Below are positions 1-64,000 of a stretch of DNA of 64,000 nucleotides, in pieces. The DNA comes from Paraspadella gotoi. Taxonomy: Eukaryota > Animalia > Chaetognatha. How positions within the stretch are numbered: the stretch's first letter is position 1; each line of letters starts with the position of its first letter. The position numbers and the translations under genes were made by a program. Where the stretch lies: the NCBI GenBank assembly GCA_051294375.1, contig CM119268.1, forward strand, positions 20,316,531 through 20,380,530, in the 5' to 3' direction. The notes beneath the pieces were generated by a model. The model made no database searches. It saw nothing but the letters and a program-made list of their open reading frames with translations, and had not been told where the DNA came from.

Positions 1-2642
1 AAAAAAGTAAACAAGCTAAAGTACTAGAAGTTGGAAAATAAAAACGTTACTGATTTTTTTACCAGAGTGCAAAATCCGTAGTTATTAAACAGATTATTTT
101 GCCACAGTATTTGATCTTTTCATTTCACTCCCATTTGAAATGGGAGTGAAAAGCATCTTACAGTACAAGTATTATTCAAATAAAGTATAAGCCAAGTTAT
201 GAACATTCGAAATGTGAGATAGAGCAACGGACCGACCGACAGACCGAAAAGTGAGTTACTTTTTGAAGATAGAAACGAGATTTTAAGGTTTTATTCTTCA
301 TGTGCTCTGTTTCGAATAGAGATAAAAACTTGTGTTTAAATCGCCTCCCAAATTTTTTTGACTCATCCCCCGACTGCATCTTAACCGTTAATCTGTCGGT
401 TTCTACTATCTTCACCCACAATTTCGGGCCGCCTATTACTCTGCCCTCTTATCTGATTGGCTTCCGAATGAGATTTAACTTTAAACTTTAAAGCGAAAAA
501 TAGAGATGTACTTCTTCCTCGATAATTTTTTAGTAAATAAAAAAATTACAATAGTGGTCCTTGTTTGTATTGTTTTGGCATGTGTTTGAGACTCATTTTA
601 CTTTTTTCCTTCTAAAGATTTTTTAATGTAAAAGCTGATAACGATTTCTCACACTGCATTTTTTTTTTGCCACTTTTATCAGTGTCTTTCAGCAAAATCT
701 CGTTTTTTTCTTTTGCGATGCCAGATAGAAAAAAAAATTATTGCGTTTTTACTTACGACAAAAAAGTGAATGAATTGAGAAATATCCTTTTTTGCCGACA
801 GGAACACCTGCGTCACTTTTATCTTTTGCTTCATATTCGAAGACGGCTCGGTCTATAGTTTTTTGAGCGGTCGTTCCTGTCACAGTGAATGTAGGACTGG
901 AATAACTCGATTAACTTGGCGGCCACAGGGACAGCAAGGAAAGCGCCTCTCTCGTATAGGATCCTGTTTCTCTTTTTTTTTTATATCTCCCTGTCTCTCT
1001 CTGGTTTGACTGAAAGAAAAAAAGGCGGGGGTGACAGAAGGAAAAAAACTAAAGGTTGCGTTGGCCGGGGCGAAACTATTTTTCGAACGAACAATGCAAT
1101 CGACAGAAAAATTTTTTTTTTACTCTACATAGAACAAAAAAATTAAACAAAAATTGTCGTCTTCGGGTGTCCTCCTCTTTTTATCCTTTTAACTTATTCC
1201 CGTGCTAAATCGATTAAGGGGCGCTGCTTTACCGTTTTCGTCGGAGCAGGTTCCTTTCTCGTTCTCTCTCTCTTTCTCTCTCTCCCACAACTCTCTTTTT
1301 CTACATAGTCCTGTTGATCTCCCTGCCAAGTACCAATCCGTCGTTTTTACCTCGCGGGTAGAAAGAGAGCGAGACGATTGAGAGGACGACAGGCGAGTGT
1401 GGTCGGAGCCGGCCGCAGATGGCAAGCCGCGACCAAAAACCGCGACGTCGTTTCCTTTTTCTTTTATTTTTTGGTCGAGAATTAAACGGTCGACCGGGAG
1501 CAGCCCATGATGCGGTGAAGGGATGGGTGCGAAAAGGTTGTTTTTCTAGAGACGCGGGGGTCGATGCTCTGTCGTAGATTTATCCTATGTAATCTCAAGA
1601 TGTCTTTGTTTTGTTTACGCTTCCATCTTGCGGATGAAAGAAGGGGGAGGCAGGATGGGCACAAAATCCTTCTCGCGACAGCGTGGGTTTTTTTTTCCAC
1701 TCGAGGAACCTAGATAAATAAAAAGAAGCGGAAATAAGAAACGGCCGTAAAGGGTCTCCCGTGATGGCGAACGCGGCGTAACACGCCACTGCGTGCGTTG
1801 TTTTTGTAACGGGAGAGTGATAAGTAGTCTTAAAGATTAAAAAATGGTAAATTATGACGGAGCAAAGCGATTCATAATAAATAAACGATATTTAACTTTA
1901 GTAGAAAAGGAAAATGCAGTTTTGTTCTGTTGGCGACAACGGCTATATTTATTCACGTAGAAAAATAAAATTGTCAACTTTTTTTTTCTTATGACCAAAA
2001 AAATTGTAATTCAAACTCATCTTATACAAAGTAACAATACAATAAACAATAAATAAAAAGTAAAAATTTTTTGAGACCGATTTATATCCTATACACATAT
2101 GAAGAGAAAGCTTTTATATTCCTTGTGCCCTTGTATTTGAACAAATAAGAGAAATTAATATATGTTTAATCTGACGCTGATAAGTTAAAACTTAGAAGCA
2201 AAAAAAAAAATTGCTTTTATTGATTTAATGGCGGGGTTATTTGCGGTAATCTTTACAGCACTTAAAAAAAGATGCGGGCCGAGAGATGAATATCCGTTTT
2301 ACTTTTATTACAGGTTTAAAAATAATTAAGAGAGCAAAAAGTAAAATGAGGCAACATTTGAAAGGGGGAGGAAGTATTTTTGATGCCATATCTTTTTTAT
2401 GATTTGACGGAAAGACTTTTTCGGTTTCGCCGGTGGTTTACTTTTTAAAGAAATAAACTGGGTTTTAATCTGATGTGTCGGCGTGGTTTTTTGTCAGCAC
2501 TAGTTTTTTTTTTGTTTTGCTCTCTAACCATTAATGCGGAACAGGTTACAAACTAACAGAATTCCGGTATAAATATTGTTAATGTGTTTATTAAAGATCG
2601 TAAAAATTAAAAAAAATTTAAGATTTATATTTATGATTAAAC

Positions 2643-2807
2643 TTTCTTTCGTTGTGTTTTGACTTATTTGAAATTAAAGACGAAGTCTTGATACATTAAC
2701 GATTTTATTTTTATTGTCCAGCACTGCTGAAGGCTTGAATGAAAGCCGAAACTTGTCTGAACAATAAAAATAAAATCGTTGATGTATCAAGACTTTCTTT
2801 AATTTCA
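2643..2807 (+). mobile_element. Penelope-type palindromic insertion with a minimal type-I hammerhead in the loop
   Basis: ~55-bp inverted arms enclose CTGCTGA-AGGCTT-GAATG-AAAGCC-GAAAC-TT-GTC (2723-2758). An imperfect ~22-bp flanking duplication AAGATTTAT..TTAAAC is present. Confidence 0.7.
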
Positions 2808-5079
2808 AAGATTTATCTTATAGTTAAACGCATGGAAGCTATTTTATATTATCCGAATACTATAATATAAAAAAAAATTTTTATCAATTATAATTTTTCT
2901 TACGGATTCTGATAGAGCTTGAAAAGTTAGATGAAGGTTAATATTACAACTTTTTGAAATTTTAATGATTTATCTATAAAAATTAATAAAAACTAAAAAA
3001 TTTAATGGATGATGATAATAATTTTTTTAAGGTTTTTATTAAATTTAGCCCATTTATCATTAAAATTTTTGAAATTTGTAGTACTAAACTTAATCTAACT
3101 TTATCAGAATCTATTTTTAAAAATTTAAATTTAAAAAAAAATTTTATGCATTTCTTATATATTGTTAAATATTAAAATGCTTCCATGTGTGAGGAAAATT
3201 AATTTAATCAAAATTTAACATCATAAGTAAAATTGGCTTGAAAAGGACAAAAGACTTTTATTGCAGACTTGTAAAAAATGTTAAATTTTGGCCCGCCTTA
3301 CTAACCATGTCTAATTTATTTTGTTTATATATTTATCTAACCCTTTATCGAAGTTTTTTAAAGATTTGTTTGTCATATTTGTTTATACTGGGGCGGGAAG
3401 ATTGTAAGAAACTGATATGTCTAGAGTTTCAATGACTGGCAGACTTTTTTCTTTTTAATATCTCTCAGTAAAAGTAAACTTTTTCTTAAAAACGCGAGCA
3501 CACAAACTAGAATGCTGACACGCAGAAAATAAAAAAGTTTAGATCGTCGGACTTGAATTTTTTTTCAAGTTTAACGATTTGAAGTCGAAATAAAAGTTTT
3601 TAAAAATACGCTGTGGCGAACCAGACGAGGTAGAGAAAGGGAAAAAAAAAGAATGAGAGCACGAGTGAGTGTGAGTAAGATGCGTATGATCGACGGTGGT
3701 GAATGGTGATGTCGTCGTCGTCGTTTTCCTCGTCGTCGTATTTGTTCTCTTGGTGGTCACTGTGTTCGTAGTCGGCCCTGTTATTGTCTTTGTACTCGTA
3801 GCGGTGGCCGTTGTCGTCGTAGTCGTCGGTTCTCAATTGTGACAATTACCTTCGTCGTTTTCGTTATTGCTTTTATGGAAGCAGTGAAGGTTGTTGTGAG
3901 AGCGGGTCATTGTTTCTCAAAAGCGCTTTGTTCGACCATGTTTTACCAAACAAATCGTATCTGTGTTTGTTATTACGGTTCAACATAACCAATTTGGTAA
4001 AGTTATTCATTTTATCATCGTTTTTAATGGACAATCATCCTTGATTTTCGTCAGTGAACATTCGTAATTGTCTTCAGCTCTAAGGCGACCAGTCGAACGG
4101 AAGTCGAATCCAAAACAAAAGCCTATGAAAAAGCGACAAAGGATGACGGCCCGACTGGCCGTCGGGACAGATAAAGGGGGAAGAATGATCCCCTCGCCGG
4201 GATCCGTTTTTCTGGGAGTGAAAGGGGGGGGGGAAGAGATTCTCGCTCTCTCAAAACCCGCCCGAACATTATCGTTATATCATCTCCCTTTCGAAATGGA
4301 CAACGGTCGTCGTCGTCGCCTTTTCCCTCATTTATTCTCTCTCGCGTTTTGAATTTTTTCGGTCCAATGTTCACGGTTCCCGGAATCAATCACGATTGTG
4401 TCGCTTGAAAAAAATTTTTGACTGAGATCTCTGCGACGAAGGTGTGTGACTTTTCATAATTCAAAAATGATAAGTTCGGTAGGAGGTGGAAATTTGTAGA
4501 GAAAACGTTGTATCCTTAGCATGTATAAATGGATTTAATATACTATCTAGGAAAAAAGTATATCACATAATTTAGTTATTCAATAAAAAATATACAAAAC
4601 ATGCGTTAAATATTCTTATTATTTAGTATGCCCTTCCTCGGCATCGATTATTTCCTGTAGTCATCTGGGTATGATTTTATACAGAAAATTGAGGTATGAT
4701 TGTGAAATGTGTTTCTCCATCTTTAACGCAATTTTTTTCAGCCTTATATTAATATTGAAAGTCTTTCTTTTTTTTTCTGAAAGTTATAATAGTATTTTTC
4801 TAAACCAAAATAAAGTGCAAAGCCTTTAACATTGCCAAATTAAAAAAAAATATTCTTTAAAATAAAAACAATTAATTAAATATTAAAATAGTGGAAAATT
4901 AAATATATTTTTTTACTGTTTTTCATTAGAAGTAACCTGCCTGTAACTTCTAAACAATTTGACCTACAAGTTTGAGCAATGTCGGATCGATAATTAGGTG
5001 ATAATCAGTTAAATAAATAAATATTGTAATATAAATAATTACAAATAAAATATAAGTAATTTTTTAACTATTATAATTT

Positions 5080-5445
5080 TTTTGACTTGCATAGTTTTTT
5101 TTACTCGCATCATTTTTTCAACTTGCATCATTTTTTCAACTCGCATCATTTCTTTCACTTGCAACATTTTTTTTTGCATAATTTTTTCAGCTTGTAACAT
5201 TTTTTCAACTTGCAACATTCTTTTAACTTGCAACATTCTTTTAACTTGTATCATTTTTTTAACTTATATCATTTTTTCAACCTGTATTATTTTTTTAACC
5301 TGCATTATTTTTTCAATTGCATCATTTTTTCAACTTGCATCATTCTTTCAACTTGTAATAATCTTTCAACTTTCATCATTTTTTTAACTTGCATCATTTT
5401 TTTTAAATATATAATTTTTTTAAATTGCATATTTTTTTCACTTAA
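5080..5445. repeat. ~21-bp minisatellite (AACTTGCATCATTTTTT-type) inside DINE family B
   Basis: Tandem degenerate units; these generate the spurious periodic ORFs. Confidence 0.85.
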
Positions 5446-6818
5446 ATAATTAATTAATTAATTATAACATTCATAAGTAAGCATAAATAATAAAAATTCA
5501 AATAAACTTGACTTTGGTTTTTTTTTATGTAAACTCATTTCTAATCCTCGATTCCATCGAAACTTAATATCGTGCTCAATCACACTTTCCTACCCACACA
5601 CAAAATTTTAGCTCAATCTATCCATCCAATTATGATTAATTCAATTAATTATGGGTTAAAATTAGTAAAAAGATTTAAGTTAATGTGACTTATGTTTTTT
5701 CCATTTAAACTCATTTCCACTCGCATGATTCCATCGAAATTTAAAGTTGAAAAATGAAGTTTTTTTGCTAAATAGGGATGAACAGACGGACGGACATTGT
5801 TTTTTTTTTTTTTTTTAATTTAGCCTAATATGATGTTCTGATGTGATAGAAATAATTTTCCAACAAGTTTTAGGGTGGGACCAATGGACCGACGAAGAGT
5901 TGGAATCTGCTGACTAAAAAAATTAAAGGAAACTACTGAAAGGAAATTCAATGTAGATTTGAAAATATTCTGATTTTTTTTAAATTAAAAAAAGTTTTCG
6001 AGTTATTAAAATGTGACTTTTTTCCTAGATAGTATAAAAATAATTGGCGTAAATTGAGGATGGTGACGTAGATATATATATATATGAAATTAGGTATCGT
6101 TAAATGTATTAACGAAGCCCTTCTCATCTTTATCTGCCTGTGTAGTTGCGAATATATTTAGGAAGTAAGACGTGCCATATGAGTATACGGCCAATCACGT
6201 CATGACGGAGCGGAGACGCTGACGGGAGATGCGAGAGGTTATTTTTAGTCGTCAAAGAGAGAAAAAAAACTCGGATAGTCACAGAGAGAGTGAGAAAAGG
6301 AGGCAAAAGAAAAAGGTAATGAAAGATAGAAAGATGGAGAAAGAAAAAAAGGAGGATAAAAAAAAAGAAAATAAGAGAGAAGAATGCAATGTGGGTAATT
6401 GGGTAATTTGCAAGGTGGGTAATTTCGAAAAGCCAAGAGAGATTCAGAGACGAGTGCGAGAGGCCACGACAAAAGGAGAATATGAACGTAATCAATCGTA
6501 AAAACGGACTAGAATTTCCATCCCCCTTTTTTTTCCACGCCGTTGTCCATTGTTACTCATGATTCGTCCCTCGAGGATTTGAACGATTTTTTCGCTTCCG
6601 TCCGCAAAATATTCTCTTTTTTGTTTCAGTGTGTGATTGTGTCTGTGTGGTCGAGTAAAAATGGCGAAATAAGAATAAAAATCAAATAAATTTTAAAAAA
6701 TTTAAAGGTCGCATCGTCGTGGTGTTTATTCCTTGATGGTGGCGACGTTTGAAGAAATCTTTAATTAGGGTTATTTATTTATTTTATTCGAGACGTTTTA
6801 TGGGGAAAAAGACCCGAA

Positions 6819-6821
<3 letters not shown>

Positions 6822-6850
<29 letters not shown>

Positions 6851-6860
6851 NNNNNNNNNN
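6822..6860. repeat. (GA)n microsatellite ending in an assembly gap (10 N); a (CT)n tract lies at 7540-7600
   Basis: Direct observation. Confidence 0.95.
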
Positions 6861-7536
6861 AAAAGAGAAAGAAAGAGAGAAAAGAGCTTCTCTCGAAGGG
6901 CTACCGAACAGCAGTGATGATAGGAAGGCGGAAAGGAACGACGGTGAGAACGACGATGTCGAAGGACACGATGTCATCGACGACAGCCCGAAGAGAAAAT
7001 AAGGACAAGGAAGAGGCGACTCTTTTCTCTCTCTCTCGGAATCGCTGTTTTTCTCTCCTTCACTCTTCAGCCTCAGCGTTCCTGCCCACCAACCTTTTTT
7101 GATGCGTCAGCGGCGGCAGCAGTCGGCCCGTCTTGGCTGCCGCCGCGCCGGGAGCGTACCCTGCGTTTCCGCCGTCGCGGAAGAGCAGATCCCAGCTATA
7201 GCGAAGGGGGCGAAGCGGCCGAAATAATACGGCTGCAGCCCCTCTCGCAGCATTGGGCGGTAAAAGCGGCGGCGCAGCAGAAGAGAAAGGCAACGCGCGG
7301 GCGAAATGAAGGAAAGAAGAGATAGAAGAAAAAGGGAGGCATCACCCCGGATAAATAATGCAACGCCACCGGAGAAAGTAGGAAAAAGGAGGAAAGGAAA
7401 GGGAATCTCCAAGGCGCTCACCGCGTTCGAGGACGATACGCGTCAATTGATGCAGCCGCAGCTTTTTTTTCTTTCCTTCCTTCAAAAAAGCGCGGCGGAG
7501 AATACGCCCCCGCTGCGCTGACGCATCAATATTTCC

Positions 7537-7602
<66 letters not shown>

Positions 7603-9607
7603 GTTCCCCTTTCAAATATTCTATCATGATTCATTAAATGGGATAATCGAATTGAGGTTTTCCCCTCCTCTTCGATTCTGGAACGTTCCGGTTAACACGT
7701 GCCTCGTCCCTTTCCTAGAAATTAAAGAATCTGTGGATTGAGTTGGTGGAGATAAAAGGTGTTTTTCTTGGTGGCTCGCGAGAACCGTTAATATGGATTC
7801 ATTAAGTTATAAACAGATCATTACGATAGAGTTGGTTTGACTCATTATACGAGTTGGACCAGTTTTGTTGAATTACCATCAACCTCAAAAGTACCAGTTT
7901 TCCCGCCAGGTCTACAAGGCAAACCCAATGTGAAAATGAAAACCACTCGTTAATTCACTCCACTGCGCAGGAGTTTTTCCACTGTTTCGGGGAACGGAAG
8001 GGACCTGATCAAATGTTACATCAAGTCCCAGAGTTAATTTTGAGCTAATTAGTTCGCTTCGATCATCGGGACTCTCCGTCATGTTCTCAGATTCTCATTC
8101 CATTTTTGGTGGGATATTTTTTTCATTTTCCATTTTATTCCCGCGATTTCAATCCACATTGGTCTCTACTTTCTTAATCATTTCCTGATTTACTCGGCGT
8201 TAGATAAGTGCTAAGTCTATCCAGTATTCATTATTCATTACCTTTTTACTTCCTTTACTGAGCAGTACCAATCAAGTTTGATCACACTGGGTTTACCGCT
8301 ATCAACTACTCATCCCAACTCTCCCGCCCCCTCTCTCCATTACCAGAGCGGAGTTAGAGACCACCTTCTGGGCGATCATCGTCAAAATACGTTTCGCCTT
8401 TCTCGGTCGCTTAATATTCTCGGCTTAGTCGAAGCTTTTTGTTTGATTCTTTTTTTTTTTTAATGTCTTTTCAGAATGAAGATTGAAGAATTCGGATTTA
8501 GAATCGTGAATAATTTTTTGAAAGGAGAGAGAGAGAGAGAATGAATCGCAAGTAGATGAATAAATCGACGTTTAATTTTATGCGGTGCATTCCAAAGCTC
8601 GCAAAGAACTTTGAATTGAGGAAAGAAGACGTTTTACGATTTTTTTTAAATTTAAGTTTACTTATGTATAAAATCAAAGGTCTTCATGTCTTAAGTTAAG
8701 AAAAATACGATTCTCGCGTTGCTTTGAATCCATGAAGGAATTACAGTGAAAATTTGAATTCCCACGGTCCGCGTGGTCAAAATCGCATAAATATTACACA
8801 TACAACAATAAAGATCATACGAGATTATAATGTATAATTGATTAAACTTTAGTTGCATAAGATAACTAGGCTAGGGCCTGTTTTTAAATTATTTTGAACT
8901 ATTGAGCAACGGAGTAATTCATTTGAAAATAATAATCGAAGCTCTTCGTGACCGGAGCCGGGGAAATTTTTTCTTGGGAATTTTAAAGAGCCATTCGTGT
9001 GGAATTGCATTTTGTCCCGAAAGTCGAACGGGGTTACGTGTCGCTCCGGATTCCTATGGACCGAAACGGCCGTAACTTTGACTTTACTGCCAGAGAATTC
9101 TCTTCCTCCTTCCGAATTTCTTAGATCATGAGGTACTTTGCACAATTGGCCAGTTGGTTTTCGATAACGTAAAATCTATACTACTATAAGGCGTAGCCAA
9201 GATCCGACGAGATTCTCTGGAACAATAAATACAGAAAGCTTCATATTATAAAATGAGGGACCCGTTTTTTGTGACCAGAACACGTTCCGAGAAAAATTCA
9301 TTGAAATTAGGTATTAAGGATCCAAATAGAACTATCGAGGCGAATTTCAATATTTGACCCCTGAGCTGACATATGAGATTTGTTTTGAACTGTTGCACAG
9401 ACGTTTACTCTTCTACAAAAACATATTTATTACCACAAACATCTCGGTTTATCTTAATTTTCAGCTTCATGAACAACAGCTGTTCAAGTCAGGTTTGGAA
9501 TAATTTGGGAAAATTGGAAGTAACAATGTTTAATTTTTGAAAATTTATCCATTTTAATTCTAAAATATTTTTTTATTTGTTTAAAATGTCAATGCACCTG
9601 ATTCTAA

Positions 9608-11820
9608 GGGGTGAACTTAGGTAATATTTTGCCTGATTAACTGAGCAGTGTTACTGAAATTGCTTAGGTAAAGAAATGATTTTTCCTAATTAATATAGGC
9701 AATTTCTGAATCAAAATATTTTTGCTTGTATATTTATTTTTAAAGATAAATAAAACAATATATTTTCTTTTATTGTTTTAATTTCGTTATCAACTATATT
9801 TTCAATTTGTTATTACTATATTTTAAGCCTAAAAATACTTTTCCCAGATGGCATGAAATATGAGTATCAGCATTAAGTATGTAAACTACTTGGCTACTAC
9901 AAGACCCAGAACCAATAAAATTATTAAGAAGATTAATTCATTGATAAATAAAAAAATTAACAGATAATAAAGAAATTAGTAATAACAATAAGGATGCATA
10001 CATTTAAAGAGATTTGCAATGTAACATATTCAGTTGTATCCTAATATGATTGACAAGATTAAAACCTTGATCAAAGATGATGTAAAAATGTACACAAGAC
10101 TCAGTCGCCCAAAAATGTTTTGTATCTTATTTAATATGTATTACTCAATACCTCTCTAGCTGATTATATTAAAAATTTCGAGCTCGATATGGAAAGTAAA
10201 TATCCTATGGATATGATTTTAAAATAAAAAAATCTAAAAATATTTTTCTATTTTTTTATCATTAACAAAGATTTTAACTCAAAGTAAAAAATGACATTCT
10301 TGAATACTGAAAAATGTTTATCTTAATTAAAAACAACTATATAATAGACTCCAACCCTGTCACCAAATACCAAACACCAAACATATTTTAGCTATTATTT
10401 ATTTTATAAAATTATTTTATCTTTAATTAAAAACATTTGGGCTAAGACTAATTGAATTTCAATGTTGAGCAAATTAAAGTTTTATATTTGATAAAGATTT
10501 TGTTTAAAAATTACTACAGAAAAATATCCTATTTTGTTATTTTTTTAATTTTATATGAAAATTTGCAAAATTACTTGTTTCACTATCTTATATTTTATAT
10601 TTTATGAATGTTTTACTATTTAAACTTTGTGTGTAAATGCCTTTTCACTCTCTCTCCCTCTTCTTTTGTAGAAAAATTTGTGAGCATTTCACAAAAACTT
10701 TGACGCTGATGAAGGCTCAAACATGTTCGTCTAACAATAAAAATTTTTGTTGTTGCAATTAAATAATTCGTCTCCTTAAACTATTTAATTTATATTATTT
10801 TATTATATATATATTACTTTTTAAAAATATTATTTGCTTGAAGAGACATTAATTATTGTTAAGTGTTAATAACAGAACCGTTCAATATAAGCAGTCCCTG
10901 AGCTTCGGATCAGGCTGTAACACCATCTTACAGGCGGGTTAAGCGCCCCGTTCCTCTTAACTGCTTGGCGGCCACCGGGCTAGAACCCCGGACCTTTGGG
11001 TTGGGAGGCGAATGACTTGCCTCCGGCACCAATGGCCACTGATGAACGGTTGGTGGATTTTAGTCCACCATTTTTGTATTTTCTATGCCTGCGGGGTCGC
11101 GCGTTCGAGGCGTCGGCCGTCGGATGAACAGATTTTGACAAGGAGCAAGGATTTCGTAGTATCTTACTAAATCTCGAAGCGTAAAGAAAAACGTCGAAAA
11201 ATGTAGAATAAATTGTAAATTATTTGTATTATTGTAGAGATAAATCCATGGCAAATCAATGAAAAGTCGAAAAAATGTTTGTAATAAATCCTTGGATCCG
11301 TAAAAACTACGGTTCCAGACGGCCGATCTTTTCTTTAAAAATGATTCTGATCGAATAACAAGTGACGAGGTTTTCGGCCGAAAGAAAGCCACAAGAAAGC
11401 AACTAGAACGGTGAAAAAATAAGGTCAGCTAAGGTCAACTTAAATGACTAAAAAAGAATGACCCGACGCGAGGTAACAAAATATCTTACACTTTTTTTAT
11501 CTAATAACTCATTTTGGGAGGGGGAGGTCAGTGTTGTCTTAAGGAAATAGAGGGAGCATCTATACAACACAAGGTTAGACTACAATAGAATACAATTAGA
11601 CTACAATATTTAATTTAATATCATTTGGCTTCAAATTATTAAAGATAACCTTTCCTTTTTAAATCTTAGCAAATTAGATCATAAGTTTATCAGTTATATC
11701 TTAGTTTTAAAGATCCTTTCCTCAATTAAAAATTGCCTACTTTTATTCAGTTAACTACTAGGTAAACCAAAAAATTGTCTATTACCTATTTAAGAAAAAA
11801 TCTTTGCCTAAGTTCACCCC
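9608..11820. mobile_element. PIF/Harbinger-like non-autonomous element
   Basis: Perfect 14-bp TIR GGGGTGAACTTAGG / CCTAAGTTCACCCC with a 3-bp TAA TSD. Confidence 0.72.
10839..11071 (-). mobile_element. Solo LTR of family 1
   Basis: Reverse complement of the 53206-53444 LTR. The twister motif at 10891-10964 has AACGG instead of GACGG. Confidence 0.85.
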
Positions 11821-12307
11821 TAATTTTACCTAATTTTACTAAATGTTTTAAAAAAATGAAAAAAAATAAATTTTAGCCTTTTTTGGCCCCCCAGGGGTCC
11901 AGCCTGTATCGCTTGTCAGGGGTTGAGTATCAAAATTCGCCTCGATAGTTCCATTTATATTGTCATTAGGACTATATATTTAAAATTTCATAAAATTCGA
12001 TCAGATAGTTTGGTGGGAACAGATTCTGGTCACAAAAAACGGGCACCTCATTTTATAATATGAAGCCTTCTGTATAACAATTCGCAGATGAGACCAATAG
12101 AAGGAACCCATCGGAGCAACAGATTTAGTCATGGAGGAGAGAGTTCAACTACGATCCTGATCGTTTTTAGTTGCGCCGCGAGTACTTGCGGAGCAACTCT
12201 GTCACTTTTCGGTCGGTCCATCGATATGTCTGTCCGTCAGTTGTTTAAAACGCTTATAACTTGCTTAAAGTTTATTGGCGCCGCCTTTTGTTTTTAAAGA
12301 AATCTTA

Positions 12308-12443
12308 GAAAAAAAACGAAGTTTTAATGATTTTTTACAACGAATTTTTGATTATTATTCGTTGTAAAAAATCATTAAAACTTTTCTTTTCTACTATCAA
12401 ACTAACAACGAAAAGAAAGGTTAATACATCATGTTTACCAAAC
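12308..12443. mobile_element. Short palindromic insertion, probably the same class
   Basis: Inverted arms AAGTTTTAATGATTTTTTACAACGAAT / ATTCGTTGTAAAAAATCATTAAAACTT, followed by the CAACGAAAAGAAAGG tail. AAATCTTA occurs on both sides. Confidence 0.5.
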
Positions 12444-12668
12444 AAATCTTATAAACTATAAGGAATAAATGATATGATAAGTAAAAAGAAAAGTAATGTG
12501 GCGCAACACCTTGGAATAACCGTTCCTTGTTTTCTTTCTGGTCTGTTTATTAATGAAATTGATGAAAAGACCAAGATTTATTGTGGGGAATGAGGAATAT
12601 TTTTCTCCTTTTAAATTCTTATCAATAATTTGTTTTACAAATCTTTTTCCCCCTTCATATTCCACTAG

Positions 12669-15600
12669 GACGAAGAGGCGGAACTTCGCGCCACAATCGA
12701 GTCCTTCTCTCCTCGAGAGGGCGAACGCGGCGTCACCGGCTTCCGCTCTAAGCCCCCCCTCGGCGCTGAAGCGGCGTGGGGGGGCGTCAAGGGTGAGGGC
12801 GCCAACCCTTCTATCGTCGCACTCGCCGCCAAATGTTCAGAGTCCATCCTCAATCCCGATTATCTCCTCGGTTAGAAATAAGTTGACACCCCACTCTAAA
12901 ACTAAATATTCTCTGTTCGATTTTATAACATTTAATTATTTCAAATAGCCCCTGGTTCGAATCGCCCCACCCCACCTCAAATGTTACTATTTCTATATCT
13001 AGGTACAAGGCAGCGCGTGTTTCGTGGGCGAACTCTTGTTATTATATTTTTTTTCTGGTCACCTTCCTTCTCTTTCTCTCTTCCTGTCTCTACTTCCTCA
13101 CTTCCTCTTCTCTGCCCTCTGTCATCCTTCTTTCCCTCGTCTCAGACCAGCCAGTACAGAACGTTAATTGATCCATTAAAAAAACAATTTCCCGGTACTA
13201 AAAATAAGTGACGGAAAGCCAAAAAAGAAAGCCTCCCGAGTCCGTTCTCTCTATCCCCTTTTTTTTCCTACCCGCGACTTTTTATCGCAGGCCACGACAG
13301 TCGAGCGCCCTTCAAGCCGCGTATCGACGGACCGACGCCGTCCGCCGACGCCGAGGCGCCATCTGTCGGTTGCGAAACGAAAACAGTCAAAGAGACGGAA
13401 AACAAAACAAAAGGGGACGAAAAGGCGGAGAGAACGACCGTCGGATCCGGTGAGGGTTGAGTGCGTTGACGGGCGATTTTATCTCGCCAGACGGGCTAGA
13501 TTTTGGATCGCTTTAGCTTCTTTGTGACGTCGTTGTCGTCTGCATTGGCGTCACGTTTTTTTATCGTCGCAATCGCTAGCGTTTGCGACGATATTGTAAC
13601 ACTCTTGCGCATAAGTGGCGTCGGCGTTGTCGTCGTCGTCGTCGGCGTTCCAAATTATAGATCGCCTTTTTTATGATTAAATTTGGGTTTATGAAGCTGA
13701 AAATTTATATTCAGCTTCTCATCATCGATGTGCTTAAAATTGAGTCTGAACAGATATTAAATATGTTTTGTTTACGTTTTATCGAAACAAACAAATTTTC
13801 TCTTTTATTTTCATATTTCTCTCTCTCTCTTTTTTTTCTTTTAATTACATGTCTCTCTCCCTCTCTCTTTTCCCTATTCACTGATTCATAATCATAGGGA
13901 AAAAAACGAGTCTGCAGCTGGCTCTGCAGGGGCTTATTCATTTTCTCTATTTTTTCCTGATGCTTTTACTGCTGACTTTTGAGTCTGCAGCTGGCTCTGC
14001 AGGGGCTCTCTTTTTTTCTCTCTTCTCCTGCTGCTTCTGCTTCTGCTTTCTTTTCTCTCTCTCTCTCTTTCTCTTATTTTATTTTATTTTTATTTTAAAA
14101 AAAAATTGAATTGGGATTGAACTCGTAAAATTAGACATCGCATTCGTGCATGATATCATTTTGCAATAGTAATATCGGGTTTTTATTTCACTTTAGTCTT
14201 TACTTCACTTCGTCAGTCTGATTCAAGTTTCACTTTGTCTTTTGTCTGGGAATGCTGACAGTGTTTTCGATCAAACTGCTCGCTTATGCGTGCATAAAGT
14301 AAAACAAAAGTACCTTCAATAATGTTACTCCAGTCTTAGCACTTGCTAAAAATTAAACTCGAAAATAAGTTATTTTACTGTTTTATATTTATTCTTTTGA
14401 CAATGAAAAATTTTTTTTTTCTTTTTTTTCTTTTTTTTTTCAGAAACTGTAACTGTAAATTGACAATCGCAAAATAGAATTTTTCTTTCTGTTTATAAAT
14501 TAATTTTCTTTTTTTCCCCTTTCTATTCTTTCTTTCCTTTCCATTCTTTCTTTCCTTTCTATTCTTTCTTTCCTTTCTATTCTTTCTTTCCTTTCTATTC
14601 TTTCTTTCCTTTCTATTCTTTCTTTCCTTTCTATTCTTTTTTTTTATTCTTTCTTTCCTTTCTATTCTTTATTTATTTTTTTCTTCTTTTTCTTTGTTTA
14701 TAAATTTTTTTTTCAAATTTTATTTTTTTTATTATCAAAATTTGTCGTCAATCCAGATTTTTCTTATGCAATTGCGACGATCCTTATGCTTTTAAGATTT
14801 TTCTTATAAAGTTTTGACTGGGGCTTACAATTTTGTTTTTTTTTTAAATAAAACTACTACAAATAACGATAGATTTTTTATAAAAGTATGCGATCATCGT
14901 TAAAAATTTAGATATGCCTTCTCATCTTTAAGATCTTTGCAATTGTCATGTTTCATATGAAATTACAAGTATTTTTGTTTAATTTCTTTCTCATTATGAT
15001 TTACTGCAATATAAAATTATTTTTTATTAATATGAAAATTAGTATATAGAATACTATATTCTAATTTGCATATTGCAGTAAATCTCCCATAATGAAAGAA
15101 AATTCATACAAAAAATACTTGAATCAATATAAAACATATAATTTTAAAAGACCTTTTTGATGAGAAGCTATATCTAAATTTTAATATAAATAAAAATGCA
15201 CACTTTTATAACTTCCGATTAAAAAAAATTAACAATTTCTAATTGTAAACAATTGTAACATTTTTTTGTCTTTCTTTTTTTTTTAACATTAAAAAAAAAT
15301 AAAAAAAATTTTTGTAAGGCGCTGCCTCTTCTGATTCGTTTAAAAAACGAGTTCAGCTCTGCAGCGGTTGGACTGCTCTTTTTTTCTTTCTTTCTCTCTC
15401 TTTCTTGTTTTCTCATTCTCTCTCTCTCATACCTGCATTTGTTTGTTTTATTTATGATGAATGATTTATCGCATCAATGAATGATTTATCGCATCAATGA
15501 ATGACTATCATCGCATCAATGAATGACTATCATCACATCAATGGTTATCAGCGCATCAATTTTTTTGTTTTTATTTTTTATTTCCTTCTTTTTTTCCTCT

Positions 15601-17671
15601 TCCTCCTCTTCTTCCTCCTCTTCTCATTCTGTCTTAACTTCACAATTCACGACACATCGACGTTTTCTTCGTCTCTCACTTCTTTTTTTTCTCCAGATTT
15701 TTTCATTAATTTTTTTTATAGTAACGTCTGGCGAGATCACTATTATTTTAAGATTTTTTTTTTACTTTCTCTGTGTCCTTCGTGTTTTTTTTTCTGGCCC
15801 TTTCGCCTTTGGAACATTTTCCATTTGCTCCTTCCCTTTCTGCGTTTAACCGATTCACTCTCAACTTGCCATCTCCATATATTTTCCAACCCACATTCAG
15901 TGAACTTGCATGCATTTGCTCTTTCTCTTCTTGTCTTTTCCCTTTCTCACACCGATTCATAATTCTGAGGTTCCAAACTCTTACCTTTTTTCCTTTTTAA
16001 CTACTAGTTCGATTTTGATCGATTTACGTATTTCCCATATTATTATTTGGTTTTTAAAATAAGGTGATTTAATGCAGTTTGAATTTTTTTATAATGCTAG
16101 CAACAGAACAGTGGAGCAGAATTAAAAGTCGCAATGAATTGATTGTAATAACGTCATAAACTTGATTGTGTCCCCGAGACCCGTAAATGTTTAAAACGCG
16201 CTCTCTTTTTCCGAGTAATGGAGGCGCGTTTTATCTTGACTGGTAAACAAATCCTGCTCTCTTTCGCGTTTTACTGTCCTCATATGGGCCCTGCAAGGAA
16301 AGGCTCAGTTTGATGAATTATTACGAATGGAAATCAACAAGGGGGAAGGGGGTCGGAGGGAGGGGATTTAGAAACACTTTGACTTTCCAATTTTCCCAAT
16401 CGAATTTTTGCAGAGCGCGTTAAAGGACCATGAGTCAATTTTCGCCTTAGAATTTTTCAAGAAAAAGGAAAAGATGACTTATTCTTTGCTGGCTCATCAG
16501 TTATCCTTAATTACAACCTACTTCATTTGCTTTTTTCTTCCCGTATTTCCTTCTGGCTTCTCCCATGTATGCATTTTTCCTTATCGTCCCTATTGTCTTC
16601 TTCCCTGCCAAAATGACCTATTTCTCTCTCATCCCCTGTTTTACAGCGGCTTCGTCGATGCGAAGGTTCGAGCCTCTGACGGTCGACGTGACCCCCCCGG
16701 CCGTTGAAACCGGCCATCCCCGTCCCTCGCCCCACCAGCCCGGGCGCCGTTCCGTCCGTGGCGCCCCTGGCTCCCTCCTTCGCGCCGTAGACGAGATGGA
16801 GACCCGATCGCCGGCCTCTTCCCACTTTTCCGGTGAGAATACCCTGCATCCTCTTCGATGGGGAAGGGTTAGGGCTTTACCGATTCTCTTCTTCATATGG
16901 CATTTTCCTATATGTTAGGTTATAGAAAATAGAAACTTTGTGTAACGTTAAATTCATTTTTTAGTCCTAATATTAAGTTTTCGATTGATATCTTTTGTAG
17001 GTAGTTATAACTACTTTTCAATAAAATTGCTAAATATTAACAGCTTAGCTTTCAATTCATATATTGAGCGCAAACCAGGGATAAAAAAAAACCCGGCCTG
17101 GATGAAGCAACAAAACGAGGCAACAGGAAAAAAGAGGAAATCACCGCTCGTTATCTTTGTGAAGGAGGGGGGGGGAAGCGGACAGAAGGATGAAGGGTGG
17201 GAAGGCGATTGCGGGAAGATTGCCTCTCATGATTCCGCCCCGCCCAATCGATTATTGATAACTCCTTCCGTTATAGATTATAATTCCCCGCCTCCGCTCG
17301 CGAGCCTCATTTTTCTTTTTCTATCAGGATTATCTTCTCCGCGGAAGCACACCATAATTCTCAAGTCGGAGAAGATGAAGGGGTTGAAGGAGCTCTTCCT
17401 CGCATCGGGTAAGGATACTTGTCTTTCAATGTTTTATTTGTCAGTTGGTTAAACTGGTGAAAGTTAATGGTATATAGATGCCCAAAAAAATTTCATTAAA
17501 TTTATATTTTTGTTTATCTCACTCTCACTGCAATCAGTCGGAAAACTGAACACAAGCGCCATCAAACTGCAGTTGACGGCGCAGTCCCAAGTGGTCATGT
17601 CTTCAAAGCGGAAGTCGCGAGGTGGGGCCGAGGACCTGGGTCGCGCCGCTAAACGATCTAGGCGAGAGTGA
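12669..17671 (+). CDS. Unidentified multi-exon protein-coding gene (5' end not found)
   Basis: GC-rich blocks with AG/GT boundaries that join in frame: 12669-12792, 13291-13449, 16647-16832, 17328-17408, 17538-17671 (TGA). The C-terminus reads ...[65 protein letters not shown], with a basic NLS-like tail. Confidence 0.7.
14515..14670. repeat. ~18-19-bp pyrimidine minisatellite (TTCTATTCTTTCTTTCCT)
   Basis: Visible tandem units. Confidence 0.85.
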
Positions 17672-19062
17672 CGACTCCTGGGAGAAAATCTTCTCCCTCT
17701 ACCATCGTTCCCCGTCCCTTTTCCCCCGGTCTTCTCACTCTTTCCCCTCGTCCACCGATTATTTGCACTCAACTATATAAAGTACTCATTCTTTGAAAAC
17801 ACTGTGATGAAGTTTTTCTCCTAAAAAAAAAGAAAAAATTCCCGGCGACAATTTCTGCATGAAGATCGCCCTACGTTTATTCTGACGATTTGCGCGGCTG
17901 TTAATTTTAACTTTTCAACTGATGGAATATCAGTGACAGAATATGCCCGTCATGGCTCCGCGAGGCTCCAAGCGACGAGAACATTTTTTTTGTCTTTTAT
18001 TTTGCGACTTTTTTTTTTCTTTATCCAGTTTTGCGAAACCAGTTACGGTGTTTTTTCTTCTAGTATTTAGCTTAAAACTTCTAGAGATATATTTCGTTAC
18101 TCAACTAATAATTAATTTAATATATTTGGAAGATTCTCTAATCGTTTCTTCGGTCAATTTTATTAATTAATTTTACCGCTGCCTTGAATACGTTCCATCG
18201 CGTAACCGACTATTAACCGTTCTATTATTTTAGCATTGTAGGAAAAAATAGAGATGCTTAATCAGTAAATGACAATGTCTTTTTCGGCCATCTTTAAGGC
18301 CAGGGATCAGTCAATTTAAACATTACGAGAACTTAATATACTATATTAAATACCCCTTCGCATCTCTCTCGTAAGTATTCCAGAAAAAATGAATGGATTT
18401 TTTCCAAAATTTGGAATATAAATATATTTTACTTTTTTTTCTCGGTAAACCGAGAATTTTGAGTAAAAACTGATTCTTTATGCTCAATTTTTACAACCAT
18501 TTTTCTTCTTTTGGTAAAGACTGATTCTATGGAGAAAATTCCGAGTTGTAATGACGTCATCACACGTCTCGACTATGATGTTGTGTATCTGGCTAAAGTC
18601 AAAAGTACAGAGTTTAAAAAGAACAAGTTTCAGCAAACAATGTCGGATCTGCCTACGATATAAGCTAATTCGATGATAAATTTGACTTTCAATTTGTGAT
18701 CTTCACAGATCATAACCAATCGTAACATAAAAAATCATAACAGACCTCATAATAAATTTATGAATTATTACCAGAAGCTGACATAATTTGGTCAACTTAC
18801 ATAATTTGGTCAACTGGCATAATTTGGTCAATCAATCAATCTGAGAGATAACAAAAGAGAAATTTTTAAAAATTCAAATAAATGTGTCCTTTGGTTTTCT
18901 ATTTTAAATTCTTTTCCAATCCTATGATTCCATCAAAAATTAATATCCAGCTTAATCACATAATTTCCTGCCCACACACAAAATTTTGTTTCAATTTATC
19001 TATCCAATTTTTAATATATATAATAATTCTAAGTAAATTTATTTTTTGTATTTTCCATTTAA

Positions 19063-20063
19063 GAGGAAGGGTCATTCACCACACTAATACATCGAGAAAT
19101 ACATTATAGTCATCAGTAATCATAAAAAAAATGTTTTTATTTATATGTAAACATTCTGTTTTCAATCTTTTTTTTTTCAATAATAACAAAATTATTAAGT
19201 TAAATGGGTAAGCACATTTTTTAAAGATTTGTTTTTCAATCTGGTTGTGAAAAAATTATAGGTAAGAAGTTTAGAGACAGTTTTAGTTTAGTTTTGACAA
19301 CGATTTTTATTTAATTCAAAACATACATGTTTTGGCTTCATTTCAAGCTTTCATCAGCGTTGAAGGCTTGAAATGAAGCCGAAACATGTCTGTTTTGAAT
19401 TAAATAAAAATCGTTGTCAAAACTAAACTCACTGTCTCTAATCGTCCCAAACAATGAAAAGAAAGGATTTATATCACAAGGTAAGAAGTTAAAACACGGT
19501 AAGGGATAATTTAGGAGAGAATTAAACAATTAATCTTGTTACTCTGTTGGTTTTCCAGTCTTGAACAAAAACTTCAGTTAAATAGATGGTAAAGAAATTC
19601 GAGCTCCAATGAATCTACACTGAATTTGAAGAGTTGCAGCCTAAACGACTGCAATAATATTGATTTAAAAATTTGATTAGCAATCTTAAAAACATTTGTA
19701 AAAATGTAATAGAAACATTTTGATAAACGCGTTCTAGTTAGGAAGAATTAAGGGTTAAAGTTTAAAAACATTTCATTTTCAAGGATACAAGTTGAAATTT
19801 AAAAATGTCTCTCTATTACATTTTTCTAATTCAGTAATAAAAAAAATCATAAAAAATATCAGATGGATTGGCTTTTTCGTTTGACCTGCAACTCTTCAGA
19901 TAAGTTTCTTTTATTTTAAATTATAATTAAAACCGATATAAAATGGCATAGAATGCATCAATTGTTTAAAGTGAATACATTTTCGGAATCAACAGGAGCT
20001 CAGCCTTTTGAATCTGAACTCCATTTTGGCATATTTTGAAGTTGATATGAATGACCCTTTTTC
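19063..20063. mobile_element. Kolobok-like MITE
   Basis: TTAA TSD; TIR GAGGAAGGGTCATTCA / TGAATGACCCTTTTTC with purine-purine termini, unlike piggyBac CCC. Removing it restores the host CCATTTAAA.TCATTTCC. Confidence 0.65.
19272..19478. mobile_element. Penelope-type head-to-head palindrome with hammerhead remnants on both strands
   Basis: Inverted arms ~19271-19350 and 19360-19441. + strand TGAAGGCTTGAAATGAAGCCGAAACATGTC; - strand CTGATGAAAGCTTGAAATGAAGCCAAAACATGTA. Perfect 12-bp TSD AGGTAAGAAGTT at 19260-19271 and 19479-19490. Confidence 0.75.
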
Positions 20064-20518
20064 TTAAAATCATTTCCACTCGCACGATTCCATCAAAACT
20101 TTATATCCAACTCAAACTTCCCTAACCACACACAAAATTTTATTCTAATCCATCCATCCAATCACGGGTAATTGGAGTTTAATGAAAAGTTGGGATGGAC
20201 CTTCAGACAGAAGGATGGACGGACGGACATCGTTTTTTTTTGCATAATTTATTATAATTCAATGTTCTGACATGATTTAAGTAAATGCCCATCAAAATTG
20301 AGGGGGCGGACCGACGAACCGACAAAGTGGATTATAGAGTCAGGATATGCTGATAAGCAGATCTGACTAAAAATAAACAAAAAGAGTTAGAGCTCAAACC
20401 ATTCGACGAAATATTTAAAAAAAAATATTTTAGGGAAGAGTATTAAAGTGGGAGAAAAGTTACGAGAGGGATTTTGGAAATTGTTTTTTGTATTTACATT
20501 TTAATCATTGAAAATTTT

Positions 20519-21538
20519 TTTTAGTCAGATCTGCTTATCACCAGATCCCGACTCTATATAATACACTTTGTCGGTCCATCCCCTCAATCTTGTCGGGCAT
20601 TCACTTATATCATGTCAGAATATCGAATTATGATAAATTATGCAAAAAAAAAAAATGTCCATCCATCCCACCTTAGCAAAAAACTAATTGCTCGTGATTG
20701 GATGGATGGATTAGAATGAAATTGTGTGTTGGTAGGGAAGTGTGTGATTGAGCTGGATATAAAGTTTCGATAAAATCGTGCGAGTGGAAATGAGTTTAAA
20801 TGGAAAAAACAAAAAAATATATTTCACTGTTTGAATGTCAATAACTCCTGTGTGGACAGGGCGATTGACTTGAAATTTTGTGTTTGAATTTGTGATGGAA
20901 GTGTCTGAGTGGAAATGAGTTTAAATGGAAAAAACAAAAAACCTGTTTCACTAATTGATTAATGATTATGCTTCTTTTTATTTTTATATTAAATGTAAAT
21001 GCAAGACGAATTAATTAATCATATAATTATTCAGTTAATTAATCAATTAGTCAATTAATTAATAAATGAAATAAATTAATTGGTCAATTAATCAAAAAAT
21101 TATTCAATCAATCAATTTATTTAGTTACCTATTAATTTATTATTCAATCAATCAGTTTATTTATAAATTAATTAATTATTTAATCAATCAATCAAGTCAA
21201 TCGTTATTGGCATTATTGTCGTCGTCGCCATCATCGTCGTCGTTGCTTTTGTTGTGATCAGTGATGAAAAGACCTAAAAACATTTCAGATCAAATTAATT
21301 AATTAATTAATATATAAACTAAAATAATAATTTAATTAATAATCTAATAATGTAATTTGATCTGAAATGTTTGTTTTTAGGTCTTTCCGTCACTGACCAC
21401 GACAAAAGCAACGATGACGATGATGGCGATGACGACAATAACAATTATAATTTTAGTTTATACAGTTTATATTAATTAATTAATTAATTACCGCTAATGA
21501 TCGTGGGCAGATCCGACATTGTTTGCTCAAACTTGTTT
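20519..21538 (+). mobile_element. DINE/HINE-like family B (other copies on - strand: 18623-20372, 4966-5918)
   Basis: subTIR GTCAGATCTGC / GCAGATCCGAC, 3' hairpin TGTTTGCTCAAAC, (GTCC/ATCC)n-type microsatellite and T-run flanks. Confidence 0.65.
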
Positions 21539-22488
21539 TCTTATGAAGGAAAGGAAAATCCCTCTCGTAACTTTTGAACCCTTGGCCTAAAGTAAATTTT
21601 TTTAAAAATCCCATAAAAATCCGCTTCTCCGTTTGGACTCCAACTCTACCGATAGGTGTCTTTTATTTTATATAGTAATAAAAAGTTCGAATCAATGGCA
21701 ACGGATTTTAAAAAAAGAAAAAGTGTATACATTTTCGGAATCGTCAGAAGGTCTACTTTCTGAATATCTGCTCTGTTTCAGTGTCTTTCGAAGTTTAAAT
21801 TGAGTGATCCCTTGTCTTAAGAATCATGCTCCTCATAAGAGATACATAGTATAGAGAAAGAGGAATAAGGAAAAGAAAAATAGAGGAAAAAGTCAAAGCT
21901 TTTTTAATTTTCCAAAAGTAAATATTTTCTTCTTTTCAACTTTAATTTATTAAAAAAAACTTTTTCCTTTTCGGTTTCCCTATAGAAGGTCTGGAGCGTG
22001 ATTTTGGGCGAATACCGTTTATTCGTATGAGCTTGCAGAAAGGGAAATTGTGATTTTATTTCAACTCTTGCTATTTTTAATAATGTTTCCATTTGTTTAC
22101 ATTTATTTTAATTAATTAAATGGATGAATGCGATTGATACCGCGTTTTGAAAATTTTGTTACTGCTAAAATGACAGTTTTATCTTTTTTTAAAATTGTAG
22201 CGATATTGTAAATTTGTGTAATTTTGTGATAAAATCTCCTCTATCAATTTTTGAAACTCAATTATAATTTATTACTGGAAATTTTACAGTCAGCAATTTT
22301 TTTTTTATCTCACCAGACGGGCGAATTCCAGACTTGGGCGAGATGTTAATTCGTTTGCCTCTTTTGACCGTCGTTGTCGTTATTGTAGTCACGCTGTTTT
22401 AACATTAAAAATAGCTCAAGTGTGTAACCATAGGAAGCTGAAAATTTAGATATGGCTTCTCATCATTGAGGTTTTTTAAATTATTATC

Positions 22489-23176
22489 CTAAATTCGCCT
22501 CCTGTATAGCTTGATGAAACTCAGCTCATCCCATTGGTTTGGACAGCTAAGAACTCGTTCACCAACCGTGAGTTCCGGGTTCAATCCCCTCACGGACACG
22601 TTGGTTAAAGTGATGGTGTCAGCATAAACACGCCAGTAACATAGGGTGGTCACTGCAGGTCCAAAGCCCTGAGCGCCATCTGTCGGGAGATGCTTCACTC
22701 CCTGGGCATCACACATGTCTCCCCGTTGCCATAAGTAGTCCTATTATCGAACACACCACCGCTGCTTACTGTCGCTCACGTTATCGCTTAAGGGTATTCA
22801 TCCCATGCCTATGCCCTACTTCTTGCTCGCTCTTTAACTGTGGCAATGAGTCTGACTACTCTCAAGACAGTCATTCTGGGCTTGAGGACCCCAGTGTGCT
22901 GTCTTGGGGGGGGCATGTATGGAGAATCTTAAATTTGCCTCCCGTATAGCTTAGTGAAACTCAGATCGTCCCATTGCTTTGGACAGCTCGTTCACTCGTT
23001 CACCAACTGTGAGTTCCAGGTTCAATCCCCTCACGGACACGCTGGTTAAAGTGTAATGGTATCGGCATAAACACGCCAGTGATATGGGGTGGTAACTGCA
23101 GGTCCAAAGCCCTAAGCGCCAGCTGTTGGGAGATACTTCACACCCTGGGCATCACACATGTTTCCCCGTTGCTATA
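22489..23176 (+). mobile_element. Miniature LTR element, family 2 (tRNA-like cassette plus twister motif in both LTRs)
   Basis: Direct repeats ~22489-22733 and 22916-23176. A G-run PPT precedes TGTATGGAG at 22916. B box GGGTTCAATCCC. Twister motifs at ~22600-22680 (GATGG..TAA-ACAC-GCC..CAGG-TCCAAAGC-CCTG) and 23041-23123. PBS is not clearly recognisable. Confidence 0.78.
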
Positions 23177-23579
23177 TATGTTTCATATTCCTACACGTTT
23201 TTATTTACAAAACAATTTTTATATATATAGACGAGTTCAGCTATGCAGCAGCTGTACAAAAATAATTAAAGTTGTAAAGAAGAAATTATGATAAGTCAAT
23301 CATTAATTATTTATCTATTAATTGAACCACAAACAAATATACCAATGTAAAATATTAATATTAAACCTTTAGGCAATATAACAAAAATTAATCTAAGCTT
23401 AATACGAATATGACAATATGCAAATGAGATTGAAGAACTTGATCTCATTTGAGATTATCTACAAATTAATCTGTTTTCCGTCGCAGCTTCTTCTGATTCG
23501 TCTAAAAACGAGTTTGCTCTGCAGCGGCTGTCCAGCTTCTCTCTAACTCATATACGCATTTGTTGGTTTTATTTAAGAT

Positions 23580-23823
23580 GAATAACTATCATCGCATCAA
23601 TGAATGACTATCATCACATCAATGACTATCATCGCATCAATGAATGACTATCATCGCATCAATGAATGACTATCATCGCATCAATGAATGATTATTATCG
23701 CATCAATGAATGATTATCATCGCATCAATAAATGATTATCATCGCATCAATAAATGATTATCATCGCATCAATGAATGATTATCATCGCATCAATGAATG
23801 ATTATCATCTCATCAATGAATGA
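23580..23823. repeat. 21-bp minisatellite (ATGAATGACTATCATCGCATC-type; also 15455-15560)
   Basis: Visible tandem units within DINE family C. Confidence 0.9.
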
Positions 23824-24383
23824 TTTTTACATGACAACCTCAGGGCTCGAACCAGGGACGCACATTGGGATGGTGCATTAGTCCACTGAGGCGCTGCAAA
23901 AGAAACAGCCTTAATCCATCTGTGGTGATAGGACCACCAGACAGCCGCCCCCAGGACTCTTACATATGAGAGTACGAAGCAGGGGATGAAGTGCATGTCT
24001 CTCTGCTGAACCTCTCTTCATTCTGGTGGCCTATGCGTTGAGTGGCAGCTCAAACCACATCAAGGGCAGAGGAGTATTATCATTCCCGGTTTGCGTGTTC
24101 AGATAACGTCGGGCTCACCATTGAAGAGGCTGGTTTTATAAGGCGCCACACCCGCAGTGGTATCACCTCGTGGCGACAGCGAGACAGCATGTTCATGTAG
24201 TCCAGAGCTTTGGATCTGGCAGTAGGCCCTTGCCTACAGGCGGGTTACCCAGTCCATCCCACTTTTTACATGACAACCTCAGGGCTCGAAACAGGGACGC
24301 ACATTGGGATGGTGCATTAGGCCACTGAGGCGCTGCGAAAGAAACGGATTTAATCCATCTGTGGTGATAGGACCACCAGAACA
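23824..24383 (-). mobile_element. Miniature LTR element, family 4 (5' LTR 24383-24122, PBS, truncated 3' LTR 23943-23824)
   Basis: On the - strand: TGTTCTGGTGG...CTCTTCA-A-TGGTGAGCCCGACGT, the same PBS as family 1. G-rich tract before the second TGTCTGGTGG. B box GGTTCGAGCCC. Twister motif at 24194-24272 (CATGTA..GATGG..TAA-CCC-GCC..CCAGA-TCCAAAGC-TCTGG..TACATG). Confidence 0.82.
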
Positions 24384-24871
24384 TCAATAATTTATTATCG
24401 AATCAATCATTCGTTTTTTTTTGTTTTTTTTCATTAATTTTTTTTGATAGTAACATCTGGCGAGATCACTATACTTTAAGATTTTTTTTTACCTAGTAAA
24501 TAAAAAATCTAGCTATATTTACTATTTAGTACACTCAATGACAAGCATAAAATTTCTGAATTTATGTTCTTCTTTAGAAGCCTTTCTGTGCCGAATGATC
24601 TAAATAAAAAGATGCACGATTACGCGAAGAAATTATCCTTTCGCCAAAGAAAGGATGACGCCAAAGACAGCGTCCCTCGCAAGAATCAAAACGGTTGGTT
24701 GACCTTTGCGTTTTTTCGGTCGATAAATCCTTCGATTCTACTAATATTCGAAAGTTTTACTCATTTTTCAACTTTAGTTAGCCGACGGTACACAATAAAA
24801 TCATTCCTTTCTCCAATCTCCATCCTTTTTTCCTCTTCGTCCCACACTCCGCCTTTCGACCCAATCTAGCG

Positions 24872-27800
24872 ATGACCCGTATCCTCCCCTCTTTCCGGCA
24901 CGCCTCCCTCACCTCTCCCTTTCGACGTCACTTTCGCAAAACGTGCCTCAACTCGGCGCCGGACGAGCGCTCTTCCCGGCGCCGATCGAGGACAGTTTGG
25001 AAGATCGGCCAGCGGTCACCGTTCCGGCGCACGGGGGCCTCGAGCAGCCGCCCGTTTGTCCGAGCATCCGGCAATTTTCTTCCGTACGCCACAAGCCCCG
25101 TTCTGTTCGGGATAACGTTAATTGTTAAATTTGATTTTTCAATTGAAAATTGGTATTAGAAATTAGTTTATTAGTTTATAATGGCAACGGGACATTTTAC
25201 CAACTGGCATAGGGGTTGCGGACCCTCGTTGACCGGCTCCTGTTCCTTGCAATGTTTAAACCGGTTCCGTCACATTTAGCCAGAGTATCGGAATACCCAG
25301 GAATCAAACCCGGGACGCACGGTCGCGGCGATGTGACTTTGCCTGCTCAGGCATTAGATGCGTCAGAAGGCCAACCGAGTTAAGGCGGTTTTAAGTCGTA
25401 GTATCATCACTTATATTCTTCCTCGAATTTGATTTTATTAGAATTATCGACGCCCCTCTCCTCGCGGCGCGTCTCCCCGCCAAGCGACGTTTGTCTTTTT
25501 CTCCTTGCCCCGCGACGCCTCGCGACCTCGACGCGGCGGAGCCGGAAGGCGCTGCTACTCCTGCTGCTCTCGGCGCTAGGTTGAGGGCGGACGTCAGTGA
25601 CGCGTCCCTCTCGAGTGAAAAGGATGATGAGGCACCTGTTCTTCGCTTTCTCAAAGAGGCCGCCGAAGCCGACGACTATTCCGATATCACCGACGCCACT
25701 GCACCCGCTGTCGCTTCTTCAAACGAATCCAATTCCCCGATCGCCGCCTCGCGTCGCTGCCTCAACGAGAGGGCGCTCCTCAACCTTTACGACGCCGTTG
25801 GATCCGAAAACGTCCACATAAGAGACTTTGCCGTCAACGGGGTGGTCGACCGCCCGGTTCTTGGGAGTTCTCCTCATTTCTGGAGCGGAGTCGGGGGCCG
25901 CTGGAGTCCGACAGGGCGAGCAGTCTCACTGAGGAATATAGGTCACGTTTCTGGATCCTATTCGCGAAACGGTGATGCTGGGATGATGTCACCTATTTTG
26001 TTAGCGAATGAAATCTGTTACTGAGATTGGCCCGTCATAAGTTTTCTCAGATGATCAAATTCGTATGTCACTCAAACGCTCAATAATAAGAAAAATGATT
26101 ATAAAAGAATAGTAAATAATAATATGTATTTATTATTAATTATTATTTTTATTATTTATTATTAATAAACACATCTGGCAACATGCCTCAACTTGGTGAC
26201 GCATTTTCCACCAACAACAATACACTGAAGAGACGCAACAGACTTCTCCCTATGGGAGGGGGGGATGTATGGTGGACTAAAATCCACCAACCGTTCATCA
26301 GCGGCCATTGGTGCCGGAGGCAAGTCATTCGCCTCCCAACCCAAAAGGTCCGGGGTTCTAGCCCGGTGGTCGTCTGGGGGACGGGGCGCTTAACCCGCCT
26401 GTAACATGGTGTTACAGCCTGATCCGAAGCTCAGGGACTGCTTATATTGAACGGTTCTGTCATTAACACATATCAATAATTACTGTCTCTTCAATATGTA
26501 ATTATGGTTTGCGACGATATTGTAACGCTTTTGCGCATAAGAGGCGTCGTCGTCGTCGGCGTTCCAAATTATAGATCGCCTTTTTTATAATTAAATTTGG
26601 GTGTATGAAGCTGAAAATTTATATACAGCTTCTCATCATCGATGTGCTTAAAATTGGGTCAGGACAGTTATTAAATATGTTTTGTTTACATTTTATCAAA
26701 ACAAACAAATTTCCTCTTTTATTTTTATGTTTTCTTCTCTTTCTCTTTTAATTATATTTAGCTCTCTCTCTCTCTTTTCCCCAGTGCTGATTCATCGAAA
26801 AAAAAAACGAATCTGCAGCTGGCTCTGCAGGGGCTCTTTTTCTCTCTTTTTTTCTTCTGCTTTTTGAGTTTGCAGCTGGCTCTGCAGGGGCTCTCTCTTT
26901 TTCTCTCTTTTCTCCTGCTGCTTCTGCTGCTGCCTTTTGTTTTGATTTTTCTTTTTTCTCTCTCTGCGTCTTTATTAAAAAAAAATTGAATTAGGATTTA
27001 ATTAGGCATCGCATTCGTGCATGTTATCATTTTGCTATGGCAACATCGGGTTTTTATTTGGTTTTTTTTTCTCGGGGACTGCGTCTGCTGATTAGTTTAT
27101 TTTTTGACAATGAAAAAGTTTTTTTTTTCCTTTCCTTTTTTTTCAGAAACTGTAACTTTAATTTTCTTTGGTACTTTATTATTTTTTTAAATTTACAATC
27201 GCAAAATAGAATTTTTCTTTCTGTTTATAAATTTTTTTTTTCTCATTTTATTTTTTTTAGTATCAAAATTTGTTGTTCATCCAGATTTTTCTTATGCGAC
27301 TGCTTTTAAGATTTTTACTATAATAATCGTTCGTGATAAAACCATTATCCTATGATGTGCATTTCCTCAAATCTTTCATTTGACAAAGTGCGTTTTTCCC
27401 TTTCGTACATCAAGCTTCCTCCGTTTCCCTGTCTCCTCGCCAAGACCAACTGGCCGTCCAGTGCGGCATCTGCGGCAAAATCTACGTGAGGACCTGGCAT
27501 TTAGCCAATCACATGCGAATCCACGACGGCAGGGTCTTTCGATGCAACTTTCCCGGCTGTCGTTCTACCAAGGTGTGGGTGGGAGGATGGAGGTTGATCT
27601 TGCCAACTAGTCAACTACTCGATTTTCAATATTTTTTGGGTTCTTTTTGTAGGGTAATTCGAAATACTGTCAAATAAAATAATTAGAATAATTATTACTG
27701 GTGCAATTAATATTCTATCATGTTTGTACTTCCCCACCAACAAGTGAGCATCTGCTCTGCAAACGCGACATCTCCCGAGAGAAAAACGAAAGAAAAATCC

Positions 27801-30800
27801 TCCTCTTTCCCGCCTTCTCTTCCCCATCCCGTACGCTACCTCAGTACGCAGCCACGAGACAACCACTTCTTTTGTTCGCGCTTTTGCGCTTAGTCTCCCG
27901 GCTTTTTTAAAAAAATATTCTTTGAATTAATTTTGCATTTTTTTCGTTTTTTCGTGTTCTCTCAGAATACAGATATTCTTCGACACGTGGCGGTTTGAAA
28001 TTTTTCTTTTCACGGCCGCCATTTTTCCGTTTTTGTTGTGCGTGGCTGCAGGGGGAGAACCTTGATTCTTTCCCCTTGTTTGCTCTCGACGCACCCTGCG
28101 CAGCTGCGGGGGGAAGAACTTTGCTTCGGCCCCCTTGTTTGCCCTGTGCGCACTGTACCTGGCTGCGGGGGTAGCACCTTGTTTCTGCCCCCTTGTTTGC
28201 CCGGTACACTACGGTTTTTGCACTGAGGTGCGTGTTATTCAACTTGTCTACCCTCATTCTTTTCCGCCTTCGTCGCCGCCTCCACCGCCAGCCATTCCGG
28301 GCTGTTCTGGTCAGGCCGAAGCCATGCCTTCTCAGATGGAGACAGTTCTTCTCCAAATTAGCAATGCTTTCTTTAGCGTTCGTCGTGATTTTAAGGAGTT
28401 TCGTCGCTCGTCTCGTTCCGAGTTAGTCTTCGGCGGTGAGTTCCTCTTTGCGTTTTTGTTTTTTCGCCTTTTTGGAGTACATTTGGCGTACAGAGGGGTT
28501 TTCCTCCTGTGCCCCACCTAACTCGACTATTTGTTTTTGTCGGCTTTCGCCTGGTCTTGTTACAGGCTCACTTGTTGGTGGGGAAGAACTACATGATAGA
28601 ATTTATGGTTCCAAATGGAACCGGGATTCTTCATGGTTCTTCCCCACCAACAACCAACCACCGTCCACCCCTGGCACCACTGGTAGTGGAGGGCGGCTCA
28701 GGCTTGCTTGTTTTTGCTTGGTGGGGTGTTTGGGGGTTTTTTTTGAGACCATAATTTTCAATGATTTCTCTTTTTTTCCATGTACGTTTTCTTCATGGTT
28801 CTTGGATGCCGTCGGTATTCATTCTTACGCCAGCGACTTGGAGTCTTCGCGTTCTCTGGCGGCCTCTTCGGTGGCGGATTGGCCTTCACGCCTTTCTCAT
28901 CAAGCCACATCTGCGCGAGTCGACGACGACGCCTCTGTTTCTGGATCAGAGGAGGGTTCCTCCTCTGAAGAGTCTGTTGAGGGGTTTGACAACTTCCTGT
29001 CTTGTCGTGCTTCTGTACAGCCTCCGGAGTGGATGTTACAGCAGTGGAGGTATTTGTGCAGAGTTGGCCAAGACGACATACTTTTACCGTTAGACATTTT
29101 TCCTGCCAACGTGCGTTTCAGGCGCTGGTCGGATGCTTCTTTGCCAGCGGAATTTTGTCCTGCTCGAGTTGCCTTACCGTTCAGTTCGATGTCGTTCGGA
29201 AGGACCCCAAGACGACGCGCCCTTTCAAGGCTTTTGAGCACATCATGAGAGATGCCGGAGCGTCCGCTCATGCTGTCCTTTGTCGCTGATGCTCTCCGCC
29301 TCATGGTTGATGCTCTTTGCTAGGAGGGGCCCGGAGCAATGGACGCAGGCCACCTTGATGATCTTGCCAAGCCCCTTGGAGACGCCTCGTCGGGTTTGGG
29401 GGCGATTTTTGGTTTGGCCCTCTCCGAGATTTGATCTCAAGACAGTTCTGTCCAGTTCCCCGCCCTCCATGGCGTTCTTTTTCGAAGACTGCTTTACAGA
29501 TGTCACTCAAGCGTTCCATTCTTCGCTTTTCCGCTCCGGGGCACCACTCAATTGCACCTGTTCTGCTAGCCACATGCGTGGGTGTGGCAGTCTGCGTAGT
29601 CCCGCTCGCCGTCCCTACAGGCTTTGAAGTCTTCGCCGCCTCCGAAGCATAGGGGCGGGGCTTCATCGACGTCAAAGGACGCTGACTGATCGCCCAACAG
29701 CTCTTTCGGCCGTTGCCTCATCCGGCCGTCAGTTTTCCAGACCCGGTTTTTGTCCATGGACTGGTTTTTGCGGCTTCTCATCCCCCCCTTCTACGATGTC
29801 CGGTCAAGTGATTGTCTGATTCTGTCTTGTGGCTGCGTACTGAGGTAGCGTACGGGAGGGGGAAGAGAAGGCGGGGAAGAGGATTCCTCTTTCGTTTTTC
29901 TTTCGGGAGATGTCACGTTTGCAGAGCAGATGCTTACAGGTTGGTGGGGAAGAACCATGAAGAATCCCGGTTCCATTTGGAACCATAAATTCATCAACTT
30001 GTCTTTACATATTAAGAGCTACAGCATTCCACTGCTGCTGCTAGGGTAGCTAGTGTTTAGGGCGATGTCGCGAGCAGAGGGATAAAAACGTATATATCAA
30101 CCTGTAGCGGGGACACTCTTCTATACAGAAGGCTTCATATTATAAAATGTAGTACTCCTTTATTGTGACCAGAATCTGTTCCCACCAAACTACCCAATCG
30201 AATTTAATGAAATTTTACATTTAGAGTGCTAATAACTATATAAATGAAACTATTTTGATATTCAACCCCTGACAAGAGATACAGGGCCCTGGGGGTGGAC
30301 CCCTGGGGGTGGACCCCTGGGGGGCCAAAAAATGCTAAATTTTTTTTTTTTTTTTCAAATTTTTTTAGTATCATCAGGTGCATTGACGTTTAAAACATAA
30401 GAAAAAAAAATTTTAGAACTAAAATTGATAAATTTGCAATAATTAAGCATGGTTGAAGATGCATTGTTCATCGTTTTACTTCCAATTTCCCGAAATTATT
30501 CCAAATCTGACTATTGATGTTCATGAAGCTAAAAATTATGGTAAATGAATATTTTTGAGGTAATAAATACGTTTTTGTGGAAGAGTAAACGTCTGTGCAA
30601 CTGTTTAAAACAAAAATAATAAAAAATTTTTTTAAAAATTTTTGACCATAAGTGGCAATGAATGGAGAAAATTGGCTTGTAAAATCGGGTTTCATTTTCT
30701 AACTCACTTTTTTAGATTCAATTTTTTTTTCTTATTTTCAGTTTTCTAAAGAAATTTAAAATAAAATAATATTAATATTATTATCTTCTGAAAGCCCTTT

Positions 30801-33443
30801 CAAATCTAAAGAGAATGACATACTTGCTAATACTGTAGTATAAAATTTAACCGGCCCAGCTTTAATTTAACTAGGATACTCAAAAACAAGACATCTTTCT
30901 AAAAATCAATAGCTGGAGGGTAAATTTAAGATTTTTATCAAATTGTGATTGGCTATCTTAAATCTCCTTTTTTCAGGCTCTTTCATGATACTTATATAAA
31001 TAATAATATTTTATGTTATAATAATTTAATCTGGTCATATATTTTAAAAAAAGATTTAAAATTTTAGATAATTAACTTTTGACTCTCTTAATTGAACCAA
31101 GGCTGGGCAGCTTAATTTTTATGTTGGAGCTTTCGTAAGTATATCATTCTCATCATTTTTTTAAGGGCTTTCTGAGGATATTAATATTGTTAATATCTTA
31201 ATAAATACTTTGTTTAAAAAAGAGCTAAAAGTTGAAAAAAAAAAAGAATTTAAAAACAGTGAGTTGGAAAATGAAACCCGATTTTACAAGCCAACTTTCT
31301 CCACTCATTGCCAAGGCATATCTTAACTGATCAATATAAAATTTAAAATTTAATATGTTCTACTCAACTAATTTTTAAAATCAATGAAATAACCACTGGT
31401 TTGAAAATGACAGCGTATTTCTACCGGCGCTTGTAAAATTGTCACCATGTATATATCACTATAATTTTTTTTAAAAATAAATTTATATCTTGAAAAATTT
31501 GATTATTTACTAAAGTGTTCCGTGTTACCCCGCACAACTCTATCGTGTGTCTTTTACATGATTGTTCGCTGATAAGATGAGTTCGTTTTACCCCTGATAT
31601 GTTTTGGTTTTTTTTTTTTTTTTTGAAAAAGGCGATATTTTATTATATTTTTATCAAGGTCGTTTTCATCGTCGTCGTCCACTCGCTCTCGAGAGTCACT
31701 TGGATTCTGGAGTTGTTTACGACTCTCGTGAACGGGGTTCTTGTTATTCTCGAGGGGAAAATGTGTCCTTCATAAAGTCGTCGTTGCCGGGCTTACCGAT
31801 TCGAGGCTCGGCTCCATAGTATTATTACGAATTCCTGACTGTTACCACAACAAAACAATATCGATGTTTCATGCTTCGAATTAGTGATTTTTATCGAATT
31901 TCAGCCCGGGCTCGAACTCGAGACTTAACGGGAGCGCGTTGAACTGACAGTAAAAGCTAGAACGATGTGGCGTCGCTGAGAGATCGACCTCCTTTGGGAC
32001 GCGCGAAGGAAGGGGGGGGGCAACATCGTGGAGAGCTTTTTTTACATGTGATTCAGTCTTCAGATGATGAAAAAAAAAGCAAATAGGAATTCGTTGGTCG
32101 GTTTTTTATTTTCGATTCTTTTAAGATTTGACGGACAGCATAGAAAAAAAAATAGTGAAAGGATAGCGACTATATTATTGCTTACCCGTACTTGCCTCCC
32201 CACCCACTTACCTGTAACCCCTCACTCATAACTCAAAAAAACTACCAATAGTATTGTGGCGGTATATTCACACCGCCTCACGTCCACCATCCTTCAGCCA
32301 AATACATTGGCTCAGAGGGGGAACACACCATCCCAGGCGTAGTGTTCCATCCACAGTCCTAACGACTTCCCTCTGTGTTGGCAAAGCGAGACCGTCCTAG
32401 GGTAACCGCGCCAGTGACTGGAGGCATCACTGAGGGTCGGAAGCCCCCAAAGCCAACAGTGAGATGCCCCATCCCAATGCGCATCACAGGCAACCCGGCT
32501 CTTGCCATAGTATCTTCTTTGTCCACGATTTTGAGGATTGACCAAATGAAGTCCCGCTCCTGCCTGTCCAGGGCTACCTAACCTGCGGCAGCCTCGACCG
32601 TCACAAGCGCCTCAAGCACGATTCGGTGAATTGGCGCAACCACGAGGAGAGGGTGAGGCGAGGCGAGTTGTGCAGCGTCAAGCGACGGGAGATGAAGGAC
32701 GAGCAGAATCCTCGCAGGTACTTACATTACGCTGTAATTCAGATCAAGATGACTCTTCTAGCCCCTTTAAATACTTTTTTCGCAGGTGCTACTCTGATTC
32801 CTGGTTCCATTTCCCGCCATTCGATTATGCTCCTGGCGGCGTATCTCAGCCGGCGCCGAGCCGGGTTTCTCCTCCTCCACTGCCGCCGCCAGCGTCGTCC
32901 CCTTTTTTAGTACATCTCGGCAACGCGGGGAGGAACTCGGCCGCCTCCGTGGTATCGACTTCGCCAACCGTTTCTTCAGTCCCGTTTTCGACCGTTCTCA
33001 TGCCTTCCTCGCCCTTCGGGATCGCTCCTCTCTTTACGACCGAACAACATCCGTTAACCCTCCACGATGAGACGCCGCCGATCTTTGAGCGGCCTTATTC
33101 TCCCTCGGTGTTCAGTAACGTCGCCACAGACGTAGTCGTCAGTACTTCCGACGGCGTCGCCGGCGTCGATTCTTCCATCGCTTGTCAAAATCTCGACCCC
33201 GACTTCGAGGACCTCGCCGGCTCCGCCCAATCGTGGATCGGAAACAGCGTCGCCGAGCGGTTTTTCGCTGCCCACAGTGGAGGTAGCGGCGTCGTCCCTG
33301 ACGAAAAGCAAAATGCTCCGCTGCCGGATTTACCGTTTGGTTCCTGGATTGCCGGCGCTGAATCCTCAGCGTCGGGCCACTCCAATAACAACAACAACAA
33401 TCCACTTTTCTTTTTGAAGAACGCGACCATTAATATTGTCTGA
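24872..33443 (+). CDS. C2H2 zinc-finger protein (two fingers; 5' exons tentative)
   Basis: Exon ~27415/27445-27572 encodes CGICGKIYVRTWHLANHMRIH and CNFPGCRSTK. Splicing to 32572-32717 (GYLTCGSLDRHKRLKH) completes the second finger across a 5-kb intron. The last exon 32786-33443 is Pro/Ser-rich. Upstream GC-rich ORF blocks 24872-~25083 and ~25443-~25970 are probable but their splice sites are uncertain. Confidence 0.7.
25178..25406 (-). mobile_element. Solo LTR-like copy, family 5 (tRNA-like cassette plus degenerate twister at 25204-25283)
   Basis: - strand reads ...CCCGGGTTTGATTCCTGGG...CTGGC-TAA-ATGT-GACGG-AACCGGTT-TAA-ACAT-TGC...AGGG-TCCGCAAC-CCCT-ATGCCAG...CCCGTTGCCA. The end matches family 2. 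Boundaries are approximate. Confidence 0.65.
26168..26493 (+). mobile_element. 5'-truncated family-1 element (part of interior, PPT, 3' LTR 26266-26493)
   Basis: Near-identical to 53110-53444; GGGAGGGGGGGA-TGTATGG...CTCTTCA. The twister lacks the CAGTTAAGA segment (5' strand of P5). Confidence 0.85.
27712..29992 (+). mobile_element. DIRS-like (tyrosine-recombinase retrotransposon) non-autonomous/degenerate element
   Basis: Inverted terminal repeats at ~27729-27861 and ~29823-29952 with unique outer extensions. An internal complementary region at 28566-28651 is the reverse complement of the joined ends. ATTC is shared at both termini. The interior has broken ORFs; no RT or YR motifs were recognised. 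Confidence 0.85.
30653..31312. repeat. Foldback/MITE with long imperfect inverted repeats
   Basis: TGGCAATGAATGGAGAAAATTGGCTTGTAAAATCGGGTTTCATTTT vs AAAATGAAACCCGATTTTACAAGCCAACTTTCTCCACTCATTGCCA. Confidence 0.75.
32255..32509 (+). mobile_element. Solo LTR, family 3, with twister motif at 32377-32457
   Basis: TGTGGC...GCCATA flanked by the 4-bp TSD GTAT. A box TGGCTCAGAGG and B-like GTTCCATCC. Twister reads GTTGGC..GACCG-TCCTAGGG-TAA-CCGC-GCC-[CAGTGA/TCACTG]-AGGG-TCGGAAGC-CCC..GCCAAC. Confidence 0.85.
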
Positions 33444-34801
33444 ATGTCGCATCAGATATTGTTTAAACTTTAACCACACATTGGCATAATTAGATTTAGA
33501 AATAATATAATTCGAGATTTTCTTTTTGAATTATGTGTGTGATTTACAAATCACATATGGTGAGTCCGCAACTTAGAAAATAGTGCGGAAAAGAGACCTC
33601 TTTTTTTAACTTATGTTCAGTCATTAGCAACAGAAACTTAAATAGTCAACTTAAACTTAAGTTGAAAACATTTTCTCAGAGGTTGAGCTATATTTCCTAC
33701 CAGTTAGCTATGGTATGCATTTAGCTTTGCCTCACTTCAAAGGAAAACTTTGTTTGCTTCCAAACTAGATTGTTTAATGTTTAACTGTGTAGGAGATTTT
33801 ACGCACTCTTGTACCAGTTTTAAGCATTTGCCGAGTTGAAAAAAAAAATTTATCAACCTTTTATTTATTTTTCTTTTACAGTATTTTTTTCGCGGACGCG
33901 ATTATTTACTGAAAATTGTTTTTCTTTTCTGTTTCGCAAACTTAATTGCGTCGTTCGTTCTTATTTCCTCCACTGCTGTTCTGTTATTTTTTATTGTCAG
34001 CAGTTTCAAATTATTTACAGCCTCAATGACATTGGCTGTCATTTTTACATTATTCCGCGAAAGGAACCTCTTACATAAAGGTTTTTCTTCGTATTTTCTT
34101 TTCAATTATCCTTTCCTTTCCTTTCAGACTTTTGTTTCTCTTGTCTAAATTCAAGTCCGACGAGAGCATCGCTCCTCCATCTACGCCGCCCACGTTTACT
34201 AGACAGACACACAAAGCCAAACACATCACAAGCAGCGTGCACAGCGGCCGGCCGAACTGCGCCTCCGTCGCCGCGAATATATGTCACAGAATCTCGACCA
34301 CACCCACGTTATTTGGAATCTCACTTTCGTTGCGCCCACCAGACCTTAAAAGGTAAAAAAACTGAGTTAAGTGAGTCAGGCGTTGCTCTTTTTTTCCTCT
34401 TTTGGTCGAGGCTCTTACCATTTCTTCTTTTTTTTCTGCTTCGATCTTTGGTACAAAACCTGGGGAATTACCTTTTTCGCTCGATTTTTTCCGATAGACG
34501 ACGACGACGACCACCATGACGACGATAGTATTAATACGTCGTTGGTTTCTTATTGTGAATGAGAATCGCGTTGATTCCATTAATATGCCGCCCTTGGATA
34601 TCGAAGTGCTTGACCGATTAAATTCAATAAAAAATAATCCCTGCGCTGAAATTATCTCAATTAGAAGTCAAATAAGAACCTAAGCTCTCTGCAAAAAAGT
34701 GACATCCGCAATCTTTTCATAGCGACGTTTGCCCATTATTACAGCGCCTCCACTCCACTCCTCTCCTCCACTCCACCCTCCAGTCGCCTTCCGCTTCAAT
34801 T

Positions 34802-37996
<3,195 letters not shown>

Positions 37997-38497
37997 TGGG
38001 GTCGGGGAATGGAAGGGCCCCGACCCTCTTTGGTCAAGAAGAGGAGAAAGAGAGAAATGAAATGTGATTGTGGTTCCAAATTCGAGTTCCGCTCTAATCG
38101 AGGCGTAGCTCGGATGAGGCCGCCTTTTGCTTTTAGGTTTCCTCTGGACGCCAGACGCTGGATGGCGAAGATGAGAACTGGCATGACCTTAAATTTTTTC
38201 AGCTTCGAATATCGGATACGATGACCCATTTATTTAGTAATTTTTGACTAATTTATTTAGATTAATGTTAATCCATGAACTTTAAATTATATTAGAAATT
38301 TTTTTTTACAATTTGTGATCGTTAATTTGCATTTTTTGGCTCGCCGTTTACCATTTCGGAGAAAAAACGTTATACAATTTGTTTATTTTTTCCGAGTTTT
38401 TTTGAAAAAAATTTGTCCAACTGAGCTGAACAAAGTTGAATGTCGGGTTCCAGTTCGTTAGTTTGTTGAGACGTTCCGATGTCCTAGACAGGCAGTC

Positions 38498-38716
38498 ATG
38501 ACAACTAGGCAACGACGCCGAGCGCCAACTCCTTTTCCGTCGGCGTCTTCCTCGTTTCCGGCGCCGACGCCTCCTAAGATCAAGTCCAGAAAAGAACAGG
38601 ACGATTTCTACGAGTCCCTCGGCGTCTCCGCGCAGCTCAAGACGCGCGACGACATCATCGACAATGATTACGAAGACGACTTCCTCTCAGCGCCGATCTC
38701 TACCTTCGCATCCTCC
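38498..38716 (+). CDS. Probable first coding exon (MTTRQRRR...), possibly of the SENP gene; a further candidate exon lies near 41838-42190
   Basis: ATG-initiated GC-rich ORF with coding-like composition and a GT at ~38717. It lies upstream of the Ulp1 exons on the same strand. The linkage is inferred. Confidence 0.45.
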
Positions 38717-41700
38717 GTAGGAACGGAGTCGTTTCCGGACGCGCGAAGCTTTTATGGTCATGACGTTCATTCGAGAGGGAATAGGATGATACACGCCGCG
38801 GTGGACAGACCGAGGAAGCCCACGAGGTCGAATCTTGCTTAGTCTTTACTCTTTAGTCTGGTCAAGATAGAAAATTAATCACCGAGATTTGTCGAGATTA
38901 ACAAGAGGCTCTTAAAAGACGTCCTTGCGCTAGGTTTTGAAAAAAATTGCTATTTCATAGACGAGAATCTCGCTTAAAAAAAAATTCAACATTTTTCTAA
39001 TAGAGAATTCCGTTCAAATCTGACTACCCAAATTGCAAACGCGTTTGCCAGAAATTCAGTTAAAAAACACTTGTAAAAACACACGATTCCGAGAGCGTTA
39101 CATCTGAAGAGCTTGTCCTATTCGTTTTATGGCATTTGATAAAGGATTTAATATCAAACAAGCCAGGGGAAATGCACTACTCCTCTCCGGAGAATTTTCA
39201 AACCTCATTTTTACTATAGAAATGAAAGGGAAAGTTTACAAACTTAAAATTGCAAACGGGATTGCTATATGTTCCTGTTACATGAGCGACTTCGAATTTC
39301 GCGATTCTGATAGCTTTGTCTGAAGAGCTTGTCCTATTTTTCTTTTTATAATGATTTTGACATAAAATGATCAGCGTTTAAATGAAATAGTCCAGTTTGA
39401 ATCGCGAAATTTTATTTAAAAAGAAATTAAAAGGAAGGTGATAAAAAAACTGATTTTTCCTAATATCTTTTGAAGGAATAAAGATAAAGGGATAGCAATA
39501 GTACCAAAATGAAGCCATAATCATAGGGCACATACAAGATACAATTTTAGAATTACTTATGCTGAAACTTCTTACAGGGTGAGTGTCAAACTAAGTCAAA
39601 ATTATAATGAATTTTAAAACTAATGATACCCCATAAGAATAAATGAAAATTTAATTCTTTTTAATGATTCTGAAAGAAAAAGGCTAAATTGTACTCTAGT
39701 TAGATATGTCGCTCCGCGCTGAGAAAAAAATCCGAAAGAACGAAGCGGTTTCTGATAATTTTGGTTCCTTGCAATTTTTGCACCAGTAGCGCAGTAAATA
39801 TTACAAAACCATGGATGATTTCTGAAACTGCAGTGTTTGGGCTATCCAACGCCGCCGGAACAAAGATAATCCATAAAGGTCTTGACTAAAAAATACTGAA
39901 AATAAACACGGCGCTTAGTCTAAATTCTTTTTAATTTTTTTTTATTTTGCGGTATTTACTGTATAAGTCAAATAAATATACAGCAGTCATACACTGATTC
40001 CGATTCTGTTGGGTTTCGCCTAACTTTCAAGCACATAACGAAAAAAATAAATTGACGTCATAGTAAGAAATAATAGAAATTAATCAAAATTTTTTTCTCA
40101 AAATTTGTTGTCATTTTTGTTTCTTACTGTTTTTGCCAAACATGCCCTTTAAAATTATAAAAATTAGGATTAGCTAATGAAACTACAATGTCTTAGGTAC
40201 ATTTCGTTGCCGCGAACAAAGAAAATTCATTGATATCATAGTATCAATATGGAGCCTTGAAATAACTCATTTTCTTTTTCAATTTACCCCTTTATTGATA
40301 AAAGCCTTGTATTATAATAAAAAATAAAAACAACAATTTTACCATGCAGCTACATAAATTAGCGTGTTATTAAAAGATTGTAAAATGTTATATTAATATA
40401 GCTAATGGGCATTATGCAAAGGTTTTAATTTGCACCTGAAGATGACAAAAATTTAAAAATCTGATAATACAGTCTTTTAGCCCTATGTCAGTATTTTTAA
40501 ATCAGCCGGAACAAAGTTTGAACTCCTATATTTTCATATTTAAATCATATGTTTTTTAAGGTTCCTACATGAATCTTTTAAATTGGTTTGTTTTTCAACA
40601 AAATGATAATTCATTATCCTTAGTAATTATATATAACATTTGAAGTATAGAAAATTTTTGTTAATATCAGAAACATAATTCAATTTTCTCTTTCAGAATC
40701 TGTATTCATTTATTTTTTTAAATACGGCCAAGTGTGTTTAATTTAATTTCAAAAGTTGTTATACTTTTGACTAAGATTCCGATCTAGATTTTTAAAAAAT
40801 CCTTTGAAACATTTGAAAAAAATTATATGGAAAAGATGCCCCATAATTATGGCTTTAATATGATACTAGTCTCATCGTTCTATCATTTTTAGTTCAAAAG
40901 ATATCAAAGAAAATCAATTTTTTTATTACCAATTAGGTCACTCGGCCGAAGCTAAAATTTAAGTGGAACCAAAAAGAAAATTTAACGAACGCAGATTTGT
41001 TTTAAAAATTGGGCGTGGAAAATGACCATTTTTTGTAGATTATTTTTCAACGCGTGGGTCGATTGATTTGAAATGTTACATCAACAATATTGACATCATT
41101 TCCTATCGATCGATATAAAAATATATAGGATAATACCACAAACGCGAAACTACATGCATATCTACTCTAGTAAAACTTTAAAGTTTTTTGGATAAAGAAA
41201 ATGTGAATTTTTTGTCACTTCAATATTTGCTTGTCTGATTTTACAAGCATGCTTACAAAATTCTACAAAATATTATTTACCCCATCACAGCCTAAGTATT
41301 TATCCTTCTTTTCCACCAGCAAAAAGTAAACATTATCTTATTGAGAGAACAGGGATGTTTACTGAAAGGAGCCGGAAGCCATTCAACTTCTTCACTTTGT
41401 GTTATTTTTCAATAATAAAATAAGCGATTTTTTTAATTATTTAACTCTTGCAGGCTTCATAAGATAATATACTTTCATAATATCCCAATGTTAATGTAAT
41501 ATATTATATTTTTTACCCAGAAATTATAAAATAACAGAAAGTTGTGGATTCCCTTCGCTCGTTTAAGAAAAAAAAATTAACTAGAAGAATTATAAGTTTG
41601 TAAGAGGAAGTCAGAATCGGCGAAAATCTTAAAAGGCGAGAATGTTGAAAAAAAGGGGTGGAATTTTGATGAGTTTCCTAAGATTTCTCCACAATGTGAG

Positions 41701-43310
41701 GTCCGATTAAAGCAAAACTTGAGATTTACAATATTCCCGTCATTCCACATCTATCGATATAAAAATATAAGAAAAAAGTCACTGGCTTCTTTTTCTATAG
41801 CGGCTTCCTATATTTCATCAACCTTTAAACCTTTTAGTCAAACGACCCCACCTCGACATTTAAACTTCTCCGGACACTTCTACCGTCGAAAGAAACTCCT
41901 TCCTTCTTCTTTAATTCGCCGCGACATTGTAGTCTCCAATTGCCCATTGACTGAGAGTGTTGTCTGGTCTTCGACAAACGATTCCACCTGCATTTCTAAA
42001 CTAGGAGGGAGCAAAGATTGGTCGCCTTCCTACCCTTTGGGGCTGCCGTCCCCACCGGCGTTGCGAACTCCCGTGGCACTGCGATCCCCTCCGGTAGTGC
42101 GGTCCCCTTCGCTTGTTGGCTCTTCGATAATTATGCGGTCTGACGGAAGAAACAAGGTTCCGGCTTCAAGTCCCGACTTGAAAAAAGGTCCTGACTGAAG
42201 TTTAATTTTCTTTTTTGTGCGTAATGCGTTGCCTTTTTATCGTTTAAGTTAAATGCCCAAATTTTTTCTTCTTTTTCTGCAGCGATACATGACAGCAACT
42301 CCTCAACGACTTTTGCTTCTTTTTTGCGAAAGACTAGGGTTCGTATTGGCACAGAGTTTTGATAATAAAACGAATTGTTATTTTCTTTTATGTTTGTTTA
42401 ATTTCCTGTTAAAAAATGATTAAAAATATGAGCGTCTGTTTTTTGCTGTGGTTTTGCACATAAGTGGCGTCGTCGTCGGCGGCGTTCCAAATTATAGATC
42501 GCCTTTTTTATGATTAAATTTGGGTGTATAAAGCTGAAAATTTATATAAAGCTTATCATCGATCGATGTGCTTAAAATTGAGTCAGGACAGTTATTAAAT
42601 ATGTTTTGTTTACGTTTTATCAAAACAAACAAATTTTCTCTATTTTATTTTTATATTTCTTTCTCTCTCTCTTTTCCCTAGTCACTGATTCATCGGGAAA
42701 AAAACGAGTCTGCAGCTGGCTCTGCAGCGGCTTATTCTTTTTCTTTCTTTTCTCCTGCTGCTTCTGCCGCTGCCTTTGAGTCTGCAGCTGGCTCTGCAGG
42801 GGCTCTCTCTTTTTCTCTCTTTTCTCCTCCTGCTGCTGCTTTTTGATTTCTTTATGAAATTGGTACAACCAATATAAAAATTATCCATTCATTTAATAAA
42901 TAAGCTATCTTGCCCCTGACTTTGGACAGGCTTTGGTGGTTTAAGGCCTCCATCACTCTTACAAGATAATGACATTGCAGGTCCCTGCAAGTTTTCAATC
43001 AAGACTCTCTCACAGTCTTGTTTATTCACTCCCAGAGTACCTGGCTTCCCTATCAATGAAGTGGAAAATATTTCAAAGAATGTTTCAATTGTATGAAAAG
43101 ACCACTCCCTTAAGTATTAGATCGGGGAATACTTATTGTACTCCGCACTAGCATCAAAATACAAGGAGCTGAATTTTATGAAATTGGTACAACCAATATA
43201 AAAATTATATATATATATTTTTTTCTCTCTTCTCTCTCTCTGCGTTTTTATTTACAAAAAAATTGAATTAGGATTGAACTCGTAAAATTAGGCATCGCAT
43301 TCGTGCATGT

Positions 43311-43573
43311 TGTGGCGGTATATTCATTTTTCATTATTCACACCGCCTCACGTCCACCATCCTTCAGCCAAATCCTTTGGCTCAGAGGGGGAACACACCA
43401 TCCCAGGCGTAGTGTTCCAACCACAGTCCTAACGACTTCCCTCTGCGTTGGCAAACCGAGACCATCCTAGAATAACCGCGCCAGTGACTGGAGGCGTCAC
43501 TGAGGGTTAAAAGCCCCCAAAGCCAACATGCCCCATCCCAATGGGCATCACAGGCAACCCGGCTGTTGCCATA
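43311..43573 (+). mobile_element. Solo LTR, family 3 (degenerate twister), inserted in a DINE-like element
   Basis: Homologous to 32255-32509. The 4-bp TSD ATGT restores the host sequence GCATGTTATC. Confidence 0.85.
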
Positions 43574-44254
43574 ATGTTATCATTTTGCTATCGTGCTGAT
43601 GCTTTTCGCGCGGAAAAAGAAGTGACGCGTCTGTCGGCACAGCAGCACTTCGACGGGGACCCGCAGCGGCGGGGCGGACGATGCTGCAGCGCTGCACCAA
43701 AAAAAGATACTTTTTCGATGGTTTTTTGTTTTCGTTTTTTTCTGATGCACTGCGCGGTAGTCTCGCCTTTAGTGAGACAAAAGGCATTTGTGGGGGGGGG
43801 GTTCGATCAAGAATCGTGATTCCATTTGGAGTCTAAGATTTTGCTATGCAACATCGGCTTTTTATTTCTTTTTTTTTTCAGGGGCTGCATCTGCTGATTA
43901 GTTTATTTTTAAAATTGATTTAGGAAAAACAGTTTTCTATACATAATAAAATTGATTTAAATTAACAATCGCAAAATCGAATTTTTCTTTGTTTACAAAT
44001 TTATTTATTTGACAATGACAAAAAAAAATTTTTCATTTTTTTTATTTATTTATTTTGTTTTTCAGAAACTATAACTATAATTTTCCTCGGTACTTTAATA
44101 TTTTTTTTAATTGACAATCGCAAAATGTAATTTTTATTTCTGTTTATAAATTAATTTTCTTTTCTCAAATTTTATTTTTTTTAGTATCAAAATTTTTCGT
44201 CAATCCAGATTTTTCTTATGCGATAGCCACGATCCTTATGCTTTTAAGATTTTT

Positions 44255-44374
44255 TTCTTTATCTCTCTCTTTCTTTCTCTCTCTCTTTCTTTCTCTCTTT
44301 ATCTCTCTTTCTTTCTGTCTTTATCTATCTCTTTCTTTATCTATTTCTTTCTTTTTATCTCTTTTTTTTCTTTT

Positions 44375-44418
<44 letters not shown>

Positions 44419-44595
44419 TTTTTCTTTTTTTCTTTTTTTCTTTTTTTCTTTTTTTCTTTCTTTCTCTCTCTCTCTCTCTCTTTTTTTTTCTTTCTTTCTT
44501 TCTCTCTTTCTATCTCTCTTTCTTTCTTTCTCTCTTTCTTTCTCTCTTTTTCTTTCTTTCTTTCTCTCTTTTTCTTTCTTTTTCTTTCTTTCTCA
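44255..44595. repeat. CT-rich low-complexity/microsatellite tract
   Basis: Mixed (CT)n/(CTTT)n. Confidence 0.9.
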
Positions 44596-44788
44596 TCCAC
44601 ACCCTGTTTTTCTTGATAGTTTATTGATTGAGTATTTAATGATTTTAATCGTTTAAATTTTGTTTTACCGTGAAATCCTTTTTTTGCTCGTTATTTTTTT
44701 TATTTACTTTTCACATTACTTAAACCGGCCTAGTAAACAAAATTTGCATTTCCACCTGGCAATTTATTTACCATTTAATCATAAACAG

Positions 44789-46033
44789 CGACGTCTCGCC
44801 TGCCGCTCCAAGTCGACTTTCAACGAAGACGACGACTCAGTCAGCGAAGACTATCGCTCGTCGCCGAAAGAAAATCAGCGGAAAAGAGTCGAACCCTTGG
44901 ACGCTCGAAAAGGAGACCTCCTGCGACGGGTGCACACCACGAAACCCAGACCCTCTGCCAGTAAAAACAGAGCCAGTATGGCGAAGGAGAGAACGAGTTC
45001 GAAGATGTCGCGAATCACCTGGGGCGAAATCGAAGAGGACAGGGTCTACCTCAAGTATCAAGCCAAAGAGGGAGGACGACTTTACGTTAATGGGAAGGAC
45101 CTGAAGACCCTCAAGCGCGGACACCTTATTAACGACAGCATTATTGACTTTTATCTGTGTTACTTAGGTATGGAGATCGGAGTACTTGTAATTTGTTTTA
45201 TCTTTGCATTTATTCTTAACTGACGAATTTCGGATATGCCTCGTTTTCAGTCAACGACTGCCTTCCCTTGTCATCCCGCATCCACGTCTTTAGCAGCTTC
45301 TTCTTCAAGCGTCTCGTCTCCAAAAACAACCGTTCAATCGCCGACGACTTGACGACTTCGGCTCGACGCCACGCGGGCGTCAAGAACTGGACCAAGGACG
45401 TGGACGTCTTCGAAAAAGATTTTTTGGTCGTGCCCGTCAATCGAGGAATGCATTGGTTTCTCATTATCGTTTGTCTAAAAGAGAGATCCAGGGAGACTTC
45501 CTCGTCCGGCGACGAAGCCATCGCGGCGCCCAATCTCTTCGCCCCCGTGGCTTCGGCGCCCAGAGGGTCCTACCCTTGCATCGTCATCTTCGACTCGCTC
45601 GGGGCGCATTCCGGCGCCACCGACTACTGCGCGTCCGTCATTCGGTCTTATTTGGAGGAAGAGTTTAAGAGGAAACACGTCGGGGCTGAGAATGAGAGGG
45701 ATTTTCGGAGTGAGTGAGGGGGGGGGGCAAGGGAAGGAACTGATTGTGGGCAAAGTTTTGGAAGGGGGGAGCGGAAATTTGAACAGAAACACCATTTCTT
45801 TCTCAGCGACTCTACCCTGGTATTCGCCCCGCCTCCCCCTCCAATCCAACGGCGTCGACTGCGGAGTCTTCGTCCTCCATTACGCCCAACTCTTCCTCCA
45901 ACAGCCCTTCAAAGATCCGGCGGGAGATCATCGTCGCTGGTTCGACTCAGCCGATGTCGCCCTCAAGCGGGCGGAGATCGCCCGACTCATTATGGATTTG
46001 GGCGGCGAAGGTGGAGGAGCTGCTCGGGCTTAA
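44789..46033 (+). CDS. Ulp1/SENP-family SUMO protease (peptidase C48), SENP6/7-like; 3' exons
   Basis: Exons 44789-45167, ~45251-45709 and ~45807-46033 join in frame. Motifs INDSIIDFYL, HVFSSFFFKRL, VKNWTKDVDVFEKDF, HWFL (His), FDSLG (Asp), QSNGVDCGVF (Cys). Confidence 0.9.
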
Positions 46034-47619
46034 CCCTTTCTCGTCCGTTGTTGAATCCCCTATGAGTCTTGCTCTTGTGTTTTGGGTCAATAATTTATAG
46101 ATTAATAAATTATCGGCGTTGATTTGAAATAGTTTTGAAAGACGAAATCTCTATACTATGTTTTTCGTTGCAATATATTTACATATTAATCGTATAACGC
46201 TCTAGTAAGTTTTATCATTTAAATGTCGATTCGGTTGAAAATCTATTTCGCTTAAATTATAGCCATTAGTCGTAATCTATTTGAATCTGAAATGAATAAA
46301 CGTTGGTAAATTTAGTTCCACCCCCGTTTTCATTTTATTTAGTTTAGCTAGTTATACGTATATAATAAAATTCGAATGAATTTCTATTTTTGGAAAAAAA
46401 ATCGTCAAATCTTTTAAGCTCGCTTGCTGCTGAGATAACTTAGAACTCGGAGTTAAGTGATGTAACGGGATCTCTCTCTTCAGTTGGTTACAACATTTCT
46501 TACAAAATGTTCGTTAAGTTGAAAATGAATAGAAGGTAAGGTTGAAGAGAGAGAGAGAGAGAGAGAGAGAACGAACACGAGCCTAAAAGTGTTTGGCAGG
46601 TAGGGAAGAAATCCTCCACTCAGGTTCGAGGTAAAAAAAATCATGACTATCGCCTACGTTCTATTCCATTTTAATTTCATCATGACTACTAAAAAAATCT
46701 GATTTTCTTTTGATTGAATAAAAAAAATCGGTTATGTCCCGATTTTGGACCTCTATAAATAGACCAATTCCGCCATCGAACGACAGAGCCGAACTGTTTT
46801 TATTTTAGCGACACGCGATCATCCTTTGAAAAAAAAGTCGACGACGAAATAACCTTTGCAAGATTTTCGATTCGCGCAAATATTTGACGACCAAGACGAC
46901 TTAAAGACCCCATCGTAACAATTTCGACCCGGACGGAATAAAAATAAGCGTGTACGAGACGGCGGACGCTTTTTTTTCCTTTTTGCCGTGTCTCGACTTT
47001 CTTGAGTCGGTGTACGTTGAAAGCCTCGACCCAACCCGCCGATTCCAATTGCGTGACGGGGCGGACGACGCGGGCTCAATCCGGGTTCATCCACTTTTTT
47101 TTACCTGGGATTCCATTCTATTCCTTCAAAGAGAGAGAGAGAGAGATGGTGGATGCTAAAACTCTCCCAACCCTCATCGCTCGGCGTCCTTGATTTCCCC
47201 CCCCCTATTCTTTCCATAGACGTCGTCCCTGACTCATGACCAGCGCAGTTTTTTCAAGGTTAACTGCGCCTTAAATGAGCGAAAGGGAAAAAAATAAATT
47301 GGGAAAACAAATCGGCGGATCCATTCTAGTTTGAATCTCGACCTCAAAACCGGATTCATTTGACGACGAATCAAAACCGTTGAGTTTTCTCCTTTGCTGC
47401 TGCTGCTGCTGACTCGCTCAGTGACTTACCCGCCTGATAACTGTTTTTTTAATCGTCGCAGAGTAGATTACGCAATTAGATATTCTCACTTATTTTTACG
47501 ATACGACACGAAACGAAATTAAAGGAGAAATGCCACAATAAAATTAAATCTACGTATAACGAGAACGACCCCCAGGGCACACACCAGGTCCCACCTCCGT
47601 TTTTCCTTCGAGAAACGAG

Positions 47620-50600
47620 ATGACGAGCCAACGCTCGACCCTCGTCGACCACGACGAGCTCGCCGAACTCGCCGACGACGAGCAGGTGTATCGAAACCAA
47701 GACGGACAACCACCTCCGGTTCTTCAAGTAAGAAAAATCAGATCGTCTCAGTAACGAGTAATGACAATTGTAAAATTACAGTCCTGTGCAAGAAAATCCT
47801 AAATAGCACGTGTTTCATTCATGAATTCAAACAAATTTTAATTGGTTAATAGAGCTCCGGAGATAATATAAAATTTCTCATTATAAAATTTTTTTTTAAA
47901 TCTTAAAATTTTTTGATGTATTCTGATAGAGCATAAAAAGTTAAACATGAAATATAATTACATCTTTTAAAAATTCTTACATTTTCTAAGTGAAAATAAA
48001 AAAAACTGATAAAATCATTGAAAGATGATGATTTTTTATGGTTTTTCTTATTTTTGACTCATCATGAAAATATTTGAAAAAGAAATATAATTTGTGCAGA
48101 CAACTTTTTATGAGCTATCTGAATCTGGTCTTAAAATTTAAAAATTATCAAAACAAATTTTGGCCTTTCCTGTCTATAATTAAATATTTAAAAAATAATT
48201 ATTTGGGTATAGAGCCATAAAAATTTAGACATTTTTAAGGATACTTTCAATGGACAAAAAAATTTTAATATGGCTCTATACCCTAGTAATTCATTTTTTT
48301 AATATTTATAGATATTTATAGATATTTATAGAATTTTTAAATTTTAAGACCAGATTAAAATAGCTCATAAAAAGTTGTCTACACAAAGTATAATTCTTTT
48401 TTAAATATTTTTACGATAAGTGTGTCAAAAATAAGAAAAACCGTGAAAAATCATCATCATCTTTCGATGATTTTATTAGTTTTTTATATTTTCACTTAAA
48501 AAACGTAAGAATTTTTAAAAGATGTAATTATATTTCTTATTTAACTTTTTATGCTCTATCAGAATCCATCAAAAAATTTTAAGATTTAAAAAAATTTTTG
48601 TTTTGTTTTATATAGTAATATAATATTTTTAATTAGGCTAGTACCCTCAGAAGAAAGCATTTTTGATAAAAAATACTTTAATACCATAATCTATGGTCAT
48701 GATAGATTATTTTAACGCTGTATACATTAGCATTTAAATTTCATCGGCTATGGCTATTGAAAGTACACTTCAAAATGTATAAATTTTCGTTTGAGCATGT
48801 AATCATTCTAAATTTTTGCCTCACACCATTGAGTGGGGCGATGTGAAAATAATATTTTTTTTTAAATTTAAATTTAGTTTTCAAAATGAAAATTTTAAAA
48901 TTTCAAGAACGGATTTGGATTCTTTGCAAAAAGTTAATATAAGAAAATATAATTATTTTTTGAAAATTATTTTATTAAGTTGATCAAAAATATAAAAAAG
49001 TATAAAAGTATATATAAACGCTGATTTTTAATTTTCTGTTAAAAAATATAGTTTTTTATAATTTTAACCTACTTCATGATATAATTTTTATTATTTTCTC
49101 TCTTTTCGTTGCTAAGTGAATATTAGGAATTGTTTTTTGTTTGCCAATACAACGATTTTTATATATATATAAAAATCGTTGTATTGGCAAACAATAAACA
49201 ATTCCTGATATAATTTTTAAAAAATATTTACATTTTCCTTTATCAACTTTTTATGAAAAATCTGAATGTTCTTAAAAAACACTTTTAAAATTTTAACATT
49301 ATATAAGGGTAATATTATATACAAAATAAGCTGATTGGGCTATAATATGTATAAAAAAAATTATAGATTAGTATTTATTAATATGATAGTTTTCAAGATA
49401 TATCTGCTAAATTTTGATTTCAAACTTTTACTTCATTCTATGGTTAATGTAGATTTTTAAAAGTAGTATTTATATGTGTAAGTTAAAAAAAATAGGTCTA
49501 GCAACCGAAAGACAAATGGTCAAAATAAAAAAATGGGGGGAAAAATATTTTAGAAGATCTACAGTCCTGTGTAACAAAAAGGATACCCAAAAACATTATA
49601 AAAATAAATCACGTTAGATTTTTTTTAAAATAAAAGATATTATAAATGAATAATAGAGAGTCCGGACTTGAATCTTACCCCCCCCCATTTACCCCATACG
49701 CACAATTGTTTTACAACATTTAATTTTTTATCGCAGAAGAATCGTTAAGGATTTTTCTATCTTTTGGATTGTATTTAGTTTTGCTATATCGAAAAACATT
49801 AGTATGGGAAGCAACCGAAAACCAGCAGTCATGTTTGCTCCACGCCGAAATATTTAAAAATTGACTATATAAATATTTTCATTCCTGCAAAAGTTACAGT
49901 GATCAACCTTATGCGTTTCTTTATGGTGGTTTTGAGAGAGTACGGTTCATAGATTTCTCAAATAAAAAATCGGAGACCTGACGTTATTCTAACTAAATTT
50001 ATTACTACAAATTTTTACAGCATAAACAAATTAATACCGCAGCATTTACTAACATTTGTGATAATAAAAAAATATTCTGGATATGACCCCATCTAAGCAT
50101 TTTTAAGGGAAAAATACCATAATATTCATAAAAGGGAAATTTTAAAAAATTATAAATTATATTATCTACCTCTGTAACTTTTGTAATTAATTAGATAAAG
50201 AATTTGTACCTTGTGGGACTATTAAAAATGGAATTCTCAACTAAAATTAAAAATTTAAATCTTAAAAGAAAATTGAAGCTGCAGTATGCTGCAGTAACTT
50301 GAAGTACCATACAATTACCGGGATTAGGTCCCTGACTTATAAACCAACGATCTATGTTATTTATACAACATAATATACTTAGTTACTAGAATAAAATAAG
50401 ATTTCTTTTAATATAATTTCTCCAAATTTTGGCCTCAGGGCATTATGCCCTATATAATACAGTATCTAAATTCATTTGGATATTGCAGTATGGGGCGAAT
50501 TTAATGTAACTCTCAACAGTACTTGTAACCGTAATTACATCAATCTCGACCCATACACAGTGATACCAAGAAAGTAAAGATTTTTCATATCGTCTACTCG

Positions 50601-53600
50601 TCTCTGGAAGGGTCTTAGGTAAGGTATACTTCATAAATGAGTAGCTGACATAAGTAAAATGACCAATCAAATAATTGATGAAATTAATTTTTTTAGATAT
50701 ATCATTAAGTACAAATTTAAGTCCGAACCCTGTATTTATGGAAAAATTTGGTTAATCTATGGCTATCCGTTATGAAACTAATTTTTTAAATATAATTACT
50801 CTGTTTTAATTACTAAATACTCAAACAGAATGTGAAAGCAAAAAAAATTTGAATATTTTTAAAACCTCTTATGTTTATTGTTTAAGGTGTATTCATAATT
50901 TTTTTAAAAAACATAAATATAATGCTCATAAATTAAGGCGAAAAAAGTATCTTTGGTTTTTGGCAGATTTTCAAGAAATGGTTTTTGGAAGCGATTTAAA
51001 TGACAATTTTTTTAAATTTTATAATAAAGGAATCTAATAAGCTTTATTTAGGCAATGTTTTTATTATGTCCTCTTTTTTTTTTTGCACAGGTCTGTATAT
51101 TACATTTATGAAATTGCTACAATCAATATGAAAAATATATATTCATTTAATAAATAAATTAATTTAATCTTGCCCTGATTTTGGACACACTGCTGGTTTA
51201 TGGCCTGCATCACTTCTAAAAGATTATAACATATCAGAACCTTATTTATTCACTTCTACAGTACCTGGCTTGCTTATTAATTAAGTGTAATAATATTTTA
51301 AAAAATGTTTTATTTGTAAAATATTATTCCTTTTGTCCTTTCTTACGTCTTAATCTCCAGTTGCAAGAAGACTCGGCCTTCGATCATTCTTCTTCCGCCG
51401 ACGAATCTCCCCGCCCGACACCCGCCCCCTCCCATACTCCATCCTCGCTCGACAAGCGGGCGACAGCGGCGAATCCCTCCGCCGTTCCCTCGCAGGTCGT
51501 TTTTGTCAACCACGCCTTTCAACACGACAACAGTAAGTAGCAGAGTATGATTGAATGATTGGTATATTCGATTTTTGTTTGATTTGATTGATTGACTGAT
51601 CAAATCGATTGATTGATTTAACTACAGAAAACTTCATTTTGTTACCAGAACACGCCCCGAGAAAACTCATACCAAATTTATTGAAATTTGATATGAACGA
51701 TCCCTATGTTAATACAAATAGAACTATCGAGGCGAATTTCAATATTTGACCCCTGAGCTGAGATATGGGGCCCCGGAGGGGTCACCCATAGGGGCAAAAA
51801 ATGGTCAAAAATTTTTATCGTCGCAATTGCTAAGCGTTTGCGACGATATTGTAACGCTTTTGCGCAGAAGTGGCGTCGTCGTCGTCGTTGTTGTTGTCAG
51901 CGTTCCAAATTATAGATCGCCTTTTTTATGATTAAATTTGGGTGTATGAAGCTGAAAATTTATATACAGCTTTTCATCTTCGATGTGCTTAAAATTGAGT
52001 CTGGACAGTTTTTAAATATGTTTTGTTTACGTTTTATTTTCAAAACTAACAAATTTTCTCTCTTTTATTTTCATATTTCTTTCTCTCTTCTTTTCTCTTT
52101 AATTACATGTTCCTCTCCCTCTCTCTTTTCCCTAGTCACTGATTCATAATCATAGGGGAAAAAAACGAGTCTGCAGCTGGCTCTGCAGGGGCTTATTCTT
52201 TTTCTCTCTTTTCTCTTGCTGCTTCTGCTGCTGCCTTTTGATTTCTTTTTTTTTCTGGGTGTCTTGCTGCCGCTGAAAAATGATTTGGCTGTTTCTTTTT
52301 CTTTCTCTCTCTCCTGAAATTAATTTTTTCCTCTCTAAAAACTTTTTATTATCGCCATTTATTCAAAATTTACATCCAGATTTCGTGGATTTTTTTCGTG
52401 GATTTTTTTTTTTTTTTAAATTTTCTTTATTTTTCTCAAATTTGATTGTTTGGTATATCAAAATTTGTCGTCAATCCAGATTTTCTTATGCAATTGTCAC
52501 GATCCTATTGCTTTTAAGATTTTTTTCAATTGTTGCACAGACGTTTACTCTTCCTCAAAAACGTATTTATTACCACCAAAATATTAGTTTACCTTAATTT
52601 CAGCTTCATGAACATCAGCTGTTCAAGTCAGATTTTGAATAATTTGGGAAAATTGGAAGTAAAACGATGAACCATGCATCTTCAAACCATGCTTATTGCT
52701 TAATTTTTGAAAATTTATTAATTTTAGTTCTAAATTTGTTTATATGTTTAAAACTACCAAAAAATTTTTAAAAAATGAAAAAATGAAATAGTATGGTGGA
52801 CTAAAATCCACCAACCGTTCATCAGCGGCCATTGGTGCCGGAGGCAAGTCATTCGCCTCCCAACCCAAAGGTCCGGGTTCTAGCCCGGTGTCGTCTGGCA
52901 GTTAAGAGGGACGGGGCGCTTAACCCGCCTGTAACATGGTGTTACACGCCTGATCCGAAGCTCAGGGACTGCTTATATTGAACGGTTCTGTCATTAACAC
53001 TTATCAATAATTACTGTCTCTTCATTGGTGAGCCCGACTTCCGAACACAACAGCAACAACAACACTTTCAGGCGACATGCCTCAACCTGGCGATGCACTT
53101 TCCGCCCACAACACATCAGGCAACATGCCTCAACTTGGTGACGAACTTTCCACCAACAACAATTCACTGAAGAGACGCAACAGACTTCTCCTACGGGAGG
53201 GGGGATGTATGGTGGACTAAAATCCACCAACGCGTTCATCTATCAGCGGCCATTGGTGCCGGAGGCAAGTCATTCGCCTCCCACCCAAAGGTCCGGAGTT
53301 CTAGCCCGGTGGTCGTCTGGCAGTTAAGAGGGACGGGGCGCTTAACCCGCCTGTAACATGGTGTTACAGCCTGATCCGAAGCTCAGGGACTGCTTATATG
53401 AACGGTTCTGTCATTGACACTTATCAATAATTACTGTCTCTTCAATAGATTAACTTAAAAAGAAAAATATTACGTAAAGATTTGTGCAAATGTTTGATGT
53501 GTGGCATTTGATTTCGACTGATGACGATGTGAGCGATGCACCCCTTTTCCTTCCCCAGCATCCGCCCAGCTTTCCTCCACCCCCGCTCCTCGAGTGATAG

Positions 53601-54805
53601 TGACTCAACCCAACGGAGTCACCGCCACCCACCCCACGGCCACCATCGTCCAACCCCGGGCGTCGTCTCATGAACTCAGCCGCGCTCTCAAGGAAAAGGA
53701 CATCGTCTTCCTCCAAGTCTTCGCCGCGATGGTCTGCATCTGCTTTCCGTTTACGGGTAAAGGGAGGGAGTGTGTACGCTGTACGGGGAAGGTCAGGAGC
53801 GACGATTTTAAAATTTGAAAATAAATATACAAAATATCAAATAGTTACAGTAGTAAGTTAGCGATCCGCGCGAAAAATCTGAGACGGTTGACAAGGGGAA
53901 AAAAAAAGTCGCTCACTGCCCTTTTCCCTGCCTTCCCCCGCCTTCCTTCCACCTTTCCCCTGGCCCACTCTCAGGCGTGATCGCCATTCTTCATTCCGTC
54001 AACACCAGCAAGTATTACAAAGAAGGGAAGATGGACTTGGCGCTCAAGTTTGCGCAAAAAGCCGAAAGGTTCATCCTTTGCACCATAATTTTGGGCTTCA
54101 TGTTTCTCGTTCTTTTGATCGCCATCATTGAAGCGGCCGTCAACAAGAAAGACTTTAGCGATTGGTCGGCGCGCGGGACGACCGTGGGTTAGCGATGAAA
54201 GACCATATCCACGCATGCGCATCACGGGATGCCGTTTCGAAAAACAAAATTACATTCGACGCCCCCCTTTCGTCTTTGTATTTCGCTAAATACGTTGATA
54301 ACTTTAATTGTAACTGCCTGTCGTTATTTTATATTCTTTTTAACTTGGTATGTAATAAAAGGATGTTCGTAATTTTGAATTGTTTTTTTTTGTGAGAGTT
54401 GTTGGGGAGCCGTCTCAGATTTTTTTTTTTGTCAGAAGAGATAGCAGATGCTGAAAGTTATAACGTAATACCATTTAACTTATATTACTTATTATTCACT
54501 AAAATATAATAACCGAGAAATACCCCCCCCTTGCCCCCAACTCTCCCGTTCTCGTCTCCTCAAATCCTCCAGGCGTCATCGCCGTTGCGCATTCCTTCAG
54601 GTCCAAGCGCCTCTTCGACGCTGGCGAGATCCAAGAGGCCGTCAAGTTCGCCTCTAAGGCGGAGCGCTTCATCCTCTGCACCATCATCCTCAGCTTCCTC
54701 TTCCTCGTGATGCTCATCGCCGTCGTCGAAGCCTCCGTCAACCGAGAGGAGTTCGAATTCGAGGGATGGCGGGATTGGCCCGCGGGCGGCCACATGATGG
54801 GATGA
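47620..54805 (+). CDS. CD225/dispanin-family (PRRT/SynDIG/IFITM-like) membrane protein with two alternative terminal exons
   Basis: Exons 47620-47727, 51361-51532 and 53559-53756, then 53975-54192 or 54573-54805. A low-complexity N-terminus is followed by VFAAMVCICFPFTG-VIAI..S...(A.KFA.KAERF) and a TM helix, the typical CD225 layout. Confidence 0.8.
47885..48600. repeat. Long foldback palindrome (~350-bp arms)
   Basis: 47887 onward is the reverse complement of 48598 backward, centred near 48250. Confidence 0.8.
49091..49205. mobile_element. Short palindromic insertion of the same type (no hammerhead core retained)
   Basis: Inverted arms containing AAAAATCGTTG, a CAACGAAAAGA tail, and a 14-bp TSD TGATATAATTTTTA at 49077-49090 and 49206-49219. 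Confidence 0.6.
49562..51096. mobile_element. Tc1/mariner-like MITE (a related left end lies at 47780)
   Basis: TA-CAGTCCTGTGTAACAAAA ... TTTTTTGCACAGGTCTG-TA. Confidence 0.55.
52898..52972 (+). ncRNA. Twister ribozyme motif, type P5 (LTR1)
   Basis: GCAGT..AGAGG-GACGG-GGCGCT-TAA-CCC-GCC-[TGTAAC/GTTACA hairpin]-CCTGA-TCCGAAGC-TCAGG-GACTGC matches the twister consensus order. Predicted cleavage U|A at 52921/52922. Confidence 0.8.
53320..53392 (+). ncRNA. Twister ribozyme motif, type P5 (LTR2)
   Basis: Same motif, intact; predicted cleavage at 53343/53344. Confidence 0.82.
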
Positions 54806-55089
54806 AAAAGGGGTTGTTGATGTGCTGGGGGGGGGGTAAAGAAACTGTCGCCTCCGGAACAAATCAAGTTTTTATTTAAAATTTTAAAACAAAAAAATGA
54901 CAAAAACAACAAAAGTTGATATGCGATTGGAATTCTGTAGCGTACTTGACAATTTAGCTGAATTTACACGGCTTGGGCGAAAACGTTATTTTTGGAATTA
55001 CAGTTTTGTCGATCATATTTGTTCACCATTTTACATATGTATTTTTACACCAAAAATAAACAATGCTTTTAAATTTGAAACTAATTTGA

Positions 55090-57262
55090 CTAAAAAGGCG
55101 CAAATGGGAGATTTTTCGTGGGTTGGAGCCAATTGTCTTCGTCCCAAATCGTGTCGTCTTGCTCCACCACGTGAAAAGTGTAAATGTTCCGTGATCGAGT
55201 CTCTGATCTGCAAAAGAAAGGGGCAGAAAAGTTAATCCGTTTAATCAAATCAAGCGGGTTTGTGCGACTGTGTGTGTTCGCCGAGCCTTCGATTTTAACC
55301 GACTATGTATCTCGTTCAAGCGGCATCTTTTCTAAAGACTTCTTTGAAGCGAAACTTAACTAACGCTTAATGTAGTCTCAGTATGATATGAACTCTTTCT
55401 AGTAATCTAGTTATATGTAATTTGGTTTTTTTGGTGGGTGATTGAAGGAGTGTCCGCGATTTTCGACTAACGATTGCCTACATTCATTCACTTAAAAAAG
55501 CTATAAGTAAAATCTTTGAAAAAACTAAAACTTGTTGGCTTTCGGGACATCCGCGACTGAGTCATTGATTATTGAGCAAAATGAAGAATAGTGAAGAGGT
55601 TAGTTTTCGAAAAGTTGAATAAATGACTCAAAACTCTCGAAAATTGAAACGGGCTCGAACGAAAACTGTTTTTATTTTTCGGCCATGTTGAAATGAAGAA
55701 ATAAAAGGATTTGAAACGTGCGCCCGCATCGAATGATTCCCCGCCGACGCTTCCGAACGGTTCTTTCTGTTTATGCTCATCTCGTTGATTCGTTCTCTTG
55801 GAAATGCTTGAGATTAAACGCCGATTCATCAACCACCTGTTGGGTTCGCTCTTGTGGACAACGAGGCCGTGGATGACGATGGCGTCTCCCGCTTTGACCG
55901 GGACCGGAACAAAGTCTTCGTCAAAGTATTCCGGATGCGGACCCGTCGACTTGGTCATGCATCCTGCGGTGGAGATTGCAAGGGAAGTTCAGAAAATTGT
56001 AAAAACAAAAAAAAATATTTTCTTTTTTCGAAGTAAATTATGAAATTGCTTCACCAACGTGCACACTTTTTAGCTTTGGATCAAACATCGTGAATTAGAC
56101 TAAGACTAGTACTCGGGAATTGAATTGTCACCTATCTCATGAAGCTAAGCTCACCCTCTTTCTCCACGTCCTCCGGTCGAACTTTGACGAATCTCACTGG
56201 AACGTCTCCCTTCGCTTCGATGAGCTTGTGACTTCCGGGATAGAACCACAAGCAAGAGTTTTCAAGGTCGGCATCCTCAAGGGCAATCCAGATGCCTGAG
56301 AGAGTAAGAAGAAAATTATTTTCAATTTTAACAATGTTTTTCAACAATTGAACTACTGGTACATTCCATGCAAAAACTACATTTCTTAAGGCTAACCTAA
56401 GACCCTTCCCATGGGTCGCGTGTAGAGGTAAGTCGAGTCGATATGCTGCCCAACCGCTCCACCAATCTTGGCTTGCTTGAAAATGATCATGCTCTGGCAG
56501 ACGGCCGGGCGTCGCATGCCGAGTCGATCCACGACCGACTTGATTCGATCGTCGAAGGTGAACCTGTTGAACGTCGTCACATTTCAGACCAATAGGGCAG
56601 AAATCACTGCAAGGAGCTCGAAGAAAAGATCACGACGTCTTTACTTTTTGAAAGTGGGTTCGAGTGCATGGAGTGCATGTCCGATCTTGTTGAGAGACTT
56701 GAACTTGTCCATGCCTTTCTTGAGCCGGCCGTCGTCGTCGGCTGCTTCAATCTCGTAAAAGTAGCGGATTTTGTCTCCGCTTGTGAGAAAGTATTCGTTC
56801 CTGTCTGAAGACGAGTGTAACTGGAGAATATATTGGATCTCAGATGCCTTATATTACTTATTACTTATATTACTTCAAAGCGTCCTTTGAATTTGTTCAC
56901 TCATTTAATGTTGACTCGATGGCTAAATTTTATTTTTATTATTTGTGAAGTAATTTTTGATTGTTGGAGATTCTCCAGATTAGTGAGTGGTTAGAAGGTA
57001 ATGGGGATACGTGGTAGTTTGATTTAGGAGATGGTTACAGTTTTAAGCGAAACGTCGAGTCCATAACTCCCATTTATTAAATGATTTAACCTATCTGCTC
57101 TCCCAGAGTCTTGAAGACGGGCGCCCGTTCCACTTCTGGATTGAGGGTTTCCACGAGGCCGTGGCAAGCCGTCTTCATCTCGACCACCTCCGCCGACGTG
57201 AAGAGGTCTCTCAGGACGAGGAATCCGTCTCGATGAAAGGCCTCTGCTTCGACGTCGCTCAT
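55090..57262 (-). CDS. PHYHD1: Phytanoyl-CoA dioxygenase domain-containing protein 1
   Basis: Exons approx. 57262-57091, 56804-56645, 56564-56396, 56296-56155, 55963-55837, 55207-55090. Motifs FHRDGFLV, YFLTSGDKIRYF, SLNKIGHALH, QSMIIFKQ, HxD (QHIDSTYL), IWIALEDA, VVHKS and terminal NWLQPT. Confidence 0.92.
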
Positions 57263-57404
57263 GGTGCCGGGTGAGAGAAAACCTGTTCAATTCTGGAAGA
57301 AAATAATATAAAACGATAAGACTGATAAGTGAGTTCGACTTAAGACCAAAATTGTTTGGGATAAATTATACTTTGGCATATTTTGAAAAATCATTTAAAA
57401 ATAT

Positions 57405-58165
57405 TTTTTATCGCTTTGCGTTTGCGACGATTTTGCTGTGGTTTTGCACATAAGTGGCGTCGTCGTTGTCGTCGGCGGCGTTCCAAATTATACTATAATT
57501 TATAGATCGCCTTTTTATGATTAAATTTGGGTGTATGAAGCTGAAAATTTATATACAGCTTCTCATCATTGATGTGCTTAAAATTGAGTCTGGACAGTTA
57601 TTAAATATGTTTTGTTTACGTTCATCAAAACAAACAAATTTTCTCTTTTATTTTTATATTTCTTTCTCTCTCTCTCTCTTCTCTTTTAATTACATCTCTC
57701 TCCCTCTCTCTTTTCTCGAGTTACTGATTCATAGGGAAAAAAACGAGTCTGCAACTGGCTCTGCAAGGGCTTATTCTTTTTCTCTCTTTTCTCTTGCTGC
57801 TTCTGCCTTTTGATTTTTTCTTTTTTTTCTCTCTCTCTCTCTGCGTTTTTATTAAAAAAAATTGAAATAGGATTGAACTCGTAAAATTAGGCATCGCATT
57901 CGTCATGTTATCATTTTGCTATCGCAACATCAGGTTTTTATTTTTTTATTTTTTTTTCTCAGGGGCTGCGTCTGCTGATTAATTTAATTTTTGACAATGA
58001 AAATTTTTTTTTTTAGAAACTAACTTTAATTTATAAATATAATTTTTCTTTCTGTTTATAAATTAATTTCTTTTTTCAAATTTTCTTTTTTTTAGTATCA
58101 AAATTTGTCGTCATTCCAGATTTTTCTTATGCGATTGCGACGATCCTTATGCTTTTAAGATTTTT
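57405..58165 (+). mobile_element. Helentron-associated DINE/HINE-like family A (other copies 13557-14802, 26508-27316, 42445-44256, 51813-52527)
   Basis: Five homologous copies. The 5' subTIR ATCGTCGCAATCGC has an adjacent inverted copy (best seen at 13563); the 3' subTIR GCGATTGCGACGAT is followed by a short hairpin CTTATGCTTTTAAG. Copies carry internal (GTC)n and CT-rich microsatellites and sit in T runs without TSD. Confidence 0.75.
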
Positions 58166-60339
58166 ATATATAGAAAAAACATGTTTTATATAACCTATTC
58201 AGAGATGACGATTTCAATCACCAATTTTTTTTATGGCTGCCTACACTACGCCACGCTAATTTTTGTCGTGTCGTAAACACACTTGGAAAAGAAGGGAAAG
58301 GAAAAACAATATTTTTATGTTATAAAAGTTACAAAATTATTTGTTTCACTATCTTTATTTTTTATTTTTTAGATTTAAAATTATCATTTATGATTTTATT
58401 TATTTATTAAAATATTTTTATGTTAAATATTTAAATATATTATTATTTATCTGTTTGGGATGGGGAGGTTAGTGTTGTCTTCTGGAAATAGAGGGATAAT
58501 TTTTTGGGGGATTAAGGTTATATTTGTGGGATTTGATCCCGGTTATCCCACATATTGTATGATTATTTTTACTATAAGGATAAGACTATGTAGTAGAATT
58601 GTATGTTCTGATAGGGATACATAATGGGGAAAGTTTTATAGGGGCACCTTTATATTTAGAATATAATTTTAAAGTATATGTTAAATTATTTTTTTTCTTA
58701 AAATTTTTTTATATATATTTTATATCGTTTTTTAAGTAAAATAAAAAGGTCATCAGTTGGGAACCTCTACCCTTCATGGATCTCGCTCTTTAATCCCAAT
58801 ATCCAGGTATTGGCGAGCCATCACCAAATGGTGATCCTTACATACTATATTTTGAATATTTTATGAAAGGGCGGGAATTGAATAAGTCAACTGTATCTTA
58901 TTATATTTTTTAAACGTTAGCAATTGGGTTAAGGTTAGGGATTAAGGGTGGTTAGGGATTTGTAATAAAAAAATTGTTTACCCTTACCAGTATCTTTTTT
59001 TTATTTTTGCGTAGCGAGATTTCTATGTCGCTCTTAAAAAAAACCTACCGCAAAATCCCAGTCGGCGAATGTAAAAATAAGCCATTTTATTTTTTAATGG
59101 ATGGTTAATTTTTATATTGGTTGTACCAATTTTCATAAATCAACTGCAATGTCTCCAAATCGAATTCCGAAAAGGCTAGCACTTTCCTAAAGGAGTGTCA
59201 ACCGAAAAAACGAGCAACCAGTTAAGTTCGTACCAAAAAATATTAAAAACAAAAAAGTAAAATATTAAATCAAAGTCGGCCTCTTAAAAAGATGCTCTTT
59301 CTTTCCTATTTTAAAGAGGAAGCGAATCTGGTTTCTTTCACCTCCGGCGATTATTATTCAAACTGAATTGAACTTTGGAGTTCAAACTTCAAAGATCGAC
59401 TCCTCCTTCGATGCTCATTTATTCATTTCCACGTTTTTCTTTTTCTCTTCGCTTCCTCTTTTTCCCGTCGCGAGCGCCACCGTCGGCGAAGTCACCTTTC
59501 GAAAAAAAGAACGCTCCGCGACGCGCCCCTTTTCCTCGGCACGATCTGTTGTCCACGACTAAACGGCCCTCGCCAAGTCACGCGGCGTCGATTCCCCACG
59601 ACGGGGGCGCCGATTCACCGACGACGGACTGGGGCGTGCCTCTCTGGCGTCATCGCCTTCGTCGCCCCGCATCGTCCGCGTTTTTTCTCTTCCTTTTCGT
59701 TACAAATCCGATGACATTCCTTCCCCGTGAATTGAATCGGCGGCGGCGGCAGGTTTCTTTTTCGAAACCATCGATTCTGAGTCAGAGGCCGGAATCGAGT
59801 TGTTGTGATGATTTCGGTGGAAAGAAAAATCAAATATATGTGGGTTTCGTGGCTCTCGTTTTTAATTTCCTCTGTTTTTTTGTTGTATCTTTACTTGTAT
59901 TTTTAATTTGTGAAAATTGTGATCGATCAACTCGTGCCATTTTGTACTCGGCAAGAGTTTTGAGTGTCGTCGTTTATTTAACATTTTTTTTCGTGATTGT
60001 GAAAATTTTTTTTTTTTCACTCCGTGATTCCCTTGATTTACTCAGATAATCAAACCCCGAAGAATGTCGCCGTTGAGTCGCGGCGGTGGATGAAGGGACG
60101 GACGACGTATAAAACTCTTTGCGTGTTGTCGTCGTCGTCGTCGCAGCGACAGATCTATCCGCGTCGGAACAGAAACGAGACTCCGTCGCCGCGGAGGAGA
60201 AAGGATAAGGGGGCGTGACGCTTCCCTGCGCCGGAAACGAAAGGGACGATTGACGACGACGACGCGTTTTGTCTCAACTTCTTTCAATCGGTAGTGTCCA
60301 TCTTTCTTGCCGCTCCCACCCGTCCTCACGAACTAGTGA

Positions 60340-61299
<960 letters not shown>

Positions 61300-63846
61300 A
61301 AAAGGGGGGGGGGAGGAAAGAATTTTTTTTTTGGGGGGGGAGCGTTGGTTGGGATGGAAAAAGGACACTTTTTTTCTTGGCCACGCCCATAGTTATTTTA
61401 TCCCCTTCCACGCACGACGTTCCCTCACTCGCCTCCCTTTTTCGATTTTTCTTTTGACCCTTTTTGGCCCTGGTGGGGCGTGGGAGGGAAGGAGGGATGG
61501 GGCAAATAGGGTCGAAGGGATTATTTTAGGGATTATTTTATTTCATTTAAGATTTCTTTTTTTCATGGCAAATTTTTTTTCGCTTTCATCGGTTAAGTCT
61601 TTTTATTTTAATTGGTCGTCATCCTCACATAATTCAGTTATGTTTAAAAAAAACTAAAGTAAACATAACTGTTTTCACATTGTCAGTTTTTTTTTATTAT
61701 TATTATTATTATCGCAAGTTGTTATTGTTTATGGTCCGTCAAAGGTGTGATTTTTGGATCATATTTGGTCAGCTTTGATGGAATGGATTTTTGATTAGAG
61801 AAAGAACGAGACTGTGCCAACCTACGAGGAGTTTTGATTTTTATCTTTTTAATACCGCAGAAGCGTAACGTAGTTCAAATGTAAAAATAATTTGGTTATT
61901 CTACTAAAAAAATTTTTAACAATTATTCTTTGAGTTTAATGAAATTCTTAGCGGCCCAATCATTGGGTTCTTCATAATATTTTTTATAAAAAAATTCTCC
62001 TTAATATGATTAAATACAGCGTTAGTTGGCGTTATAATAATATTATACCGGTTTTCTTTTATAAATAATGGTGTTTTCGGTGTTTTGCAAGTGCCATTCT
62101 AAATTTTTACTAAAGTAATCTTTCCCGTTTATATACATTTATCGTGAAACTTTTAAAAGGTTATAACTTACGTAACTTTGGCTCAAAAAAACCAAATGCT
62201 GTTGGAGAAACTGTTCGTTCGATATTGTCTGTTATGATCCAGTGTTTTGGAAGAGGCCAATATAAGATCCTGTGCGGGTTTGTTTATATTTTGTTTTAAG
62301 CTAAACGAAGAACCAACAACGTTGGTTTTTGTGTCGGGGTCGGTTTTTTTTTGTCGAGTCTTACGCAGCATAATTTGATGGACCTCTTCTCTTTACTCCC
62401 TTATACATAACAAGATTTTTCTTCAACGCCAAATGTAGAAAAAAAAACAACAAAAAATTCCTTCTGTGATATTATTCGTTTTTAATGTTCGAAATTTGTA
62501 TGCTATTGTTAGTTTTTCGTGCTCGTCGCCAGCACAATGCCAAAGCTTATTTCGCATCAGTCGTCCTGTAAAATGAAAAGCTAAAAAATCCTTGGATATC
62601 GCATGCACGCCCTACTCCAGGAATCGTCCACGAGTACGAGACCTCATGCTTTATTTTTAATTTTCCTACTTCGAATTTTACATTAAAAAAGCAAGCAAAA
62701 CTATCGGTAACACATTTTGGCTAATTTGTCGTTATTAAAATGAGAAGATTGTACTGACGCCATGTTTTATTTATCTTTTTTTATGCTAACAAATTCCCGT
62801 AACGGCGGCAATACTCTTATTTAAATATTCAGCTTTTTAATGTAATTTCCAGAATATTTTTTCAATTTTTTTAATTTTTTTGGGCCCAATTCAAAGGGCG
62901 ACGCCGATAATATAAGGGATAAAACTACCACTGATTTAGGGAACCGTTGGAAGAGGTGTGATGTTTATCAGTTTGGAATATAAAAAACAAAGGATTTAAG
63001 TGTTTAGAGATTCGAGTGCAAAGGAGAAAAAAAAGGATAAAAAGGGAAATGTAGTTTGGAGAGGAATCGACTTTTCTAACCTAGGCTTGTAGAGGCAACA
63101 ACGCTTCACGTCGACCAGTCGAGCAAACTTTTTTTTGGCGAGATGATGTGCAAAGAATCTTATTGCCTCTGTTTATTTTTATTAGTGTTTTTTTTTTCTC
63201 TTGTCCTCGCAGCAGTTTTCTTACTACTTTAGGTGCCAACAAACGATTGTATTATGATACAACTCGTTAGTTTAACCAAATTATTATTACTATCGTTACA
63301 TTTTTTTTAAAAAACATTCCATTCTGAAACTTGGCATAAACTTGTCCTTGTATAGTATATTTATAGGAAAAAAACTAAAATTCTTCACGGGGAAAACTTA
63401 TATTTTTTTGACATTCAGTGTAAAAGATACATTTAAAAAAATTGCCCTAGTCCATTATAATTTTAAAAAAAAATTCATTCCTTGGTAATGATAGCGTTTT
63501 CACGCAGTCTCCGTAGCCCTATTGATAAAACAAACAAAAAATTTGCTACTTTGTAAATAAGTCTCTCGGTGTCGAAAAAAATCCTTAGATGTTAGAAACA
63601 TTATAATGATATTATCATTGAAAAAAAAACAGGTGTATTCGTTTCGATAGAAATAAAAAACACAAAAAAGCGGAGCTTCCAAGAAACCTCAACGCCCGAA
63701 TATTCTACGAAGTGACGGGAGAAAAATTCTTCGACGAGGATTTCCTCTCCGTTTCTATCAGCGTCTCCATTTCGCTCGCGATCAAGACAATCCTCTAGCA
63801 CTCCATCTTCCACCCGTGCGGACCAAAGACTCGAACTTCCTCGTGA

Positions 63847-63999
<153 letters not shown>

Positions 64000-64000
64000 G

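Follow-up and report, generated by a model that had tools for sequence, protein, structure and literature searches.

Helenus TRIMs/TRIMp3 (Kojima 2024, PMC10886601) are non-coding elements of less than 1 kb with the order LTR-PBS-internal region-PPT-LTR and a B-box tRNA-like sequence in the LTR; they leave solo LTRs, occur as several families per genome and, in animals, have a 4-bp TSD and Gypsy-type PBSs, tRNA-Trp among them. In a subset of published animal Helenus LTRs, a T run comes after the tRNA-like part and closes the LTR; ribozymes figure in the main text only in one reference title. Plant LTR retrozymes (Cervera et al. 2016, PMC4918200) are likewise non-coding, with PBS, PPT, 4-bp TSD, solo LTRs and a presumed Gypsy helper, and carry a type-III hammerhead in each LTR, a tRNA-Met PBS and units of 600-1000 nt, of which monomers and circles have been seen. 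Animal retrozymes, according to reviews and a July 2026 preprint, lack LTR, PBS and PPT. In the dimeric minimal hammerheads of Penelope-like elements and a newt satellite (PMC6765202), a stem has shrunk to a short palindrome and two copies stand in tandem, and in Schistosoma twister T-variants of type P1 lie at the 5′ end of the non-LTR element Perere-3/RTE, one per copy (PMC8501958).

The window of 64,000 nt from Paraspadella gotoi (the whole stretch analysed, in which all positions below are counted) contains a type-P5 twister-like fold in 12 copies, which belong to six repeat families (A-F). By the similarity of ARF6 and RtcB, the DNA is of animal type. Families A-E are small LTR elements in which the Helenus features listed above recur in one family or another, the tRNA-like sequence in a weak form, but their tRNA-like part leads into a twister fold and a tail of 23-74 nt where the Helenus LTRs of that subset have a T run. 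The general features of plant LTR retrozymes recur as well, with a type-P5 twister in place of the hammerhead, a Trp-type PBS and units of about 420-440 nt, and in an animal, not a plant. A short palindrome and tandem copies are shared with the dimeric hammerheads, from which families A-E differ in ribozyme class, in having true LTRs and in that their dimer dependence is a prediction; with Perere-3 they share a twister in a retroelement, unlike it in type, position and number per copy. The layout is that of Kojima's Helenus TRIM with an added ribozyme, most likely working like a plant LTR retrozyme; the published examples of such a design that we found are all from plants and all use another ribozyme. 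Also new are family F, which is Penelope-like, has no LTRs and shows a swapped T2 pseudoknot, and a P1 cut down to a mostly palindromic segment.

A twister-like fold in six repeat families

The fold has the layout of the Rfam Twister-P5 consensus (RF02684), with the same order (P2'-GA-T1'-P1-UAA-P2-T2-P3-P4-L4-P4'), the U-NNN-AA-NN loop and two pseudoknots, in a permuted topology that is open in P5 and in which stems P2, P4 and P5 are present. It differs from RF02684 in its P1, a mostly palindromic segment of 6-8 nt with no hairpin, in a 3-bp P2 with a bulge in A, B and F, and in T1/T2 letters off the consensus; natural twisters tolerate bulges and defects in P1, P2 and P4 (PMC11662667). The catalytic G of the GA is present in 10 of the 12 copies, and T1 forms three Watson-Crick pairs in 10, among them all six family representatives. 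A T2 pseudoknot directly after P2, together with the L4 adenines, is found in A-D and F1 (10/12 copies). C1 has one mismatch each in P2 and P4, and D1 has lost half of P2. In E, a C stands at the conserved L4 adenine and the canonical register lacks T2; a GT that precedes P4 in the register taken by T2 in F could form the pairs if an 18-nt insert is accepted.

A strict descriptor (RA, TAA and the loop U..A fixed; pairing demanded in P2, T1, P4 and T2), composed after the sequence had been seen and escaped by both C copies and F2, had 8 matches in the window, where 200 block-dinucleotide shuffles averaged 0.035 (maximum 1); without the T2 demand there were 9, where the shuffles averaged 0.275 (maximum 2). 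A first, looser descriptor gave no separation from shuffles in the window scan. At the gathering threshold, Rfam reported no twister in the window; the best of the listed sub-threshold Twister-P5 scores were F1 at 25.8 bits (E 0.0042, local scan; cut-off 37.6) and D1 at 18.8 bits. The Rfam hammerhead models matched nothing in the LTRs, where the twister-like fold stands instead. Self-cleavage is the predicted activity of the fold.

Anatomy of the elements

The complete family A element, A3 (52790-53444, plus strand, 655 bp), consists of a 5′ LTR to 53024, an internal region (53025-53205) and a 3′ LTR (53206-53444), the two LTRs being 99.6% identical over ungapped columns. Its PBS, TGGTGAGCCCGAC, starts 1 nt past the 5′ LTR, and a purine tract abuts the 3′ LTR. 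The two folds, both on the plus strand, lie at 52898-52977 (GA at 52910, predicted cut after U52921) and 53320-53398 (GA at 53332, predicted cut after U53343), giving a predicted cut-to-cut unit of 422 nt. A tRNA-Gly(CCC)-like head (53246-53317, plus) directly precedes the ribozyme, as it does in the other A copies and in the 3′ LTR of B. These other A copies are a partial element, A2 (26168-26493, plus), with part of the internal region, the PPT and one LTR (ribozyme 26369-26446, GA 26380), and a solo LTR, A1 (10839-11071, minus; ribozyme 10886-10964, GA position 10952), in which the catalytic G is absent and which lies outside the range covered by an earlier, sequence-only reading of this DNA.

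The B element (23824-24383, minus) has a 5′ LTR at 24383-24122 with its ribozyme at 24192-24277 (GA 24258, predicted cut after U24247), a PBS identical to that of A and a PPT; its 3′ LTR is broken off before the ribozyme and adjoins a 22-nt tandem repeat. Family C is represented by solo LTRs on the plus strand: C1 (32255-32509; ribozyme 32372-32461, GA 32390) with the 4-bp TSD GTAT, and C2 (43311-43573; decayed ribozyme 43442-43531, at 43460) with the TSD ATGT, which sits inside another repeat with empty paralogous sites at 14142, 27013 and 57898. The D element (22486-23178, plus; about 700 bp) has a 5′ LTR, clipped at its start, to about 22735, an internal region with a G-rich PPT and no recognisable PBS after the 5′ LTR, and a 3′ LTR at 22916-23178; its LTRs are 88% identical, and its ribozymes (22595-22684, GA 22612; 23036-23127, GA 23055; plus) are 443 nt apart from cut to cut. 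E (25182-25410, minus) is a probable solo LTR with a ribozyme-like fold (25199-25289, at 25271) that is non-canonical in L4 and T2 and matches the descriptor at tier 0 only; its LTR ends and TSD are indistinct, and its ribozyme half is thinly covered in the sequencing runs.

The LTRs of A-E start with TG; a PBS was found in A and B, a PPT in A, B and D, and an ORF of 120 aa in none of the elements. A 4-bp TSD is clear in C and indistinct in A, B, D and E. The PBS is of the tRNA-Trp type, B matching 16 of 18 nt and A 12 of the first 13 of the Gypsy-32_NVi PBS (Fig. S2 of PMC10886601; compared by eye). A3 and D each have two LTRs and no ORF at under about 1.3 kb, the size criterion for Helenus, and B is broken. 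The PBS, PPT, TG start and 4-bp TSD favour true LTRs, and we rejected a reading of A-E as pseudo-LTRs of a Penelope element. In A, B, D and E the ribozyme is directly preceded by a B box; the distance from box to cut site, measured in six copies of A, D and E, is 37-52 nt. Of the 8 matches to the B-box pattern in the window, 7 fall in these LTRs; C has no match to the strict pattern, and its tRNA-like signal is weak. ARAGORN calls no tRNA at these heads at its default threshold; it does so only at a relaxed threshold of 80-85 (at 80, only in A and in the 3′ LTR of B), where shuffles give 3/300 calls for A and 6-9/300 for B, and at 75 or below false calls are many.

The sequencing runs were used at contig level, and summed depths are not treated as copy numbers. 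In run X1, 10,081 contigs align to the A3 stretch; for 152 of them the match ends at 53024, and the sequence beyond begins with ATA and is unrelated. Many further copies of B are also found in the runs. Judged from these contigs, A and B are present as many dispersed genomic copies. Among metagenome contigs, the LTR-end/PBS junction gave 2 matches, both GC-rich, bacterial-looking and without the fold. Five L4 octamers gave 3 matches in the supplement of PMC10886601, all in internal regions (line breaks may hide some).

Family F has no LTR. F1 (42851-43208, minus), a remnant of Penelope-like type, has a terminal repeat of 34 bp, is bordered on one side by (TA)n and holds a ribozyme at 42904-42970 (42954), whose swapped T2 is AC/GT. 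F2 (51105-51318, minus; 51211) is a decayed copy, a 54-bp end fragment lies at 59087-59139, and all three share one end. The 30-40 bp tail repeat, (TA)n target and fixed 3′ end of Naiad/Penelope-like elements (PMC8557442) thus have counterparts in F; no ORF with GIY-YIG and RT adjoins its copies within the window.

A proposed twister-based LTR retrozyme

We lean, by a little, towards a reading of A-E as twister-based LTR retrozymes, in which a Pol III transcript is cut once per LTR, closed into a circle and copied by a Gypsy-type helper; the material analysed yielded no helper element. Pol III would start at the tRNA-like head in the 5′ LTR and read through the element, as suggested by the sense strands of A3 and D, which have no T4 run (1.5-1.8 expected; weak evidence); Pol III transcription has not been validated for Helenus either (PMC10886601). 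A single ribozyme cut in either LTR would then release a unit-length monomer of 422-443 nt from between the two sites. Because identical cuts in both LTRs would leave no terminal redundancy for strand transfer, the monomer would need circularising, probably by RtcB, which circularises animal retrozyme monomers in vitro (PMC7229834). tRNA-Trp would then prime reverse transcription round the circle, rebuilding both LTRs, and a Gypsy-type integrase would insert the DNA copy with a 4-bp TSD. Two candidate observations were set aside here: a nearby RtcB gene is a single host gene with no demonstrated link to the elements, and a 'goes back' joint in contigs, considered as a circle, also occurs in DNA runs and fits the LTR-internal-LTR layout.

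Folding predictions weigh against the retrozyme reading. Copies folded one at a time (z -0.1 to -2.1) show the layout in A and B and miss it in C-F. In a pseudoknot-free ensemble of the whole A3 transcript, the probability is 0.96-0.99 for P4, at most 0.16 for P5 and P3, and 0 for P2 and for P1 pairing between copies. The predicted circles are mildly structured (z -1.7 and -1.35, not significant; 55-60% paired), compared with more than 70% paired reported for hammerhead retrozyme circles (PMC4918200). This mild structure would suit an active twister that only makes RNA ends, the 5′ copy often staying uncut and the RNA remaining linear, an alternative that we consider unlikely. In it the twister would substitute for the Helenus T-run terminator and trim read-through in the 3′ LTR, and a linear RNA with about 100 nt of terminal redundancy would transpose in the ordinary manner: in the published subset of animal Helenus LTRs the tRNA-like part and T run end the LTR, the ribozyme occupies that place here, and end-processing is the role shown for the Perere-3 twister variants (PMC8501958). 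Against an end-making role, both LTR copies have the same sequence, with nothing obvious to spare the 5′ one, and the layout resembles that of plant LTR retrozymes, whose monomers and circles were seen.

Covariation across families

The sequence-only reading had described co-variation of the pseudoknot across five LTR families, which we take to be A-E, and had read it as selection on the ribozyme fold during an old radiation. The observation holds: its T1 pairs are where it had placed them (A and E TCCG/GACGG, B and D TCCA/GATGG, C TCGG/GACCG), TAA is conserved in all 12 copies, GCC and AAGC occur in A-D and are absent from E, and the stems that it quoted correspond to P5 arms in A, B, C and E. 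It had missed family F (minus strand, at 42954 and 51211), where T2 carries a double change.

Among the 13 pairs compared, 10 show double changes that preserve pairing, and 94.7% of 75 cells are paired, a level reached in 0 of 500 shuffles (slid controls 24-45%). A joint permutation test of T1, T2, P2 and P4 reached the observed pairing in 1 of 200,000 permutations; the covariation rests on six family sequences, too few for a test of the R-scape type. T1 pairs perfectly across families, but by itself it has two varying columns, and perfect pairing arises in 4 of 120 permutations with five families and 12 of 720 with six. Its commonest swap, CCG/CGG against CCA/TGG, involves a CpG-type transition in each partner and is thus favoured by mutation bias; only the swap in C is a double transversion. 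T1 alone is the weakest part of the covariation case, and E (family 5) is a doubtful member. In family A, a minority of copies (6-16% of depth, runs X1 and X4) has another letter at the third base of T1, and the rows listed show no matching change in its partner.

Quite unlikely, to our mind, is that the fold is a passenger, acquired when an ancestral TRIM took an F-like piece of a Penelope-like tail and now weakly active or irrelevant to LTR transposition, the apparent covariation being due to CpG decay and to twisters taken up repeatedly from a pool. In its favour, non-LTR F has the same compact fold, T1 is most often swapped by a CpG-type change, E departs from the canonical form and many window copies are damaged (catalytic G missing in 2/12, T1 broken in 2/12). 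A passenger would nevertheless erode like its flanks, and here P2, P4, P5 and T1 stay paired with differing letters, at the same position, in five families whose tails barely align; in other genomic copies of B and E, moreover, the listed differences avoid GA, UAA, T1, T2 and P4.

Selection on the fold in true LTRs is supported by the LTR, PBS, PPT and TSD anatomy and by covariation in P2, T1 and P4; the old radiation is a conjecture. Between-family LTR likeness is 59-68%, and a weak relationship among the LTR heads of A-E (z up to 5.6) agrees with common descent; the head of F compared with those of A-E gives z of -1.1 to 2.2. Since the same fold occurs in this unrelated family, part of the covariation may be older than the capture of the ribozyme by LTRs. 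From the identity of 5′ and 3′ LTRs (88-99.6%), the families have been mobile recently.

A palindromic P1 and possible dimeric cleavage

In place of a closed P1 stem-loop, absent here, the fold has its segment of 6-8 nt, in which forced hairpins cost +2.7 to +5.7 kcal/mol. The segment is palindromic in most families: of the six family representatives, four have a strict palindrome as its central 4-mer, and each of the four is different (binomial 2-3e-4 if independent). The window's B copy and the two D copies are not strictly palindromic; other genomic B copies are, at no less than 93% of summed depth at 24251 in four runs. For comparison, four pattern scans of viral and prokaryotic contigs (P1 linker of 4-14 nt in three viral scans and 4-30 nt, with one T1 type, in a genome scan) gave 84 loci, of which 6 passed a structural filter and Rfam, and all six of these prokaryotic P5 twisters have P1 hairpins of 18-23 nt. 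The other 78 were dropped as chance; our own model gave 2 weak matches among 74 of those loci.

The reduction of P1 to this segment suggests cleavage as a dimer. For family A, the computed cost of a P1 closed inside a single copy is 3.9 kcal/mol, against a gain of about 9 for two strand-swapped copies. The two LTR copies would pair through their palindromic P1 segments, so that cutting would need both LTRs and a one-copy circle would stay closed. This two-LTR dependence is a tentative proposal, possible though we would not expect it, for P1 is reported to be dispensable for twister chemistry (PMC11662667) and a palindrome need not mean a dimer. A somewhat more doubtful proposal is the full scheme of Pol III-driven animal LTR retrozymes in which a dimer-only twister acts as a two-LTR AND gate: two strand-swapped active sites would form in the full transcript only, the circle would be protected, circularisation would replace R-region strand transfer, and the module would come from a Penelope-like, F-type tail.

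Retroviral dimer-initiation palindromes serve RNA packaging, and LTR elements package RNA dimers. The palindrome might likewise be a dimerisation signal for packaging two RNAs into a helper Gag particle, with monomer cutting and circles as in the retrozyme model. The dispensability of P1 would agree with this, but a palindrome of this kind is also present in non-LTR F, and in Penelope hammerheads a short palindromic stem serves cleavage as a dimer (PMC6765202); we regard it as improbable. Finally, a chance resemblance of ordinary GC-rich LTR hairpins to a twister, to which scores under the Rfam cut-off and a post hoc descriptor might point, is extremely improbable given the descriptor matches far in excess of shuffles, the joint permutation result and the occurrence of every match at the same place in a repeat.

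Implications

If families A-E work as twister-based LTR retrozymes, twister ribozymes would have a concrete job in animals, and LTR retrozymes would be known from an animal as well as from plants, and with a twister as well as with a hammerhead. One element would then unite Helenus-type Pol III TRIMs, the circles of retrozymes and Penelope-like dimeric ribozymes. Should the twister moreover need two copies, it would show a way for a ribozyme that cuts fast to leave a circle that is stable, and this would be relevant to engineered twister-based circular RNA.

A twister-like fold permuted in P5

Five families of small non-coding LTR elements (A–E) and a Penelope-like family (F) share the motif order P5′-P2′-GA-T1′-short P1 segment-UAA-P2-T2-P3-P4-U.NNN.AA.NN loop-P4′-P5, that of a twister permuted in P5 and the same as in the Rfam Twister-P5 consensus. 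The core features of a twister ribozyme are present, but a normal P1 and a sufficient Rfam score are not (Rfam at its cut-off called no window copy), and we therefore name the fold twister-like, from sequence alone. A model built from one copy each of the six families gave 12 window matches, six of them its own training copies, and none further at E 1. A strict, post hoc descriptor matched eight times in the window versus 0.035 times per shuffled window (200 shuffles, maximum 1); it missed copies C1, C2 and F2, and E passed only without the T2 demand. In a MAFFT alignment of six representatives, 94.7% of 75 cells were paired and 10 of 13 pairs had double changes, counts that relatedness inflates and whose structure derives from the same six sequences; none of 500 shuffles reached this pairing level, and shifting partners by 1–3 columns gave 24–45% pairing.

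The sequence-only reading held that the T1 pseudoknot co-varies across A–E, and all motifs it quoted were found in the window. T1 pairs at 15/15 positions, equalled in 4/120 permutations of the 3′ partners among these families; single-element values were 2/120 for P4, 12/120 for P2 and 24/120 for T2, and T1, T2, P2 and P4 jointly gave 1/200,000. From the joint permutation and pairing results we take the fold to be real, and very probably under selection, but T1 by itself, given 4/120, is modest evidence. On both strands, the T1 letters of A/E differ from those of B/D/F by a CpG-type transition, and the swap in C is the sole one free of this caveat. Beside the joint result, chance resemblance is exceedingly improbable.

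The catalytic G is missing in copies A1 and D2, and T1 is disrupted in C2 and F2. In E, an adenine of the P4 loop (L4) is replaced by C, and T2 is absent immediately 3′ of P2; a GT of E 11 bases 5′ of L4 (the T2 register of F) could pair with the loop AC if an 18-nt insert were tolerated.

LTR elements and their genomic setting

Copy A3 (52790–53444) consists of LTR, primer-binding site (PBS), 181 bp of internal sequence, polypurine tract (PPT) and LTR, its LTRs being 99.6% identical; B has a PBS and LTR end as in A3, in D the two LTRs are 88% alike and the PPT is G-rich, and C1 and C2 are solo LTRs, each with a 4-bp target-site duplication (TSD). Compared by eye with the tRNA-Trp PBS of Gypsy-32_NVi (Kojima Fig. 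S2), 16 of 18 letters agree in B and 12 of the first 13 in A. A long AT-rich host repeat occurs in five copies (13578–14810, 26492–27340, 42430–44260, 51833–52530 and 57418–58172); that at 42430 houses F1 and C2, permitting an empty-site comparison, and the C2 empty site is found in three instances elsewhere in the window, in this repeat. Family A is highly repetitive: in public run X1, 10,081 contigs align to the A3 stretch, and 152 contigs of this run diverge at its LTR end into unrelated flanks that start ATA. B is widespread too in public contig sets. A 22-nt tandem repeat family lies at 23556–23825, adjoining B's broken 3′ LTR, and at 15453–15594.

Each LTR has a head of 109–126 nt 5′ of the ribozyme. 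Seven of the eight window matches to the B-box pattern fall within these heads, 37–52 nt 5′ of the predicted cut site in the six copies measured. In A and in the 3′ LTR of B, ARAGORN at a relaxed threshold called a tRNA-Gly(CCC)-like unit whose end abuts the ribozyme (3/300 shuffles for A, 6–9/300 for B), and at its default threshold no tRNA-like unit. Heads of A–E align weakly with one another (z 1.0–5.6), and tails only between C and D (z 4.4) and D and E (z 2.9).

The window comes from a eukaryote rich in introns and repeats, probably an animal. It holds an intronless, animal-type ARF6 (60772–61299, +; 383 bits to ARF6 chains in PDB versus ≤288 for ARF1), an Ulp1/SENP-type protease exon (45268–45717, +) and, by eye, a Ras-family gene with an apparent start near 63867, as well as two putative genes (~53600–54800), short, in tandem and membrane-protein-like. 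Run X9, which may be RNA, leaves out 24692–24869 with GT..AG ends, which places a spliced gene between families B and E. An element at 27726–29992 is bounded by inverted terminal repeats of ~136 bp and contains a 53-bp stretch (28599–28651) perfectly complementary to its right end, a feature reminiscent of the complementary region found inside DIRS-type elements; the element's 270-aa ORF had no Pfam match. Long near-perfect hairpins at 19308–19406 and 49128–49203, matching Rfam miRNA models far under cut-off, are probably miniature inverted-repeat elements.

Proposed replication through an RNA circle

As transposons, A–E fit Helenus/TRIMp3 by their sequences, but the Helenus LTRs compared (PMC10886601, text in part and supplement parts 1, 7, 8 and 10 of 11) have a T run where A–E have the ribozyme. 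A motif search with five L4 octamers extended to supplement parts 2–6, 9 and 11, including vertebrate and bivalve Helenus; its three matches in the supplement all lay in internal regions. Their proposed working is like that of plant LTR retrozymes as covered in parts of PMC4918200, PMC5680766 and PMC7761336, but the hammerhead of the latter is absent from A–E; in the accessible part of a July 2026 preprint (10.64898/2026.07.22.740005), LTR retrozymes are still elements with a type-III hammerhead that occur primarily in plants. In full-text literature that includes few subscription journals and lies outside Repbase, Roth et al. 2014 and Lunse et al., we found no report of a twister within an LTR or TRIM, an animal LTR retrozyme or a dimeric natural twister.

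Beside the observed anatomy and covariation, we infer every biochemical step of a route that we marginally favour. Pol III would initiate at the tRNA-like head of the 5′ LTR and read through; under the Pol III terminator rule, T4 runs were counted on the sense strand of A3 and D (0 versus 1.5–1.8 expected, a weak result). Both LTR twisters would then cleave, releasing a predicted unit of 422 nt (A) or 443 nt (D), and active cleavage is probable. Identical cuts would strip all terminal redundancy and hence the monomer would be circularised, plausibly through RtcB, which circularises animal hammerhead retrozyme monomers in vitro in the part of PMC7229834 available; a circular intermediate is somewhat favoured, and it is unlikely that the twister instead processes the ends of a linear RNA. 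Reverse transcription round the circle, primed by tRNA-Trp, and Gypsy-type integration would together re-create the pair of LTRs and the 4-bp TSD. A multi-exon, eukaryote-type RtcB RNA ligase gene lies at 34800–38000 (+; Pfam RtcB on one exon); RtcB is the enzyme class joining ends that twisters make, and the gene's location near the elements is probably coincidence.

Family F lacks LTRs and has a 34-bp terminal repeat, (TA)n on one side and three copies sharing one end (42851–43208, 51105–51318 and 59087–59139, Penelope/Naiad-like tail remnants), features given for Penelope/Naiad insertions in the available part of PMC8557442. It has the same compact P5 twister-like fold, with T2 altered on both sides, and aligns clearly with none of A–E; that the fold is a passenger taken from a Penelope tail appears quite improbable.

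A mostly palindromic P1 segment

A point absent from the sequence-only reading is that the segment between T1′ and UAA has merely 6–8 nt. As a hairpin it is not stable (+2.7 to +5.7 kcal/mol), and the six Rfam-confirmed prokaryotic P5 twisters compared (6 of 84 loci passing a structural filter) all have a P1 hairpin of 18–23 nt. The segment is self-complementary, its central four bases forming a strict palindrome, different in each, in A, C, E and F (4/6 families; binomial 2–3e-4 if independent), and in F1 P1 is a perfect 6-nt palindrome. In B, the palindrome of the window copy involves wobble pairing and is made strict in other genomic copies by a difference at 24251, which accounts for at least 93% of the summed depth in each of the four runs; both D copies lack such a palindrome.

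P1 homoduplexes reach −8 to −11 kcal/mol, and a nearest-neighbour model that leaves pseudoknots out favours a strand-swapped pair of A with a 6-bp inter-copy P1 over two monomers by ~9 kcal/mol; the unconstrained ensemble of the whole A transcript in that model had neither inter-copy P1 pairing nor P2. Short palindromic stems are shared with Penelope hammerheads, which cleave as dimers (PMC6765202, in part). That the palindrome is instead a packaging signal is very unlikely. The dimer reading is weakened by P1 being dispensable in twisters, as parts of PMC11662667 and PMC5408937 have it, and we regard dependence of cleavage on a dimer as possible but doubtful. More tentatively still, a dimer-gated twister may generate the circle in what would be a Pol III-driven LTR retrozyme of an animal.

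Follow-up and report, generated by a model that had tools for sequence, protein, structure and literature searches.

In the portions covered here, reviews of retrozymes assign LTR elements to plants and non-LTR elements to animals, with hammerhead ribozymes in both (10.64898/2026.07.22.740005, PMC7229834, PMC7761336). One of these texts, a 2026 preprint, places LTR retrozymes mainly in plants, and the part of it covered leaves twister ribozymes unmentioned (10.64898/2026.07.22.740005), while unpublished insect elements with type III hammerheads are alluded to in another (PMC7761336). Helenus/TRIMp3 elements (Kojima, 2024) are LTR mini-retrotransposons (TRIMs) with tRNA-like LTRs which, in animals, present a 4-bp TSD and a Gypsy PBS (PMC10886601). 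Their box A, TRGCY followed by YGG, is typical of most families and not required, and the covered sections of that paper mention ribozymes only in citing retrozymes, and none in Helenus (PMC10886601).

The element of family F1 described here lies at 52792-53444 (+) of the window, i.e., the whole 64-kb stretch of DNA that was analysed. It is a non-coding TRIM of 653 bp with two LTRs. Like Helenus, it is shorter than 1 kb and carries tRNA-like A and B boxes in each LTR, a PBS, a PPT (polypurine tract) and the 4-bp TSD of the animal members, and like Helenus-2_SyJa it has a Gypsy-type tRNA-Trp PBS. It differs from Helenus by a twister fold after the tRNA-like segment, by the absence of a T-run past the B box and by a box A that departs from TRGCY...YGG. 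The LTRs of Helenus-2_SyJa and Helenus-2_SyUm (wasp), inspected by eye in the covered part of the Kojima supplement, contain what appears to be a complete type III hammerhead downstream of the B box; its loops are complementary, a T-run is missing, and the PBS is of the tRNA-Trp type. In the other animal Helenus entries of that part, no ribozyme core was seen by eye, which is a visual inspection and not a computed scan.

Plant LTR retrozymes, as described in the covered part of their report, share with F1 a non-coding sequence, a self-cleaving motif that occupies matching positions in the two LTRs (its activity in F1 being predicted), a PBS, a PPT, a 4-bp TSD and an inferred Gypsy helper (PMC4918200). 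In contrast, F1 presents a type-P5 twister instead of a type III hammerhead, an animal host and a tRNA-like promoter cassette; the LTRs of F1 and its relatives measure 235-260 bp against 300-400 bp, its unit 422 nt against 600-1000 nt, and its PBS is of the tRNA-Trp type and not tRNA-Met (PMC4918200). Plant LTR retrozymes accumulate as circular RNA, whereas the circle of F1 is a predicted one (PMC4918200). F1 is a Helenus TRIM by structure and likely works like an LTR retrozyme; because it has no hammerhead, it stands outside the LTR retrozyme family as defined.

Other described systems share fewer parts with F1. Metazoan non-LTR retrozymes and Penelope pLTR hammerheads are, unlike F1, tandem repeats without LTR, PBS or PPT and contain type I hammerheads (PMC7229834, PMC6765202, both in the portions covered); schistosome repeats, from partial descriptions, have a tRNA and no LTRs. 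The twister T-variants of Perere-3 (Liu et al., 2021) resemble F1 as reduced-P1 twisters inside an animal retroelement, and differ from it in that a single type-P1 ribozyme sits at the 5′ end of an autonomous non-LTR element, with no LTRs and no circle in the part of the description covered (PMC8501958).

The original prediction of a new retroelement class was too broad, as tRNA-bearing animal TRIMs are known as Helenus/TRIMp3 (PMC10886601) and ribozyme-LTR circles as plant retrozymes (PMC4918200), both papers being covered in part. Its narrower statement, that the combination of LTR, tRNA and twister was undescribed, holds for the twister and not for the layouts, since tRNA-LTR TRIMs and ribozyme-LTR elements have each been published. 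The literature searched, which also includes portions of PMC5408937, PMC13570524 and PMC7936874, contained no description of an LTR element with a twister; most subscription journals, Repbase and Dfam lie outside this search, and these two databases, the supplement of PMC11662667 or the Roth 2014 alignments could list such ribozymes or elements. Within this literature, and judging from the sequence, what would be new is a ribozyme in a Helenus-type tRNA-LTR element. If an animal carries a twister in an abundant LTR element, neither retrozyme rule (LTR elements in plants; hammerheads) would hold any longer; twister ribozymes would gain a second natural job, and the finding would bear on how Pol III-driven TRIMs such as Helenus set their RNA ends.

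Anatomy of the F1 element and of its relatives in the window

The 5′ LTR of the F1 element (52792-53024, +, 233 bp) has a CA end and the 3′ LTR (53206-53444, +, 239 bp) has TG...CA ends. Over 230 aligned bases the pair shows 229 matches, 1 substitution and 7 small gaps, a near-identity that points to a presumably young insertion. Several of these gaps are mostly missing from the contigs of public runs of the same organism, so they would be copy-specific or assembly errors. The LTR begins (U3) with a predicted 7-bp hairpin at 52794-52813 (+), folding having recovered the 5′ hairpin that was first proposed. The non-coding internal region (53025-53205, +, 181 bp) has no TTTT and contains a 48-bp tandem duplication (53057-53161); within it are the tRNA-Trp-type PBS TGGTGAGCCCGAC at 53026-53038 (+) and the PPT at 53195-53205 (+). 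Among the published PBSs compared, the tRNA-Trp PBS of Gypsy-32_NVi and Helenus-2_SyJa shares 12 of 13 bases with it. ATAG is found on the left (52788-52791, +), next to a 5′ LTR without its first TG, and on the right (53445-53448, +); if ATAG is the 4-bp TSD, the 5′ LTR must have lost this first TG. All the parts of the 654-bp LTR, PBS, PPT and TSD anatomy originally proposed were found, and only its start needs correction, as 52791 lies 1 base inside the TSD. The element was also rightly called non-coding: its longest ATG-started ORF, on either strand, has 81 aa, and this ORF has no match in Pfam.

The F1 element is real and abundant in the host genome. In the public run X2, of the same organism, 18,759 contigs align on an 841-bp stretch that covers it, and 155 contigs of this run enter other sequence exactly past the final CA of the LTR (53024). 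Contig depth on F1 in the public runs is far above that of the flank, depth being no copy number. Run X10 gave 2 contigs on this stretch; it and run X11, both with small shares, were left out of the evidence, as was X9, a set of contigs presumed to be RNA.

Two other copies of F1 are present in the window. One is 5′-truncated (26168-26493, +) and consists of the internal part and the 3′ LTR, with a 9-base deletion that removes the P5 5′ strand, and the other is a solo LTR (10839-11071, -) in which the general-base G is replaced by A and no TSD was seen. F2 (23824-24383, -), found via a PBS match, has a 262-bp 5′ LTR with a tRNA-Gly-like segment and a twister (cut predicted at 24247/6), the same PBS as F1 (24120-24108, -), a PPT, and a 3′ LTR (from 23943, -) truncated before the ribozyme. 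F3 and F4 were found after F2. F3 (22486-23176, +) is composed of two decayed LTRs that are 87.6% alike, a PPT and a decayed PBS, and its twisters, with predicted cuts at 22625/6 and 23068/9 (+), have a canonical 4-bp P2. F4 is represented by two solo LTRs, one at 32255-32509 (+) with the 4-bp TSD GTAT and a twister (predicted cut 32403/4) bearing a second compensatory T1 change, the other at 43311-43573 (+) with the 4-bp TSD ATGT and a decayed twister. A relaxed pattern of the twister core gave 9 matches in the window, all in LTRs of these four families, at 7 loci. A 4-bp TSD is found at three of the seven (the full F1 copy, with its TG loss, and both F4 solo LTRs), and the four loci without TSD are those lacking an intact end.

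The predicted twister fold and its conservation

The twister layout in F1 was mapped by hand. In copy 1 (52898-52972, +), P5 (52898-903/52967-72) encloses P2 (52906-09/52924-26, with a bulged A), the G-A-T1 strand (52910-14), the palindromic P1 spacer (52915-20), the T2 strand (52927-28), P3 (52930-46) and P4 (52949-53/52962-66), whose loop L4 is 52954-61; the cut is predicted between U52921 and A52922. An upstream GAGGG was considered as pseudoknot strand and was replaced by GACGG (52910-52914). Copy 2 occupies 53320-53393 (+), with a predicted cut between U53343 and A53344. Both cut positions, already given in the original prediction, came out the same on remapping, 422 nt apart. The two cores are identical save one extra base in the 5′ copy, and the conserved L1 and L4 bases, including the cleavage-site A and the general-base G, are intact in both. 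A hairpin P1 of at least 2 bp is absent from F1, where the spacer permits one G-U pair, and a pattern check detected no hammerhead core in the F1 element. A P5 descriptor, composed after the element had been seen, gave 5 matches in the window, all in LTRs, and none in 300 window shuffles or 20,000 element shuffles.

F1 shares with the type-P5 twister of Rfam (RF02684) the permutation, the conserved UAA, GA, GC and AAGC, and both pseudoknots. The search with this model, which had been proposed at the outset with the remark that a missing match would count against the fold, gave no covariance-model match: no twister, RF02684 included, reached the gathering score in the 64-kb window, none was obtained at E ≤ 10 on the F1 element, and F4 gave just a partial twister-P1 match (E 1.3). 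The likely reason is that the P5 model of Rfam expects a P1 of 8 bp and lacks a P3 arm; in the F1 RNA, P3 is present and P1 nearly absent, the P1 of these families being a 6-8 base palindrome. F1 and F2 also differ from RF02684 in that their P2 has 3 bp and a bulge and their 5-bp P4 closes with A-U; P2 has 4 bp in F3 and F4. The positive controls were recognized, the outside loci L004, L005 and L009 as twister-P1 and L141 as Twister-P5 with 49.5 bits; L141, a natural P5 twister, shares the 3-base P2 strand with F1. Other animal genomes may harbour similar elements that have gone unnoticed, since routine Rfam scans do not detect ribozymes of this form.

A covariance model (R1), for which 12 outside type-P1 twister halves were the sole input, ranked LTR copies as the top 8 of its 14 matches. 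E-values ranged from 6e-5 to 2e-3 for F3 and F4 and from 0.15 to 0.32 for F1 and F2, which are unlike the 12 outside twisters in their 3-base P2 strand and the A-U closing P4. Copy 2 of the F1 element scored E 0.15, and the 5′ copy, with its extra base, came tenth with E 3.6.

The four families are diverged (mean column identity 55%) and have kept the twister structure. UAA and both T2 pairs are present in all nine copies and the general-base G in seven of the nine; the cores are decayed in at least four. The T1 pairs are C-G/C-G/G-C in F1, C-G/C-G/A-U in F2 and F3, and C-G/G-C/G-C in F4; P4 swaps among U-A, A-U and G-C between families while T2 is invariant, and the P3 and P5 arms differ in sequence among the four families while the catalytic bases stay fixed. 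For T1, T2 and P4 taken together in 8 of the 9 copies (the copy with a deletion at 26 kb being left out), 93% of 72 cells pair and 5 of 9 pairs are altered on both sides, one of these both-side changes stemming from the decayed F4 copy. P2, P3 and P5 were left uncounted, the alignment being out of register there. The covariation score was reached by 0 of 500 shuffles, a count that is no probability because the four families are related and kinship inflates such counts; slid registers were all at most 50% paired. The type-P5 twister fold of the original prediction is supported by this covariation in four families and by the independently trained model, and the F1 fold is in all probability an active twister.

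Some features of F1 weigh on this assignment. In the predicted ensemble the cut site is occluded by a competing hairpin and P2 has, as a result, a probability of zero; this hairpin costs the twister about 8 kcal/mol, tertiary contacts not counted. In a large test, type-P1 twisters tolerated imperfections in P1, P2 and P4, a tolerance that may not transfer to P5 (PMC11662667, covered in part). Across four runs, variants of at least 1% in the F1 core were found only at 53358-53360 (the P3 tip) and at two CpG sites, with poor power near the stretch ends. A G-to-A change at the T1 position 52957, which disrupts T1 pairing, makes up about 16% of the depth of run X2, with no compensating row among the rows listed, and no equivalent change appears in the four-run survey of F1 core variants.

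Degenerate-pattern scans of viral, metagenome (26 loci) and prokaryote (27 loci) collections gave no relatives outside the host organism, an absence that means little as these collections hold little animal DNA. Structural filtering of the loci from the three collections left no P5 twister located in an LTR; what proved genuine were type-P1 twisters plus L141, a P5 twister of normal form. Since a 4-base P2 and P4 were demanded of metagenome matches, F1/F2-type relatives lay beyond the reach of that scan, and the direct-repeat search took in 18 of the 26 metagenome loci.

Transcription, cleavage and copying

The explanation that we favour, with a probability of roughly 55%, is that F1 is transcribed by Pol III, cuts itself in both LTRs, is closed by RtcB into a 422-nt circle, and is copied and integrated by a Gypsy-type helper. 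Pol III would start near 52824 and would read through both ribozymes, the element having no TTTT. Cuts at the predicted sites 52921/2 and 53343/4 would then yield a unit-length RNA with a 5′-OH, a 2′,3′-cyclic phosphate and no terminal repeat. By analogy with retrozymes, RtcB would close the circle; it closes animal retrozyme monomers in vitro (PMC7229834, in the part covered), and a host RtcB gene is present in the window at 35.0-37.8 kb. A tRNA-Trp-primed Gypsy reverse transcriptase might circle this template more than once and so rebuild the LTR-internal-LTR arrangement, and the integrase of the Gypsy helper would leave the 4-bp TSD. The PBS and TSD of F1 fit the pattern of Gypsy-dependent animal Helenus, and no reverse transcriptase or integrase domain was detected in 140 of the 220 window ORFs of at least 75 aa (those of highest sequence complexity).

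The P1 spacer could add a further level of control. From the T1 strand to the cut it has 6 bases in F1 and F2 and 8 in F3 and F4, and in every family the best copy has a self-complementary tetramer at the centre of this spacer; the background rate is 0.10 per 4-mer, and the families are not independent. Paired spacers are predicted to give a 6-bp duplex of -8.3 kcal/mol in F1 and a duplex of -11.0 kcal/mol in F4, but weak ones (-2 to -3 kcal/mol) in F2 and in the decayed copies of F3. The palindromic P1 of all four families suggests cleavage as an LTR-LTR dimer, as in the axolotl hammerhead, which has one base pair and a palindromic tetraloop and cuts better as a dimer (PMC7229834, covered in part). 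Efficient cutting would perhaps depend on pairing between the two LTR copies, leaving the circle and transcripts of solo LTRs intact; taken on its own, we give this step slightly less than an even chance. For a two-LTR transcript, the swapped dimer (a nested form) folds at -181.1 kcal/mol against -178.9 for two monomers, and for the whole element at -204.7 against -204.6, so folding energies do not separate them. The 422-nt monomer folds modestly better than shuffles (z -1.9). P1 has also been reported, in sources covered in part, to be dispensable in twisters, and cleavage of the monomer is therefore possible. A natural dimer-dependent twister would parallel the dimeric hammerheads and would be the natural counterpart of tandem-twister circular-RNA constructs.

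A broader proposal, which we put forward tentatively and hold to be possible without being probable, is that these elements represent both the first LTR retrozymes from an animal and the first twister retrozymes: Pol III-driven, tRNA-headed TRIMs in which the palindromic P1 forces the two LTR ribozymes into a double twister with swapped strands, restricting cleavage and circularization to full-length transcripts, and in which the ribozyme slot would be interchangeable, with a hammerhead in the wasp Helenus-2 and a twister here. If true, such an interchangeable slot would define a larger group of ribozyme TRIMs, primed by tRNA-Trp, that has been overlooked.

A linear route with the 3′ cut alone is a serious rival, although we consider it unlikely. 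The twister would act as a 3′-end maker replacing the Pol III terminator, giving a linear RNA (about 52824 to 53343) whose 5′ ribozyme stays uncut, and the 98-nt segment from the tRNA to the cut would serve as R in ordinary LTR strand transfer. The ribozyme does closely follow the B box, in the position of the T-run that most published Helenus LTRs show by eye, F1-type elements are without TTTT, the competing hairpin could slow the first cut, and no circle step is required. On the other hand, with two cores identical save one extra base, only their context could account for an asymmetry, both sites would be activated in the dimer geometry, plant and animal retrozymes cut doubly and form circles, and fish Helenus also lack the T-run, yet no ribozyme was seen in them by eye.

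The tRNA-like segment bears on the step before cleavage. ARAGORN at the 80% threshold calls tRNA-Gly(CCC) at 52824-52896 (+) and 53246-53317 (+), one call per LTR, where a tRNA-like segment had originally been proposed; at default settings it finds no tRNA in the F1 element, and at 80% it also gives spurious Leu/Tyr calls on the ribozyme. At this lower threshold, tRNA-Gly(CCC) is called in all 4 F1 LTRs and in the 3′ LTR of F2, and no tRNA in the LTRs of F3 and F4. The A-box-like motif of the 5′ LTR lies at 52833-52844 (+), box A reading TGGTG...AGG, and the B-box-like motif at 52876-52886 (+), with a T at tRNA position 57 that deviates from what we take to be the B-box consensus. Box B GGTTC is present in F1 (at 52876), in the 3′ LTR of F2 and in F3, and is degenerate in F4. 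On the sense strand, TTTT is absent from the F1 element and from one unit of each family, with a joint chance across these units of 0.016-0.027 (about 0.02-0.03). One TTTT in the truncated 3′ LTR of F2, upstream of its tRNA-like part, probably arose by CpG decay, and a T5 lies within an insertion of one F4 solo LTR. As far as sequence allows, the F1 segment is likely a Pol III promoter. We regard as quite improbable that the ribozymes are active and the tRNA-like part is no working Pol III promoter, the unit being cut from Pol II or read-through host transcripts and the tRNA fold serving for packaging or processing. The non-consensus A and B boxes and the silence of ARAGORN at 80% on F3 and F4 would fit this reading, as would the read-through transcription proposed for retrozymes (PMC7761336), the LTR promoter reported for one plant retrozyme, and the Pol III activity of Helenus itself, which is unvalidated (PMC10886601), these sources being covered in part; the A- and B-box-like motifs at tRNA spacing in F1-F3 and the sense strand without TTTT argue against it.

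That the twister fold is an inactive passenger from another retroelement, in an element that moves as an ordinary Helenus TRIM, is very improbable: the missing Rfam match, the weak P1 and P2 of F1, the competing hairpin and the decayed cores point that way, against compensatory T1 and P4 changes, differing P3 and P5 arms around fixed catalytic bases in four diverged families, and F1 core variants of at least 1% confined, in four runs, to the P3 tip and two CpG sites.

A 12-mer around the F1 cut is also present in both LTRs of Ajax, where no twister L4 was seen by eye; this match is due to chance or is unexplained. The window is animal genomic DNA, with exons of RtcB, SENP, PhyH and CD225. It also contains an intronless ARF6, which differs at 9 of 173 residues from a solved ARF6, presumably the human protein.

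Enclosing stem of F1 and LTR termini of F3 and F4

In the main element, a copy of family F1, positions 52815-52821 pair with 52979-52985 in a 7-bp stem around the tRNA-like segment and the ribozyme together. Pol III probably starts downstream of the 5' strand, so this stem could form in the 3' LTR copy only, and an inequality between the two ribozymes of the element might be the consequence. The LTRs of two further families with the same layout, F3 and F4, terminate in ATA, not CA (22733, 23176, 32509, 43573), and have a U5 hairpin in common; clean 4-bp TSDs adjoin the ATA-ending LTRs of F4. The helper of F3/F4 is possibly different from that of F1 and the fourth family, F2.

Published Helenus and Ajax LTRs

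Inspected by eye, Helenus-2_SyJa-LTR and Helenus-2_SyUm-LTR, from the published tRNA-bearing TRIMs (Kojima, 2024; PMC10886601, DataS1), carry an apparently complete type III hammerhead, placed 3' of the tRNA-like segment and with complementary loops 1 and 2, which goes unmentioned in the sections of the article consulted. Their PBS is of the tRNA-Trp type, 1 base different from that of F1. A 12-base stretch spanning the cut site of F1 recurs in the Ajax-1_NGe and Ajax-1_LiLo LTRs (PMC10886601 supplement), where it sits within a small hairpin and no twister L4 was seen by eye; the match reflects either chance or a common motif.

Type-P1 twisters in outside contigs

Among the contigs matched in degenerate twister-pattern scans, a 1.4-kb viral contig (L005/L073) has a type-P1 twister close to its end (278-338, minus strand, Rfam E 3.6e-11), 3' of what appears by eye to be an RNA polymerase reading frame. 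Tandem type-P1 pairs in two other viral contigs, L004 (446-512 and 809-871, plus strand, about 360 bases apart) and L060 (549-601 and 697-735, minus strand, about 130 bases apart), could release unit-length RNAs. One near-identical type-P1 twister occurs in 8 metagenome contigs (L009, with Rfam E 8.5e-11, L015, L017, L020, L021, L024, L025, L028).

Other features of the window

A host gene for RtcB, the ligase expected to close such RNA circles, lies at about 35000-37800 (plus strand); its presence nearby is probably a coincidence. A separate family of dispersed repeats, which themselves contain tandem repeats, is present at 13558-14802, 26507-27303, 42441-44254, 51812-52527 and 57410-58165; several of its copies adjoin the LTR elements. 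Long palindromes, e.g., 47891-48594, are MITE-like in appearance. Arrays of a 22-bp tandem repeat occupy 15457-15560 and 23578-23825, the latter cutting off the F2 3' LTR.
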